A stretch of 53,351 nucleotides of DNA, the filler included, from Malassezia furfur (lineage: Eukaryota): NCBI GenBank assembly GCA_052055015.1. It is 2 parts of 2 records of this genome, joined end to end, with 100 filler letters (N's around TTAATTAATTAA, not from the genome) between each part and the next. Parts side by side here need not be neighbours in the genome. Positions count along the whole stretch, not along the records: positions 1 to 26,700 come from JBQJIT010000122.1; positions 26,801 to 53,351 come from JBQJIT010000123.1. One strand, written 5' to 3'. How positions within the stretch are numbered: position 1 is the first letter of the stretch; the number at the start of each line of letters is the position of its first letter. The translations under genes were made by a program, and so were the position numbers. Below the pieces are notes generated by a model, which saw only the letters and a program-made list of their open reading frames with translations, was not told where the DNA came from and searched no databases. Positions 1-53,351 of this stretch are shown piece after piece.

Positions 1-1069
1 TGCCGCTCGCCGCAACCACGCGAACGAGATTTCCGAAGAGGCGCAGGAGCGCATGAACCGTGAATACGCCCAGCCATTTGGTGTCCAGCTGAAACTCGTT
101 GTGGTTCGGAGCTTTTTGGCCTATTGGCGTGATCCGACCTATATGTCCTCAAAACTATTTCTGAACTTGTTTGGTGGTTTATTCATTGGATCAAGCTTCT
201 GGGGCCAGGGTTTAAAAAGCTCATCTGCGGCACTACAGAACAAGCTGTTTGCCGTATTCATGTCTCTCGTGCTGTCTACTTCGCTTGCGCAACAGTTGCA
301 ACCCGTGTTCATCGACCATCGGACACTGTTTGAAACGCGAGAAAAGCCTTCGAAGCTGTACAGCTGGGTCGTGCTCTTAATTGGGCTCATCCTGGTGGAG
401 ATTCCATGGAACTTGCTTGGCGGCACATTGTTTTGGGCACCGTGGTACTTTATGGTACAATTTGGAGCTGAGGGGAAGCGTTCGGGATACAGCTGGGGCA
501 TGTATATGCTTTTCCAAGTTTATTTCTCCACGTTTGCCCAGGCAATTGCGGCAATCTCGCCTAATGCGCTGGTTGCTTCGGTGCTATTTTCCACACTGTT
601 TTCCTTCGTGTTTGTGTTCTGTGGCGTAATGCAACCGCCCAAGCAGCTGCCTTACTTCTGGCGAAAATGGATGTATCCACTCGCTCCTTTTACCTATGTG
701 GTCGAAGGCCAGTTGGGAAATGCTATCCACGACAAACCGGTGATTTGCACGGAAGAGGAGATGAACACAATTATTCCTCCACAGGGTCAAACCTGTGACG
801 ACTACCTACAGCCGTATTCCTATCCTCTGAGTGTCAGACCGCCGGAAGAGAATCCAGGTGTTGGTTACTATGTGACGAAGGACGATAATACCTGTGGATT
901 TTGTTCCATGCGCCGAGGGGAGGATTACATGAACAGCATCGAGATGAATTCGCGATATCGTTATCGTGATCTCGGTATTGTATGTGCGTATATTGGGTTC
1001 AACCTGATCCTCGTGTTTGTACTTTATTACCTCTTCCGGGCTCGTCGCTGGAAAGGAAGGAGGCAGTAA
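1..1069 (+). CDS. PDR-type (ABCG, SNQ2/PDR12-like) ABC transporter, C-terminal part (TMD2); 5' end lies outside the window
   Basis: Frame open from base 2 to TAA 1067-1069. Contains REYAQPF, AYWRDPTY, LQNKLFAVF, REKPSKLYSW, FCGVMQPP, WMYPLAPFTY and RYRDLGI, collinear with TMD2 of the next gene. Confidence 0.95.
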   Translation, partial: AARRNHANEISEEAQERMNREYAQPFGVQLKLVVVRSFLAYWRDPTYMSSKLFLNLFGGLFIGSSFWGQGLKSSSAALQNKLFAVFMSLVLSTSLAQQLQPVFIDHRTLFETREKPSKLYSWVVLLIGLILVEIPWNLLGGTLFWAPWYFMVQFGAEGKRSGYSWGMYMLFQVYFSTFAQAIAAISPNALVASVLFSTLFSFVFVFCGVMQPPKQLPYFWRKWMYPLAPFTYVVEGQLGNAIHDKPVICTEEEMNTIIPPQGQTCDDYLQPYSYPLSVRPPEENPGVGYYVTKDDNTCGFCSMRRGEDYMNSIEMNSRYRYRDLGIVCAYIGFNLILVFVLYYLFRARRWKGRRQ

Positions 1070-1083
1070 AACCGCCTCGTACG

Positions 1084-1147
1084 AAAACCCTCCAAAAAAA
1101 ACCAAAAAAAAAAAAAAAAACAAAAAGACAAAAAACCAAAAAAAAAG
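1084..1147 (+). repeat. Interrupted poly(A)/A-rich low-complexity tract
   Basis: aaaaccctccaaaaaaaaccaaaaaaaaaaaaaaaaacaaaaagacaaaaaaccaaaaaaaaaa, immediately 3' of the first ABC gene stop. Confidence 0.9.
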
Positions 1148-2183
1148 GTTGATGACTGTAATGCCAGAGAGGACACGAAGTGTCCCACAATAATGTAATG
1201 TCATAATGCGGCTGCTGTCGCGCAGCTTGCTTTATAGTGTACAATATTGCTTTCCCTTGGGAACTAGAGGCAGGCCCAGGAGGGCCTTCTACGCGCTTGC
1301 GTCCAAGGAGGCCTACGTGATCTTGATACGAATCAGAACCCTAAGTACTCCTATATGCTTGGTATGAGAATGTGCAGGGGATTACCTGTATATGAATTTG
1401 TCAGGACATGGCCAAGCGCAAAATCGTGGCAGTCTACTCGCATTTCCCGTCAGGAAGGGAAGGACTCAATGCTATGTCGTATATAGATTATACCGATGGA
1501 GAAGGCTTTGCATAGAGCCGATGCGTCATAATCTACCAGCCCAATCGCAAATGGTTTCTATTGGTAGTTGACCCACTCGTATAACATGCTAATCGTGGCA
1601 TCCATAGGTGTTATAGCCACCTTTTGGAAAAGTCCATGAGCAAATGCCTACCTGCCAACTACAACGACTCTTCTGTATCAGCCGATGCCTGCGCCGTAGG
1701 GCCTAGACACAGCCAGGGTACGTTCGCACCAATTTAACGGGTTTCTTGTGGGCGGAGATGCAAGGGGAAGAATGTGACATCAATTTGCCCACTGTGCGTT
1801 GGCGTACGCGCCAATTTGCGGTTGGCCTTGGCGTGGGCGCCCAATCTCGGCACAGGCACCACCCAGCGCGCGGTGCAACCGCGGCGCCCTAGGGCCGGCC
1901 GAGCGACCGCGGAGGTCCGCCTGTCAAGTTCGCCCGATCCCTCGGTTGTATGTCTCCAACGTACGCCGTGCGTGGCCTCTTCATCGAACGATCGGGCCAA
2001 GCAGCCAATCCCTGTTTTTCGTTGCACGTAGAAGTAAGCGTGCATCCAACATCTACGGGGGAACCGTCAGCCCACCTATTCAGGCCGGCCGAGAATAACA
2101 CCTGCGTCGGTTGTGCGCTTGGATTTTTTGTGCCTCCAGCGGTCGTACGACGCTGGTCCTGACGCTAGGATCGCTCGGACGTC

Positions 2184-5100
2184 ATGACGACGAGACGCGA
2201 CGGGCACGGTTTGGATCCGGCATTCGAACCCTCTGTGCCCGAGCAGTACTCGCAGCTCTCTGAGGTCGGCCAGCTGGGGGAAATTCCGCTGGTTCGCCTC
2301 GAGACGCAGGCGGGCTCGGAGCAGCCGCGCAACAGTCGTCGCTACCATGATATTTATGGCGAGCGCTATACAGAGCGATTCGATGATCGCTTTGATGACA
2401 GGAGCATCGGCGGGTACACGCCGCAGGCAGCGGCCCGGAGCCATATGAACCTGCTGGCCAACGACTCGACCGACTTCCTGTCCCCTCAACTGGACAAACC
2501 GCTCACACCGCGGCAACCATACTCGCCGCGGATGGACCTGCATACACCGTACGGCGAGTACGGGACACCCAAGGAGTACTACAGCTCGTCGAGACAGCTG
2601 TACCGGCCCGATGCTGCCGAAGCTGCGCGTGAATCGCGCCGCCGACAGCGACGGAGCCGCAAGTCGGTCCCCATGGACTCACTTGACCCAGAGGGTGTGC
2701 AGGCACTGAGTCGGCGTCTGTCAAAGCATGTCAGCATGTCGCATCCTTCGCATGTCGCACCCGCTTTGGGCCCTTCGGCTTCTGCGCCGCCACGGGGCAT
2801 CCTGCGTACGCCCATGGAGTCCGACGTGCTGCACGAGCCCGAAAAGACAGAGAATGACGTGAAGCAACTCACAGCAGACCCATTCGATGAGGAAAACAAG
2901 TTTGACTTGGGGCAGATGCTGCGCCAGGTGTACGCTGAGTCGGACCAGCGTGGCAACCTGCGCCGGACGATGGGCATTGCGTTCCGCGACCTGACGGTGA
3001 CGGGCATCGGCTCCGGCGCGGAGCTGAACCAGACGTTTGGTAGTGTGCTGCTGTCGCCGCTGCGGATCATTCCCGGGATCCGTGCAATGATGCACCCGCC
3101 GATCAAGACCATCATTCAGGACTTTGAGGGATGTGTCAAGCCCGGCGAGATGCTCCTGGTGCTGGGCCGCCCAGGGAGTGGGTGTACGTCGTTCCTCAAG
3201 GCACTCTGCTCGTACCGCGATGGGTTCAAGAGCATCGATGGCACGGTCCTTTACGAAGGTCTCGACCATCGGAGCATCGACGGGCCACTGCGTGGCGACG
3301 TGGTGTACTCGCCCGAAGACGACGTGCACTTCTCCACGCTGACCGTCGGTCAGACGCTCAACTTTGCCACAGCGACGCGCGCGCCGAGCACACGGTACCG
3401 CATCACGCTGCCTGACGCGCCCGACGACCGCCAGCAGTACATTGACTACACGCGCGAGGTGCTGGCGACGATCCTCGGCCTGCGACACACCTACAACACC
3501 AAGGTCGGCAACGACATGATCCGTGGTGTGTCGGGTGGTGAGCGCAAGCGTGTGAGCATTGCCGAGACGCTTGCGACGCGTGCCAAGATCGCCATGTTCG
3601 ACAACTCGTCGCGTGGTCTCGACTCGTCGACGGCGCTCGAGTTTGTCACGGCGCTGCGCATCTCGACCAACATTTCGCTGAGCACGACGCTCGCGAGTAT
3701 CTACCAGGCCGGTGAGAACATCACGCAGCTCTTTGACAAGGTCGTCGTGCTCAACCAGGGCCGCATGGTGTACTTTGGCCCGCTCGCCTACGCCGTGGAC
3801 CATTTCCGGTCGATCGGGTTCGAGCCGCTCGACCGCCAGACCACGGCCGACTTCCTGGTGGCATGCACCGACTTCCAGGGCCAGAACATCAACCCCAACT
3901 TCCATGGCCCGGTCGCACGGCTCCCCGACGAGCAGGCGCAGGCGTTCCGCGAGTCGCCGGTCGGCCGCGCGAACCGTACCGAGGTGGAGAACTACATTGC
4001 GGTGATGATGTCGCGCCAGACAAAGCAGAATGCCAATATGTACGTCGACCTGGCGCGCGACGAGCGCGCGAAGCATACGCGCAAAGGGAGCAAGTACCTG
4101 CTTTCGTGGCCGATGCAGGTGCGGCTCGCACTCAAGCGCCGCACACAGGTCGCGTGGGGTGACATGGGCACGCACCTGACGGTGATGATTGCGGCGCTCT
4201 TCCAGGCGCTCATCATCGGCTCCGTGTTCTACCAGATGCCGGAAGACACTTCCGGTTTCTTCTCGCGCGGTGGTGTGCTCTTCTTCTCGCTGCTGTACAA
4301 CAGTTTCACGGGCATGTCGGAGATCTCTTTGGGGTACGAACAGCGCCCGATCGTGATCCGGCAGAAGCGGTTTGCGATGCTGCACCCCAGCGCCGATGCG
4401 CTGGGCAACACGATTCTCGACTTCCCCATCCGCATGGTGTCGCTGGTGATCTTTGATGTCGTGGTGTACTTCCTCACGGGCCTGAGCTACGACGCACAGA
4501 AGTTCTTCACCTACTTTGGCATTACGTGCCTGGTGACGTACTGCATGACGGCGTTCTTCCGCATGCTGGCCGCCTCGACCAAGTCGGAGCCGCTCGCGAC
4601 AATGTTTGGTGGTGTCGCGGTCCTGGACGTTGCGCTGTACACGGGCTATATGATCCCGCGTGGATCCATGATGGACTGGTGGCGCTGGCTCTCGTACTGG
4701 AACCCGGTGGCCTTTGGCTTCGAGATCCTGCTCGCAAACGAGTACCGCGGCATGCAGTTCCGGTGCAAGCAGCTCGTGCCGTACGGCGAGGGCTTCGACG
4801 ACCGCCCCGTGGCGAACAAGGTGTGCCCCGTTGCGGGTGCACAGCCAGGGGACGAGTACGTGGATGCGCCGACCTACCTCGACGCCACGTACGGCTTCAC
4901 GTGGGACCACACTGTCCGCAATGCCATGATCGTGCTGGGCTTCTGGGGCTTCTTCATCATCATGTACCTGCTTGCCTCCGAGAAGCAGATCGACCCCGCG
5001 GCGTCGGGCGGCACGATGCTGTTCAACCGTTCGACGTCAGCCAAGAGCGCCTTGCATGCGGCAGATACCAACGACGTCGAGGCACAGGACCGCAAGGACA

Positions 5101-7841
5101 CCGCACAGTATATCCAGGCGCAGCAGCAACAGCAGCACATTGACAACGTTCCGCATCCCACGCAACTCAAGGTGTCCGAGTCCATCTTCAGCTGGGAGAA
5201 CATCAACTACGACGTCACCATCAAGGGCAACCCCCGCCGCCTGCTCAACAACGTGTCCGGCTTTGTGGCGCCCGGCAAGATGACTGCGCTGATGGGCGAG
5301 AGTGGTGCCGGCAAGACGACGCTGCTCAATGTGCTCGCGCAGCGCACCGACGTCGGTGTGGTGCAGGGCGACTTTTTCGTCAACGGCATGCCGCTCCCCC
5401 GCTCGTTCCAGGCGGACACGGGCTACTGTCAGCAGCAGGACGTGCACTTGGCGCAGACGACGGTGCGTGAGGCGCTGCAGTTCTCGGCGCTGCTGCGCCA
5501 GCCGCGCGAGACGCCCAAGGAAGAGCGCATTGCGTACGTCGAGACGGTCATTGAGCTGCTCGAGATGCAGTCGTTTGCCGAGGCGCTCGTCGGCGACGTC
5601 GGCGAGGGTCTGAATGTCGAGCAGCGCAAGCGTCTTACGATTGGTGTGGAGCTGGCGGCGAAGCCGAGTCTGCTGCTGTTCCTGGACGAGCCGACGTCGG
5701 GTCTGGACGCGCAGGCGGCATGGTCGATTGTGCGTTTCCTGAAGAAGCTGGCGAGCGAGGGCCAGGCGATTCTGTGTACGATCCACCAGCCGAGTGGTGA
5801 GCTCTTTAACCAGTTCGACCGGCTGCTGCTGCTGCAAAAGGGTGGCAAGACAGTGTACTTTGGGGACACGGGCGAGAACTCGATGACGCTCATCCGCTAC
5901 TTTGAGGAGCGGAGCGGCGTCAAGTGTGAGGAAAACGCAAACCCCGCCGAGTACATTCTGGATGTGATTGGTGCTGGTGCGACGGCGACGACCGACAAGA
6001 ACTGGCACGAACTCTTCCTCCAGAGCCCGCAGTATGTGGAGATGAAGCAGCAACTCGCGCAGGTGCATCAGGCGAAGCGAGGGGCCGTCGACGAGACGAA
6101 TGCGCAGGCGAGTGCGCAGCGCGAGTATGCGCAGCCGTTCTTTGTGCAGCTGTCGGTGGTGACGCATCGTGCGTTCATCGCGTACTGGCGGAACCCGTTG
6201 TACCTCACGACCAAGATGATCCTGAACGTTGTGTCGGGTCTGGTGGTGGGCTCCTCGTTCTGGAAGCAGGGCAAGGAGCAGACCAAGATTGCGCTGCAGA
6301 ACCGTCTGTTTGCGTGCTTTTTGGCGCTGGTCGCCTCGACGTCGCTGTCGCAGCACCTGCAGCCCGAGTTTATCAAGTTCCGCGCGCTGTTTGAGGTGCG
6401 CGAGAAGCCGTCGAAGCTGTACTCTTGGCCCGTGATGGTGCTCAGTGCGCTGCTCGTCGAGATTCCGTGGAACTTCATTGGCGGCACGGTGTATTGGCTG
6501 CCGTGGTACTTCCTGATCCAGTTCCCCTCGGACTCGACGCGGTCTGCGTATAGCTGGGGCCTGTACATGCTCTTCCAGCTGTACTACTGCACCTTTGCGC
6601 AGGCGATGGCGGCCATTAGCCCCAACGCGATGATCGCCTCGATCCTCTTCTCCACCTTCTTTTCGTTTGTCGTCATCTTCTGTGGTGTGGTGCAGCCGCC
6701 CGACCTGCTCCCGTCGTTCTGGAAGGCGTGGATGTACCTGGTGTCGCCCTTCTTCTGGATCATGGAGGGCATGCTCGGCAATGCCGTGGGTGGTGTCGAC
6801 GTGCACTGCGCTGCGGACGAGATGCAGCGCATCATTCCGCCCACGGGCGAGTCGTGCATGGACTACCTGCGTGGCTTCTCCTCGCCGCAGGGCGACCCTG
6901 CGGGCGGCACGGGCTACTTTGAGCAGCAGACGGACGGCTCGTGCCTCTACTGCCAGTACCGCCGCGGCGACGACTACCTCTCCTCGGTCCGGATGCACGC
7001 ATCGGGGCGCTACCGGGACCTGGGCATCATTATCGCCTACATTGCGTTCAACACTGCCCTCCTCTTTGGTCTCTTCTACCTCTTCCGCATCCACAAGTGG
7101 GGCTCGAACAAGAACAAGAGCGCCGAGAGCGGCCCGGTGATGCAGGACGAGAGCGAGGCGGGCCCGGTGCCGCCGCCAACGATGCAGTCCGAGATGCCGA
7201 CCATGATGCTCGGCCCGCCGCACTCGATCGGGCTCGGCCTCGGGCACCACGCTGAGGCAAGCAACGAGGACCTCGGCAAGTCGCCGCTGAGCAACTTTGC
7301 GTCGCCCTCGTCGGCGAACCTCATGTCGAGTGCGCCGTACTACGGCGACGGCGGCTACCAGGGCGCCAAGGACGACCCGAGCAACATGGGCATGCACTCG
7401 CCCGTGTCGCCCTCGCACCCTCTGGCGCACAACACGTCGGCCATGTCGCTGGCCTCGCCGGTGATGCAGCCCACGACGCCGCCCATCGGCGCAGCGATCA
7501 CCACCGACGAAGGCGAGCCGGAGCGCCAGCATCGGCACAGCCGCCGTGCATCGCGCACCGCGCACCGGTCGAGCAAGCAGACCGCGCCGCGCACGCCGTA
7601 CGGTGCGCGCAGGACCGAGCGCGACACGTGGTTCGACGAGTACGCCGACCGCGGCGAGCCGGAGCGGTACGCCGAGCGCGGCGGGGAGCACCACTACCCC
7701 GACCGTGTGGTGGAGCGCTACACACGGCCCAAGCGCGGGTCGTCGCGCACGTCGCGCACGTCGCGTGCCATGTCTGGCCTGTCGTACTACTACGACGACG
7801 AATATGACCAATCCGGCCCGTACTACGAGGCACATGGATAG
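2184..7841 (+). CDS. Full-length PDR-type ABC transporter (NBD1-TMD1-NBD2-TMD2), 1885 aa
   Basis: NBD1 degenerate Walker A GRPGSGCTS and signature VSGGERKRVSIAE. NBD2 Walker A GESGAGKTT, LNVEQRKRLTIGVEL and LLFLDEPTSGLD. Both TMDs carry PDR-type Cys-rich extracellular loops. Confidence 0.97.
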   Translation: MTTRRDGHGLDPAFEPSVPEQYSQLSEVGQLGEIPLVRLETQAGSEQPRNSRRYHDIYGERYTERFDDRFDDRSIGGYTPQAAARSHMNLLANDSTDFLSPQLDKPLTPRQPYSPRMDLHTPYGEYGTPKEYYSSSRQLYRPDAAEAARESRRRQRRSRKSVPMDSLDPEGVQALSRRLSKHVSMSHPSHVAPALGPSASAPPRGILRTPMESDVLHEPEKTENDVKQLTADPFDEENKFDLGQMLRQVYAESDQRGNLRRTMGIAFRDLTVTGIGSGAELNQTFGSVLLSPLRIIPGIRAMMHPPIKTIIQDFEGCVKPGEMLLVLGRPGSGCTSFLKALCSYRDGFKSIDGTVLYEGLDHRSIDGPLRGDVVYSPEDDVHFSTLTVGQTLNFATATRAPSTRYRITLPDAPDDRQQYIDYTREVLATILGLRHTYNTKVGNDMIRGVSGGERKRVSIAETLATRAKIAMFDNSSRGLDSSTALEFVTALRISTNISLSTTLASIYQAGENITQLFDKVVVLNQGRMVYFGPLAYAVDHFRSIGFEPLDRQTTADFLVACTDFQGQNINPNFHGPVARLPDEQAQAFRESPVGRANRTEVENYIAVMMSRQTKQNANMYVDLARDERAKHTRKGSKYLLSWPMQVRLALKRRTQVAWGDMGTHLTVMIAALFQALIIGSVFYQMPEDTSGFFSRGGVLFFSLLYNSFTGMSEISLGYEQRPIVIRQKRFAMLHPSADALGNTILDFPIRMVSLVIFDVVVYFLTGLSYDAQKFFTYFGITCLVTYCMTAFFRMLAASTKSEPLATMFGGVAVLDVALYTGYMIPRGSMMDWWRWLSYWNPVAFGFEILLANEYRGMQFRCKQLVPYGEGFDDRPVANKVCPVAGAQPGDEYVDAPTYLDATYGFTWDHTVRNAMIVLGFWGFFIIMYLLASEKQIDPAASGGTMLFNRSTSAKSALHAADTNDVEAQDRKDTAQYIQAQQQQQHIDNVPHPTQLKVSESIFSWENINYDVTIKGNPRRLLNNVSGFVAPGKMTALMGESGAGKTTLLNVLAQRTDVGVVQGDFFVNGMPLPRSFQADTGYCQQQDVHLAQTTVREALQFSALLRQPRETPKEERIAYVETVIELLEMQSFAEALVGDVGEGLNVEQRKRLTIGVELAAKPSLLLFLDEPTSGLDAQAAWSIVRFLKKLASEGQAILCTIHQPSGELFNQFDRLLLLQKGGKTVYFGDTGENSMTLIRYFEERSGVKCEENANPAEYILDVIGAGATATTDKNWHELFLQSPQYVEMKQQLAQVHQAKRGAVDETNAQASAQREYAQPFFVQLSVVTHRAFIAYWRNPLYLTTKMILNVVSGLVVGSSFWKQGKEQTKIALQNRLFACFLALVASTSLSQHLQPEFIKFRALFEVREKPSKLYSWPVMVLSALLVEIPWNFIGGTVYWLPWYFLIQFPSDSTRSAYSWGLYMLFQLYYCTFAQAMAAISPNAMIASILFSTFFSFVVIFCGVVQPPDLLPSFWKAWMYLVSPFFWIMEGMLGNAVGGVDVHCAADEMQRIIPPTGESCMDYLRGFSSPQGDPAGGTGYFEQQTDGSCLYCQYRRGDDYLSSVRMHASGRYRDLGIIIAYIAFNTALLFGLFYLFRIHKWGSNKNKSAESGPVMQDESEAGPVPPPTMQSEMPTMMLGPPHSIGLGLGHHAEASNEDLGKSPLSNFASPSSANLMSSAPYYGDGGYQGAKDDPSNMGMHSPVSPSHPLAHNTSAMSLASPVMQPTTPPIGAAITTDEGEPERQHRHSRRASRTAHRSSKQTAPRTPYGARRTERDTWFDEYADRGEPERYAERGGEHHYPDRVVERYTRPKRGSSRTSRTSRAMSGLSYYYDDEYDQSGPYYEAHG

Positions 7842-7871
7842 ATGTATAGAAAGTTCATCCTGGGTATCATA

Positions 7872-8526
7872 CTACAAGAGAAGCACGGCGAGCAGCAAGA
7901 GAAACAGCAACTGAAAGCGTCAGCGTGTGTGCACGTACCGCGATGAGAATCCACACGCACCACCCGTTGAGGCGTGCGTAGGCATGCACCAGGAAGCGGT
8001 CCATGCGCTTGACCGCCGCCTGGAGCTGTGTCTGTGCGCGGTCGACGTCCGTGTCGAAGTCGTGAAGCATCACTGCATGCTCATCCGCCTCGGTGCCAAT
8101 CAGCTCCGCTTGCGATCGCAGCGTGGTGAGCGACGAGCCGATCTGGTTTAGCGCGCGGTCTTGGTTCGCGAGGAGCAGCTGCTGTTGCTCCTGCTCCCAC
8201 GCGAGCGACGTCGTGGGCCGCGCGTCCTCCGCACCCGCATCCGAGTGCAGCGCACGCTCCAGGCGGCTCAGCTCGCGCTCGCTCGTCTGCACAAACGCCT
8301 TGCGCCGCTCCAGCTCGGCGGGCGACACGCCGAAGCGCGACGCGCCGCCCTGCTCCACGACGCGCACCGTCTGCCGGAGCTCGGCGAGGTCCTGGCGCAG
8401 CGAGGTGAGGGTCTCACTGAACTCTGCGCGCGTGCTCCCGTCGCGCTGGAAGGTGTCGCGGAGCGTGCGTGCCGCGTGGAAGGAGCTCTGGATGTCCTGC
8501 GCGAGGCCTTCGTACGAATCGCGCAT
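7872..8526 (-). CDS. TLG1: t-SNARE, syntaxin-6/Tlg1-like
   Basis: ATG at 8526 (MRDSYEGLAQDIQ), Syntaxin-6 N-terminal-like FGVSPAELERRKAFV, SNARE motif QDRALNQIGSSLTTLRSQAELIGTEADEH. Removing a 28-nt intron (7911-7938) gives the C-terminal TM anchor WILIALLFLLLLAVLLL*. Confidence 0.88.
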
Positions 8527-8533
8527 CGTGGGC

Positions 8534-8549
8534 GCAGCCACGTGGCTGC
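8534..8549. promoter_or_regulatory. Perfect 16-bp palindrome GCAGCCACGTGGCTGC (CACGTG core) in the 33-bp TLG1/UGGT divergent spacer
   Basis: Read directly from the sequence; regulatory function is inferred. Confidence 0.5.
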
Positions 8550-8559
8550 TTCGTCGACC

Positions 8560-11500
8560 ATGCGCTGGGGGATCGGTGTGCTGAGCGCCGCGGCTGCGGT
8601 CGCGGCGTTCTGGGGCACACCCAAGCCAAAAGCCGAGCAGCAAGAGAGCCCGGTGAGCGTGCGCCTGCGGCACCCGTGGTACACGGGCGACGGACGCGCC
8701 GCGTACGTCGTCGAGATGCTCGAGGCCGCTGCGCACATCTGGCCGTCGGACGTCTTTGCGCTGGTTGAGCGCGTTGCGGCGCCCGACGGGCTGGCGCGCG
8801 TGGGCGACGTCAGCGAGGCGAGTGCCCAGGCGCTGTACGAGACGCTTGACGCAATCATCGGCGAGCACGCGCTCATTTCGGACGCCATCCCCGCACAGGA
8901 CGAATGGCGCGCAGCGGTTGCGATGCATTCGCAGGCCGCGCACGTCGCGTCCTACTACCAGCTCTTCCACACGAGCCGCGCACTGCAGGGCATTGATCTG
9001 GCGTGCCCGTACATCTACTTTGACCAGCGTGGCTACTGCAGCGCAGACGAGGCGCGCGCGGCGATCGAGCAGCGCCGCGGCGCCGCTGCGGTGAGCGCTT
9101 CGGGCGCGCCGCTGCCGAGCGACCACGTGTATGCGCCGCACACGTCCGTGGTGCATGCGCTGCCGACGGCCGTGCTGTACGCGGACCCGTTTGACCCCGA
9201 GCTTGCCGCGAAGCACACGTTGCTGATGCAGCTGGCGAACGATGCGCACGCGCCGATTCAGTACGTGCTGCGTTGGCGCCTGACGCCGCAGCGCCACGAC
9301 GACTCGATCGCGTACCTCTCTGGCTTTGGCGCCGCGCTGTACCTCAAAAAAGTTGACTACCTCGTGATCGACGACCGCAAAGTCGACGCGGCGCCGAATG
9401 CGACGCTCGATGCGGTGACGAAGGCGCTGCTCCAGCACGAGCGCGAGGCCTACCACACGCTGTCCTCGCAGCTGTACGCACCGGGCAAGGCGCCGCAGCA
9501 TGTGCAGGACGCCGTCGCGGCACAGAGCGCACTCAGCGAAGACGACCGTGCGCGGCTCGGCATCGGCGCCGCGCATGCGGTGCTTACCGCGACCGACCCG
9601 CTCGGGACGCTGATTGAAATGACGCACAACTTCCCCGCGCACGCTGCGGGCGTCGCAAAGTATGCGGCGCGCCTGCCTGCGGACCACACGGTGACCAAGG
9701 CCCTCGAGGAGCTGCAGGCGCGCGTGGTCGACGGGGGGATGTCGATGGCGTGGATGAACGGCAAGGCGCTCCCGCTGAACGAGTATGCGCCACTCGATGT
9801 GCTGGAGCGCGTGCGCCGCGAGCGTGAGCTCCTGACGCAGTTTTCCGCGCCCGAGATCGGCATCGATGCGCAGAATGCGCTGCTGATGCTCACCAACGCG
9901 CAGGTGAATGCGGCCTTCTTGCCCGGCGTGCCGTCGGCGGCGCGCTACGACGCGAGTGACCGGCTCGAGCAGGCCGCGCACCACGCGCCTGTGATTGCGT
10001 GGCGCAACGACTTGGCCGTCGACGGCGCTGAACGCTGGTCGACGAACCTGCGCGTGCTGCTGCAGCCGCGGTGGCCGGGGCAGCCCGTGTCGCTCGCGCA
10101 CAACCTGTTCCACCTGGTCGTGGTGGTGAACGTGACGGATGCCAGCGCGGTGAACCTGTGTGCGCAGATCGTTGCGTCGGGGCTGGAGGCGTACGGTCTG
10201 CACCTCGGCATCGTGCCGCTGCTCGATGCCTCGCCGAAGACCGAGGCGATGGCCGAGGTGCTGTGGCACGCGATGGACGCACTCTCCAACGACGACCTCA
10301 TTTCGTTCCTGCCCGAGTTTGCGGATGCGCCCGACGCGGCCGCCGCGCGCCGCGTCCTTGCGCCGTTCGTGCGCGACCAGCCGGCGAGCGCCGCCCAGGC
10401 GTTTGTCAAGAAGGGCGCACGGACGCCGGCGATGGAGGCGCGTATCGCCGCGACGCGCGCCTACCTGCAGCGCCTCGGCGTGCCGCTCGGCGGCGCCGGC
10501 GCCGCGTTCCTCAACGGCCAAGAGGTGTCGTACAGCGACGCGGTGCTCCAAGAGGCCATGGGCGTGCAGATGTCCCAGACGCGCCTCGCCGCCACCGACA
10601 TCCAAGCAGGGCGCATCGCCGACGACGCCGTGCCGACCTACTTCTACGACCTGCCCGACACGCGGCGCACGCGCTCGCGGCTCGTGTCGCGCCTCGCCGG
10701 CACGGAGCCCGCGTCGTTCGTCAACCTGCCCGACGTCGTTACGCAGCTCACCACCACCGCCGCCGCGCCGCACCTCGGCGTGCTGCGCGACTTTGTGTAC
10801 CACGACGAGCGCCCCGTGAATGTGTCGGTGCGCGTCGTGGCGGACGTCGATGCGCCCGAGGGCCGCGCGCTCGCCATGCACGCGCTCGATGCGCTGCAGC
10901 ACACGCCGTTCCGCGTGAGCTTTGTGCACGTGCCGAGCGCTGCATCGTCCGGCCGCGTGTCGCGCTTTTTGTACGCGGCCCAGACCAAAGGGGTGCTCAG
11001 CACGCTGGCGCCCGCGAAGCTGCGCGCCGCGCTGGCGGACGACACGCTCGACGCGCTCGCGCGCTCGCTTGCGCTCGACGTCGGCGCACACGCCGACGCC
11101 GCCGACGCGTTCTGGGCGACGGCGGCGGTGCCGTTTGCGGCGGCAGTGCGCGGCAGCGGTGTGCTGCTCAACGGCCGCGTGCTTGATGCGCTGGACGTGG
11201 ACGCGATGCACGCCGACGAGTTTGCGGCGATCGTCGACTGGGAGCAGCAGCAGCACGTCGCGCCGCTCCTCGACACGCTCGACATTGACGACGACGAGCG
11301 CGGCATGGCCGCCCAGGCGCTCGAGTTCGTCACGGCGCTGCTCGGCACGGCGTTCTCGGTGCCGAAGGGCGAAGAGGGCGTGTACGTGTCGCGCCCACCG
11401 ACGCGCATGGCGCTCGGCCCGTCGCTCGAGCAGTCCGCCGCGGCGTTCAGCGCCGGCGCCGCCGACGCCGACATCCACGTGGCGCTCATCCTCGACCCGC

Positions 11501-13216
11501 TGAGCGACCAGGCGCCGGGGCTCGCGGCGACGACACGCATGCTCACGGGGCTCGACGGCGTGCGCGTGACGGTGATCCTGAACCCGCGCATGCGCGAGAC
11601 GCGGCTGCCGTTGCAGCAGTTTACGCAGTACGACGCGCGTCTCCGCCCGCTGTTCGGCGACGCGGGGCGCGAGCAGCCGCCCGGCGTGGCATTTGCGCTG
11701 CTCCCGCCGCAGGCCGTGCTTACGATGCAGCTGCTCGCGCCGCGCACGCTCGTGGCGATGGCCGCCGAGGCCGTGTACGACCTGGACAACATCCGCCTCG
11801 CCGACCTGGCGCCGGCCGCGCGCGGCACCGGCGTCGAGGCCGTGTACGCGGTGCAGAGCGTGCTCGTCGAGGGCCACGTACGCAGCGACGACGGCGGCGT
11901 GCCGAGCGGCCTGCAGCTCCTGCTCACGACCGACGACGAGCGCGAGGTGCTCGACACGATCGTCATGGAAAACATGGGCTACTTCCAGTTCCGTGCGCAG
12001 CCCGGCGCGTGGCGCCTGGCCATCCGCCCCGGGCGGAGCGCGGACGTGTACGCGCTCGAGAGTGCGGGCGCCGCGGGATGGTCGAGCGCGCCGGTGGCGT
12101 CGGCGGGCAGTGCGCTCGTCGTCACGTCGCTGCTCGGCAAGCCGCTGTACCCCGTCGTGACCAAGCGCCCCGGGATGGAGTCGGCCGACCTGATCGCCGA
12201 GATGGACGCTCCGATCCCGACCGACGTCGCGACGTCGCGCCGCGGCGGGCACGCGGACATCAACGTGTTTACGCTCGCGAGCGGCCACCTGTACGAGCGC
12301 ATGACCTACATCATGATCCTCTCTGTGCTCGAGCACACGCAGCACTCGGTCAAATTCTGGTTCGTGGAAAACTTCCTCTCGCCGTCGTTCAAGGCGTTCA
12401 TCCCGCACCTCGCGGCCGCGTACGGTTTCCGCTACGAGATGATCACCTTTGCCTGGCCGCAGTGGCTGCGCGCCCAGACGGAGAAGCAGCGCACCATCTG
12501 GGCGTACAAGATTCTGTTCCTCGACGTGCTCTTCCCGCTCGACCTCGACCGCGTCATCTTTGTGGACGCGGACCAGATTGTGCGCGCGGATCTGTACGAG
12601 CTCGTGGAGATGGACTTGCACGGCGGTACGTGTGGACGACTCACCCAGCGCCGTATGGCTACCCCCCGATGGGCGACGACAGCGAGGACATGGACGGCTT
12701 CCGCTTCTGGAAGCAGGGCTACTGGCGCAGCTTTCTGCGTGGCCGGACGTACCACATCTCGGCGCTGTACGTCGTCGACCTGCACCGCTTCCGGGCGGTG
12801 GCCGCCGGTGACATCCTGCGGCGGCACTACCAGCGCCTCACGGCCGACAAAAACTCGCTCGCGAACCTCGACCAGGACCTGCCGAACCACTGTACGTCAC
12901 ACACACTCACCCAGTGCAACACGTCCTGCCCATCTACACTCTCGACCAGACCTGGCTGTGGTGCGAGACGTGGTGCTCGCACGACTGGCTGCCGCAGGCC
13001 AAGACCATCGACCTGTGCAGCAACCCCAAAACCAAGGAGCCCAAGCTCGACCGCGCGCGCCGCCAGATCCCTGAGTGGAACGTACTGGACGCGCAGGTCG
13101 CCGCGCTGGCCGCACGCGTCGCCCAGAACGCGAGTGCCGCGTCGGCTGCGGGCGCCGTGCCGACCGCCACCGATGCGGCCGAGCCTGCTGCGGAAACGGT
13201 GCACGACGAGCTGTAG
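8560..13216 (+). CDS. UGGT: UDP-glucose:glycoprotein glucosyltransferase (UGGT/Kre5, GT24)
   Basis: Signal-like N-terminus [16 protein letters not shown]. Motifs [70 protein letters not shown] and IDLCSNP, with C-terminal HDEL. Two 23-nt introns (12626-12648, 12892-12914) join the three frames. Confidence 0.96.
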
Positions 13217-13246
13217 GCTATGGTGCTATCACTGCTCCGTAGGGTA

Positions 13247-15121
13247 TCAAGACATTTCCATACACGCCGGCGGCGCATCGGCCTCGCGCGCCGCCGCCTC
13301 GACCGCGTCGGTCCGCTGGCGATATACGCGATGCAGCACGACAGGCAGCGCACTGGCGGCGCTCAGCAGCAGCAGCTTCACCATCATGTCCACGGTCCAG
13401 ATCCGCGCGAGCAGCACACTCATGACGCCGCTTGCAAGCAGCGACTCGGCGGCCCCCGTCGCCTGCGTCGACGCCTCAAGTGGGCTCGCGGCCATGGCCT
13501 GCGCCGCGACGCTGTGGCTGCGCTCCGCCTGGATCGCCGAGACGACGTCCTGCAGGATCTCGCCGATCTGCGCAGTGCAAAAGTTCCACGGGATGCTCCC
13601 GATTCCGAGCGTCACGGCATACGGAAGGAGCGGCACGCGCAGCACACCGCACGCAATGTTCATCATGCCGTACGGCACGATGGGCAGCAGGCGCAAAAAG
13701 AGGAGATAGTTCCACAGGTTGCGTGGCGCGCCGCCGGCCTCTGCACGCGCCTCGGACGGCGTCGGCGGCCGGTCGTGCCGCGGCCGGGACGCGGGCTCTT
13801 CGTCAATCGCCAGCGCGCGGCGCATCGCATGCAATGGCTTGGCGAGGCCCGGGACGTGTGCGACGACCTCGCCAAACGGCATCGCGAGCAGGTAGCACAA
13901 CACGCCGCCAAACGACGTGAGGAGCGATGCAAAGAACGAGCCGGCATAGGCGCCGTACATCGCGCCAAACACAATGTTGGTGATCAGGCTGCCCGGCACA
14001 CAGAACGCCTGCTTCCACGTGAAGAAGAGCGACAAGACGACCCACACGTGCCACATGGCGAACGTGCTGCTCTGTGCGTAGGTCTGCAGGTTTGCACACA
14101 TGTCGCGCACCTCGGTGAGCGTCAGCTGGGCCAGGTGCGTCGGCAGGTGCAGCGGCAACGTCCGCAGGCACGCGCCGAGCACCGCGGTGGCCATCACAAA
14201 CGTCGCACCGAGCAGCACGAGCTTCCACGCATGCGGCGCGAGCGGCGCAAGCCACTGCGACCGTGTGCGTGGCTCGACGTCGGCGCGCCCCGCCGCCGAT
14301 GGCCACAGCCGCTGCATTCCTGCGCGGCATGCCTGGGTCACCGTCGCGGACAGCGACAGGCCGCGCTGGGCCGCCAGCTTATTCTCGTCATCGACGCGCG
14401 ACCACGAGAGCGACCGCACACAGGACAGACTGCTCGGCGTCGACACGCGCTCGTTCAGCACCGGGAATGGCAATGGCTCTGCAACACGCGGAGTCGTCCA
14501 CGACTCGAGCGGCGGGGGCGAGAAGGGTTTCTCGATGGATGCCGCATCGGCGGCCGCCTGCGCGGCGCTCCACGCATGCCGTGGCGCAACGTAGTGCATT
14601 CGGTCGGCACTTGCGATCGACGCCGAGTCGTTGGCGGCACTGTCGGCCCCTGTTTCCGAATCCGCCTCCTCGTCCAGCACGGGCGAGAGCGGGGGACTGT
14701 CGGTATTGAGCATCGGAATCGCCGCGCGGCGCGCCTCGGGTATCACGAGACGCGTCGGGCGTGTGAGCGGGCGCTCCACGGCGTCTGCGGCGTTCGTCGA
14801 GGACCCCGGCGTGACTTTGTGCAAAAACGTCCGGAGCCCCGCGAAGCGGGGGGTATCTTGCTCCGACACCGGCGACGAGAGCTGCTGATTCCATGTACTG
14901 CGTACGTGGCCGCGCCAGGAGGGGGAAAGGGTGACATCGGGTGTGCCGGGCTTGGGCTCGTGCTGCACACGCCGGTCGAGCCGCATAAAGGACCGCAGCG
15001 AAGCGCTGCTCTCCGTGGTGTGCGTCGGCGGCGAGGACGGCGCCGATGACGTGGAGGGCCGCCGTGCCTTGTTGTACCATTTCTGGCGCGGCCCCGTGGA
15101 CTGCATCCGTGGCTCGTCCAT
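13247..15121 (-). CDS. TVP38: TVP38/TMEM64/TMEM41-type VTT (DedA/SNARE-associated) Golgi membrane protein with long disordered N-terminus
   Basis: [46 protein letters not shown] and TLGIGSIPW. Confidence 0.85.
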
Positions 15122-15299
15122 TGTGCACGGACTCTCTGCGCACCGGATGGAGTTGCGCGCAGACTACCGTGACGTCCGAATTTTTTTTCCCTGGTGCGTG
15201 GGCCCGTTCGCTGCGCCGGCACGTGGGAGGTCGACCGGCCGTAGGGGGGCTGTTGCCCGCGGCCACCGCCTCGCTGACTCAGCGCCTCGTGCACAGACA

Positions 15300-16492
15300 A
15301 TGCTACGACGGCTCGCGTGCGCGCTTGGCATGCCGAGAGGGGCGTGTGGCGCAGTGCGCTATTTGTCGTCGGGTCCGGCGCGCACTTCGGTCGCGACGCT
15401 ACCGCGGCGCACCGTGCTGGAGCTCGAGGGCCGCGACACGTTCAAGTTTCTCCAGGGCGCCATCACCAACAATGTCCAGCGGCTCGAAGAGGAACGGCGC
15501 GCAGGCGACGTCGCGCGCGACGTGTTCTATGCCGCATTCCTCAACCCGCAGGGGCGCATGGTTGCCGATGCCCTCTTGTATCACATGGTGCAAGCCAAGG
15601 ACCCTTCGGTGCTGATCGAGGTCGACTCGCAGATCCAAGGCGAGCTGGTCAAATTTCTCAAGCGCTTCAAACTCCGGTCCAAGTTTCGCATCACGGACGT
15701 CTCGGACGCATGGGATGTTCGGCAGGTGTGGGGACCGGGTGCTGAAGCGCTCATAGGTAACACACCCACCGACGACCCCCGCACCGTGGCCGTCCGCGAC
15801 GTGCGCGCACCGTCCATGGGCTGGCGTGTGCTGAGCCCTGCGGGCGAGACACGTACGTGGCCGACTCTCACACAGCCTCGTTCCTGGCATCGGCCGACCA
15901 GGTGACGCACGAAGAATACACCGTGCATCGCATGCTCTCGGGTGTGCCCGAGGGCGCCGACGAACTGGCCAGCGGCGCTAGTCTGCCGCTCGAGTGCTGT
16001 GTCGATTACATGAACGGAGGTACGTCGCGAGACTAACTCCAGTCGATTTCCACAAGGGCTGCTATATTGGCCAGGAGCTCACAGCCCGCACGCATTTCAC
16101 CGGGCTCATTCGCAAGCGGGTCATGCCCGTACTGCTGACGCGTCCTGACGAACCGTACGTTTCGCTTGGCCTGACCCAGCGCGCCGCAGCCGCCACAAGT
16201 CGATCCTGCTCGCATCACCGAGCTCCCCGCCCGTGGCGCAGATGTGCGGCTGACCTCCGCCAACCAGGCCGACACTGGCGGCAGGCCACGCCGCGCACGG
16301 TCCGCCGGCAAATTCCTGGGCGGTGTCCAGAACGTGGGTCTCGCTCTGCTCCGCCTCGAACAGGTGGCACAGACGCAAAGCGGCCCTTCCGCGCCTCAGC
16401 TACTGATCGAATGCGCGGACGGTGCCACCGCCCAGCTGCATGCATGGCGGCCAGAGTGGTGGCCTGCAGACACCGACGGCCACAGCGAATGA
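15300..16492 (+). CDS. IBA57: Mitochondrial Fe-S assembly factor Iba57/Caf17 (YgfZ family)
   Basis: Presequence-like start, [22 protein letters not shown], and [19 protein letters not shown] after splicing introns 15853-15875 (23 nt), 16020-16042 (23 nt) and 16155-16179 (25 nt). Confidence 0.93.
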
Positions 16493-16593
16493 GCGCGCAC
16501 CATATACCAAGCCTTGGCATCCCATAGCGCGTCCTCCACACGTGGCCAATTTTTCCCAAGGCACCGCGCCCTGTCCAGCCTTCACGAGATCTC

Positions 16594-18587
16594 ATGAACC
16601 CGGCAGCGCGCGAGGCGCCCTATGCGCCGATGCCAAGAGCGTCCGGCGAAGAGGTCGGCGTATGGCGCGATGTCGAGGGGTTCGAAGACCCCAACATCGC
16701 TGAGACGTCGTATGCGCCTCAGGACGCGCATCACGACAGCAGCGCGCACCCCTCACTCCATGCCGTCTTCAATGCGGTCCATGCGCGCTCCAAGAAGCGC
16801 GAAGGTGAGCACAAACACCTGACAGAGCACGGATTCGATGTGCCTGTGAAGGTGGCCCACCTGTTCAAGCGACCCGTCGTCCGGCAATGGCTATTCAAGG
16901 GCAATCTGTTCCGCGAGCAAGACGAGCGCATTCCGTCGCGGTTCGAGCTCTTCTTTGACCTGATGTTCGTCGGCATCGCCCACGTCGTTGCCGAGGGAGC
17001 TGCTGAAGATTACTCGGGCTTTAACGTGCTCAAATTCGTGATGGAATTTTTCCCTGCCTGGTCGGTGTGGTTTGACGTACGGACGTTCCTGAACGTGCAC
17101 GGCACTGACGACATCACCGAGCGCCTTGGCCTTCTTGGTGTCATGGTCCTACTTTCCGGCTACTCGGCGAACGCAGCGGCTCTGGAAATTTTCCACTGCG
17201 GACCGCCTCGGGAAGTGCTTGCGCGAGGTGGCCAATGCGCCGAAACGAGCGAAGCGCTGGCCAAGCGGGCGGCCGGCGAGAGTGTGAGCGATCGCATCGC
17301 CGAATACTACATTGGGGCAGGGTACTGGTTTGGAGAAGACTATCAAAGACTGATCCGCTCGGCCGTTGCATTCTACCTCATCTGGCGTTTGTTCCGGACG
17401 CTATTGTACGTTTACTATGGGTTTGCACTGCCCAAATTCCGCTCTGCCATGTGGACCAATGCCGTGGTCAAAGTGGTAACATCCGTCTTTTACTTTCCCA
17501 TCCTTGCGCTATGGGATCCTGGCATGATTGTTGGACTGATGTTCGCCGGTATGGCCGCCGAAACGCTCAATGGGTTTTTGGCCTTGGGACTATTATGGTT
17601 TCAGAACGAGATCCGTATACGGAGGGACAAGGAGCCACTGTATATCCCTGCATTATCCCAAGAGCATGCCATTGAGCGCATTGTCCTTTTCGTCCTGGTT
17701 GTTGTCGGTGAAATGATCATTAGCTCGACCTACGTTGCGACGGAACATACGTATGGCGCCTCGCAGCGGTTCGGGCGGTCGGCGCTGGCGATCATCTGCT
17801 CGTTCATGCTGATCTGGTTGTATTATGACGCGGACAGTTCGCGCACCTACCAGCATGCACTTCGGCGCAATGCACTCACTTCGCTTTTGTTCAATGTGAT
17901 CCATTTCCCCCTTTCTGCCGCCCTGATCCTTGCCGGTGCCTCGCTGTCAGAGCTGATCAAAGGCAAGGAAGAAGATGGCGGCCTGTTGTGGTACTTTAGC
18001 GGGAGCTGCGGCACAGTGCTTCTCTGCATCACCCTGCTGGGTCTACTCCACCGCAACTTGGACCGCAAAAACAGCACACTGCTGCCGCGCTGGATACGAC
18101 TCGGCGCACGCATTGTCGTGGGTGTACTAATTACATTACTCCCCATCATGCGCGATACCTGGCTTACACATGAATTCCTGGCGGTTTGTGCTGGGATGCT
18201 GGCCTCGCTGGTTATATTCGAGACCGTCTCCAAGGTCGGCGCGGTGGGCCGCCGCTTTGACGAAAAAATGCGGCGCTTGTGCGCCGTGCCAAGCTCACAA
18301 CCCTGTCGAGGCGCAACCCTGCGGAAATGCGCGCGATGAAGGAGGCCCGTGCACAGCTGCGCGCCATGGGCGTCGTGGAAAGCCCACCGCTACCCCACGT
18401 GGAGAAACCGACGCCCGAAGACGAACCGCTGCGTCCCCTGCGGTTGCGCCGCACCCTCTCTTGGCACCCCTACGACGGGTTGACCCTTGGCGAAACGGGC
18501 GAGGAAGATGTGGGGATGGAGGGCGAACTAGGCCACCTGGAGATGAAGGAGCTAAGTACCGGCCAGAGTTGGGCCTTCGCTGCATAA
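16594..18587 (+). CDS. LtrA (low temperature requirement A) family multi-pass membrane protein; apparent 1-nt frameshift near 18263-18268
   Basis: FELFFDLMFVG, ERIVLFVLVVVGE and WLYYD motifs with many TM helices. The ORF runs to 18339, but a plausible C-terminus continues in another frame to 18587. Confidence 0.8.
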
Positions 18588-18599
18588 TGTGTATATAAA

Positions 18600-20947
18600 T
18601 CAATGCTGGCGTGCCCGATCAACCATACGTCCATCCGCGAGCGCGATTACCACGGCGAGATTGTCGGGTGCCGAGTGCGCGTCCTCCTTGACTGCCTTGG
18701 TGTCCACTTCGGCGTTGTTGCCGTCTAGTTGGTTCGTGTATTTCTGCGACGCCGTATCATGCATCGAGTGATGTTCGTTTCCAGCCACAAACAGGGCTTC
18801 GCGAATACCGGCAAAACTGTTATCAATGACGAGAGGCGTTGCACCGTTCGTGTTGGGCCCGTCTAGCCCATGGCACAGGTCGTATGCACGCTGCACGGCC
18901 GTGTCTGTCTTGGCAGACAGGTGTTTGGAGGCGCTCATCGAGTCGGCGCTTGTGTCTGCCGACAAAGCACCTTCGGACGTGTGAGACGAATCTGCAGCAC
19001 CGTTCATGCGCTCGCGAAGTTGTTTCCAGCGGTAGATATAAGAGGCACCGAGCAGGTACTTGCGCACGATGGTCGACATCAGCTCACCGGCCTCAAAGTC
19101 AACGACAAAGTCGCCATCCAGCAGGGTAGTGTATCCATCGTTGCCGTTGGCAAGGTAGCCACGCGTGACGACATTGTACTTCTTGTCCAGCTGCAGAGGC
19201 TCTTTGATACCTGCAGGTATGCGGTGAATAGTTACCACGTCGTCGTCCGCCTCGCCAGACGACACAAGCTTAAACTCGTTGCGGATCTTCATTTTTAACT
19301 TCTCGCTCGAGGAAAACTTGCCGTCGAACGGCAGGCGCAAAAAGTCGACACTCACGACGCGGTGGAAGGGCTCCTTGGACGAGTCCCAGACAACGCGCAT
19401 GCCGGAGATCTGTGGGAAGCGCCCTTCTTGCTTAGGGTACTGGCTAAATCCGTTCTCGAGCGCATCCCACAGCTGCTGGCCCGTAAGTTGCTTCACCACG
19501 ATCGGATCCTCGAACGGCATGATTTCGAGGATGTTGCTCAGCGTGATTTCACCGGGCCCAAACACGGAATCGCTGCGCAGCGAACCGCCGCAAATCAAGC
19601 AGCAGTCGGCTACACGTTCGCCTGCGCCCATCGTCTTGTTGCTCTTTTTTTGCATGCGTAGCATCGTCTCGATCGAGATGAGCAGGATATCAGAGACAAA
19701 GTCGCCCAGTGGTGACTCCTCCATGCGTACGTTGCTTGCACGGGCGTCCCACGGAGTCAGTGTATAGGCCACAGGCTGTCCTACCGACTTGGACACGTGG
19801 TCCATGAGGTTGTCCAGCATCTTTTTGAGCTCGGGCTGCGTCGGATCGTCGGGGTGGATGGTGTGCCGCTTGACTGCGTTAGGGCACGCACGTACCTCTA
19901 AGGCCGGTAATGGTACGGCGCCGCACGGAGTTTTGCGGCGCCGACAGGGTAAGTTCGACCTCGCTCAGGTCGTGGAAGTCGGTCCCGCTCTTGATTATAT
20001 ACGTGTTCTTGTCATTTTCGATACCTGGCATGTCCATGCAGAAGTCGTCGCCCTCGTACGTATCCACGCCGCGGCTCACGTAGTAAAAATGGTCGTGGCC
20101 GCCAAGCACCAAGTCCACACCTTGCTCGTTCGCGTCTGTATTTTTTACTGCGCCGAGTTCGTTGGCGATCAGAATATCATTTGGAATGCGGCAATGCGTC
20201 GCAGCAATGATTATCTCGCACTGCTCACTGCCCTCGCGCAGCTCCTTGGACAGTTTACGGGCCACTTCAACCATGGACCGATACTCGAAGTGCGCTGGGA
20301 AGCCTGGCACTGTTTCCAGCCACTCTCTACATCAGCATTTAGTGACATACTCCTCGACCAGCCCAATGATGCCCACCTTGACGCCCTTGACCGTCATGGT
20401 AATGTACGGCAAGGTGCCCTCGATCTGCTTGTCCCGTGCGTCGAGTTGGTCCGAGCGCGGCTCGCCCGACGGGCGCCATGACGCATCCACCACATTCGCA
20501 AAGAGCCACGGGAAGTTGTTTTGTCCCATGAGCGTGTAGAGATGCGGATATCCAAAGTCCCAGTCATGGCTGCGTGAGGCGTCGGCACTTACTTTCCCAG
20601 ACACGCGGCGTCGACCTGCATAGCATTGACCACGGGCACCATATGCGCACCGCGTGTGATACTGCTTTCGACACTTGGATTGAATAGGTCCCCAGAAAAG
20701 ATACAGAGCCCATTCCGGTCGCGCTTCTGGTGCTCCTCCCACTCAAAGGGGGGATTGGGCACCGTGCGCTGGCACTCTTGTCCCTTTTCGTGCCACGTTT
20801 TGCGAATCTCATTGATTTTCGCCGCGAATTGGTCGGCGCCCAGCTCATGATCCGACTCGCGCACTTTTTGCCGCACGCGATATACGCTGTTGTTAGCGTA
20901 ATCGCCTACTCGTTGAAGTGCAGCACTGGGATCTGCACGCTCGTCAT
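18600..20947 (-). CDS. 5'-nucleotidase family (calcineurin-like metallophosphoesterase plus 5'-NT C domain)
   Basis: Spliced motifs LHFNDVY, FSGDLFNPS, CLGNHDWDFG, DLVLGGHDH, KSGTDF, GGSLRSD, GRFPQISG and YLANGNDGY. Introns 20887-20909 (23), 20570-20592 (23), 20327-20350 (24) and 19874-19895 (22). Confidence 0.92.
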
Positions 20948-21029
20948 GGTGTCCGGCAGGTCTGTGCACGGTCACGTGAGGCTGCCCGTGTCCGCGCACC
21001 GCGTCCGCGTTTCGCCCCGCACCCACCAC

Positions 21030-21894
21030 ATGCTCCTGAATCGCGTGTTTGTAGCAAGCGCGTTGCGCTCTGTGTTTGCGCGCCCGCCCCCTGTGGTGGC
21101 GCTGCGCGCGCCCTTGACTACGTCTGTTCCCCTGCAGCTGGCCAAGTCTGCCGAGAAGCCCAAGGCCAAGACCAAGCGCGCGACAAAGTCGGCGAGCAAG
21201 CCGCAGGCCAAGGCGGAGAAGCCCAAGAAGAAGGCGAAGCCCGCCAAGAAGGACAAGCCGTGGGAGGCGCGCGATGCTAACGGCAAACTAAGTACGTTAT
21301 CGATCTTACCCAGTTCCCCTGCCGATGGAGTCCAAGCCGACGCGTCGCTCGTCGTTCTTGATCTATTTCACCGAGCGGCTCCCCCAGCTGAAGAACAAGG
21401 AGGAGTTCCGGAAGGTGAGCCCCTCGACGGGGAAGAGTGTCGTGGACGTCACTGCGGTTACGTCGGCGGTCGGCAAGGAATGGAAGACGCTCCCGGATGC
21501 AGAGCGCCAGCGTATTGACAAGCTTGCCGCGCATGCCAAGGAGCAGTACGAAAAGGACCTCAAGGCGTGGCAGGACAAGCTGACGCCCGAAGACATTCGC
21601 CGCCAGAACCTGTACTATGCACACCAGCGCAAGCTGGGCAAGCACATGCCGAGCAACCTTAAGGACCCTTCGGCGCCGAAGCGTCCGCAGGGCGCCTTCC
21701 TCTTTTTCGTGCAACACCTGCGCGAGACGGAGCCGAGCGGCGAGCCCGTGCACGTCATTGCGAAGCGGGCGGGTGAGCGCTGGAAGACGATGGATGCTCG
21801 CGAGAAGCACCCCTTCGAGACCAAGGCCCAGGGTGAGCACGAGCTGTATCAGCAAGCACTGGAAAAGTATAAGAAAGCTACGAGCCATGCCTAA
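21030..21894 (+). CDS. Mitochondrial tandem HMG-box protein (Abf2/TFAM-like)
   Basis: Presequence-like MLLNRVFVASALRSVFAR, a Lys-rich linker, and two HMG boxes (KPTRRSSFLIYF...WKTL; PKRPQGAFLFF...GERWKTM). One 22-nt intron, 21292-21313. Confidence 0.85.
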
Positions 21895-21920
21895 TAGTTT
21901 ATAAGCAGAGCAACGGGAGC

Positions 21921-23576
21921 TTACTTGCGATTCGCGAGGTAGTACTTGATCAGACCCGCCGTCGATGCGTCGTGGCCGTCCGCATCGACCTTGGCGGCAT
22001 CGCGCGACTGGAGCAGGGGCAGAATCTTCTTGGCCAGCACCTTGCCAAGCTCGACACCCATCTGGTCGAACGAGTTGATGTTCCAGATGAAGCCCTGCGT
22101 GGCGATCTTGTGCTCGTACAGTACAATCAGCGAACCGAGCGTCTTGGGCGTGATCTTCTGCACCATGATGCTGTTCGTCGGGCGGTTGCCGGGGAACACC
22201 TTGGACTTGACCAGCACCTCGTTGGACGCCTTGTCGCCGAGTTCCGCCTTGACCTCCTCGATCGTCTTGCCAAATGCGAGCGCCTCGGGCTGGGCGAAGA
22301 AGTTCGACAGCAGAATGTCGTGGTGCTCACGCACAGGGTTCAGCGTCTCGATCGGCGCAATGAAGTCGGCGGGGATCATCTTGGTGCCCTGGTGGATGAG
22401 CTGGTAGAAGGCGTGCTGGCCGTTGGTGCCCGCCTGGCCCCAGATCACGGGGCCGGTCTGGTAGTCGACGAGGTCGCCGTTCTTGGTGATCGACTTGCCG
22501 TTCGACTCCATGTCGCCCTGCTGGAAGTAGTCGGCGAACTTGTGCATGTACTGGTCGTACGGCAGAATGGCGTGCGTCTGCGCGTTGAAGAAGTCGTCGT
22601 ACCAGATGCCGAGCAGGCCGAGAATCGCCGGGAGGTTCTTCTCCAGCGGCGTGTTGAGGTAGTGCAGGTCCATGGCATGCGCACCGTCAAGCATCTCCTT
22701 GAAGTTCTCCCAGCCGATGGAGACCATGATGCTCAGGCCGATCGCCGACCACAGCGAGTAGCGGCCGCCGACCCAGTCCCAGAACTTGAACATATTCTCC
22801 TTGGCGATGCCGAATTCAGTCACGGCCTTTTCGTTGGTGCTGAGCGCAACAAAGTGCTTCGCGACGTGCGCCTTGTCCTTGGCGGCGTCCAGGAACCAGT
22901 CACGCGCGGTCTCGGCGTTAGTGATCGTCTCGATCGTGGTGAACGTCTTGCTCGCAATGATCACGAGCGTCGTCTCGGGGTCGGACGCACGCAGCGCCTC
23001 GGCCATATGGGTGCCGTCAATGTTCGACACAAAGTGCAGGTCGAGGTCGCGCTGCGAGTAGTATTTGAGCGCCTCGGTGACCATCACCGGACCCAGGTCC
23101 GAGCCACCGATACCGATGTTAATCACCGTCTTGATCGGCTTGCCGGTGTAACCCTTCCAGGTCTTGTTGCGCACCGCGTCGGTGAACTCACGCATGTGTT
23201 GCAGCTCCGACTTGACGTCCGCGACGCCGGGCTCATCCACCTTGAAGTCGCCCGCGAGGTCACGCAGCGCAACGTGGAGCACCGCACGGTCCTCGGTCAC
23301 GTTGATGTGCTTGCCCTCAAACATGGCCTTCTTCTGGCCATCGACGTCGGCCTGCTTGGCAAGCTCGAGGAGCTTGGCAAACACCTCATCGTCGATGAGG
23401 TTCTTGGAGAAGTCGAGCAGCATCGTCACGTCCTTGTTGTCAGTCGCGAACGAGCGAGAGAAGCGCTCGTAGCGATCCTTGTCGCTGGCGAACGCATCCT
23501 TAAGGTTGATCTTCTTCGTCTTCTGAAGCTGCTCGAGTTCCTTCCAGGCGGGGAGTTGGCTAGCGAGTTTCGACAT
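21921..23576 (-). CDS. PGI1: Glucose-6-phosphate isomerase
   Basis: [50 protein letters not shown] and [14 protein letters not shown] at 23576. Confidence 0.98.
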
Positions 23577-23691
23577 GTTGGAAGAACGGGGACACCGAAA
23601 GTCCGTCTGTGCGCACGGGACGCCACGGTCACCGCTTGGGCGCATGGAAACTTTTCGACAAATGCTTAGTCATCGTCCACATCGCGCCTCC

Positions 23692-24840
23692 ATGGCTGAA
23701 CGCAGAAGCAAGTGGGATCGGCCTGCCGAGGGCGCCAAGTCGGGCGCGCTCACGATCAACTCGGAGGATGTGAAGCCGGCTGCACGCGCAGCAGCTGCCG
23801 CGGCCTCCAAGATCGCCGCGCAGTTCGGGCGGCCGGACCCGGCGACGGGCACGCTCGTGAAACACAGCGAGCTCGACGAAGACGCGCCGGACGGCGCCTA
23901 TGTGCACGACATCGACATCAACGACCACCGGAATCGGTACCTGTTGACCAAGCGCCAGACACAGCTGGATCTGTATCGCGAGTTTGGTACGCGCGTGTTC
24001 ACCAAGGGCACCTGGTACCCGGATCGGACCAAGGTGCGGCCCCACGACCCGCCGCTGTATCTGCACATCTCGGCGGATACCAAAGAGGCACTGGACCGCA
24101 CCATCGCACGCATCTACGAGCTGATGTCGCGCGACCTCCCGCCGCTGCTCGATGACCGCCTGCACCGGCGCGACGACCGCTTCATGAACTGGCCCGAAGA
24201 AAAGGTGCCGGTGGTGATGGAATCGCTCCGCAACTTCAACGTGCGCTCCAAGCTGGTGGGACCGGGTGGCATGTTTGTCAAATACATCCAGAGCGAGACA
24301 CGCGTCCGCACACAGATCCGTGGGCAGGGCTCTGGCTACTACGAGGCCGAGACCGGCCGCGAGCTCGAAGAGCCGCTCCACATCCATCTCTCGTACGTAC
24401 GCCGCCCGCACATCCGACTGACCCCAGGAGCCCGGAAGAGGCACAGCTGCGTAAGGCGCGTGAGCTTGCGCTCGACCTGGTGGATGCAGTAAAGACGGAA
24501 TGGAAGAAGGCATACGAGGCGCTTGGGTTGGGCCCCGCGCCCGACCCAAGCCAGGTGGCCGCACCGCCGCCGCCGCCGCCGGAAAACGAGGTGCCGCCGC
24601 CGCCAGAGGACGAAGTGCCACGTACGTCTACCAACTCACCCAGCGCCGCCCCCGACCGACGAGCCGGCGCAGCCAGAGCCGCCCAAGGAGGAGGCGAACG
24701 GTGTGTCCGAGGAAGAGGCCGCACTGCGGCAATACTGGAAGGACTATGTCGCGTGGGAGAAGAGTTTCGTGGATTACCATGGCCGCAAGCCGACCAAGGA
24801 GGAGGGCGGCCAGGACGTGCCTCCCGAGCATCAACATTAA
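23692..24840 (+). CDS. KH-domain RNA-binding protein, KHDC4/BLOM7-like putative splicing factor
   Basis: N-terminal RRSKWD, DIDINDHRNRYLLTK, PPLYLHIS, FNVRSKLVGPGGMFVKYIQSET and IRGQGSGY, with a Pro-rich tail. Introns 24393-24427 (35) and 24622-24643 (22). Confidence 0.85.
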
Positions 24841-24869
24841 TGCTATATACCGTGCTGCACGTAGATCAT

Positions 24870-26153
24870 CTAAAAGCCCCGTTGGTGTGTATTTCTCACG
24901 GCCGCGCGGCTGCGCGTACTTCTTCGAGGGCGAAGTTGGGTATCATCTGGTACTTGGTCGGGTCGTGCACGTTTGGATGGCGGCAATGCCGAGGGCGATA
25001 GTGCGCGTTTTTGCTCCGTGGGTGCATTGGCTGGTGCTGCCTCGTTCGGCTGCTCTGTGCTGCTGGATGACGACGACTGCGCAGGCGACGCTGGCGCCGA
25101 TGCTGGCTCACTGGATGCAGTTAGCGGCGTAGAAACATCGAGCTCTTCTTCGGATCCCACGTCGGATTCGCTGTCCCACGCCAGTACCTCGTCAAGGAGT
25201 GCATCCGAGTCGGGCGGCTTGTCCCACGCAAAGCGCTGCCCCCATTTCCAGTCGTGCCAGCCATCCGGCATCCTTGTGTCGTCGGGAGCGACGCAGGCCA
25301 TACGCCAAATGTCTCTCGGAGTGGGATCGGGCAGCACTTTATCGACCTCAGCTCGAGCTTTGTCGACCAGCGCACGGCGCGCGAGTATGTCGGGCATCGC
25401 TTTCATCGACCACGTACGCCGCTCCAAATGCGGCACCACGGGTCGCGCCGCGTACAGTGCAGACATCTGTTCGTGGACCTTGTCCGCTGCGATCTTGGCT
25501 CGTGCGTCGTTCGAGGCATAGGCGGCGGCCAACACGTCGCGCCACTCGAGCGAGCGTGCCGACACTCGGCGATGCACCACTTCCGGTATCCCGCGCAGTG
25601 TGTCGTACAGCGCGCCTGGCGGCAGGGCTGCTGTAGAGTCGAGGAGCTTGGTCGCCTCTTTCGCGACGGCCTCGGGGGTATAAGTCGTGCCTGGAAACAG
25701 CTTAAGGTGAGTGAGAAGCTGGCACAGGGCGTGGTGCACGGCCATCCAGTGCACGCCCGCCGACTCGCGGGAGAGCGGTCCACATTGCTCCGCAATCGCC
25801 GCGACTTCGTCGGCGAGCAGAAAATTGGGCGCAGGCACTTGGTCGGCGTGCATCGGCCAGTGCAACGGGCCATTGTGCGTTGTTAAGAACCGCGCCTGCT
25901 CGAGAACTTCTTCCCTATCAATGGCGTCCGGCACCTGCTCGTCCACCATCGCATGCGTTAAATGGCGTTGACTCGCCGCGGCGGAGCCAAGCTCGTAGCC
26001 GATGTCGACGCCACATCCGTAATCGAGGGCATTAAAGACTGACTGGATGTCCTCAAACTCTTGCTGTGGCAACGCATTGCTTTTTCCATGTCGTCGAGCC
26101 GCTGCGCGCTGTGCTAACCGCTGGGGCGCTGGTCGCACTGGCTCAGTGCGCAT
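24870..26153 (-). CDS. Hypothetical protein, possibly a divergent Rrn9 (Pol I upstream activation factor subunit)
   Basis: Intact ORF from ATG 26153 to stop 24870. HWPMHADQVP and LEWRDVLAAA...MSALY resemble my recollection of fungal Rrn9 motifs; unverified. Confidence 0.55.
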   Translation of the reverse strand: MRTEPVRPAPQRLAQRAAARRHGKSNALPQQEFEDIQSVFNALDYGCGVDIGYELGSAAASQRHLTHAMVDEQVPDAIDREEVLEQARFLTTHNGPLHWPMHADQVPAPNFLLADEVAAIAEQCGPLSRESAGVHWMAVHHALCQLLTHLKLFPGTTYTPEAVAKEATKLLDSTAALPPGALYDTLRGIPEVVHRRVSARSLEWRDVLAAAYASNDARAKIAADKVHEQMSALYAARPVVPHLERRTWSMKAMPDILARRALVDKARAEVDKVLPDPTPRDIWRMACVAPDDTRMPDGWHDWKWGQRFAWDKPPDSDALLDEVLAWDSESDVGSEEELDVSTPLTASSEPASAPASPAQSSSSSSTEQPNEAAPANAPTEQKRALSPSALPPSKRARPDQVPDDTQLRPRRSTRSRAAVRNTHQRGF

Positions 26154-26282
26154 GCCAAGCCTTGGATGACGCGCAGATGAAATGTTGCGGCGCAACTTTT
26201 ATTTTTGGGTTCGCGATTGCCCAATCAATCCGCGCATGGAGAGTCGGTCACACGCCAAGATGCTTCTTCCTCTCTCGCAGTC

Positions 26283-26940
26283 ATGAACCAACTTCTGATG
26301 CTTTTCCAGCGGCACAAGCGCCAAATTATGCGCTATGGCCGTATGGTATGTTCTCGCGAATCTCACACAGCTTCTTCAACGCCTCAGCGGCCGTCGCACG
26401 AGCGCCGGTATGGGTGCTGGCATGGGTGCCGGTATGGGCAGCGGCATGGGCTCCGGTATGGGCGGAGGCATGGGCGGTAGCAGCGGCATGATGGGCTCCG
26501 GCGGTATGGGCTCCGGCGGTGGCGGCCTGAGCAGCATGGTCAGCAGCGTCATGGGCGGCGGTAGCCACCACGGCGGCGGCATGGGCGGCGGTATGGGCTC
26601 CGGCATGGGCGGCATGGGCTCTGGCATGGGTGGCATGGGCGGCGGTCACCATGGCGGCATGGGCGGCGGCATGGGCTCTGGCAGGGGCGGCATGGGCGGC
26701 NNNNNNNNNNNNNNNNNNNNNNNNNNNNNNNNNNNNNNNNNNNNTTAATTAATTAANNNNNNNNNNNNNNNNNNNNNNNNNNNNNNNNNNNNNNNNNNNN
26801 GCGTTTCGGTGCAGGGAAGAGTGGCTTTGCGAAGCCCAAGGACGATGCGGACCGCTTGAAGCAGGGCATGCCGTACAAATACCGTGTGAAGAAATCGGGC
26901 TTCTTGGTGCGTCGCATGACTAACGCAGCGTGAACTATAA
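26283..26940 (+). CDS. Gly/Met/Ser-rich low-complexity orphan protein spanning an assembly gap
   Basis: ATG 26283, 25-nt intron 26346-26370, then GM/GGM/GSG repeats to the gap at 26701. After the gap RFGAGKSG...KKSGFL, a 22-nt intron 26907-26928, then REL* (TAA 26938-26940). Continuity across the gap is assumed. Confidence 0.65.
26401..26700 (+). repeat. Coding imperfect tandem repeat (GGCATGGGC / GGCTCCGGC units)
   Basis: Repeated ggcatgggc, ggtatgggc and ggcggc units run into the N gap. Confidence 0.9.
26701..26800. other. Assembly gap with artificial six-frame-stop linker TTAATTAATTAA (26745-26756)
   Basis: 44 N + ttaattaattaa + 44 N, exactly 100 nt. Confidence 0.97.
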
Positions 26941-26949
26941 AGAGTGTCC

Positions 26950-28188
26950 CTAAGCGGGTGTCTTGGCGTTGTGCATCGCCTCCCGTAGCGCGCGCAGCGA
27001 TGCATGTGCATGGCCTGCGCGCATCGACTCTCGCACGAGTTGCGTGCACTGGACCAGGTTGCCATTCCCAAAGCCGGCAATGTACAGCGCCGACGCGGCC
27101 TGGATCAAGGTATAGTCGTAGATCGCACCCAGGTTCACTCCCGCGGGGATCGGCTCCAGCGCTAGCCCGGGCACATCGGCCTCGATGCTGAGCGGTGCAT
27201 CGAGCGGCTTGTCCTCGGGCGGTGTAGGGTCAGTGAAGAAGCGCACGACCACCGATGCGTTCTGTGCCGCAGTACCGCATCGCACATCCTCCAGCGGGTG
27301 TGTCGGCAGGCCAAAGTCGGACGGGGCAATCACTTTGTGCGTCACGACCCCTTGGTCCACCTCCCAGACGTCCGTCGGACCCGAGGGGCTGATTTCGTCG
27401 AGGCCCTCCTGGCCGCATACCACCCACACCCGCTCCATGCCAGCAAGCCGCAGAGCGTCCGCATACGTCTGGCCGAGGCCCGAGCTGTGCACGCCATACA
27501 CTCCACGCGCGGGCCGTGCCGGGTTGATAAGCGGACCCAGAATGTTAAACAGTGTAGGGAAACCCAGCGACGCACGGATCGGTGCAAGTGGCGCCATCGC
27601 ACTGTGGAACTTGGGCGCAAACAAAAAGGTACAACGCAGTTCCTCTAGCAGGGTCGCCAGCGCATCCGGCGCGACGTCCAGCAGGGGAATGCCCAGCGAT
27701 ATTAGCAGTTCGGCAGAGCCGGACGTCGATGACGACGCACGGCCGCCATGCTTGCACACATGCATCCCTTCCACACCAGCAGCCACAAACGATGCTGTGG
27801 TTGACACGTTGAACGTGTCTTTCCCGTCGCCACCCGTGCCGACCATGTCGACGAAGCCGCTGTAGCTCGACGCGGCGCTAGGCTTGATCGCGGGGAGGGT
27901 AATGGGCGTTGCAAGCTGCAGCAGCGCTTGGCGCATAAATGCGAGGGTCTTCGGTGCCGTATCGAGACCCGTCACGCGCAACGCCGTGAGTGCCGACCCA
28001 ATCACGGCATGATGCTGGGGATTGCCGGTGAATGTCGCATCTGTGAGATGCGCTAGCAGCTCGTGGAGCTGCGCGTCGGTGAGCGGTGATGCAGGGTCAC
28101 GGAACGTGCCGCTGGGAGGCTTCGGTACCGAGATGCTTAACACCAGCTGGGCCAGCAGCGGCTTGAATGTAGCGAGGGTGTGCGCCAT
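26950..28188 (-). CDS. TRP4: Anthranilate phosphoribosyltransferase
   Basis: DMVGTGGDGKDTFNVST, KHGGRASSSTSGSA, PTLFNILGPLINP and GLDEIS. Confidence 0.97.
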   Translation of the reverse strand: MAHTLATFKPLLAQLVLSISVPKPPSGTFRDPASPLTDAQLHELLAHLTDATFTGNPQHHAVIGSALTALRVTGLDTAPKTLAFMRQALLQLATPITLPAIKPSAASSYSGFVDMVGTGGDGKDTFNVSTTASFVAAGVEGMHVCKHGGRASSSTSGSAELLISLGIPLLDVAPDALATLLEELRCTFLFAPKFHSAMAPLAPIRASLGFPTLFNILGPLINPARPARGVYGVHSSGLGQTYADALRLAGMERVWVVCGQEGLDEISPSGPTDVWEVDQGVVTHKVIAPSDFGLPTHPLEDVRCGTAAQNASVVVRFFTDPTPPEDKPLDAPLSIEADVPGLALEPIPAGVNLGAIYDYTLIQAASALYIAGFGNGNLVQCTQLVRESMRAGHAHASLRALREAMHNAKTPA

Positions 28189-28304
28189 GACCGATCCACG
28201 AAGCTGCAGGCGGATGCGGGGAATACGAGCGTCTTCCGGCCGAGTGTCAGCGCTTGGTCAGCGCGTCGTCGAACAGCCCGGCCTCTCCACAAGTGGCTAT
28301 TACC

Positions 28305-28955
28305 ATGGGCAAGGCACAGTCCAAGCTTACGCCGGAGCAGCTGACGGATCTGCAGAAGAACACATACTGTGCGTTACCGCACGGAAGTATGGCTAACCAC
28401 AGTCGACCGTAAGGAGCTACAGCAATGGTACAAGGGCTTCATGAACGACTGTCCATCGGGCCAGCTGGACCGGACGGAGTTTGCACGGATATACAAGCAG
28501 TTCTTCCCTTTCGGTGATCCTGCACCGCTGGCCGACTACGTGTTCAACGTGTTTGACGAGAACAAGAACGGGTTCATTGACTTTAAAGAGTTTATCTGTG
28601 CCCTGAGTGTTACAAGCCGCGGTCGTCTGGACGAGAAGCTCCGCTGGGCGTTCCAGCTGTACGACATCGACGGTGATGGCACCATCACCTACCAAGAAAT
28701 GCTCAGTACGTGCAACGACTTATGCAGCCATCGTTCGTGCTATCTACAAGATGACGGGTCAGATGGTCAAGCTCCCCGAGGACGAAGATACGCCGGAAAA
28801 GCGCGTCGACAAGATTTTCCGCGTGATGGACGTGGATAAGAACTCGGAGTGTACGTCGCACGGCTGATTCAGTATCGTTTGAGGAGTTCAAGGAAGGATC
28901 GAAGCAGGACCCCTCGATCGTGCAGGCCCTGTCGCTGTACGATGGTCTGGTGTAA
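28305..28955 (+). CDS. FRQ1: Neuronal calcium sensor 1 / frequenin (N-myristoylated EF-hand protein)
   Basis: [25 protein letters not shown]-hand loops [12 protein letters not shown] and [12 protein letters not shown], and C-terminal ALSLYDGLV. Introns 28369-28402 (34), 28706-28727 (22) and 28851-28872 (22). Confidence 0.96.
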
Positions 28956-29024
28956 CGAAAGCCACCGCGGTGCGCGACTTGTATCATATTCCGTCGCTAC
29001 CTACTGAAACACGGTTCTTAGACA

Positions 29025-31217
29025 TTAGACTGGATTCATTTCCACAAGCGCATGCGAGTGCAGATGCTCGATCCACTCGCGCAGATAGATTCGCGGCTTG
29101 GACTGATCCTGGGAACTTCCCGCGATCGTCTCCGCGTCGCCCACCACGACGAGCTGGCGCTTGGCGCGCGTCATGGCTACATTCAGGCGCCTCCGCTCAC
29201 TCAGGAAACCCACCTCGTGCTCTTCGTTGGAGCGCACGAGGCTGATAATCACCACCTCTTTTTCGCGCCCTTGCATGCCGTCGACAGTGCCAATCTCCAT
29301 GTCCGAGCCGAGCGCGTTGCGCAATTGCGTACTGAGCAAGTCAATTTGTGAGGCATACGGTGACAGCACTGCAATGTCACACATAGGCACGCCATGATCC
29401 ATCAAGAGGCGGATGTGCCGCTCCACCAACACCGCTTCGTTTTCATTGCAACGTGATGTGGCTTGCAGTATGGAGCCCTGAGAGTCGTCGTCGGCCATTT
29501 TCTCCCACATGCCTGTCCCAGTCGTATCGTAAAATACAAGGGGAGCTGTCCACAGCTCGTCGTCCGCCTCCTCGGGTTTATCAACGGACTCAAGGTCGTA
29601 CAACCGAATGGCGCGGCAACTTTTATCGGCGCACAGACGCGATTTGTACAGCGCTTTATTCGGATAGGCCATGATTTCTGCATTCATGCGGTACTGGGTA
29701 TCCAAAAGCGCCTTGCATCCGTCGCCGTACATGTACAACATGCGATCAAATAATGTCTCCTCCAAGGTGGTGGGCAGGCGCAATGTCGCCGACTTGTCAC
29801 CCTCTTTGAACGTCTTGGTCGCTTTCACCGTAGGGGGCAGCTGCAAATGATCCCCTGCTAAAATCAGACGTCCGTGCGGCGCCAGCTTCAAAATCGCCGT
29901 CCAGCACGTAGGTTCCAGCGCCTGACATGCTTCGTCAATGATCACATAGTCAAAACTGGTTCCCTGCAGCTGTCGACTGCCTGCACCATGGCAGGTCGCC
30001 ATCACGATGCGTGCGCGTTGCAACACCGTCGTAGTGAGCGACCGTTCTCGCTTGCGATACTCTTTACGGAGCTCGCGCACCTGCTCCCACAATTTCCGGC
30101 GCTCAGCTCCTTTGGGCCGCGGTGCCGTGCGTGCACTTTTGTTTCCTGCGCGCGGCGCATTGGACCGCGGTGAGAGAACAGACATCAACTGGTCAATCTC
30201 GGCAGCCACTTCACGCACGAGCTGCCCTTCAGAGGAGAGCGTTGTTTGCACGTCCAGCGTCGCACTGCTCAAGCTCGCCATCACCCGCGCAGGATGACCA
30301 ATTCGTGTTACACGTGCATCGGCCGCCTGTAACGCTTCCTTATACCCTGGTGTCATTAGCGTGCGCTCCAATAAGTTGTCCACAGCGAGGTTGCTCGCAC
30401 CGCACACCAGGATGCGTGCCTTGGAGTCCATTTGGGCCAGCTGCACAATGAGTTCGGCAATCACGGTTGTTTTTCCGGTACCTGGCGGTCCGTGGATTAG
30501 TGCGACTTGGTTGGCACGCATCGCAAAGTCAATGGCGGCGTGCTGTGCCTTGTTGAAGCGTGTATTGATCGATGTCCATGACATAGGGTCCTTGGTCCAC
30601 GTCGGCGGTGCAAGACCCAGGAGCGTGCGGATGACTGGAGGTGCACTTTCGAGCGAGCCCGCACCGTCGCCCAGGCCGACAAGGCCGCCCAGCTTCGAGA
30701 GCGATTGCTCCATACGGTCGTACGTGACTTCGTTGACGAGCTTGACGAGGCGCAAAGTGGGCGGGAGGTCCAGGTCTGTACCTGCTGCATCCTCCTCTTC
30801 TTTTCCACCCCCATCCATGGCCACGGTGATCTGTGTATCGCTTACACGGAAGACGACACCTTGGTCGCCCTTGGCCTTTTTGGCGCCCTTTTTGGGCTCG
30901 CCATTCTCCTCCAAAACAACCACATCTCCCGTTCGGAAAGTATGCGGAGGGAATTGGGACTGTGTGTGCAGGGCAGAGGACCGTTCTAGGTCCACGAGCA
31001 ATTTTGCTCCTTGGCCAATTCGCACGGCACTCGCGTAGAGACCAAGCAGAGCAAGCCCGTTGCGTTCTAGCAAGCGCGGAGGGCTTCGTGCGAGAAGCAG
31101 AGCGCTTTGTTCCCGTTCCTCCTGTCTCTCAGCATCCAGCAACTCGCGCAGGCGCGTGTGCCACGCCTGCACCTGGCGGGCATCTGGTGTTGCAGGCGTG
31201 CGCACAGACTCTGGCAT
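29025..31217 (-). CDS. HCS1: SF1 Upf1-like helicase Hcs1/IGHMBP2
   Basis: IHGPPGTGKT, SNLAVDNL, RIGHPAR, IIDEACQ, GDHLQLPP, QYRMN, TVDGMQGRE and RRLNVAMTRA; ATG at 31217. Confidence 0.93.
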   Translation of the reverse strand: MPESVRTPATPDARQVQAWHTRLRELLDAERQEEREQSALLLARSPPRLLERNGLALLGLYASAVRIGQGAKLLVDLERSSALHTQSQFPPHTFRTGDVVVLEENGEPKKGAKKAKGDQGVVFRVSDTQITVAMDGGGKEEEDAAGTDLDLPPTLRLVKLVNEVTYDRMEQSLSKLGGLVGLGDGAGSLESAPPVIRTLLGLAPPTWTKDPMSWTSINTRFNKAQHAAIDFAMRANQVALIHGPPGTGKTTVIAELIVQLAQMDSKARILVCGASNLAVDNLLERTLMTPGYKEALQAADARVTRIGHPARVMASLSSATLDVQTTLSSEGQLVREVAAEIDQLMSVLSPRSNAPRAGNKSARTAPRPKGAERRKLWEQVRELRKEYRKRERSLTTTVLQRARIVMATCHGAGSRQLQGTSFDYVIIDEACQALEPTCWTAILKLAPHGRLILAGDHLQLPPTVKATKTFKEGDKSATLRLPTTLEETLFDRMLYMYGDGCKALLDTQYRMNAEIMAYPNKALYKSRLCADKSCRAIRLYDLESVDKPEEADDELWTAPLVFYDTTGTGMWEKMADDDSQGSILQATSRCNENEAVLVERHIRLLMDHGVPMCDIAVLSPYASQIDLLSTQLRNALGSDMEIGTVDGMQGREKEVVIISLVRSNEEHEVGFLSERRRLNVAMTRAKRQLVVVGDAETIAGSSQDQSKPRIYLREWIEHLHSHALVEMNPV

Positions 31218-31370
31218 GGCTGCGTTGCGAAGACCGGTGCTGCAGCAGCCACGTGGTGATCGCATCTCAGGTGTGGAGGTACCGGACCGGGGCAGAAGAC
31301 GGCTCCCCCGGATTGCTCCGCACCGGTGCCACGAGGCTTCGACGCGAACCACTTCTTATTCCCCACCAGA

Positions 31371-32318
31371 ATGCGTGCTTCTCTTGTGAACCAGCTGCGT
31401 GTGCTTGTCCCTATCAAGCGCACTATTGACTATGGTATGTACATGTATGAGAAGCGTCTAATGCACCAGCGGTCAAGATCCGCGTCGCTTCGGACGGCAA
31501 GGGTGTCGACACGAACGTGCAGCATTCGATGAACCCCTTTGACGAGATTGCCGTTGAGGAGGCTGTGCGTTTGCGTGAGCGCCACAAGGGCGTTGTTGAC
31601 AAGATCGTACGTGAGCGTGTTCACTGACCCCCAAGACTGTCGTGTCGGCTGGTCCGGCTAAGTCGCAGGATGTGCTGCGTACGGCCCTGGCGATGGGCGC
31701 TGATGATGCGATCCACGTCGACATTCCTGACAAGTCGCTCTCGGGCCCCCTTGAGCCGCTTGCTGTCTCGAAGATCCTCAAGACGATCATCGAGAAGGAG
31801 GAGGGTGACAACAAGATCGGCCTTGTGATTCTCGGCAAGCAGGCCATCGACGACGATGCGTCGCAGACTGGCCAGATGCTTGCTGGTCTGCTCAACTGGC
31901 CGCAGGCTACCTTCGCCTCAAAGGTCGAGCTTGAGGGCAAGGGCAACGAAGGCGACAAGGTGCAGGTGACGCGCGAGGTCGACGGTGGTCTCGCGGTCGT
32001 GGACAGCACCATCCCGATGGTGATCACGACGGACCTGCGTCTGAACGGTACGTGATTCCTACTGATCCACAGAACCGCGCTATGCTTCGCTGCCCAACAT
32101 CATGAAGGCGAAGAAGAAGCCGCTCAAGAAGATGACTGTCGCGGACCTTGGTCTCGAGAAGGAGATCCAGCCGCGGCTTACGACCGAGAAGGTGTCCGAG
32201 CCGCCGAAGCGGCAGGGTGGTGCCAAGGTATGTGGGGTGTGGTTTCGTGAGAGACTAACGACAGGTCGAAAACGTCGATGAGCTCATTTCGAAGCTCAAG
32301 GAGGCCGGCCGTATCTAA
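31371..32318 (+). CDS. CIR1: Electron transfer flavoprotein beta subunit
   Basis: [43 protein letters not shown] and [21 protein letters not shown]. Introns 31435-31469 (35), 31607-31635 (29), 32048-32072 (25) and 32228-32264 (37). Confidence 0.96.
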
Positions 32319-32605
32319 GCGGTGTTTTATACAATCACTATGCAGACATAGCACTCAACTCAACGTGCACCTACGATAGCCGCACTTTGCGCCGCAATTG
32401 CCAGCTGCGTGCGTCGTCCGCTGCTTTTGGCGTTGTTGCGACCAAGACCGAAATTCCCGTTGCTATGCATCGGGCTGCCGTGCCCGATGCGCCGGGGCCC
32501 GCCCGTACCGCTTGGGCCACATTTTCGGCCCAAGTCCGCGCAGGTGCAGATTAACGTTGCCCTCGCGTTGCCTAGCACGACGATCGACGTCTTTTCACCA
32601 CCACT

Positions 32606-33578
32606 ATGAGCGAACAGATTAAAAGCACCCTTGCGCCGGGCCAGCTGACTCCCAACTTTACATTGCTCAACTATGGTCAGTTTCTGGCGGCCGGTGGCTT
32701 GTGCGCAACGGTTACGCACGGCTCTCTCACACCGATTGATGTCGTGAAGACGCGTCTGCAGCTGGAGCCGGCGGGCAGCAAAGAGACGATGATGAGTATG
32801 GCGCGTTCGATCGTGAAAAGCGATGGTCCCTCGGGTCTCTTGGCCGGTTTCGGCCCGACTGCTGTGGGTTACTTGATCCAGGGCGGTGCGAAATTCTGTG
32901 GTTACGGTACGTTGTCTGCTGCTCACGCCAGAATTCTTTAAGAAACACTTTATTGACGCTCTGGGAAGCAAGCAGAAGGCTAGCGAGTACCGTCAGCTTG
33001 TGTATCTCGGTTCAGCGAGTGCCGCCGAGGTGATTGCGACCACGCTGCTGACGCCCCTGGAAGCGGCGCGCATTCGATTGGTGTCGCAGCGCGGTTATGC
33101 ACACGGCATGATCGGCGCCATGACCCGCATGGGCCGTGAGGAAGGTATTTCTGGCTTCTACGCGGGCTATATCCCCATCCTGTTCAAGCAGGTGCCTTAC
33201 GCGATCGGACAATTTTACACGAACGAGATGTGCCACAACTTTGTCAATGCGAGCATCTCCAAGGAGAAACAGGCATCATGGGGCAAGACGGGTCAGCTGG
33301 CGATCCAGCTGGGTTGTGGTATTACGGCAGGTGCCGCCGCTGCCATTCTTTCGCACCCAGCCGACACGCTTCTTTCCAAAATTAACCGTGGCAATGTCGG
33401 CGAGGGTTCGCCTATGACCAAGCTGCTCCGTGCGGCGAAGCAGACGAGCTTCATGGGTCTGTGGGCCGGATTGGGTACAAGGATTATCATGACTGCCATC
33501 CTGGTCAGTGGCCAATTCTTGATCTATGACCAGATCAAGGAGGCGCTTGGCGCGCCTAAGAGCATTGAGATTTCGTAG
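32606..33578 (+). CDS. MIR1: Mitochondrial phosphate carrier (Mir1/Pic2 type)
   Basis: THGSLTPIDVVKTRLQ, GYLIQGGAKFCGYEFFK, PLEAARIR, KQVPY and SHPADTLLS; 25-nt intron 32907-32931. Confidence 0.92.
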
Positions 33579-33661
33579 AGACAGACCGACACCGTCTGTA
33601 CAAATCTGGTCGACTATCTGGGCAAATAATGGCAAGGTGCCTCGGAACGCATGCATTTGCC

Positions 33662-35282
33662 TCATTGCGTCGAGATCGACTGCTTGGCGGCCTCATTGAG
33701 GGCGATCAGCGCCGGAGGCACCAGCTTGTCCCAAAGCTGCGCCTTCCAGGTCCGGTCAAAGGTGGCATCGCTGAACGCGGTCTGTACATGCTTCCGTGCC
33801 CGTTCGCGAACCGCCAGCGCTTCCGAAGCAGGCATAGTGAGTAGTTTGTACGCCTGCGACACATATCCGTCCAGGTCTTCTGCATGGAAGCCAGTTGGCT
33901 GACCGTCGACAGGCACCGAAATATCCAGCAAGGGGCCGGCAGATGCGTGTGACAGCGCGAGCAGCCCAGACGCCATGTACTCGACGACATTGATACCGAA
34001 GTGCTCGTCCACCATCGTGCTGAGCCCAACGCTGGCCTTGCCGAGCTTGTCAATGACGGTACTCAGCGGCGCATTGATACACCATTCGATGTGGTTTTCG
34101 ATGATGAGTTCTTTGGCCAGCGCCTTAAGGCTAGCAACACGCTCCTCGTCTTCCTTGTTGCGGACACCACCGATGAGCACAAGCTTGAGCGCACGGTTCG
34201 CGCCGGAAGACGTCTTGAGCTCCTTGCGCTGGTCGAGTAGCTGGCGGATCATACGAAGTTGCAGCGCATGGTCCTTTTCCGGTCGGAACTGCGCCAAGCT
34301 CACAATCTGCCGCGCCTGGCGATTTTCGAGCGAAAGCTTGGCAAACTTTTCCGTGTTGCACGGAGGATACACGATGTTCACCTCAGGGATGTGCACCTTC
34401 CAAGGCCGCCAGAGTCTGCACTGCACCAGGGTCTGGATGTGGTTCTTGGTCCAGGTACCGTTGGTAACGATCACATCGGCATTGCGAAGCGCGTCGCCGT
34501 ACACCGCGGCAAAGAGGTGGTAGTAGATGAGTTTCAACCAGCTCAACGGGAGACTGGAGGCAATCCACGACGAGTTCGTAATGCCTGCCCTGCGTTTCCG
34601 CACGCGCTGTAGCATGTCTGTGCTGATCGTTGGATAGTGCACGTAGGCACCCACGCGGATCTTCTTAGAGAAGTTTTTGGCCGCGCTTAAAGCAAACGCG
34701 TATCCCATGGTGTCGATAAACACGTCGGGCACTAGTTCACTCATGGCCGCGTAGCCCAAGCGGTTCGCGCCAAACGCTTGGCCAAGCAACGTGAAATGGC
34801 GCCAGTAGGAGCCCTCGACCAGATGGCGGTTCTGCAGGGGGAGGAATGCGACGGCTTCGGGACGCACTGTGATGCCAAACCGCTCCTTGGCCTTGTTGAG
34901 AATCTCTTCCTTGGTTACGCCATTGGGAAGAGGCTTAATGTCGCCCGTGTACACCACGCAGATCACGTTGGGGTCTTGCTGATGCATGCGGAGGGCCTCG
35001 AAGAGGACGCGCTCGCCGCCGCCGCCTGCATTACTGGCTTAGCCGTGTCACGTACCAGAACGGGTGGAAGAAACCCACAAACATGTACTTTCGCGGCTCT
35101 CGCACACCTAGATCACGCAAGATGCGCATGCGTTTCTGGACATTGGTGTCGCGCAACGCCAAGCGCCAAGCAAACAACGAAATATAGTAGCATACAACCA
35201 GGGTACCAATAAACAGGTACCCCATGGTATTCCACTCTTCCTGCGTCGGGCGCGGCAGCAAGGCAGACAATCCCATTCCCAT
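33662..35282 (-). CDS. ALG11: GDP-Man alpha-1,2-mannosyltransferase Alg11
   Basis: GFFHPFCNAGGGGERVL after the 22-nt intron 35034-35055. Also DTMGYAF, YVHYPTISTDML, AQFRPEKDH and EHFGINVVEYMA. Start codon uncertain (35282 or 35276). Confidence 0.95.
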
Positions 35283-35404
35283 GGTAGCACGTAAGGAAAA
35301 GAAGCAATTCGTGCGCAGTGCACGTTCTCCTACGCATAAGGCTGCATGCAGCGTCAAGTGGAGGGCATTCGTTTCCAACCCCGCGCCGTGCAGTCCTGCT
35401 GGGG

Positions 35405-38029
35405 ATGGATGGCGATTTCTATTCCTTCGTGGCGTCGTACGACGTGCACAGGGACGTGTGCTTTCGCATGTACGTCATGATATCTCACGCAGATCCCGTC
35501 TGGAAGGCAAGCGCCCTAGCAGCGCCAGTCCGAATGCAGTGGACCTCTCGCAGAGCGGAAAGGATCGTACATTGGCACAAGGCGCCCAAGATCCTGCGGA
35601 GGTGCCGCCGCTCTGCGTCCAGTGCCAGATCTATGCGGACAACAAGCCACTGACTCTCCCGAAGCGCACGTCGTACAAGACACCGAAGCCCGACATGGAG
35701 TGGGACGAATGGATGCAAATGCCCTTTGAGATTGCTAACCTCCCACCTACAGCCGTCTTGGTTTTCACGCTTCTGGAGCCCGATACATCCCATGGTGAGG
35801 TTATTGTTGGTGGTACGACGTTGCCGCTCTTTGGTAGGAAAGGGTACGCATTATCTCTCACAAAGATCACTCCGACGAGGACGGCAACGACTGCATATGT
35901 GGCCCAAAGTTGTGGGCGACACACACCTTCCTTCGTCTACGCCGCATCAGCAGGGGCCTGAGACAGAGTCGCTACGCCTGGAGAAGCTAGCCAAGCAGCA
36001 CCAGCGTCGCACGCTGCCCCACGTTGACTGGCTCGACAAGCTCGCTTTTCGGGCCATTGAGCAGGAGCACGAGAGCGAAGTGGACAAAGCCGATGGACTC
36101 TTGTTGACGGTCGAAATGCCCAACTTTGACCTTCCTGTGGTATTTGCAGAACCCGAGCCCGAAACGGAGGAGGAGCCGCCAGTCAAAACCACTCCCGCTC
36201 CGGCTGGGCCTTGTCGGACCGTGGACGCCTCCTTGTTCACCATCTATGACCCCGAGGGTGACAAGGAGAACATCATCGAGGCAAAGCACCGTCGGCTCGT
36301 GCGATCCCAGCGGTCCAATCTTCTTGACCGCGAGCGGAAGCCCACGGCCAATGTGCGCGACGAACTAAACGATATCCTTGTATACCCATCCACGCGCAAA
36401 CTCACCTCGGCAGAGAAGGATCTGATCTGGTCCTTCCGTTTTCACCTCACACGCTACCCCAAAGGGCTCACCAAGTTCCTCAAGTCGGTCGTCTGGAGTG
36501 ACCCGGACGAGACACGGCAAGCCACGGATGTCTTGCTGCCAATGTGGGCCGAGCCTGAACTCTCCGATGCACTGGAGCTACTCGGACCTTGGTTCCGAGA
36601 CCTACGCGTACGTGCCTATGCGGTGCGCCTCTTGGAGCGGGCAAGCGACGAGGAACTCGAGCTGTACCTCTTGCAGCTTGTGCAAGCCATCAAGTTTGAC
36701 GAAATGGCATGGAACCAGGCCAATCGCCATCGGCGACCGGAGGACACTGAGACGGACGCGCTGGTGGATGGGTCAAAGTTGGTCGATCTCTTGTGCATGC
36801 GGAGCGCGTCAAACAATTGCATGGGAACCATGTTCTTCTGGTATGTCCGGGTGGAATGCGACGATGCAACGTATGGTCCCCTGTTCAAACGTGTTTTGGA
36901 TGCACTGCATGCCCGCTTAGTGAATACCAATGCGTCGCTGGAAAAGATGCTTTCGCGTCAAACCCAGTTTGTCGAGGTGCTTTCGTCGAGGTGCAAACAG
37001 CTGCGCCTCTCGCGCGATGCACGACCTAAGAAGATCGAGAAACTGCGTGCTCTTCTTGCGGACAAAAAAGGGGGGCTGCATACGTTCCACCCGGCGCTTT
37101 CTTTGCCCCTGGATCCGCTGGTATCGGTCGTGAAAACGGTGCCGGAGAACAGCACCGTGTTCAAAAGCAATCTATTTCCCCTACGCATCGAGTTTGAGGT
37201 GGACCAAACGCGATCCGACGCGCCTGACGACGAGGCCAAAAGCGGTCCAGCGTACACTGTCATTTGCAAAGATGGGGACGACCTGCGGCAGGACCAGTTG
37301 GTGATTCAGCTGTTTGCGCTGATGGATCGACTTCTCCGCAACGAGAACCTCGACCTAAAAATCACGCCCTACCGTGTGCTGGCCACGAGTCCTTCGGATG
37401 GCATGGTGCAATACATCCAAAGCATGACAATTGCTGCGATTATGGCGAGCTATAACGGCAGTTTGCTGGAGTATTTGCGTGCAAATTACCCTGACAAGAA
37501 CAGCGCAGCGACCTACTTCGTGCAAAGCTCGGTGCTGGACACCTTTGTACGAAGTTGTGCGGGATACTGTGTAATTACCTACTTACTGGGTGTGGGCGAC
37601 CGGCACTTGGACAACCTGCTGCTCTCGCCCGATGGGCATTTCTTCCATGTGGACTTCGGCTACATCTTGGGCAGAGACCCGAAGCCGTTCCCGCCTCCTG
37701 TCAAGATCTGCAAGGAGATGGTCGACGGCATGGGCGGTGCTAACTCGGTATACTATGCGCGATTCAAGAAATTGTGCAACACAGCCTATGCAAGTCTGCG
37801 CAAGAATGCCAACCTCATTCTGAACCTGGTCTCGCTGATGGTGGACGCCAACATCCCGGATATCCGGTCCGAACCTGACAAGGCCGTACTTAAGATCCAG
37901 GAGAAGTTCATGTTGGATGTCAGCGAAGAGAAAGCCGTGATGAATTTCGAGGCCCTTTTCAACGAGACATCCTACATTTCTTCCATGTTTGATCGACTCC
38001 ACAACATGGCACAGTACTTCCGACAATAG
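35405..38029 (+). CDS. VPS34: Class III PI3-kinase Vps34
   Basis: C2 region, VRAYAV, LYLLQLVQA, DDLRQDQL, YLLGVGDRHLDN, HVDFGYILGRDPKP and C-terminal HNMAQYFRQ. Introns 35470-35492 (23) and 35844-35865 (22). Confidence 0.97.
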
Positions 38030-38053
38030 ACTTCTAGCGCAGGCCTCCACCTG

Positions 38054-39079
38054 ATGGACGAGCTGCGAAAAGCGTATCCGGACCGAGTGCCGATCCTGCT
38101 TGCCAACGGGGTGCCCTACCTCTGGGAAGCAAGAGACGTGGAATTCGTTAGAACACAGCACAACTTGTGTGGCCTACTAAGCGGCACCTCTCCGCTGATC
38201 CCTCAGCAAAATGTGTTCTTGGGCCTGCCGCTTCGTCTGCTTCCAGAAGAGGTGGTGTTGTTGCTCAGGCGGAAAGCCGCGGTGCTGATTAGCGACAAGG
38301 ACGCCTACGAGATTCCTAGGGAAGACGAACGTGCGCAGTTCCTTGAACGTGAAGCGCAACAAATCCTTTCTCAGAAGGAACAGCAGCTCCAGCAGCAAGA
38401 AGAGCACCGGCAGCGTATTGAGGCTGCGCTCACGGAAGACACGGCGGACGCCAAGGCGCTTGAACGCCGCCGTGCACGTCAAGCGGCCAAAGAGGCTAAG
38501 GGTGCCAAAGTAGTACCAGTGGCACCGCCGTCGCAAGAGGACATTATGGCGAAGATGGCTTATGTTCACCATATCCCTAATACGTCCGCTGAAATTCCGG
38601 GCTACCATCCGGCGACCTCTAACATGCAGTCGGAACCTACCAATGCATACCTCACACTACAGGCTGCACAAGCGGCTGGTGTTTGGTCGTACCCCAGTAC
38701 GTTGCAAGAACGCGCGCGCTGTGCCACGTTTGAAGCGCTTCACAGCAAGGGATACTTTCTGAGCACTGGACTGCGTTTTGGCGGCGACTTTGTGGTGTAC
38801 CCCGGAGATCCGCTACGATACCATTCACACTATACGGCGACCATTCTTGCGACGCCGCAGCAGCCTATGGCCGCCTACCATGTTGTCGCCTCGGGTCGCT
38901 TGGGTACGGCGGTCAAGAAATCGCACTTGTTGTGCCAGGCCAATACGGTGACGCTGGATGATACGGTGGCACTTGAGCGGCGTTTGGCAGGGTATGACGA
39001 TGCGACAGATGCAGCACCGGCGCCGCTGTGGGGTAACGTTGAGTACTGGAGCTTGGCGTGGGCCGGTTTTGGCACATAG
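38054..39079 (+). CDS. SEN34: tRNA splicing endonuclease subunit Sen34
   Basis: PQQNVFLGLPLRLLPEEV, GLRFGGDFVVYPGDPLRYHSH and GRLGTAVKK. Confidence 0.95.
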   Translation: MDELRKAYPDRVPILLANGVPYLWEARDVEFVRTQHNLCGLLSGTSPLIPQQNVFLGLPLRLLPEEVVLLLRRKAAVLISDKDAYEIPREDERAQFLEREAQQILSQKEQQLQQQEEHRQRIEAALTEDTADAKALERRRARQAAKEAKGAKVVPVAPPSQEDIMAKMAYVHHIPNTSAEIPGYHPATSNMQSEPTNAYLTLQAAQAAGVWSYPSTLQERARCATFEALHSKGYFLSTGLRFGGDFVVYPGDPLRYHSHYTATILATPQQPMAAYHVVASGRLGTAVKKSHLLCQANTVTLDDTVALERRLAGYDDATDAAPAPLWGNVEYWSLAWAGFGT

Positions 39080-39085
39080 GGTATA

Positions 39086-39933
39086 TCATCGTTGTTTGCG
39101 GACACTGCGGGGGATAAGCGACAGAACGCTCATTTGCTCGAGGACGTCTTGCAAAGCGGGTGTGGATGTTTCAGGTGAAGCACAGGAAGAGTCTTCTGCT
39201 GTGCTGGACAGAGAGTCCAAACTTCGTTTTCTCGTCAGGGCCGGGGGCGTCGGTGTCTCTGGAGAGGTTGCTGGTGTTGCTTGAGGCCGTTCTGGCAGTA
39301 CGGGAGGGTTGAAATTCCTCTCAATAATTTGGCCCTCGACCTGCATGCGCGATTGAGGAACATCTTCTTGCTCCGCCCTTTGGTCACTGCAGCACTTGTC
39401 TGTGAGTGTCCTCCGCCGCCACGTCTTGCGCACGAGACTCGCGCCATCCCCATAGAGCTCTCGAAGCCGTCCGATGCCATGGTTTGTCACGCTGAAGAAA
39501 AATTCTGGTGGGTAATGATGTGCAGCAATCAGATGTTGTCGGCGTAACTTCGGCGTGGCAAACACGCGGTCGCACTGGGGTTCAAAGCACCCGAACTGTG
39601 TCAGCTCGAAGGACGTACTACTTTCTCTCCACGCTCGCGACGCTGCGCCGTAAGACTGCTATGGCACTCATCCATATGCAGAGCGAGAAAATGTTCATTT
39701 GGGAACGTTTTTCCGCACCGGTGTGCGCGAGCGTCAACGAGCTGGGGGGCTGCCTGCTTAGAGTCGTGTGAATTTAGCGGCAGCGGAGCGAGACAGCGAA
39801 ACGCATGCTCGGTATAATAATGTGCCTCAAATGCCGCAATAGACGAGAACGGCATGCGCGGTTTGTGCCCCGGCAGGCTGCATTCGCTGACTTGCTTCGG
39901 CGACGCGTCCGCCTCGCGCCGTTTCCTCTCCAT
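39086..39933 (-). CDS. C2H2 zinc-finger protein (ZNF511-like)
   Basis: Three fingers: CSLPGH...HYYTEH, CGKTFPNEHFLALHMDECH, and FGCFEPQCDRVF...HLIAAHHYPPEFFF after the 23-nt intron 39596-39618. Confidence 0.85.
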
Positions 39934-40002
39934 GTTGCTCCACAGCAATGCAGGAAAGCCGGACCACGTGCTAGGACCCTGTGGAGTCTTCCTCGAGACA
40001 CG

Positions 40003-41739
40003 ATGGCGACCGCGCAGACGATTCCGACCAAGCCCTTCGAAGGCCAGAAGCCGGGTACTTCAGGACTGCGGAAGCGGTACGTGCAATGCTTATCCCAGTG
40101 TCAAGGTCTTTGAGCAGGAGAATTACACGGAGAACTTTGTGCAGTGCATCCTGGATGCCATTCCGGGCGGTGCGAAGGGTGCGACGCTGGTCGTGGGCGG
40201 TGACGGCCGCTACTTCTCCAAGCCGGCCGTGCAGAAGATTATCCGCATCTCGGCCGCGAACGGGGTGAAGAAGTTGATCATCGGCCAGAACGGCATCCTT
40301 TCGACGCCGGCCGCCTCGCACATCATCCGCCTGAACAAGGCGACGGGTGGTATTTTGCTCACGGCGAGCCACAACCCTGGTGGCCCGGACGCCGACTTTG
40401 GCATCAAGTACAACATGAGCAACGGTGGCCCCGCGCCTGAGGCAGTCACGAACGAGATTTACAAGCTCACCACCCAGATCCAGGAGTACAAAGTGGTCGA
40501 GGGTGCCGACGTTGACCTGTCCAAGATCGGCACCAGCACGTTTGGCTCGATGGAGGTGGAAGTGATCGACTCGGTGAAGGACTATGTCGAGTATCTCGCG
40601 AAGATCTTCGACTTCAACATGATCCGCGACTTCTTGTCGTCCGGTTCGTTTACGGTGCGCTTCGACGGCCTGAACGGTGTGACGGGACCGTATGCTAAGG
40701 CCCTGTTTGTCGAGCACTTCGGCCTGGACGAGTCCGCGGTGCAAAACTGCGTGCCGCTGCCTGACTTCGGTGGCGCGCACCCCGACCCGAACCTTACCTA
40801 CGCCAAGACGCTGGTCGACGCTGTGGAGAAAGAAGGGCTCAGCTTTGGCGCCGCGAGCGACGGCGACGGTGACCGCAACATGATTCTGGGCAAGAACGCA
40901 TTTGTGAACCCGAGTGACAGTGTCGCAATCATTGCGGACTGGGCGCAGAAGGCGATCCCCTACTTTGCCCAGGGCGGTATCCACGGCTTGGCCCGCAGTA
41001 TGCCGACGAGTGGTGCGATTGACCGTGTCGCCAAGGCGCGCAACTACGAGGTGTTCGAGGTGCCTACGGGGTGGAAGTTCTTTGGCAACCTCATGGATGC
41101 CGGCCGCCTGTCGATCTGCGGTGAGGAGTCGTTCGGCACGGGCTCGGACCAAATCCGTGAAAAGGACGGTCTTTGGGCCGTGGTCGGTACGTGAAGTTCT
41201 TTCTGACGCAGCGTGGCTCAGCATCATGGCCGCAGCCAACAAGGAGAAGCCCGGCACCAGTGTGGGAGATGTGCTGAACGCGCACTACACCAAGTACGGT
41301 CGCAACTTCTTCAGCCGCTACGACTACGAAGAGGTCGACAGTGACGGCGCCAAGAAGATGATGGAGCACCTTCGTGGGCGCTTTGCCGAATCCGACTTTG
41401 TTGGTAGTAAGCTCGGCGACTTCACGGTGGCTGAAGCCGACGACTTCAGCTACACGGACCCGATCGACAAGAGCGTGAGCAAGAACCAGGGTCTGTACGT
41501 GCTGTTCAGCGATGGCTCGCGTGTCATCTTCCGCCTGAGCGGCACGGGCAGTGCTGGCGCGACGATCCGTCTCTATGTCGAGAAGTACACGCAGGACCCT
41601 GCGGAGTACAAGGAGGACGTTCAAAAGGCGCTCATGCCGCTCATCAACGTCGCACTCCAGCTTAGTGAGCTGGAGAAGTTTACTGGCCGCTCGAAGCCCA
41701 CGGTGATTACGGTACGTGACGCGCACTGACCCTTAGTGA
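40003..41739 (+). CDS. PGM2: Phosphoglucomutase
   Basis: QKPGTSGLRKRV, TASHNPGG, DGDGDRNM, GEESFGTGS, FRLSGTGS and C-terminal PTVIT. Introns 40077-40098 (22), 41187-41211 (25) and 41712-41736 (25). Confidence 0.97.
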
Positions 41740-41767
41740 GCTTTTACTCAGCCACGCACGGCCCGGA

Positions 41768-42974
41768 ATGTTAACTCCGATGTTCCGTGGGCTCGTGTAC
41801 CGTAGCGTGCGGCCTACCGTAAACTGTCTCGCATCTTCCCTCTCGCGACGTACCTTTGCCCAAATGACGGTCCCTGAAAGCATGCGCGCGGTCCTGATTC
41901 GCGACAAGGTCGGTCCCTCGAGTGCGCTGTACATAGGCGAGGCACCCACCCCCAAGCTCACCGACACGCCACAGAGCGTGCTGGTGCAAGTGAAGGCATT
42001 CGGCCTGAACCGTATGGACCTGCTCCAGCGCGAGGGTAAGTATCCTATTCCTCCTGGAGCAAGCCCGATCCTGGGTGTCGAGTTCAGCGGGAACGTCGTC
42101 GATGTCGGCCAGGGTGTTAAGCACCTGGCCGTCGGGGACCCTGTATTTGGTCTCGCGACCGGTGGCGCCTACGCCGAGTATATCCGTGTCCCCGAGGAGA
42201 TGGTGCTCAAGAAACCAGAGGCAATCAATTGGGTGCAGGCTGCGAGTATGCCCGAAGGTGCGTGATGCGCGCTGATGCAGCGTTCTTGACCGCGTTCCAG
42301 GCACTCCGCGTGCTAGGCTCGTTCAAGGCAGGCGAGGACCTGCTGGTGCACGCAGGTGCGTCCGGTGTGGGCCTTGCGGCCATCCAGCTTGCCAAGGCAG
42401 AGGGTGCGCGTCGCATCTACGTCACTGCTGGGTCACCCGAGAAGATTGCATTCTGCAAGCAGCTTGGAGCCACAGACGGATTCAACTACAAAGAGGGCAG
42501 CTGGAAGGACAAGCTGATGGAGGCGACCAACGGCGAGGGTGTGGACGTCATTATGGACTTTGTGGGCGCGCCATACTTTGAAGACAACTTGGCATCCCTG
42601 AAGCGCGACGGGCGTCTGACGATGCAGGGCTTTATGGGTGGCGCCAAGGTCAAGGAGGTAAACCTGGGCACGCTCCTGACGAAACGCTTGCGTATTGAGG
42701 GCAGCACGCTGCGGAGCCGCTCGCTGGAGTACCAATCGAAACTGGTGCAAGACTTTTTCCACAGCGGCGGCCTGGACTCAATTGTGCGGGGTGTGGAGAA
42801 CCACGACGAAGGCACGCGCCTGGTCGTGTGGGGGACGTTTGACTGGAACGAGATCGCCAAGGCGCACGACGCGATGCAAGCGAACAAGAGTACGTCGTTT
42901 ACCCACTCACACAGACACGGGCAAGAGTGCGTGGACGTTGCGAGGCTTACGCAGTTGTTGCTACCATTTCGTGA
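41768..42974 (+). CDS. NADPH:quinone oxidoreductase, PIG3-like MDR family, with probable mitochondrial presequence
   Basis: KAFGLNRMD, GVEFSG, GGAYAEY, HAGASGVGLAAIQLA, GSTLRSR and NTGKIV. Introns 42258-42280 (23), 42890-42914 (25) and 42927-42954 (28). Confidence 0.92.
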
Positions 42975-42986
42975 AACTAGAATACA

Positions 42987-43668
42987 TTAGCCCGAGAACT
43001 CGGCCCGCCGTGGCACCGACGAGGCAGTCACCGGCTCCTTTTTCACCTCGCCGGAGGCCAAACTTGCATCGTAGCGCTCGCGGATCGAGGCAAACACCTG
43101 GTCGAGATTTGCGATGGCGTCGCGGAACGCGTCGACCGCCGACACGGTGTGCTCTGCGGTTAGTCCGTTCCCAAACGCGAGGAGAATTCAGTAGGAACAA
43201 TTGGAAATGCGTATAACTGCCAGTCCATCGCCATAGCTCGGCTTCGGAAAGGTGTCATCCCAACACCAATTGGCCTAGACACTCACCATTCATCTGGACA
43301 CGCATGTGGATTTTGCTCTCGGATGGATGGGGAATGCTGCGTGTGAGCGGGCGGCGACAACCTACGTATAACCGCAAAACTCCACGCGTGGGCTGCCGTT
43401 AGCATGCTCTTGGTATACATTGCCCCTCAGAAACGAAGAATTCCAAGTTTGTATTCCCCCATGACGCTTGCAAAGCAGGTCTCGGGACACAATGGGTATA
43501 ATCTTCGGGGCCTGAGTCGACGTACTCTTTCATCAGCATGTACCGCAGCGCATTGCCGAGGGTATGATCTTCATCCTGGATACAGAACGTGACGGCGGTG
43601 AGCGCAGCGTCGTGTCCAGGAAGCAGGGTGATCTTCCCATGCACGGCCGAGGCGTCCAGCTCGTCCAT
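42987..43668 (-). CDS. RPC19: RNA polymerase I/III shared subunit AC19
   Basis: [31 protein letters not shown] after splicing introns 43393-43525 (133), 43337-43365 (29) and 43154-43286 (133); TAA at 42987-42989. Confidence 0.94.
43185..43265 (-). ncRNA. Intronic box C/D snoRNA, snR41/SNORD62-like (guide for the 18S Am541 equivalent)
   Basis: C-like GGGAUGA (43261-43255), D' CCGA, C' GCGAUGG and D CUGA (43191-43188). Guide UCCAAUUGUUCCU is complementary to the conserved 18S AGGAACAAUUGGA (recalled from memory). Ends approximate. Confidence 0.82.
43422..43512 (-). ncRNA. Intronic box C/D snoRNA, snR57-like (guide for the 18S Gm1572 equivalent)
   Basis: D box CUGA (43430-43427) preceded by ACUUGGAAUUCUUCGUUU, complementary (1 GU, 1 mismatch) to 18S AACGAGGAAUUCCUAGU (recalled from memory). 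Degenerate C box CCGAAGA and a GCCCC/GGGGC terminal stem. Ends approximate. Confidence 0.78.
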
Positions 43669-43774
43669 CGTGGTGCAGGCGCAAAATTTGCACGGCACTC
43701 GGCACGGACGCGCATGTGCTGACAAAGCGTGCCGGTTGGCCCCCAGGCACGGCCACGGTCTCACCGCCGCCGCC

Positions 43775-45554
43775 ATGTCGTGGAGACTGGGCAAGAGTAT
43801 GTGGGGAGACATTGACGCAGAATTGCGCGAAAGCTCGAGCTTTGCATTTGGGCCCCCGAGGGTTCCGTCGCCCGTCGACCGCTCCACGACGCCAAAACCC
43901 AACGCCCCAGCACCGAGTACGAAGGAGGCCTCGACGCCGAAGCCTGCCCAGGCGCGGGGGGACGATGCTGCGCAATCGGACCTACTCGCGGTGAGTGTCG
44001 TGACTGCGCGCGGTCTGTCGCTTCCCTCTGGAAAGGTGCTCGCAGAAAAATCGGGTGATGCGCTACAGAGCAAATCGCTGCGCGAGCGCCAAACCTTCCT
44101 ACCCTACGTGGTGTTGGAATTCGACAAAAACGAGGTGCTGATCCTTGCCTCGAGTGGTGACCTATCAGCGCCGCAGTGGCAGTTCACCGCCTACTTGTAC
44201 GTGCCGTGGCTGACGCAGTGACATCTCGCGCAAGACCGAAGTCAGCCTACACGTCTACCTGCGCGGCGAGGCCGTTGCACCGGCAGCCGCGACCAGTTTC
44301 GGCATCATGGGCATGTTCCGCAGCTCGACACCCAAAGCGGAGGACCAGCATGGGGGACAGCGGAAGCCGATGCGGGACCTAATGGGGGAGAACGACGTAT
44401 ATCTGGGAACGGCGAAGCTGGTGCCGTCGTTTGAAAGCGCGCGCGCCATGGACACCTGGCTGCCAGTCTCGGGCGGTACGGGCCAGATCCATGTGCAGCT
44501 CGCATTCAAGCCACAGCAAGGTCATTCGTTGTCGATTGAGTCGTTTGAGCTGCTCAAAGTCATCGGCAAAGGCAGCTTCGGCAAGGTGATGCAGGTTCGC
44601 AAGCGCGACACAAACCGGATTTACGCACTGAAAATCATTCGCAAGGCGCACATTATCTCACGCTCCGAGGTGACGCACACGCTGGCCGAGCGTACGGTGC
44701 TTGCCCAGGTCAACAGCCCATTCATTGTGCCGCTCAAGTTCTCCTTCCAGAGCCCCGACAAACTGTATTTGGGCCTCGCGTTTGTCAATGGTGGCGAGCT
44801 CTTCCATCACCTCCAGCGAGAGGGGCACTTCTCCGAGGAGCGCGCTCGCTTCTACACAGCCGAGCTCTTTTGTGCACTCGAGCATCTGCACGACTTCAAC
44901 GTGATCTACCGCGACCTGAAACCGGAAAACATCCTGCTCGATTACACCGGGCACATCGCCCTGTGCGACTTTGGTCTGTGCAAACTGAACATGGGCGACA
45001 AGGAGACGACGCACACCTTCTGCGGTACGCCCGAGTACCTCGCGCCGGAACTGCTGCTGGGTCGTGGTTACACCAAGTCTGTCGATTGGTGGACGCTTGG
45101 AGTGCTGCTTTACGAGATGCTCACCGGCCTTCCGCCGTTCTATTCGGAGGACGTCAGCGAGATGTACCGCAAAATTCTCCACGACCCGCTCACATTCCCC
45201 CCCGAGGTGCAGCCTGACGCACGCGACTTGCTGACGCGTCTGCTGCACCGCGAGGCAAGCGAGCGCCTCGGCTATGGACCACACGGCGCTGCCGAGATTA
45301 AAAGCCATCCATTCTTTACCAAGCATATCGACTGGGCACTGCTCCTTGCGAAAAAAGTGCAGCCGCCGTACAAGCCCGGGGTACAGTCGACGCTGGACAC
45401 GTCCAACTTCGACCCGGAGTTTACGAGCGAGCCTGCCCAAGACAGTGTGGTGGACGAGAGCCATCTGATCAGCGCTGCAAACCAAGAACAGTTCTCGGGC
45501 TTCAGCTACAATGCTGGTGCCGAGAGCGTGAGCGTGGGCAACTCCTGGCAATGA
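43775..45554 (+). CDS. YPK1: AGC Ser/Thr kinase Ypk1/Gad8
   Basis: C2-like LPYVVLEFDKNE, IGKGSFGKV, YRDLKPEN, DFGLCK, TFCGTPEYLAPE and hydrophobic motif FSGFSY; 22-nt intron 44197-44218. Confidence 0.95.
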
Positions 45555-45700
45555 CTATGGGAAGAGTGTACGATATAGGGCAAGGTTGTAGATGTGCAAT
45601 TTTTTTCAACGCGCTTTTGTGGGGTACGGCGCAGGAATTGTCGACCTCACCACACCGTGCCATTGATCTTGCCTTTTATTTGCGGGGCCCTCTGTCGAGC

Positions 45701-46157
45701 ATGATTACCGCGCCGTATTTGATGTGGGTCATGGCCACATTGGCATGTTTGCTGGGTGTGCGGACACAGGACACTCCCGTCACGTCGCCGACCAATTCGT
45801 ACTATACGCCCGCCCAGACCTACACACCGATCACCACCCTGCCAAGTGGGCAAAGCGGCACAGTGGTCGTCGTGACGGGCGTCGGTCCGAGTGAGACGCC
45901 GGATAGCTACTCGTGGAACTACACTGCGGCGCTCTCGACGCTCGCGCCGACTGTAAACTCTGCGCTTTCCTCGTCGCTCGCCAAGAGCATTGACCTGCGG
46001 TCGAGCGCGAGCAATTTGGAGCCCGACCCCAAGAACCTCCAGGTATGTCTTGCATCGTCGTCTCACACAGACGGTGGGTGGTGCTGTGACCATCGGTATC
46101 CAATGGACGTTGACGGTGCTCGCCGCCGCCTTGACCATAGCCGCTATTCAGCTCTGA
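45701..46157 (+). CDS. Small Ser/Thr-rich secreted, probably GPI-anchored surface protein (142 aa)
   Basis: Signal-like MITAPYLMWVMATLACLLGVRT and an S/T/P-rich body. After the 28-nt intron 46043-46070 comes a hydrophobic C-terminus TVGGAVTIGIQWTLTVLAAALTIAAIQL*. Confidence 0.72.
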
Positions 46158-46203
46158 TCTGTACTACTAGCCGCATTCATCTACTTTGCGCATCTGGGAC
46201 AGT

Positions 46204-47662
46204 CTACGCAAACGAGGTCTGTGGAGAAGACTGGGCCGTGGAAGACGAGGCACCCTGTGCGGCTGCGGCCGCGCCCGGCACCGCCTTGCCCGAGGGTGCC
46301 AGCTGCGTTGGCCCCGTCGAGAAGGTCTGCGCGGAGGGCTTTTCCTCGAGCATTTCGTACATCAGCACAAAGCTCTTGGACACCTTTTCCCAGGACCCCG
46401 GGTCGAAGAAGACATAGGTTCCGCGCTCGTACGTTGGAGTCTTTTGCAGCGGCTCCGTGTTCTGCTCCTTGGTGAGCCAGAGGTGCAGGCCCTTGTGGTA
46501 GCGCCAATTGCGCGCATACAACTCCTGCGCTGCAACTTCTTGCAGCACATCCCGTGGCGTGGAATAGAAGATGAAAAAGAGCGTTTCGTCGCTGAAACTC
46601 GCGATCTTAGTCTGCGCCGGAGGCGGTGGCTGGACGTTGTAGCAGCTCGGCAGCTGGTAAGCCGGCTCGACCTGCATCGACGCCAGCGTCGGGTCCTGCG
46701 ACCAGGGCGTCACAAAGGACGCAGCGAGCGAGTCGAGCGAGTCGAGGTTCATGCCGAGCGTCTGCAGATTATTGCCCATCGTCAGCATCGACATGTCCGG
46801 ATCCTGCGTCTTGATTAGGCTCACAAGCCCCACAAGCCCAAACCGGTCCGCAGGCGATGCCAGCACCTGGTGGATTGGCCGCTGCACCGCGTCGTTGTTC
46901 GCCACAAACGCCGCATGCCCAGGCACGTCGTGCGCCGCCATCTCGAGCGACTTGGCCTCGGCGTCCGTGGGATGCTCCATGCGTATCCCTGCGCCACCTT
47001 CACCCGAGGACCGTGCCATGCCTAACCGATTCAGCGCCGCAGGCTGCTGCGCGCCGTACGACTGCATCCACGCGGACGGCGCCGCTGGCTGGTTCAGGGT
47101 GCTCGGCGACTGCGGGCCGTGCAGGTTGTGTTTCCGGGCAAGGTCCTGCGCCTGCATCAGCCACGTGTGTCTACGCACGAGATTTTGTCGTTGCTGTTGC
47201 TGCTGCTCCTGTTGCCAAGCGACCGGCGCTGCGTGGTCTGGGTGAGCAGAAGAAGACGTACCCATAGGGTGCATGCTGGTCGACACACCGTGCGCGCCCC
47301 GCGGCTCCGACGCCGCGGGTTGTGCGCGGTTTAGCGCGGGAAACTCGTCGTGCGTAAAGGGTGCGCCGCGCGAAAGCATCCCCATCATCCCCATGTTCAT
47401 CGAGGAGTTGGAAAGACCCGCGGCGGCCTGTGTCGCGTACGGCGAGAACAGGTTGTTGTTCGCGCCGCTGGAGCTGACTTGTGCGCCCTGCGATCCAAGT
47501 GCAGGGAAGTCGTTCAAGTCCAGATTCGCCGAGTTGGAGGCGCCGGAAGCAAAGCCGGGATGGCTGCCGGCCATGCCGCCGGCATTCGCGAAGCCCATCG
47601 AGGGGCCTGCACTGTTGGAAGAGGGACGTCTGCGTGAGTTGCGCCACCTACCCTGAATTCAT
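46204..47662 (-). CDS. NOT2: CCR4-NOT subunit Not2 (Cdc36)
   Basis: DFPAL motifs, DRFGLVGL, FSDETLFFIFYSTPRDVLQ and NWRYHK (NOT box). An 11-nt first exon, a 22-nt intron 47630-47651, and a probable in-frame 27-nt intron 47152-47178. Confidence 0.93.
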
Positions 47663-47874
47663 CAAGACTGCAGCGCCCGTATTTTGATTGTGCGCCGATC
47701 CGCGCAAGGCCATCAATGCAGGTGAGCAAAGCGAGCACAAAAGCGTTGTGCGTGGCGCAGAGCGCCGCACCTGCCGCGGTCATCTGACAGGTGACCTACT
47801 AGGCCCCAGGTGCCTTATTTCCCAAACGCTGCGACGCGCCGGTTCAACACGTCCCCTCGGGTGCAGCGACAGAG

Positions 47875-49448
47875 ATGGCGTCTGGGCCCGCGAAAGAGGA
47901 GATTGCCGAGATCTTCAAATCGTTCAAGAATGCGCACAAAGCCAACAAGGTGTGCTTTGACTGCGGCGCAAAAAACCCGACGTGGGCCAGCGCGACGTTC
48001 GCCGTGTACATCTGCCTCGACTGCTCCTCTGTTCATCGCAACATGGGCGTGCACATCACCTTTGTCCGGTCCACGAACCTCGACTCGTGGACGTGGCAGC
48101 AGCTGCGCCTCATGAAGGTGGGCGGAAACGGCGCGGCGAGCGACTTCTTCGCCGCTCACGGCGGCAGTGTCTTGCTCGCCCCGTCGACGCAGGGCAAGGA
48201 GAAATACACCTCGCAGGTCGCTGCACTCTACAAGGAGGAGCTGCACCGCAGGGCGCTCCAGGACGCCGCAGGGCTCGGCCTCAATGCGCCGTTCGCGATC
48301 CCGGGCGTGGCTCCGGCGGGCGGCGCCAAGGGCGCCAAGGGCGCCGACCTCGACTTCTTTGACGAATGGGACACTCCGGCGACGTCGAGCGCCACGGCCC
48401 CGGTGGCCGCGGACACCGTGCCTGTGACGACCGATGCCGCATCGCCGAGCGTCTCATCGCCGGCGCTCACGCAGACGTCGATCCCCGCACCGCCCATCAC
48501 AGAGACACCGCTCGCCCAGCCGGCCGCAGTCCAGGCGCCTCGGCCCGTCACGTCGGCGGCGCTGCGCGGCGCCGGCGTAGGTGCCGGCCGCCGTCCAGGC
48601 GCACTGGGTGCGGTGCGCGCAACCAACAGCCCGTCGCTAGGTGCGAAACCTGGAAAGCTCGGTCTCGGTGTGCGCAAGACGGGCGCAGCGGCCAACTTTG
48701 ACTTTGATGCGGCCGAGCGCCGCGTCAAGGAGGAGCAGGCGCAGGCGGCCGAGGCGGCGCGTGCTGCGCGTGAGGCCCAAGTGGCTGCGGATGCGGCTGC
48801 CGAGGAGGCAGCGCAGCGCGCAGCGACGGCGCGTGCGCAGGAGCCTGCAGCTGCGCCCGCCCCGGCGCCGCGTGTTGAGAAGCCGTCACCCAAGGCGAAC
48901 CCCAACGTGGACCGACTGGGGATGGGCTTCTCGCGCCTGGGCCTAGCGCAGGCGCGCAACCAGGCGGCGCTGAAGAAGGCGGCAGATGCCAAGAAGGAGA
49001 GCTTGGCAGGTACGTGGTGTGTGACTCACGTTGCAGATGCGGAAGAGACCAACTATGCACGAACCAAGTTTGCGTCGCAGAAGTGTGCGTGCTTTGTACG
49101 CTGACCGCAGCCATTTCGTCGGACCAGTATTTCCAGCGCGGTGGGTACGACCCGAACCTGTCCTCCGAGGCCCAAACGCGCCTCGCGAACTTCCAGGGCC
49201 AGACGTCGATCTCGTCGAACCAGTACTTGTGCGTAGCAATGCACTGACGCAGCGGCCGGGACGACGACGACGAGGCGGCGGACGAGATGCCCGAGCGCGA
49301 CGACTTTGCCGACCTCGAGGCGAGTGCGAAGGCGTACTACCGCAAGTTCATGTCGAACCCCGACGTGCAACAGGGCATCGAGTCGTTCCGCTCGGGCGCG
49401 CTGAAGCTGTCGCAGTATCTCGAGGACCTGAGCCGCAACGGTGCTTAG
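47875..49448 (+). CDS. GLO3: ArfGAP Glo3 (ArfGAP2/3)
   Basis: [13 protein letters not shown]...[20 protein letters not shown], plus Glo3 motifs SISSDQYF and SISSNQYFG. Introns 49010-49036 (27), 49085-49110 (26) and 49229-49252 (24). Confidence 0.94.
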
Positions 49449-49503
49449 GTACACACCTCCATATAATGAAGAGTCATCGTAGCCACGACACTCCACCCGA
49501 AGC

Positions 49504-50758
49504 ATGTCGACCTTCGGAACGTTCTTCCGCGTGTCTACATTTGGCGAATCGCACTGCAAGGCAGTGGGATGCATCGTCGATGGTATCCCGCCAGGTATGG
49601 CCGTCGAGGAGCAGGATATCCAGCGGCAGCTCACCCGCCGCCGCCCGGGCCAGAGCAACTTGACCACGCCGGTACGTGTTTCCCCCGCTGACGCAGCGCG
49701 ATGAGAAAGACAAAGTCGAGATCCTCTCTGGCACAGAGCGCAACGTTACTCTCGGTACGCCAGTGGCGATGATGGTGCGCAACCAGGACCAGCGCCCCCA
49801 CGACTACACGGACGAGACGCTCGACAACTTCCCCCGCCCGAGCCATGCGGATTATACCTACCTCGAGAAATACGGGGTGAAGGCAAGCAGCGGTGGCGGG
49901 CGCAGCAGCGCTCGTGAGACAATCGGCCGTGTGGCAGCCGGTGCTCTCGCGGAAAAGTTCCTCAAGGAGGCCTACGGCTTGGAGATTGTTGCCTTTGTGT
50001 CGTCGGTCGGCCAGGTGGCTGTTCCGCAGTACCCTACCACGTCGGCGATCGACGACGTCGATGCCTCCGAGCTCCCCATGAGCCAGGAGTTTCTTGAGCT
50101 GCTCAACAGCGTGACGCGTGAGCAGGTCGACCGGGAAGACGTGCGGTGTCCGGACGCCGACGTCGCGGAAAAGATGCGCCAGCGGATCATGGCCGCCAAG
50201 GCGAAGAACGACTCAATCGGCGGCACGGTGACCTGTGTACTGCGCAACGTCCCTGTCGGGTTGGGCGAGCCGACGTTTGACAAGCTCGAGGCTATTCTGG
50301 CGCACGCCATGATGAGCATCCCGGCCACCAAGGGCTTCGAGATCGGCTCCGGTTTCCGTGGCACGCAGGTGCCGGGCAGCCTGCACAACGACCCTTTCGT
50401 GGCCAAGGCTGATGGCACGCTCGGGACCAAGACCAACTGGAGTGGCGGAATCCAGGGCGGAATCTCCAACGGAGAACACATCTACTTCCGTGTCGCCTTC
50501 AAGCCTCCAGCGACGATCTCACAAGAGCAGCATACGACCCAGTACGATGGCAAGGAGGGCGTGCTCAGCACGCGTGGACGCCACGACCCGTGCGTCGTTC
50601 CGCGCGCCATCCCCATCGTGGAGTCTATGGCGGCCATCGCCATCATGGATGCAGTGCTCGCTCAGGATGCACGCGCAAAATCGGCAAGCCAGCTGAACCC
50701 TGCCGCCGTCGCTGCGCTCCCTCGCAGCATGAAAAAGCACAACCACCCTTCGATGTAA
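49504..50758 (+). CDS. ARO2: Chorismate synthase
   Basis: [41 protein letters not shown] and GRHDPCV; 25-nt intron 49672-49696. Confidence 0.98.
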
Positions 50759-50822
50759 AATCTAGATGGATGCAGCAATGAATAGAGGGACTACCGTTGG
50801 TATATGTGGGGGGAATAACTCC

Positions 50823-51176
50823 TCACTTTTTCTTGCCCTTCATAGTTGCGCGCCGTCCCTCACCTGGAAAGTGTCAGTTTTCCTAGCACAACATACCCTT
50901 CTTAGGCGGGCCCTTTCCGAGCATCTTCTTACGCTCCACGTCCGCGACGCGCTGCTTCTCCTCCGGAAACATGAGGCGACCAATGCCCGGCACAGCATCG
51001 CGGACTGTCCGGAGGTTCAGTTGAGGGGGGTAGTAGCGCAGCATCGCCGCACCCACCAGCGATTTGCGCAGGTATTTCGCACCAGTACGCACATTGGTCG
51101 GGTTGTATGTGGTACCGAACACTTTGCTCCGCAGCGCTTGGAGTGCAGCGAGTGACTTGGAAGGCGGCCCTGCCAT
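50823..51176 (-). CDS. RSM27: Mitochondrial ribosomal small-subunit protein mS33/Rsm27
   Basis: VFGTTYNPTNVRTGAKYLR, YYPP, and GKGPPKKGEGRRA after the 33-nt intron 50864-50896. Confidence 0.92.
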
Positions 51177-51522
51177 CACGACTCCAACGGTGGACGACGC
51201 AACGGTATTCGACGGTCACGTGATGCGTTCTTCAGCCTCCGGTGCTGTTGGGACGTGCGAGCCAGGGTTGCAGAAGATAGGCTTGTTCCCCAAGGGGAGT
51301 GCTACGAGGCAAAAAGCTTAACAATATACAAGGTGAAAGTGACCTAGAAAAGATCCTCGTAAGGCCATTGTCAGTTTGATTACAGAAACAAGCGCTGAAT
51401 TGGATTCAGTTCGTTGATGTTGGTTGCTCCAATGTGAGCTCCTTTGTTTCGTTACATTCATGACGACGCATTGTACTGCGCGCTAGTCCGAAAACTTGGT
51501 TGTGCTTGCATCATTTTAAGAC

Positions 51523-52452
51523 TTAGTCCGATCCTTCATTCGGCTGCTCAACAATAGTTGGGTTTTGCCGAGACGGCTGCGAAGCTTGCTGTTGGGCAGG
51601 GACCTCGGCTGCAAAAATCGCACTACCCTCGATGGGCGGGGGAAGATCATAGCGATCGGAGGGGTTAAAGGTGCTGGGAGCATTGGTCTCTTCACGAGAT
51701 ACTGCACGCTCGTATGAAGGCGCCTCCTCAGTAGGCATGTTGTAGTTGTAAGGGCCGTAGTTCGGCTCCTCCTCTGACTCTTCCTCGTATTCCTCCGAGT
51801 CCGTCTCGTCAAGCACACCAGGGTCTTCGTTGCGAAGAACCGGCACAATTGGCCCAGCGATTTCGTTGGCATCCTTGACCTTCTTTCCACCCGATGCAGA
51901 AAGACCTTGGAACGAGTTGGGGTCGCGAGTGATAGCCTCGTTCTTGTCGATGTTCTCCTCGTCGGAATCGGACATCGAAGGACGGATCTGGATACCAGCC
52001 TTGTCGGAGATCGTCTTTTGGCCCATGGAACCCATGCTGTCCGAGGCAAGAGGTACAATGTTTTCCTCGTCTTGCTGAAGGGGGCGCGCACTCTTCTCTT
52101 CGCAAATGCCAAGCACGCGCAGGTTGGAAAAGGCTTGCCTGCGGTCGTCCCTCGTCGAGAAGATGGGTAACTCGTAAAGCATCCTAATCGCCAGCGATAA
52201 CAGGAGGAACCCCACACTGATACCAGCAGCAACAATGATCAAGAAGAGGGAGCTGGTTGGGACTTTGCTGTTCGGAAACGCCTCAAACCAGTAACCTTTA
52301 TCGGCTTTCCTGAAATGGTTTGGATGGTGTTGCTCAGAGAAACGATACATCCCTTCCGCGTCGCCCTGGGAATTGAAAGGAGCTGCAGTGACTGCAAATG
52401 CTCCCATTGTTACGAGAACAGCGCTGGTCCGTAGGCCTGTGATACCATGCAT
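51523..52452 (-). CDS. Hypothetical single-pass type I membrane protein with acidic cytosolic tail
   Basis: ATG 52452, signal-like VLVTMGAFAVTA, TM LFLIIVAAGISVGFLLLSLAI, and an acidic tail with APSYE; no family recognised. Confidence 0.7.
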   Translation of the reverse strand: MHGITGLRTSAVLVTMGAFAVTAAPFNSQGDAEGMYRFSEQHHPNHFRKADKGYWFEAFPNSKVPTSSLFLIIVAAGISVGFLLLSLAIRMLYELPIFSTRDDRRQAFSNLRVLGICEEKSARPLQQDEENIVPLASDSMGSMGQKTISDKAGIQIRPSMSDSDEENIDKNEAITRDPNSFQGLSASGGKKVKDANEIAGPIVPVLRNEDPGVLDETDSEEYEEESEEEPNYGPYNYNMPTEEAPSYERAVSREETNAPSTFNPSDRYDLPPPIEGSAIFAAEVPAQQQASQPSRQNPTIVEQPNEGSD

Positions 52453-53351
52453 ATTGTAAGACCTCGAGTAGCGTCCACAGGCAGAGCACCGCAACAGATG
52501 GGGAAGTGAGGTTAGAAAGCCTTAGCTTGCGGTAGGGGCAGTTCAGCTGCGAGACCGCGCATCCCCTTTCTGGCCCACTCTTTGCTACTTTTTTCGGCAC
52601 CGTGCACGCAGGTACATGGCCCACACCGGGCTCCCTGCGGTTCGTTAGCACGTCTTGGCGATCCGATTGTCTCTAATTTGCTGGCCCACATTAGACACCG
52701 ATATCAGTGCAGCAGCGTTTTAAGGGATAGCCAATTACTTCGACCTATAGAGTTGTAAAAGATATATGGATGCTCCAATCAGCAACGGCCTTTAAGCTCA
52801 TGAGCTTGCTAAGCGTGGGTGGATCAGGGTGAAGCGAAACTGAGCCCGCAAAGCTTGGTTGACTCGCGGTAAACACAACCGAGTCTGTTCAGCCATTATC
52901 TCCTTCTCGGCCGACACGGCGTTATCGCGCGGAAAGGATCCCAAGGCTGTGTCGCCGCGCCGCGCAACAAAGTTTACCCGATTACCTCGTTTGCGATAAA
53001 GTTCGGACATAATTTTACGCATCACAGCTCTCTGATTGGACTGGGGTATTGCTCCGATCCGTTTCTCGCTAAAATAAAAATTCCCGAGAGCGGATCAAAC
53101 GGAATTTGCGCAAAGAATACCGCAGTGCCCAGAAAATGCACGCCAAGGCTGAAAAAGTGGTAATGTGGACAAAATAAGATTATTCAAACACACGGACATA
53201 ACGTCGTGGCGATGCGGGCCGGACAAGCGAGGAAAAACAGTCTTTGACCCAACTTGCGCAGAAGGGCTGTATAATTGGTTTTTCATTGGCTGTTTTTACT
53301 ATACACTGTTTTATGGTACCTGGGTCTGATTTAGATTGAGCACTATTGATG

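Follow-up and report, generated by a model that had tools for sequence, protein, structure and literature searches.

It is an open question what limits how short a spliceosomal intron can be, and the known ultra-short cases come mostly from parasites or ciliates with degenerate signals. Within the genus studied here, M. sympodialis has ~5350 curated introns with a mean of 30 nt, 99% of them supported by RNA, and automated annotation overestimates their lengths (Zhu et al. 2017, PMC5389616). Both the short introns of Malassezia and their under-calling by gene predictors, mentioned in an earlier sequence-only reading of our DNA, are in print (automated means of 65-79 nt versus 30 nt curated); the passages of that paper considered here state neither a minimum nor the branch geometry and do not analyse splicing factors. 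In the 15-16-nt introns of Stentor coeruleus, too, the branch A is the sixth nucleotide counted from the 3' end, and the U2/U6 cores are canonical (Nuadthaisong et al. 2022, PMC9505925). However, in the sections consulted their branch A lies at +10/+11, the branch consensus is weak and the length is fixed (PMC9505925), whereas the Malassezia introns have a loop of at least 16 nt, strong signals and lengths tailing to ~40 nt. Thousands of 20-30-nt introns are also found in Paramecium, the Bigelowiella nucleomorph, dicyemids and myxobolids (Irimia and Roy 2008, PMC2483917; Hadjez et al. 2026, PMC13644364). As far as the excerpts of these two papers go, the donor there is reduced to GT(A), little branch signature is left, and myxozoans are said to have a conserved U2AF. 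In contrast, Malassezia shows a GTACGT donor in 118 of 248 frame-repairing introns, a clear branch motif, decayed U2AF2 RRMs and no depletion of the 3n length at 21 nt. Yarrowia, Trichomonas, Giardia and Encephalitozoon resemble it in having no 3' pyrimidine tract and a branch site fixed immediately upstream of the AG (Irimia and Roy 2008, PMC2483917, in part); yet they are intron-poor and Yarrowia introns are long, while Malassezia has about one intron per gene, ultra-short. Ustilago maydis, of the same subphylum, shares the CTRAY branch, but its introns measure 95 nt (median) or 127 nt (mean), as read from a table row, and their poly-T content peaks 15-40 nt away from the acceptor (PMC2483917). 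A 2026 list of sub-30-nt exceptions comprises ciliates, microsporidia, dicyemids and myxobolids and, in the portion consulted, does not name Malassezia (PMC13644364). Our literature search found no description of a 21-nt floor, its geometry or U2AF2 decay in Malassezia.

The window, i.e. the whole analysed stretch of 53,351 nt (filler included), belongs to a Malassezia of the furfur clade whose genome consists of two subgenomes. The 45 introns placed by the sequence-only reading, together with their length tally, were reproduced with one additional 24-mer. The curated 46 include introns of 22 (11), 23 (9), 24 (3), 25 (8), 26 (1), 27 (2), 28 (3), 29 (2), 33, 34, 35 (2), 37 and 133 nt (2). All 46 have GT...AG ends, two with an AAG acceptor (as many as reported before), and the homeolog from the second subgenome retains GT/AG for 22/22 introns compared. 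Scanning the window for the motif yielded 63 matches, some of them nested or false, against ~15 expected from Markov shuffles (~0.5 per length class). As the reading had stated, the branch A lies about 16-19 nt from the 5' splice site (+16 to +19 for introns of 22-24 nt, by motif calls), and most introns restore a reading frame, with spliced ORFs, Pfam continuity and homeologs in agreement. Judged by this evidence, the elements of the window are genuine very short introns.

Removal gives a conserved protein for NCS-1, UGGT, chorismate synthase and 5'-nucleotidase (strand follows coordinates; ORF lengths are spliced/retained). In NCS-1/frequenin, introns of 34 nt (28369..28402, +), 22 nt (28706..28727, +) and 22 nt (28851..28872, +; 190/168 aa) leave a protein of 190 aa that matches the 190-aa PDB NCS-1 chains, exon 2 corresponding to residues 23-122. 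UGGT carries two 23-nt introns, across which PF18404 continues from positions 1-122 to 124-203 (12626..12648, +) and from 124-203 to 205-267 (12892..12914, +), and chorismate synthase one of 25 nt (49672..49696, +; PF01264 1-47 and 49-327); all three have homeolog support. So do the four introns of 5'-nucleotidase: 22 nt (19874..19895, -; tblastn frame change with 10/10 homologs, 751/406 aa), 24 nt with an in-frame stop if retained (20327..20350, -; 751/550 aa, homeolog 25 nt), 23 nt (20570..20592, -; tblastn frame change) and 23 nt with a GTAGGC donor (20887..20909, -; 751/657 aa).

Homeologs also support the introns of several other genes. These are the 23-, 23- and 25-nt introns of a GCV_T-domain gene, presumably IBA57-like (15853..15875, +, 373/201 aa, homeolog 22 nt; 16020..16042, +, 373/237 aa; 16155..16179, +, spliced 373 aa, homeolog 26 nt), a 22-nt intron in an HMG-box gene (21292..21313, +; 280/189 aa), introns of 35 nt (24393..24427, +) and 22 nt (24622..24643, +) in a KHDC4-like gene (spliced ORF 363 aa), and one of 33 nt in MRP-S33 (50864..50896, -; 106/97 aa). 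NOT2 has introns of 27 nt (47152..47178, -; motif and homeolog), 24 nt (47238..47261, -; homeolog 23 nt, a frameshift if exonic) and 22 nt (47630..47651, -; 478/447 aa, homeolog), the first two being stopless and 3n and the frame test being uninformative for the 27-nt one. Also stopless and 3n is the 27-nt intron of ArfGAP (49010..49036, +; motif and homeolog), followed by introns of 26 nt (49085..49110, +; 498/400 aa) and 24 nt (49229..49252, +; in-frame stop if retained, 498/439 aa), both with homeologs. For a 28-nt intron in a small membrane-anchored gene (7911..7938, -; motif scan) the homeolog keeps GT/AG and branch, and a 25-nt intron with motif score and homeolog lies in a Gly/Met-rich gene whose ORF is left incomplete by the assembly gap (26346..26370, +). 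The weakest of the 46 is a probable 22-nt intron in the 3' end of a gene beyond the gap (26907..26928, +), identified by motif alone.

ETF beta (spliced ORF 273 aa) has introns of 35 nt (31435..31469, +), 29 nt with an AAG acceptor (31607..31635, +; PF01012 6-33 and 36-159 across), 25 nt (32048..32072, +) and 37 nt (32228..32264, +). Single introns occur in a mitochondrial carrier (25 nt, 32907..32931, +; 315/156 aa), ALG11 (22 nt with branch A at +16, 35034..35055, -; 513/441 aa, PF15924 beginning at profile position 12 directly after), a gene without Pfam match (23 nt, 39596..39618, -; 188/86 aa), an AGC-type kinase (22 nt, 44197..44218, +; 585/415 aa) and a secreted Ser/Thr-rich protein (28 nt, 46043..46070, +; 142/49 aa). 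A VPS34-like PI3-kinase contains introns of 23 nt (35470..35492, +; 859/770 aa) and, with the second AAG acceptor, 22 nt (35844..35865, +; PF00792 4-81 and 85-136 across). Phosphoglucomutase (spliced ORF 554 aa) has introns of 22 nt (40077..40098, +), 25 nt (41187..41211, +; also Pfam) and 25 nt (41712..41736, +), the last adjoining the stop codon on its 5' side. For the 22-nt introns of 5'-nucleotidase (the first listed), the HMG-box gene, ALG11 and phosphoglucomutase, the coordinates and strands given by the reading were correct. A zinc-type dehydrogenase family gene (ORF 376 aa) has introns of 23 nt (42258..42280, +; both exons match Pfam), 25 nt (42890..42914, +) and, after a 12-nt micro-exon, 28 nt (42927..42954, +). 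Finally, an RNA polymerase Rpb11/AC19-like gene (spliced ORF 128 aa) contains introns of 133 nt (43154..43286, -; PF13656), 29 nt (43337..43365, -) and 133 nt (43393..43525, -); the first of these is a possible snoRNA host, and an Rfam search of it gave no match.

The reading had further proposed a hard floor at 22 nt. A sharp floor does exist, but its position is 21 nt. In a larger sample of 841,922 bp, the motif scan returned 470 matches (359 without homeolog contigs), with 0, 0 and 0 at 18, 19 and 20 nt and 63, 74 and 65 at 21, 22 and 23 nt (51, 59 and 53 of the 359). Genome-wide, the short-intron pattern matched 2210 times versus 34 in a reversed control; by hand count, elements of 21 nt made up 31 of the first 100 matches listed. 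Since the scans depend on particular donor and branch signals, the relaxed one still demanding G at +5, introns with other signals are missed. Removal restored the frame in 194/246 non-3n sample candidates (chance 1/3); the 52/246 left unrestored count against them. Among 105 candidates with a homeolog, GT/AG was retained in 103, internal gaps were present in 25 versus 2 within 48 flanking bases, and length differed in 23 and fell below 21 nt in none. What speaks for 22 nt is the window itself, with eleven 22-mers and zero 21-mers (P ~0.002 given a 16% share elsewhere), an absence due partly to 21-mers being rarer where GC is low. Against it are the 63 sample 21-mers, ten of them with homeologs of 21-22 nt, the in-frame stop in 15/48 and the several 21-mers that split invariant motifs. 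One, if retained, would add exactly 7 residues between W and F of a homeodomain, and removal of another leaves cytidine deaminase profile positions 49 and 51 contiguous. By these sequence counts, a 22-nt floor may be regarded as already refuted, with a negligible chance of being right.

Could the shortest elements instead be poorly spliced and often retained, stopless 21-mers being partly translated as 7 residues? Such 21-mers number 33/48, stops are not enriched at 21 nt (15 versus 14.0 expected; over all 3n lengths 44/104 versus 33.3, a mild excess), and microsporidian short introns splice at ~25% (as cited in the part of PMC13644364 used). However, 21-mers occupy essential invariant motifs, RNA supports 99% of the curated M. 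sympodialis introns in the published passages, and 21-mers show no deficit against 22-mers, suggesting that retention is rare; we consider this explanation improbable. Stopless introns of 21, 24 and 27 nt are invisible as frameshifts and introduce errors into the predicted proteins of this common skin yeast; setting the minimum intron length to 21 nt or less is the remedy.

The layout of the introns is GTAYGT, a free linker (+7 to +10) no shorter than 4 nt, the branch motif nRCTNAY and then C-N-YAG. The donor census shows GTACGT, GTGCGT and GTATGT. The branch A is found at +16 or later (+16 in 81 sample introns, +17 in 80) and sixth from the intron end, the shortest 3' tail being 5 nt, so that the minimum of 21 nt is the sum of 16 and 5. 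The sample scan found none with the branch A at +13 to +15 (spacers 1-3). If the floor acted on total length, or were a plain sum of motifs, lengths would likewise crowd just above it, as they do. Yet the motifs by themselves require only 15 nt, 22-mers with spacer 3 are absent from the sample, and a branch at +15 with a longer 3' spacer occurs in 0/61 unambiguous 21-mers, such spacers being present in 32% of 23-25-mers (P ~6e-11, homeolog copies included). This alternative is very improbable, and the data show the floor to be set on the donor-to-branch distance. Counting against a 16-nt loop limit is a perfect intron-like element of 17 nt, branch A at +12, which precedes an ATG by 12 nt and is identical in both subgenomes. 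Four further short matches were also seen.

The branch motif is complementary to U2 GUAGUA (the U2 snRNA carries GTAGTA), and U6 with ACAGAGA and AGC is present in two copies. The U2AF2-bound pyrimidine tract, typical but not universal for U2-type introns, is absent, as the reading had noted: from +7 up to the branch motif, T accounts for 553/2496 bases, with no enrichment, and TTTT is present in 9/248 introns. U12-type introns have an RTATCCT donor and a TCCTTAAC branch; this identity was rejected on the donor census. Paramecium-type tiny introns were rejected on the clear donor and branch motifs, and the corresponding 3n avoidance with stop enrichment on the 63 matches at 21 nt versus 74 at 22 nt. 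Motif and frame evidence thus supports ultra-short U2-type introns with a fused branch/3' site in Malassezia. Taken together, it is probable that these are ordinary introns of the major spliceosome and that their shrinkage in Malassezia has reached a limit governed by two distances, ending at 21 nt apparently because the splicing loop is never shorter than 16 nt. With no room for a uridine tract, the 3' end would be defined through branch-site pairing (SF1/U2), the AG following five bases further. Sixteen nt would be the shortest loop with which this spliceosome can keep all six bases of the 5' site on U1/U6 while the branch motif is held on U2. G occupies +7 in 45/67 introns with the branch at +16 (odds ratio 3.4, p 1.6e-5) and may give these tightest introns one extra pair with U1 or U6. 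The limit is sharp, consists of two measurable distances, is accompanied by domain-specific U2AF2 decay and occurs in a yeast that can be cultured and whose genetic tools are covered in the review literature.

All three RRM1 aromatics of U2AF2 are found together in 0/7 named Malassezia versus 99/99 other fungi, and in 0/13 further Malassezia-like sequences (assigned by score rank). Human K225/R227 contact RNA (PMC4786784), and both of these basic beta-4 residues are present in 0/20 Malassezia and Malassezia-like sequences versus 100/101 others. Identity to the outside consensus is 0.38 versus 0.59 for RRM1 and 0.51 versus 0.77 for RRM2, compared with 0.66 versus 0.62 for the UHM; the smut U2AF2 keeps canonical RRMs. 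By alignment, Malassezia U2AF2 has kept the protein-binding UHM and lost RNA-contact residues in RRM1 and partly RRM2. Loss of RNA binding is how we read this sequence, and the protein would persist mainly as a protein adaptor.

The modified spliceosome geometry that the reading had envisaged holds in so far as the U2AF2 RNA-binding domains have decayed, the one trans change found; the U2 branch-pairing core and the U6 ACAGAGA/AGC core are canonical. A rebuilt spliceosome, with U1 snRNP, SF3b or Cwc25/Isy1/Cwc2 lost or reshaped, might set the floor in place of canonical RNA geometry. Partial searches by Rfam (41/173 candidates scored) and two 5'-end patterns matched no U1 snRNA, and no U1-70K was among 20 RRM loci read. 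In the dominant donor, GTACGT, position +4 is a C that a canonical U1 would leave unpaired. The U6 loop has 6 nt here and 5 nt elsewhere, U2AF2 and possibly RBM39 RRM1 are degenerate, and Stentor, in the sections consulted, has altered branching factors. However, U2 and U6 both have canonical cores, the loop exceeds that of Stentor by 6 nt, and with an assembly in 1856 contigs and partial searches the failure to find U1 does not speak for its loss; this alternative is unlikely. Returning to canonical U2-type introns at a two-distance limit, a stronger form is possible but doubtful: U2AF2 would no longer bind RNA and would act only as an SF1/SF3B1 adaptor for thousands of introns, U1 would perhaps be changed or missing, and the 16-nt lariat loop would be the steric minimum for full 5' site and branch helices. 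If true, a genetically tractable fungus would give a direct test of the intron size limit. The Stentor branch A at +10 means that 16 nt is not a universal steric limit. Decayed U2AF2 also occurs in a Malassezia-like species with 37-47-nt introns (L168/L169, P0117), so decay alone does not explain the floor.

Ultra-short introns are a real feature of this genome, and one that is partly known already. The curated introns of M. sympodialis have a mean length of 30 nt, with 99% RNA support (PMC5389616), and a review mentions 'very short introns'. Automated Malassezia annotations give intron lengths of 65-79 nt. We found no account of the intron floor, the branch geometry or the U2AF2 change in Malassezia in the literature searched, which leaves out most subscription papers; Fig. 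S8 of PMC5389616 may already show the minimum intron length.

The four introns cited in the sequence-only reading proved to have exact coordinates, and its length counts were reproduced in our 46 curated introns (from gene models built in the window; 22-37 nt plus two of 133 nt), with one additional 24-mer. Donors of the curated set are GTACGT (27), GTGCGT (7), GTATGT (6) and others (6), and the 3' ends are CAG (42), TAG (2) and AAG (2). Judged at the sequence level, protein tests of the window introns are exact wherever conservation permits. Spliced NCS-1 is 190 residues long, and its exon 2 is identical to residues 23-122 of 190-residue PDB chains. Positions 1-122, 124-203 and 205-267 of the UGGT profile (Pfam) are contiguous over two 23-nt introns, positions 1-47 and 49-327 of the chorismate synthase profile (Pfam) flank its intron, and the 5'-nucleotidase introns appear as frame changes in tblastn with 10 homologs. 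A homeolog, the copy in the second subgenome of the same assembly, is present for 22 of the 46 introns; GT, branch and AG are kept in all 22, and the length differs by one base in four. The intron at 26907-26928 was assigned from its motif alone, and two stopless 27-mers from motif and homeolog. Motif matches at 2145-2168, 5423-5445, 5776-5813, 9261-9291, 20056-20083, 21891-21924 and 38285-38308 were excluded as lying within or antisense to coding exons or as unsupported, and the frame-neutral match at 43797-43820 was excluded as uncertain. The intron at 41712-41736 (+) adjoins the phosphoglucomutase stop codon, so that the last coding exon consists of the stop codon only.

The sole long introns of the curated set, at 43154-43286 (-) and 43393-43525 (-), are each exactly 133 nt; both lie in a single gene for an RNA polymerase subunit, around micro-exons of 27 and 50 nt. 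The intron at 43154-43286 contains a C-box-like GGATGA as well as CTGA preceded by an apparent 18S rRNA antisense stretch, which we take to resemble snR41. A search of the two 133-nt introns for snoRNAs gave no Rfam match, and they fold no better than shuffles (z of -0.5 and -0.7).

The sequence-only reading placed a hard floor at 22 nt. That number is off by one, since 21-mers are plentiful outside the window and the floor is 21 nt. Genome-wide, the GTACGT-intron pattern of up to 26 nt gave 2210 matches versus 34 in the reversed control, and 31 of the first 100 among the matches listed are 21 nt long. In a sample of 841,922 bp, which is 6% of the assembly and comprises the window, the largest contigs and homeolog partners, matches to GTA-N-GT number two at 16 nt, four at 17 nt and none at 18-20 nt, followed by 63, 74, 65, 45, 51 and 26 at 21-26 nt (median 24). 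Of 246 sampled candidates with lengths not divisible by three, 194 leave an intact reading frame when they are taken out. Length has changed between homeologs in 23 of 105 paired candidates, and none is shorter than 21 nt. By protein comparison the 21-mers are introns. Read through, the homeodomain 21-mer would add exactly seven residues between W and F (54 residues for 47 profile positions), and a 21-mer in SNF2 produces a similar insertion; the deaminase profile is contiguous across its 21-mer, and profile comparison for a 21-mer in MutS had an ambiguous outcome. The absence of 21-mers from the window is unusual (P ~0.002) and partly reflects GC (5/67 in low-GC surroundings versus 23/109 where GC is >63%). 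Stopless 21-mers are common (33/48) and not depleted, a pattern that points to splicing being efficient or surveillance being weak. Most ciliates, in contrast, avoid intron lengths divisible by three (PMC13685798).

Below the 21-nt floor, the genome-wide pattern matched 173 times, versus 53 in the control. Among 16 inspected, eight are nested inside longer canonical introns, two are exonic by reading and the other six fit neither class. With a relaxed donor, frame repair occurs in 46 of 182 matches at 14-20 nt, which is below chance, versus 156 of 240 at 22, 23 and 25 nt. A perfect intron-like element of 17 nt is found on two contigs, at G000:C2:48843-48859 (-) and C63:14898-14914 (+) (loci L031 and L032). 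It is identical in both subgenomes and lies in a 5' leader, with a pyrimidine-rich run ahead of it and an ATG 12 nt further on; it may be a true outlier to the floor, or a longer intron may end here.

More interesting than the floor number is a two-distance rule, together with the genus-wide decay of U2AF2. Among sampled introns with one unambiguous branch motif each, the branch A is at base 16 from the 5' splice site (+16) in 81 and at +17 in 80. It is never at +13 to +15 with spacers of 1-3 nt in the sample; the ten matches with the branch A at or before +15 are mostly the short or long-spacer outliers. The most frequent tail is A-C-N-Y-A-G. All 61 unambiguous 21-mers combine a branch at +16 with the shortest tail, and 32% of the 23-25-mers have a longer one; thus, the two minima add (16 + 5). 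U2 pairing begins five bases before the branch A, and, taking this register, the free linker would be +7 to +10. G occupies +7 in 45 of 67 introns with the branch at +16 (p 1.6e-5). A 16-nt loop may be the least that permits both helices. Stentor manages a branch A at +10, with a shorter donor and a weak branch signal (PMC9505925), so the 16-nt limit is lineage-specific. This genome also departs from the pattern of Irimia and Roy, in whose intron-rich short-intron lineages signals are degenerate (PMC2483917).

The U2 and U6 cores are canonical: GTAGTA is present in U2 snRNA, and ACAGAGA and AGC in U6. The U6 internal stem-loop at L111:1501-1605 (-) has a 6-nt loop, GCAGUA; this loop is 5 nt in yeast and human. 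Four partial searches of the assembly detected no U1 snRNA, an absence that is no evidence of loss, and none of the 20 RRM loci read encodes U1-70K. Matches to ATACGTACCTG were rejected as U1 snRNA, being mostly intron donors on the opposite strand.

U2AF2, present in two copies, has decayed in sequence. Of 642 homologs, the best 120 were aligned; all three RRM1 aromatics are found in 99/99 non-Malassezia fungi (full coverage), 0/7 named Malassezia and 0/13 Malassezia-like sequences; for the RRM2 aromatics the respective counts are 101/101, 1/7 and 3/13. Human K225 and R227 contact uridine (PMC4786784). In that alignment, both equivalent basic residues are present in 100/101 others versus 0/20 Malassezia and Malassezia-like sequences, all 20 of which have an aromatic equivalent to F304. 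The protein-binding UHM is no more diverged than in smuts (0.66 versus 0.62); therefore, the RRM decay is not general fast evolution. Other RRM proteins read mostly look canonical by eye. The first RRM of an RBM39-like protein, L140:1021-2274 (+), likewise looks degenerate at RNP1. Schwartz et al. in 2008 reportedly described, in general terms, co-evolution of U2AF65 and the tract in fungi. In Malassezia, the 3' site would be chosen through branch pairing with an adjacent AG, and U2AF2 may act as an adaptor.

A metagenome scan identified five Malassezia-like U2AF2 loci among 80. L167 and L171 (70-76% DNA identity) have about ten intron positions in common by flanking sequence, with lengths of 23-29 nt, and one U2AF2 position carries introns of 23, 37 and 54 nt in three species. 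Common positions with differing lengths indicate that these introns are ancestral to the species and variable in length. Intron length varies within the genus, as the high-GC Malassezia-like species of L168/L169 has six introns of 37-47 nt. Its U2AF2 (P0117) is also decayed, so the decay accompanies short tract-less introns generally, not the 21-nt floor specifically. Intron lengths at 22 other-fungus metagenome loci peak at 45-55 nt, data that are redundant and noisy and carry little weight.

The window is fungal in sequence, with a GC of 60%, and the top-ranked named homologs of its 5'-nucleotidase exon are from M. sympodialis, M. pachydermatis and M. cuniculi. U2AF2 of the genome is 89% identical to that of M. 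obtusa and 87% identical to that of M. yamatoensis. The assembly (13.68 Mb, 1856 contigs) carries glucose-6-phosphate isomerase in duplicate (100% and 94%), and homeologous blocks align at 85-88% identity; a search for an exact match to the isomerase gave none. This doubled genome agrees with published M. furfur hybrids, which have doubled genomes with ~10% parental divergence (PMC9040865), and its assignment goes as far as that clade. For 31000-46340, where GC is lower (55-60%), a second copy was not found in the assembly, possibly reflecting loss of heterozygosity or a collapsed region. Positions 26701-26800 (44 N, TTAATTAATTAA, 44 N) are an artificial spacer between scaffolds without biological meaning. 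PDR-type ABC transporter genes with a DNA likeness of ~71-74% stand in tandem at 2-7838 (+), and the ORF of an LtrA-family membrane protein at 16600-18590 (+) has an apparent frame change near 18300 with no evident intron.

Follow-up and report, generated by a model that had tools for sequence, protein, structure and literature searches.

A putative box C/D snoRNA of the snR41-I/SNORD62 lineage in the third intron of an RPC19-like gene of Malassezia furfur

The third intron of an RPC19/AC19-like gene of Malassezia furfur (assembly GCA_052055015.1) very probably encodes a box C/D snoRNA of about 80 nt that, judging from its sequence, belongs to the snR41-I/Nc CD13/SNORD62 lineage and would guide methylation of the 18S rRNA adenosine equivalent to yeast Am541. 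The element lies in the window, that is, the whole stretch of DNA analysed (53,351 nt, with positions 26,801 to 53,351 taken from record JBQJIT010000123.1), and would extend roughly 5 nt outward from both box C and box D. A sequence-only reading of this DNA had described an snR41/SNORD62-like C/D snoRNA in RPC19 intron 3; the minus strand at 43185-43265 reads as it had been given, with the motifs at the positions reported, and the identification is borne out by orthologues, by the register of the guide and by the family model R1 (E-value of 3.3e-7). The element is a previously unannotated member of its lineage in a new host intron, and the RNA and its target are already well known. A single methylation function is most likely.

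The host gene was delineated by spliced translation of the minus strand, which yields an RPC19/AC19-like coding sequence with exons at 43668-43526, 43392-43366, 43336-43287 and 43153-42987; joined, the four exons form an open frame of 387 nt. Exon 3 (43287..43336) ends in …IPHPSESKIHMRVQMN, and exon 4 (42987..43153) runs through the stop codon and has homologous exons 3' of the element in loci L064, L066 and L018 of the metagenomic set described below. Intron 3, which separates them (43154..43286, 133 nt), starts with the 5' splice site GTGAGT and ends with the 3' splice site CAG, carries a branch site CTAAC at 43163-43159, and has to be removed for the reading frame to be maintained. The 5' splice site is followed after 25 nt by the start of box C, and 27 nt separate the end of box D from the branch A.

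Within intron 3, the C-to-D unit is 74 nt long, with the CUGA of box D inside the range of 60-100 nt from box C that is expected of box C/D RNAs. All coordinates below refer to the minus strand. The non-canonical box C, GGGAUGA (GGGATGA in DNA; 43261-43255), has the purine and the GA..GA core of the RUGAUGA consensus and a G in place of U at position 2. It is followed by a 13-nt segment, CACCTTTCCGAAG (CACCUUUCCGAAG in RNA; 43254-43242), that is able to fold as a small hairpin, CUU-UCCG-AAG. A full set of C, D', C' and D boxes had been claimed; the variant GGGAUGA and box D lie where described, and the two internal boxes have to be revised. The D' box is ambiguous, with two CCGA motifs competing for this role: the one at 43247-43244 is aligned by the family profile, and the one at 43241-43238 aligns with a CNGA followed by G in the orthologues. 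If the former served as D', a spacer of 7 nt would remain and C' would be preceded by a mini-hairpin, AGC-CGA-GCU. The C' box itself is AUGGCGA (43234-43228), of the AUG-N-N-GA type, as indicated by both the family alignment A2 and the profile alignment, and not the GCGAUGG (GCGATGG in DNA; 43230-43224) originally proposed; at this position, the A2 alignment contains a nearly invariant TG..G (ATGAGGA, ATGACGA, ATGCCGA). Further downstream, the octamer UAUACGCA (43208..43215), found in all four RPC19-hosted copies, immediately precedes the guide TTTCCAATTGTTCCT (UUUCCAAUUGUUCCU in RNA; 43207-43193), in which the nucleotide five positions upstream of box D is the U at 43196. A single A (43192) separates the guide from box D, CUGA (CTGA in DNA; 43191-43188), which is invariant in the family, although it was demanded by the search pattern.

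RNA folding contributed little to the delineation of the element. Comparison of the flanks with RNAduplex gave no terminal stem above chance, with shuffled sequences performing as well in 159, 124, 104 and 246 of 300 cases for the window and the three orthologues, respectively, and only a weak U-A, G-U, U.U, G-C, G-U pairing of the flanks could be seen by eye. The minimum free energy fold of intron 3 is uninformative (z-score of -0.68); the stem that it contains, between a palindrome of the 5' flank, CCAAUUGG, and the guide, was dismissed given that the palindrome is missing from the orthologues.

To analyse the target, we used as stand-ins eukaryotic rDNA sequences that contaminate prokaryotic assemblies and were annotated with Rfam, rather than the rRNA of M. 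furfur itself; one of them (L124) includes complete SSU, 5.8S and LSU genes and four more (L131, L113, L121 and L132) contain complete SSU genes of 1795-1796 nt. A scan of viral contigs with the 18S motif produced no matches. On the stand-in 18S rRNA, the guide pairs with AGGAACAAUUGGAGG through 13 Watson-Crick and 2 G-U pairs, so that the 13-nt pairing and the selection of an A by the D+5 rule, both put forward in the sequence-only reading, are confirmed and extended by the two G-U pairs. The paired stretch in two complete fungal-type 18S sequences is AGGAACAATTGGAGG, where guide position 5, counted upstream from box D, lies opposite A538 (L131) or A539 (L124), and the target site is present in all five complete stand-in SSUs, with the A at positions 537-539. 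A guide of this class is expected to show at least 10 nt of rRNA complementarity, ending 1-2 nt before box D, with its fifth position at a known Nm site, and the element does so on the stand-ins. The selected A corresponds to Am541 in yeast, Am538 in N. crassa and Am590 in human. This methylation is one of those whose origin has been placed in the last eukaryotic common ancestor. The 18S rRNA of M. furfur would be expected to contain the target motif AGGAACAAUUGGA, with the predicted methylated A in AGG[A]ACAAUUGG.

The original assignment to yeast Am541 and human Am590 proved correct on comparison with published tables. Both Am541 and Gm1126 are assigned to yeast snR41, with an Am541 occupancy of about 95% (PMC5199042), and Am543 of AtsnoR41Y, Am590 of U62a and Am541 of snR41 are equated elsewhere (PMC3511168), so that plants share the site with human and yeast. 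In the N. crassa inventory of Liu et al. (PMC2780460), CD13 directs 18S-Am538 and is listed with the homologues S. pombe snR41-I, snR41, snR41Y and U62A/B. If the M. furfur element functions in the same manner, the RPC19 pre-mRNA would be spliced, the C/D kink-turn would be bound by Snu13, Nop58, Nop56 and Nop1/fibrillarin, and the debranched intron would be trimmed by exonucleases to the protected core. The guide, 13-15 nt long and located before box D, would then pair with AGGAACAAUUGGAGG in the 5' strand of helix 18, and fibrillarin would 2'-O-methylate the first A after GG (Am541 in yeast). On this model, we infer that the RNA is expressed and assembled into an snoRNP and that it matches and modifies the 18S rRNA of its own species.

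The decisive evidence comes from conservation of the element in orthologous RPC19 introns, as read from metagenomic sequences. Scanning with the pattern GATGA-N(40-70)-CCAATTGTTCCTNCTGA produced at least 110 loci, with flanks obtained for 80; six of the 110 listed loci looked chance-like by eye (L002, L022, L045, L087, L097 and L102) and were left out of later counts. A tblastn search with the spliced RPC19 protein identified RPC19 exons around the element in four of the 110 listed loci, L066, L082 (identical in sequence to L066), L018 and L064, which amount to three distinct sequences; a permissive tblastn search found no RPC19 exons near the other listed homologues, all extra matches having E-values of 31 or more. 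In each of L066, L018 and L064, the element follows an exon ending in …RVQM-x-G|GT, which is the intron position of the window, and the gene has one extra upstream intron. Several features that the search pattern did not require are common to the four RPC19 copies (the window and these three loci), namely, GG before GATGA (yielding GGGATGA), a CNGA then G as the D' box located 12-15 nt after box C, and the octamer TATACGCA directly before the guide. The identity between the window and the orthologues is 0.68-0.81 in the C-to-D unit and 0.57-0.74 in the stretch from box C to the guide, compared with 0.28-0.66 in the intron flanks and 0.62-0.76 in the adjacent exons.

We further compared the window with the rest of the family using a sequence-only model, R1, derived from the A2 alignment, which comprises 86 of the 96 unique sequences from the listed loci and leaves out the six chance-like and the three RPC19-hosted loci as well as L030, which nearly duplicates L028 from an offset start. 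R1 recognized the segment 43248-43185 of the window at 26.7 bits (E-value of 3.3e-7) and the three orthologues at 23.9-27.4 bits, with no other match in the window at E-values up to 10. Much of this score derives from the guide and box D, on which the search for the metagenomic set was also based, so that neither is independent of the original observation.

The Rfam comparison suggested along with the sequence-only reading gave no match in the window at the gathering score and, under permissive settings, a sub-threshold match to snR41 (17.8 bits, E-value of 5.2, against a gathering score of 50), so that the description of this snoRNA as hidden was a fair one. No window match to the SNORD62 family (RF00153) was reported at E-values up to 10, with only the best match per clan kept. 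The Rfam miss weighs little because, of 20 further loci of the family, 17 of which do not belong to the RPC19 group, none matched snR41 or SNORD62 at an E-value of 1 or below (one unrelated match to SNORD98, with an E-value of 0.68, was obtained), which indicates that the Rfam models do not cover this fungal subfamily. The element therefore fills an annotation gap of Rfam-based methods in this genome and, apparently, across the whole fungal subfamily.

That the motifs came together in the intron by chance is barely credible. The guide and box D are not exceptional by themselves: among 600 simulated windows, 62 (about 10%) contained a 13-nt Watson-Crick complement to any stand-in rRNA site at a distance of 0-2 nt ahead of CTGA, and at an 11-nt threshold there was no enrichment, with three sites in the window compared with a simulated mean of 3.94. 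However, once an NGATGA motif 45-110 nt upstream was added, only three of the 600 simulated windows contained such an arrangement, and the real window contains exactly one, the element in intron 3. Moreover, the guide is in exact register with a site whose methylation is known, and the element is conserved in the orthologous intron of three other genomes. Much the same conservation bears on the possibility, which we regard as quite improbable, that the element is a decaying or inactive relic in which the guide is kept but the variant box C and the missing terminal stem block snoRNP formation, with another copy, for example in an RSE1/SF3B3 intron, performing the methylation. The G in place of the conserved U of box C and the lack of a detectable terminal stem would fit such a scenario, and the location of most homologous loci tested in RSE1 introns makes a second copy possible. 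Nevertheless, the same GGGAUGA is retained in all three diverged orthologues, and this within introns whose flanks differ substantially from those of the window, and the essential GA dinucleotides of boxes C and D are intact. Among the 86 other family members, box C position 2 is a T in 72 members, an A in nine, a C in five and a G in none, so that 14 of the 86 lack the U, at least seven of these (L003, L014, L047, L049, L054, L069 and L091) within conserved RSE1 introns; thus, deviation at this position is common in the family and the G is specific to the RPC19 group. A comparable box C, AGGAUGA, is listed for N. crassa CD50 (PMC2780460, Additional file 1). Canzler et al. (PMC5824354) describe at least 99.7% conservation for fungal box C positions besides the first in a set from which non-canonical candidates had been filtered out, and such filtering may be the reason why non-canonical copies escape annotation pipelines. 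A conserved box C with G at a normally invariant U would be a test case for the tolerance of the Snu13 kink-turn.

More room is left, although still not much, for a dual-guide snoRNA that would direct Am541 together with a lineage-specific second site through the 13-nt segment before the second CCGA, the candidate sites being the bracketed G of 18S CUUC[G]GAAGGG, which belongs to a variable hairpin near position 190, or an LSU site. Among the stand-in sequences, the segment CACCUUUCCGAAG pairs best with 18S CUUCGGAAGGG, at about 187-197, with 10 Watson-Crick pairs and one G-U pair and selection of G190/191; the pairing starts from D' position 1 and involves CTTCGGAAGGG, which all five stand-in SSUs contain at about 186-197, and the D' motif, CNGA followed by G, is positionally conserved in the four RPC19-hosted copies. 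Yet 16 of 300 shuffled segments score equally well, and the D' segments of the orthologues are completely different from that of the window, their best rRNA matches being equalled by 171, 75 and 245 of 300 shuffles, that is, at chance level. The target region is variable and the match was seen on stand-in 18S, the segment can fold on itself, and adoption of the competing D' box would leave only 7 nt for pairing. The methylation table for yeast (PMC5199042) and the table passages covered for N. crassa (PMC2780460) show no modification near 18S-190. The weak pairing with LSU CUUCGGGA that had been offered as a possible second D' target is not supported, given this lack of conservation and the shuffling result, and the LSU site is not among the top matches of the D' segment on the stand-in rRNA. 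In agreement with the original reading, the Gm1126/Gm1122 site is not matched by the D' segment of the window; in the lists for N. crassa and S. pombe, this function resides on a separate RNA, CD9 or snR41-II, respectively (PMC2780460).

In the wider family, the same segment more often appears to add pairing beside the Am541 site: 20 of 72 unique C-to-D' segments include a 7-mer complement to SSU positions 500-549, compared with a mean of 3.4 and a maximum of 8 for shuffled segments. From these matches, the wider-family segment seems to pair with 18S rRNA just 5' of the Am541 duplex, which the segment of the window does not, and this pairing looks like the 'extra base-pairing' described by van Nues et al. 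(PMC3116282), who found methylation to fall 2-5-fold on mutation in the case of snR75/snR76; the main text of that paper makes no mention of snR41 or U62. The C-to-D' segment of the window is probably not a guide, and we retain the single-guide reading.

The octamer that precedes the guide provides a candidate for accessory pairing of a different kind. Its UAUACGC is complementary to 18S GCGUAUA, which in the stand-ins occupies positions 592-598 and follows the target A by 54 nt, and L066 and L018 extend the complement to 8 nt. Across the family, 8-mer complements to SSU positions 575-624 are present in 11 of 88 unique spacers (mean of 2.06 and maximum of 4 in 50 shuffles) and 7-mer complements in 20 of 88 (mean of 8.5 and maximum of 19 in 50 shuffles), where the 88 spacers take in the RPC19 copies and the relatives among them are not independent. 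Speculatively, a further 7-8 bp may form between UAUACGCA and 18S GCGUAUA(U), in the opposite flank of helix 18.

The homologues also allowed us to compare host genes. Same-strand ORFs flanking the element in 70 listed loci (76 translations) were searched against Pfam, which detected RSE1/SF3B3-type ORFs (PF23726 and/or PF03178) at 51 loci, an upstream AA_permease_2 ORF at six, Ribosomal_L11 at one and no Pfam family at 12. In all six loci with both sides tested, PF23726 is located upstream and PF03178 downstream, so that the RSE1-hosted element comes after the second beta-propeller, represented by PF23726, and ahead of the CPSF_A region, represented by PF03178. RSE1/SF3B3 is thus the common host in the sample and RPC19 a minority, unusual one. 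The element therefore documents a change of host gene by a single snoRNA, which most of the fungi sampled carry in RSE1/SF3B3 and M. furfur in RPC19. A literature search combining RPC19, snoRNA and intron returned no RPC19-hosted snoRNA among the titles and the opening lines of the abstracts listed, and the main text of 'The fungal snoRNAome' does not mention snR41, CD13, a host gene or SNORD62.

It is tempting, if rather doubtful, to view the RPC19 copies as a distinct sublineage of Am541 guides that would work with GGGAUGA and no terminal stem, would have the usual extra pairing 5' of the target replaced by pairing of UAUACGCA with 18S GCGUAUA, so that helix 18 (the 530 loop) would be clamped on either side, and would have moved from RSE1/SF3B3 to the gene for a Pol I/III subunit. 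A separate observation concerns intron 1 of the RPC19 gene, which contains a putative snR57-type guide (for the Gm1572 homologue) with the candidate 18S complement AACGAGGAAUUCC, at about 1565-1577. If this is true, two 18S guides in RPC19 would tie the supply of guides to the expression of the rRNA-transcribing polymerases. The accessory pairing and a host gene with two snoRNAs are small testable leads rather than surprises.

Among the described snoRNAs, the closest relative of the window element is Nc CD13 (EU780937; PMC2780460), the counterpart of S. pombe snR41-I. Both are single-guide, intron-encoded box C/D RNAs of about 80-84 nt (84 nt in Nc CD13) with an AUG-N-N-GA-type C' box and the guide CCAAUUGUUCCU upstream of box D in the D+5 register (18S-Am538); the arrangement CCAAUUGUUCCU-N-CUGA at the terminal box D, together with C, D' and C' boxes placed as in the family, is the CD13-type layout, which the window element shows, although the search itself imposed the guide and box D. 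Nc CD13 differs in that its box C is canonical (AUGAUGA) and followed by a segment AAGGGAU, and in that its guide spans 12 bp, whereas the window element combines GGGAUGA, a 13+2-bp guide, the UAUACGCA octamer and the RPC19 host. S. cerevisiae snR41 (RF01218, clan CL00068) shares the Am541 target and the guide core CCAAUUGUUCC followed by N-CUGA, but in its Rfam consensus the Am541 guide is located before an internal CUGA (D'), in contrast to the terminal box D of the window element; furthermore, snR41 carries a second guide for Gm1126, which the window element lacks, and is encoded in the snR41-snR70-snR51 cluster (PMC3596301) rather than in a protein-coding gene. Human SNORD62A/B (U62; RF00153, CL00068) and Arabidopsis snoR41Y have the homologous targets Am590 and Am543 and hosts other than RPC19, and Liu et al. 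(PMC2780460) count them among the homologues of Nc CD13. Finally, the RSE1/SF3B3-hosted fungal homologues resemble the window element in the guide, box D, the type of C' box and the overall layout, as seen in the A2 alignment, but mostly have U at box C position 2 (72 of 86, all A2 members counted) where the window has G, and many of them pair the C-to-D' segment with 18S rRNA just 5' of the target, unlike the copy in the window.

A further box C/D snoRNA candidate, likewise conserved, lies in intron 1 of the minus-strand RPC19/AC19-like gene (43393-43525). Read on the minus strand, its putative elements comprise a degenerate box C (GAAGAUUA, 43506-43499), a D' box inside CCCGAGAC (43486-43479), a C' box inside CAUGGGGG (43463-43456), the guide UUGGAAUUCUUCGUUU (43446-43431) and a box D, CUGA (43430-43427). 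A search against Rfam yielded no match to this candidate at E<=10. It was found at the same RPC19 intron in L066, L018 and L064 (the three distinct metagenome loci in which RPC19 exons surround the main snoRNA element of intron 3), where box D reads AUGA. The terminal stem formed by GCCCC/GGGGC in the window covaries with GUCCC/GGGAC in L066.

Between introns 1 and 3, the reading frame calls for a predicted intron 2 of 29 nt (43337-43365, minus strand; GTAGGT…CTCAC…CAG), because an in-frame TAG comes after the exon. At this length it would be unusually short by the standards of fungal spliceosomal introns. The predicted lengths in the orthologues are 27 nt in both L066 and L018 and 43 nt in L064. 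On the opposite strand to RPC19 lies a neighbouring AGC-type protein kinase gene (43568-45554, plus strand; Pkinase/Pkinase_C-like by Atlas features), and the end of a long ORF (42121-42990, plus strand) adjoins the RPC19 stop codon.

The palindrome CCAAUUGG (43266-43273, minus strand), which flanks box C of the main snoRNA on its 5' side, is able to pair with CCAAUUG of the guide and governs the predicted fold of intron 3. It is probably incidental, as the orthologues of the main snoRNA do not conserve it.

Among the listed matches to the main snoRNA guide pattern (L001-L110), fungal homologues are hosted by RSE1/SF3B3 (SF3b130) in 51 of the 70 loci tested, sharing one intron that separates the second beta-propeller from the CPSF_A region. 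An amino-acid permease ORF lies upstream of the homologue in 6 of these 70 loci, and RPL12 adjoins it in one. In the alignment of 86 homologues from which the RPC19-hosted copies were left out, many C-to-D' segments (e.g., AAGGGAU, GAAGGGAUUUAA and UACUCAUUCCAAU) complement 18S 500-534, directly 5' of the duplex that the D guide would form at Am541. A 7-mer complement is present in 20 of the 72 unique segments, against a shuffle mean of 3.4. The complementarity looks like accessory base-pairing rather than a second methylation guide.

At least 30 contigs labelled as bacterial genomes or MAGs (L111-L140) hold eukaryotic 18S in which the 25-nt motif is matched exactly, including a 24-kb rDNA array placed in a Bryobacteraceae MAG, with a group I intron inside its LSU; these are contamination of prokaryotic assemblies.

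The guide of the intron 1 candidate complements 18S AACGAGGAAU(U)CC, and its position 5 falls on G1572 of L124, the complete rDNA contig used in place of the M. furfur rRNA. This G corresponds to the yeast snR57/Gm1572 site (PMC5199042).

Follow-up and report, generated by a model that had tools for sequence, protein, structure and literature searches.

RPC19 of Malassezia furfur as a predicted host of two box C/D snoRNAs in introns of equal length

Why should two introns of the same gene, with sequences that have little in common, agree in length to the nucleotide and carry a box D at the same distance from the branch motif? The question is raised by a gene on the reverse strand of a 53,351-nt stretch of Malassezia furfur DNA (assembly GCA_052055015.1; two parts joined by filler), which we call the window. 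A sequence-only reading of this DNA had taken the gene to be RPC19 and the two introns to be hosts of snoRNAs, and had explained their common geometry by a lineage-specific spacing rule. Here we describe the gene, the RNAs predicted in its introns and the behavior of the spacing in relatives. The predicted snoRNAs withstood this analysis; a fixed spacing rule was not supported.

The RPC19 gene and its introns

The reverse strand was read and the splice signals were located by script; the resulting model, given in Table 1, is a prediction from DNA. Removal of the three introns (133, 29 and 133 nt) yielded a frame of 387 nt that encodes 128 amino acids, 120 of which (of 128) are identical in the 128-aa database model 'RPC19 [Malassezia furfur]'. 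Exon 1 taken by itself matched this model (96% identity) and 'AC19 [Malassezia brasiliensis]' (98% identity), and its Pfam match was RNA_pol_L_2. The same domain is whole in the 128-aa M. furfur model (102.2 bits, profile positions 1-74 of 75); two shorter models in the database, from which one exon has been skipped, score 64-65 bits. The top three PDB matches of the 128-aa model were RPAC2 of S. pombe, human and S. cerevisiae (E 7.6e-29 to 2.4e-20), and RPB11 ranked behind RPAC2 among the solved structures matched. Because of the 120/128 identity, the complete RNA_pol_L_2 domain and the rank of RPAC2 ahead of RPB11, we conclude on sequence grounds that the gene is RPC19/AC19 (RPAC2), the subunit common to Pol I and Pol III, of a Malassezia from the M. 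furfur/M. brasiliensis group.

Table 1. Features of the RPC19 locus, in positions along the window
Feature	Position	Strand	Basis or remark
RPC19/AC19 (RPAC2) coding region	42987..43668	-	ATG 43668, stop 42987-42989; splice model and translation
RPC19 exons (n = 4)	43526-43668, 43366-43392, 43287-43336, 42987-43153	-	splice model
Intron A, 133 nt, GTACGT...CTAACGGCAG	43393..43525	-	splice signals
snR57-like box C/D snoRNA (predicted), about 90 nt including 5-bp terminal stem GCCCC/GGGGC	43422..43511	-	Rfam match, stem
Box C of snR57-like RNA, AAGATTA	43499..43505	-	GA starts at intron base 23, after 3-nt bulge
D guide of snR57-like RNA, GGAATTCTTCGTTT	43431..43444	-	unchanged in four taxa
Box D (CTGA) of snR57-like RNA, intron A bases 96-99	43427..43430	-	
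Branch motif CTAAC of intron A, bases 124-128	43398..43402	-	
Tiny intron, 29 nt, ordinary type, at GYT|IPHP	43337..43365	-	splice signals
Intron B, 133 nt, GTGAGT...CTAACCGCAG	43154..43286	-	splice signals
snR41-like (Am541-type) box C/D snoRNA (predicted), ends approximate, terminal stem weak	43183..43266	-	
Box C of snR41-like RNA, GGGATGA	43255..43261	-	invariant in four taxa
D guide of snR41-like RNA, TTTCCAATTGTTCCTA	43192..43207	-	rRNA pairing, conservation
Box D (CTGA) of snR41-like RNA, intron B bases 96-99	43188..43191	-	
Branch motif CTAAC of intron B, bases 124-128	43159..43163	-	

The complete set of exons was present in one of seven named Malassezia AC19 protein models. We take this as a sign that, in genomes with tiny introns, gene predictors are led astray by long introns that carry snoRNAs, which is of consequence for annotation.

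A census by motif returned 36 intron candidates in the window with strong signals and open flanks, all of 20-37 nt; by its design it would miss introns with weak signals. Long candidates numbered 45, of which 27 were checked, and most of them lay inside long ORFs or in gene-end or intergenic DNA. The candidate at 16334-16606 was discarded, as it spans the end of one gene (16492) and the start of the following one (near 16595). The proposal that the two long RPC19 introns are the only ones over 37 nt in the window is consistent with the motif census and is, with 27 of the 45 long candidates checked, unproven. The corollary that long introns flag ncRNAs held for two of two long introns, a result whose scope is this window and not the genome.

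Two predicted box C/D snoRNAs

The pairing of the guides was assessed with stand-in rRNAs. These were found by pattern (a conserved motif of SSU 519-536 plus 14 nt of the guide of intron B) in at least 30 contigs from prokaryote assemblies, and all five contigs checked with Rfam were eukaryotic rDNA. The stand-ins come from eukaryotes other than Malassezia, and the lengths of pairing given below are to be read accordingly. Comparisons between four taxa refer to the window and the three metagenomic loci L001, L003 and L017.

Intron A, searched alone against 4227 Rfam families, had snR57 (RF00474) as its sole match, over the full length of the model. The score of 15.5 bits (E 7.9 in this 133-nt search) is far below the gathering score of 50; the guide letters are identical to the RF00474 consensus. 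On the stand-in rRNAs, the D guide formed 10 contiguous pairs (one G-U) at SSU G1572 of L029 and G1567 of L020, and the fifth base upstream of box D paired with a G at SSU 1567-1572. The SSU of L029 is 1800 nt long and its G1572 is the predicted target; 18S Gm1572 is the snR57 target given in the table of PMC8307265. The same guide had an equally long match at SSU 360 of L029 and a wobble-rich one of 11 bp at 358 of L020. In the four-taxon alignment, GATT.TAC of the box C region was invariant, and box D was ATGA in L001, L003 and L017, like the Rfam consensus, and CTGA in the window. The terminal stem was kept in all four taxa (5, 8, 4 followed by a mismatch and 3 more, and 5 pairs), with its fourth pair changed on both strands. 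Counted from its box C GA through box D, the core measures 77 nt. We conclude that the RNA of intron A is in all likelihood an snR57-type guide, its predicted target being the equivalent of 18S Gm1572.

The best of the matches to the same 4227 families in intron B was snR41 (RF01218); its 17.8 bits (E 0.99) are likewise far below the gathering score, which is 50. The alignment covered 59 nt only, with a deletion of 55 model positions, and the guide letters were identical to the RF01218 consensus. The guide formed 15 pairs (two of them G-U) for the window and 12-16 for its relatives, and the fifth base upstream of box D paired with an A at SSU 537-539, all on stand-in rRNAs. The stretch CCAATTGTTCCT.CTGA was invariant in the four-taxon alignment. 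The core, delimited as for intron A, is 72 nt long, and the stem consists of two pairs adjoining the k-turn in three taxa and of none in L017. The published targets of snR41 are 18S Am541 and Gm1126 (table of PMC8307265). We looked for a second guide of the Gm1126 type in the RNA of intron B and found none. A table of PMC2780460 lists a separate intronic guide for Am538 in N. crassa, CD13, both as 'snR41-I' and as U62. Since the RNA of intron B appears to carry the Am541 guide alone, we liken it to this split form and regard it as a putative single-guide Am541 half.

Both RNAs have a box C with its GA near the 5' end and a CTGA near the 3' end, and both have, on the stand-in rRNAs, an antisense element of at least 10 nt that adjoins box D and places a target nucleotide opposite the fifth base. 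Neither reached its gathering threshold. The D' regions yielded no conserved rRNA target: in three taxa, 26-64 of 100 shuffles were as good, and the D' region of the window (3 of 100 shuffles as good) pointed to a different site. Taking the matches to snR57 and snR41, the pairing at the expected nucleotides and the conservation of boxes and guides together, we conclude that each of the two long introns of RPC19 probably holds one box C/D snoRNA. These data bear out the proposals that RPC19 is a dual snoRNA host and that the guides, with their consensus letters and their pairing at the Gm1572 and Am541 sites, are those of snR57 and snR41.

The conserved elements might instead serve the splicing or regulation of RPC19, with fortuitous resemblance to snoRNA families. 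The sub-threshold Rfam scores would fit such a reading. We consider it very unlikely, because each intron, out of 4227 families, best matches the one whose guide it carries, because box C, box D, the 3-nt bulge and a covarying stem occur in the canonical arrangement, and because the fifth-base rule hits nucleotides of the right identity at two published methylation sites.

Searches of the whole window with Rfam gave no match at gathering level, and neither snoRNA was among the matches at E <= 10. That list is therefore too insensitive to exclude other snoRNAs. We also scanned the window for a box D next to at least 11 bp of complementarity to the stand-in rRNAs, with a C-like box upstream. The only match with a plausible C box was the snR41-like RNA; the snR57-like RNA falls, with these stand-ins, below the cut-off of at least 11 bp. 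Of the remaining matches, nine (11-12 bp) lacked a C box and one offered only a weak CGGACGA, which is about the level expected by chance.

Aligned Malassezia AC19 proteins, used as the query for a metagenome scan, retrieved 17 RPC19 loci. Both guides lay within RPC19, on the strand of the gene, in all six Malassezia-like loci, which represent three distinct taxa (L001/2/4, L003/5 and L017). Neither guide was found in any of the 11 other loci. Guide-like matches of 10-13 bp occurred in L007, L009 and L011-L014; the three inspected, in L007, L011 and L012, were coding sequence or 3' tail and were rejected, and L014 shares the match of L011/L012. In addition, six read-through ORFs from unspliced gene calls carried one translated guide: the snR41 guide in one ORF and, in the other five, the snR57 guide followed by its D box. 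In both introns, the columns invariant in the four taxa clustered at the 5' splice site, in box C, around D'/C' and in the D guide with its box D. Beyond box D, the spacer was unconserved and could not be aligned. The dual arrangement of predicted snoRNAs is shared across Malassezia.

The coding sequence was uninterrupted over site A in all 11 of the other loci and over site B in 8 of 11, the remaining three being uninformative. An intron at the protein position of the tiny intron was present also in L015 and L016. Because the two snoRNA-bearing positions are absent from the other eukaryotes sampled, a set of loci that includes no other Ustilaginomycotina, these introns most likely moved into RPC19 in an ancestor of the genus.

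Spacing of box D and the branch motif

The splice-signal coordinates confirm that introns A and B have the same geometry: in both, CTGA occupies bases 96-99 and CTAAC bases 124-128 of 133, such that the D box ends 24 nt ahead of CTAAC, 34 nt of intron remain after it, and CTAAC is itself followed by 5 nt. The gap to the branch A itself, rather than to the motif, is 27 nt. The two sequences had been described as otherwise unrelated. This is essentially correct: the alignment of A with B gave a z of 2.8, which 3 of 300 shuffles reached, as compared with 10.6-12.3 for orthologous introns. The corresponding distances in the relatives are listed in Table 2.

Table 2. Length and spacing of the two long RPC19 introns in four taxa (nt, intron A/intron B)
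Taxon	Intron length	Box D to 3' end	Box D to branch motif
Window	133/133	34/34	24/24
L001	135/135	38/35	26/25
L003	165/138	56/37	43/26
L017	219/217	95/70	78/55

With gaps of 26/25, 43/26 and 78/55 nt in the orthologous introns, the proposed lineage-specific rule of fixed spacing is not supported in the form given. In the compact taxa (the window, L001 and L003) five of six introns have a gap of 24-26 nt, the exception being intron A of L003 (43 nt). The 5' side is comparable: in five of the eight introns box C has its GA at bases 23-29, the other three values being 39, 51 and 68. Counted from the 5' splice site, box D lies anywhere from 89 to 144 across introns. The read-through ORFs of five further taxa place box D of intron A at bases 96, 91, 91, 89 and 101, and one of these ORFs, P0012, implies about 45 nt from box D to the 3' end. 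The other RPC19 introns are 25-30 nt long in the three compact taxa and 43 and 50 nt in L017. Equal lengths need not imply equal parts: the totals of 135/135 in L001 are composed of unequal segments (box D at 94 and 97), and L017 reaches 219/217 nt with different internal geometry, which indicates that near-equal lengths can arise by luck. Allowing about five values each for the position of box D and the 3' flank, as in the compact relatives, we roughly estimate the odds of the exact identity in the window at 1 in 25.

A reading that agrees with these distances is that each long RPC19 intron harbors one snoRNA and has been shrunk to a shared minimal design, in which the distance from box D to the branch motif has a floor of some 24-26 nt. 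We regard this as the probable explanation. The pile-up at 24-26 nt is found only where the introns are smallest, and we therefore read the spacing as a lower limit and not as an optimum. A true rule, under which selection keeps box D some 24 nt away from the branch motif, with 34 nt left to the 3' splice site, would draw on the exact identity of A and B, on the same count from box D to CTAAC that a close relative's read-through ORF, P0005, implies, and on the 25-26 nt that recur in three introns of L001 and L003 despite an unconserved spacer. Mammals offer an established precedent (PMC8162545): there the assembly depends on position and is best at about 50 nt. Against such a rule stand the gaps of 43, 55 and 78 nt in orthologues of L003 and L017 whose guides and boxes are fully conserved, the 3' flank of P0012 and the variable position of box D relative to the 5' splice site; a fixed rule would not tolerate a threefold range inside one genus. 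We consider it improbable.

Mere coincidence, in which real snoRNA hosts drift in size and happen to agree in length and box positions, is harder to dismiss, and yet we think it rather unlikely. There are just two introns in the window, the cases of L017 and L001 demonstrate equal totals from unequal parts, and odds of about 1 in 25 are not extreme when many windows are scanned. Free drift, however, accounts poorly for five of six compact introns falling in a 3-nt band with spacers that cannot be aligned, or for the 5' flank piling up at the low end in the same introns, and taxa with larger ordinary introns also have larger flanks, which points to a boundary. Eight introns from four taxa are too few to tell a floor from chance. 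As for a recent copying of one intron into the other, by duplication or by gene conversion of the scaffold, the identical length and motif positions and the weak extra similarity (z 2.8) would be in keeping with it, but this similarity is expected from splice signals and boxes that stand at the same positions. Moreover, each intron is far nearer to its L001 orthologue (z 12.3 and 10.6) than to its neighbor, the guides, C boxes and terminal stems of A and B differ, and the two are already distinct in all four taxa. Recent copying is hence scarcely credible.

Under the favored explanation of shrinkage to a floor, the pathway would, by analogy with other intronic snoRNAs, run as follows. Pol II would transcribe the RPC19 pre-mRNA, core snoRNP proteins would bind the k-turn formed by boxes C and D, and splicing would free each intron as a lariat. 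Debranching and exonuclease trimming would then halt at the snoRNP, leaving mature RNAs of about 84-90 nt that would guide 2'-O-methylation of 18S rRNA, that of intron A at the equivalent of Gm1572 and that of intron B at the equivalent of Am541. In this genome, whose ordinary introns measure 20-37 nt, two independent introns may each have been cut down to splice signals, short spacers and a snoRNA, until the gap that separates box D from the branch motif reached a lower limit of about 24-26 nt. We infer, as a conjecture of our own, that this floor might reflect the room needed by the branch-site machinery beside an assembled snoRNP. The exact equality of A and B would in part be luck.

A bolder version of this explanation is possible, and we hold it only tentatively. 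The introns may be at their physical minimum, with 24-26 nt between box D and the branch and 20-26 nt before box C as the smallest clearance between snoRNP and spliceosome, and both may have been gained together with their snoRNAs from two ancestral non-coding cluster hosts, thereby tying the output of a Pol I/III subunit to 18S guides.

Comparison with known snoRNA hosts

In S. cerevisiae, the polycistrons snR57-snR55-snR61 and snR41-snR70-snR51 described in sections of PMC3596301 place snR57 and snR41 in separate clusters, as the sequence-only reading had stated. According to the same sections, the snoRNAs of these clusters are all intronic in the euascomycetes, basidiomycetes and zygomycete sampled, a set that includes Ustilago maydis, Coprinopsis and Phanerochaete, and reside in spliced hosts with little coding potential. 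The snR57-like RNA of Malassezia shares with snR57 (RF00474) the guide GGAAUUCUUCGUUU, a C box of the GAUUA type, the terminal stem, the full length of the model and the predicted target, and the AUGA D box of its relatives is that of the RF00474 consensus. It differs in lying within an intron of a protein-coding gene, as opposed to the polycistron of S. cerevisiae or the non-coding hosts reported for the other fungi. The snR41-like RNA has the guide CCAAUUGUUCC and CUGA in common with the RF01218 consensus, together with the predicted target Am541/Am538. Like N. crassa CD13 in the table of PMC2780460, it carries its guide before box D and is encoded in an intron; the host gene of CD13 is not given in the supplements of that study. 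In yeast snR41, by contrast, the Am541 guide precedes D' and a second guide serves Gm1126, and the host is the snR41-snR70-snR51 cluster instead of RPC19.

Conserved protein-coding hosts in fungi include RPL7 (snR59/snR39) and NOG2 (snR191), also in M. sympodialis, and their intron positions are common to 72-82% of fungi, as stated in portions of PMC8476143. As in those genes, a protein of ribosome production would be co-transcribed in RPC19 with a guide for rRNA modification, and the intron has been kept in an intron-poor lineage. The two RPC19 positions, unlike those of RPL7 and NOG2, were seen in Malassezia-like loci only. Table S8 of PMC8476143, with its hosts of S. pombe, does not include RPC19, and the main text of 'The fungal snoRNAome' (PMC5824354) names neither Malassezia nor these snoRNAs. 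The literature on Malassezia snoRNA and on RPC19 with both snoRNA and intron contained, among the matches listed, no published report of the arrangement, and passages in at least one genome paper (PMC5209728) report Malassezia snoRNAs as unannotated. The two RNAs would thus be new members of known families in a new host gene, which is seemingly undescribed. If so, RPC19 adds a genus-wide host to the small set of fungal protein-coding snoRNA hosts, and two guides that belong to different clusters elsewhere now share one gene of the ribosome pathway.

Mammalian intronic box C/D snoRNPs assemble best about 50 nt upstream of the branch point, with the help of Aquarius/IBP160 (relevant passages of PMC8162545). 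The RPC19 introns resemble them in holding one predicted snoRNA each, near the 3' end and upstream of the branch site. Their spacing is different: the 24 nt to the motif in the window are about half of the mammalian optimum, outside the position of about 50 nt, and the gap extends from 24 to 78 nt over the eight introns. The series of 133/133, 135/135, 165/138 and 219/217 nt offers a natural experiment on how closely a snoRNP can approach a branch site.

Small introns in the window and in RPC19

The ordinary introns of the window are extremely small. We found 36 candidate introns with strong signals, all of 20-37 nt and many of 22-25 nt, in the whole window (60.5% G+C, 88 N). In those inspected by eye, the distance from a branch-like motif to the end of the intron was only about 3-6 nt.

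RPC19 loci of three Malassezia-like relatives (L001, L003 and L017) all contain an additional small intron at KITL|LPG. This intron is absent from RPC19 of the window, where the corresponding site lies at about 43620, and from the furfur-like unspliced read-through ORFs P0005 and P0006. It looks as if the intron was lost in the furfur-like lineage of the window. The site of the 29-nt RPC19 intron of the window, GYT|xPHPSE, also bears an intron in two RPC19 loci from outside Malassezia (L015 and L016). This position looks old; the two snoRNA-bearing positions of RPC19 do not.

Coordinates of small introns, RPC19 loci and snoRNA-related elements
Feature	Location	Strand	Remark
Small-intron candidate	window 12626-12648
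Small-intron candidate	window 19874-19895
Small-intron candidate	window 44197-44218
KITL|LPG intron	L001:1997-2021		25 nt
KITL|LPG intron	L003:2043-2072		30 nt
KITL|LPG intron	L017:2043-2092		50 nt
RPC19 locus with GYT|xPHPSE intron	L015:595-831		non-Malassezia
RPC19 locus with GYT|xPHPSE intron	L016:2001-2238		non-Malassezia
TATACGCA element	window 43208-43215	-	intron B
D' region	window 43236-43254	-	intron B
sR30 match	window 38252-38314	+	probably chance

Database records of AC19/RPC19 and rDNA

Seven named Malassezia AC19/RPC19 protein models (P0003, P0004, P0010, P0014-P0016 and P0027) were compared with the gene at window 42987-43668. The full exon set was present in only one, the 128-aa model of M. 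furfur. Two models lacked the 27-nt exon 2 (119 and 122 aa), one lacked exon 3 (115 aa), one reads through a tiny intron as if it were exon (137 aa) and two had lost N-terminal residues (98 and 91 aa). Prediction of RPC19 seems to be misled by the long snoRNA introns and micro-exons.

A eukaryote-type 18S pattern occurred on at least 30 contigs filed as bacterial assemblies or MAGs (L018-L047), and all five that we scanned were eukaryotic rDNA. One of the five, a 24-kb contig labelled as a Bryobacteraceae MAG, matched the pattern three times, once for each of its three 18S copies, and its LSU contained a group I intron. The presence of eukaryotic rDNA under these bacterial labels is likely due to contamination.

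Candidate guide elements

Scanning of the whole window turned up the archaeal C/D family sR30 as a weak hit (18.3 bits versus 38; E 2.9). The match was unsupported by the rRNA-pairing scan of the window and probably arose by chance.

The D' antisense of the predicted snoRNA in intron B formed an 11-bp pairing at SSU position ≈ 191 of stand-in rRNAs (Rfam-confirmed rRNAs of other eukaryotes), which was equalled by 3 of 100 shuffles. The D' stretches of the relatives differ in sequence and gave nothing comparable with the stand-in rRNAs. The TATACGCA element immediately 5' of the Am541 guide was conserved in intron B of all four taxa (the window, L001, L003 and L017). This element may belong to box C' or provide additional pairing to pre-rRNA. 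In the yeast snR41 consensus, UAUAC adjoins the guide.
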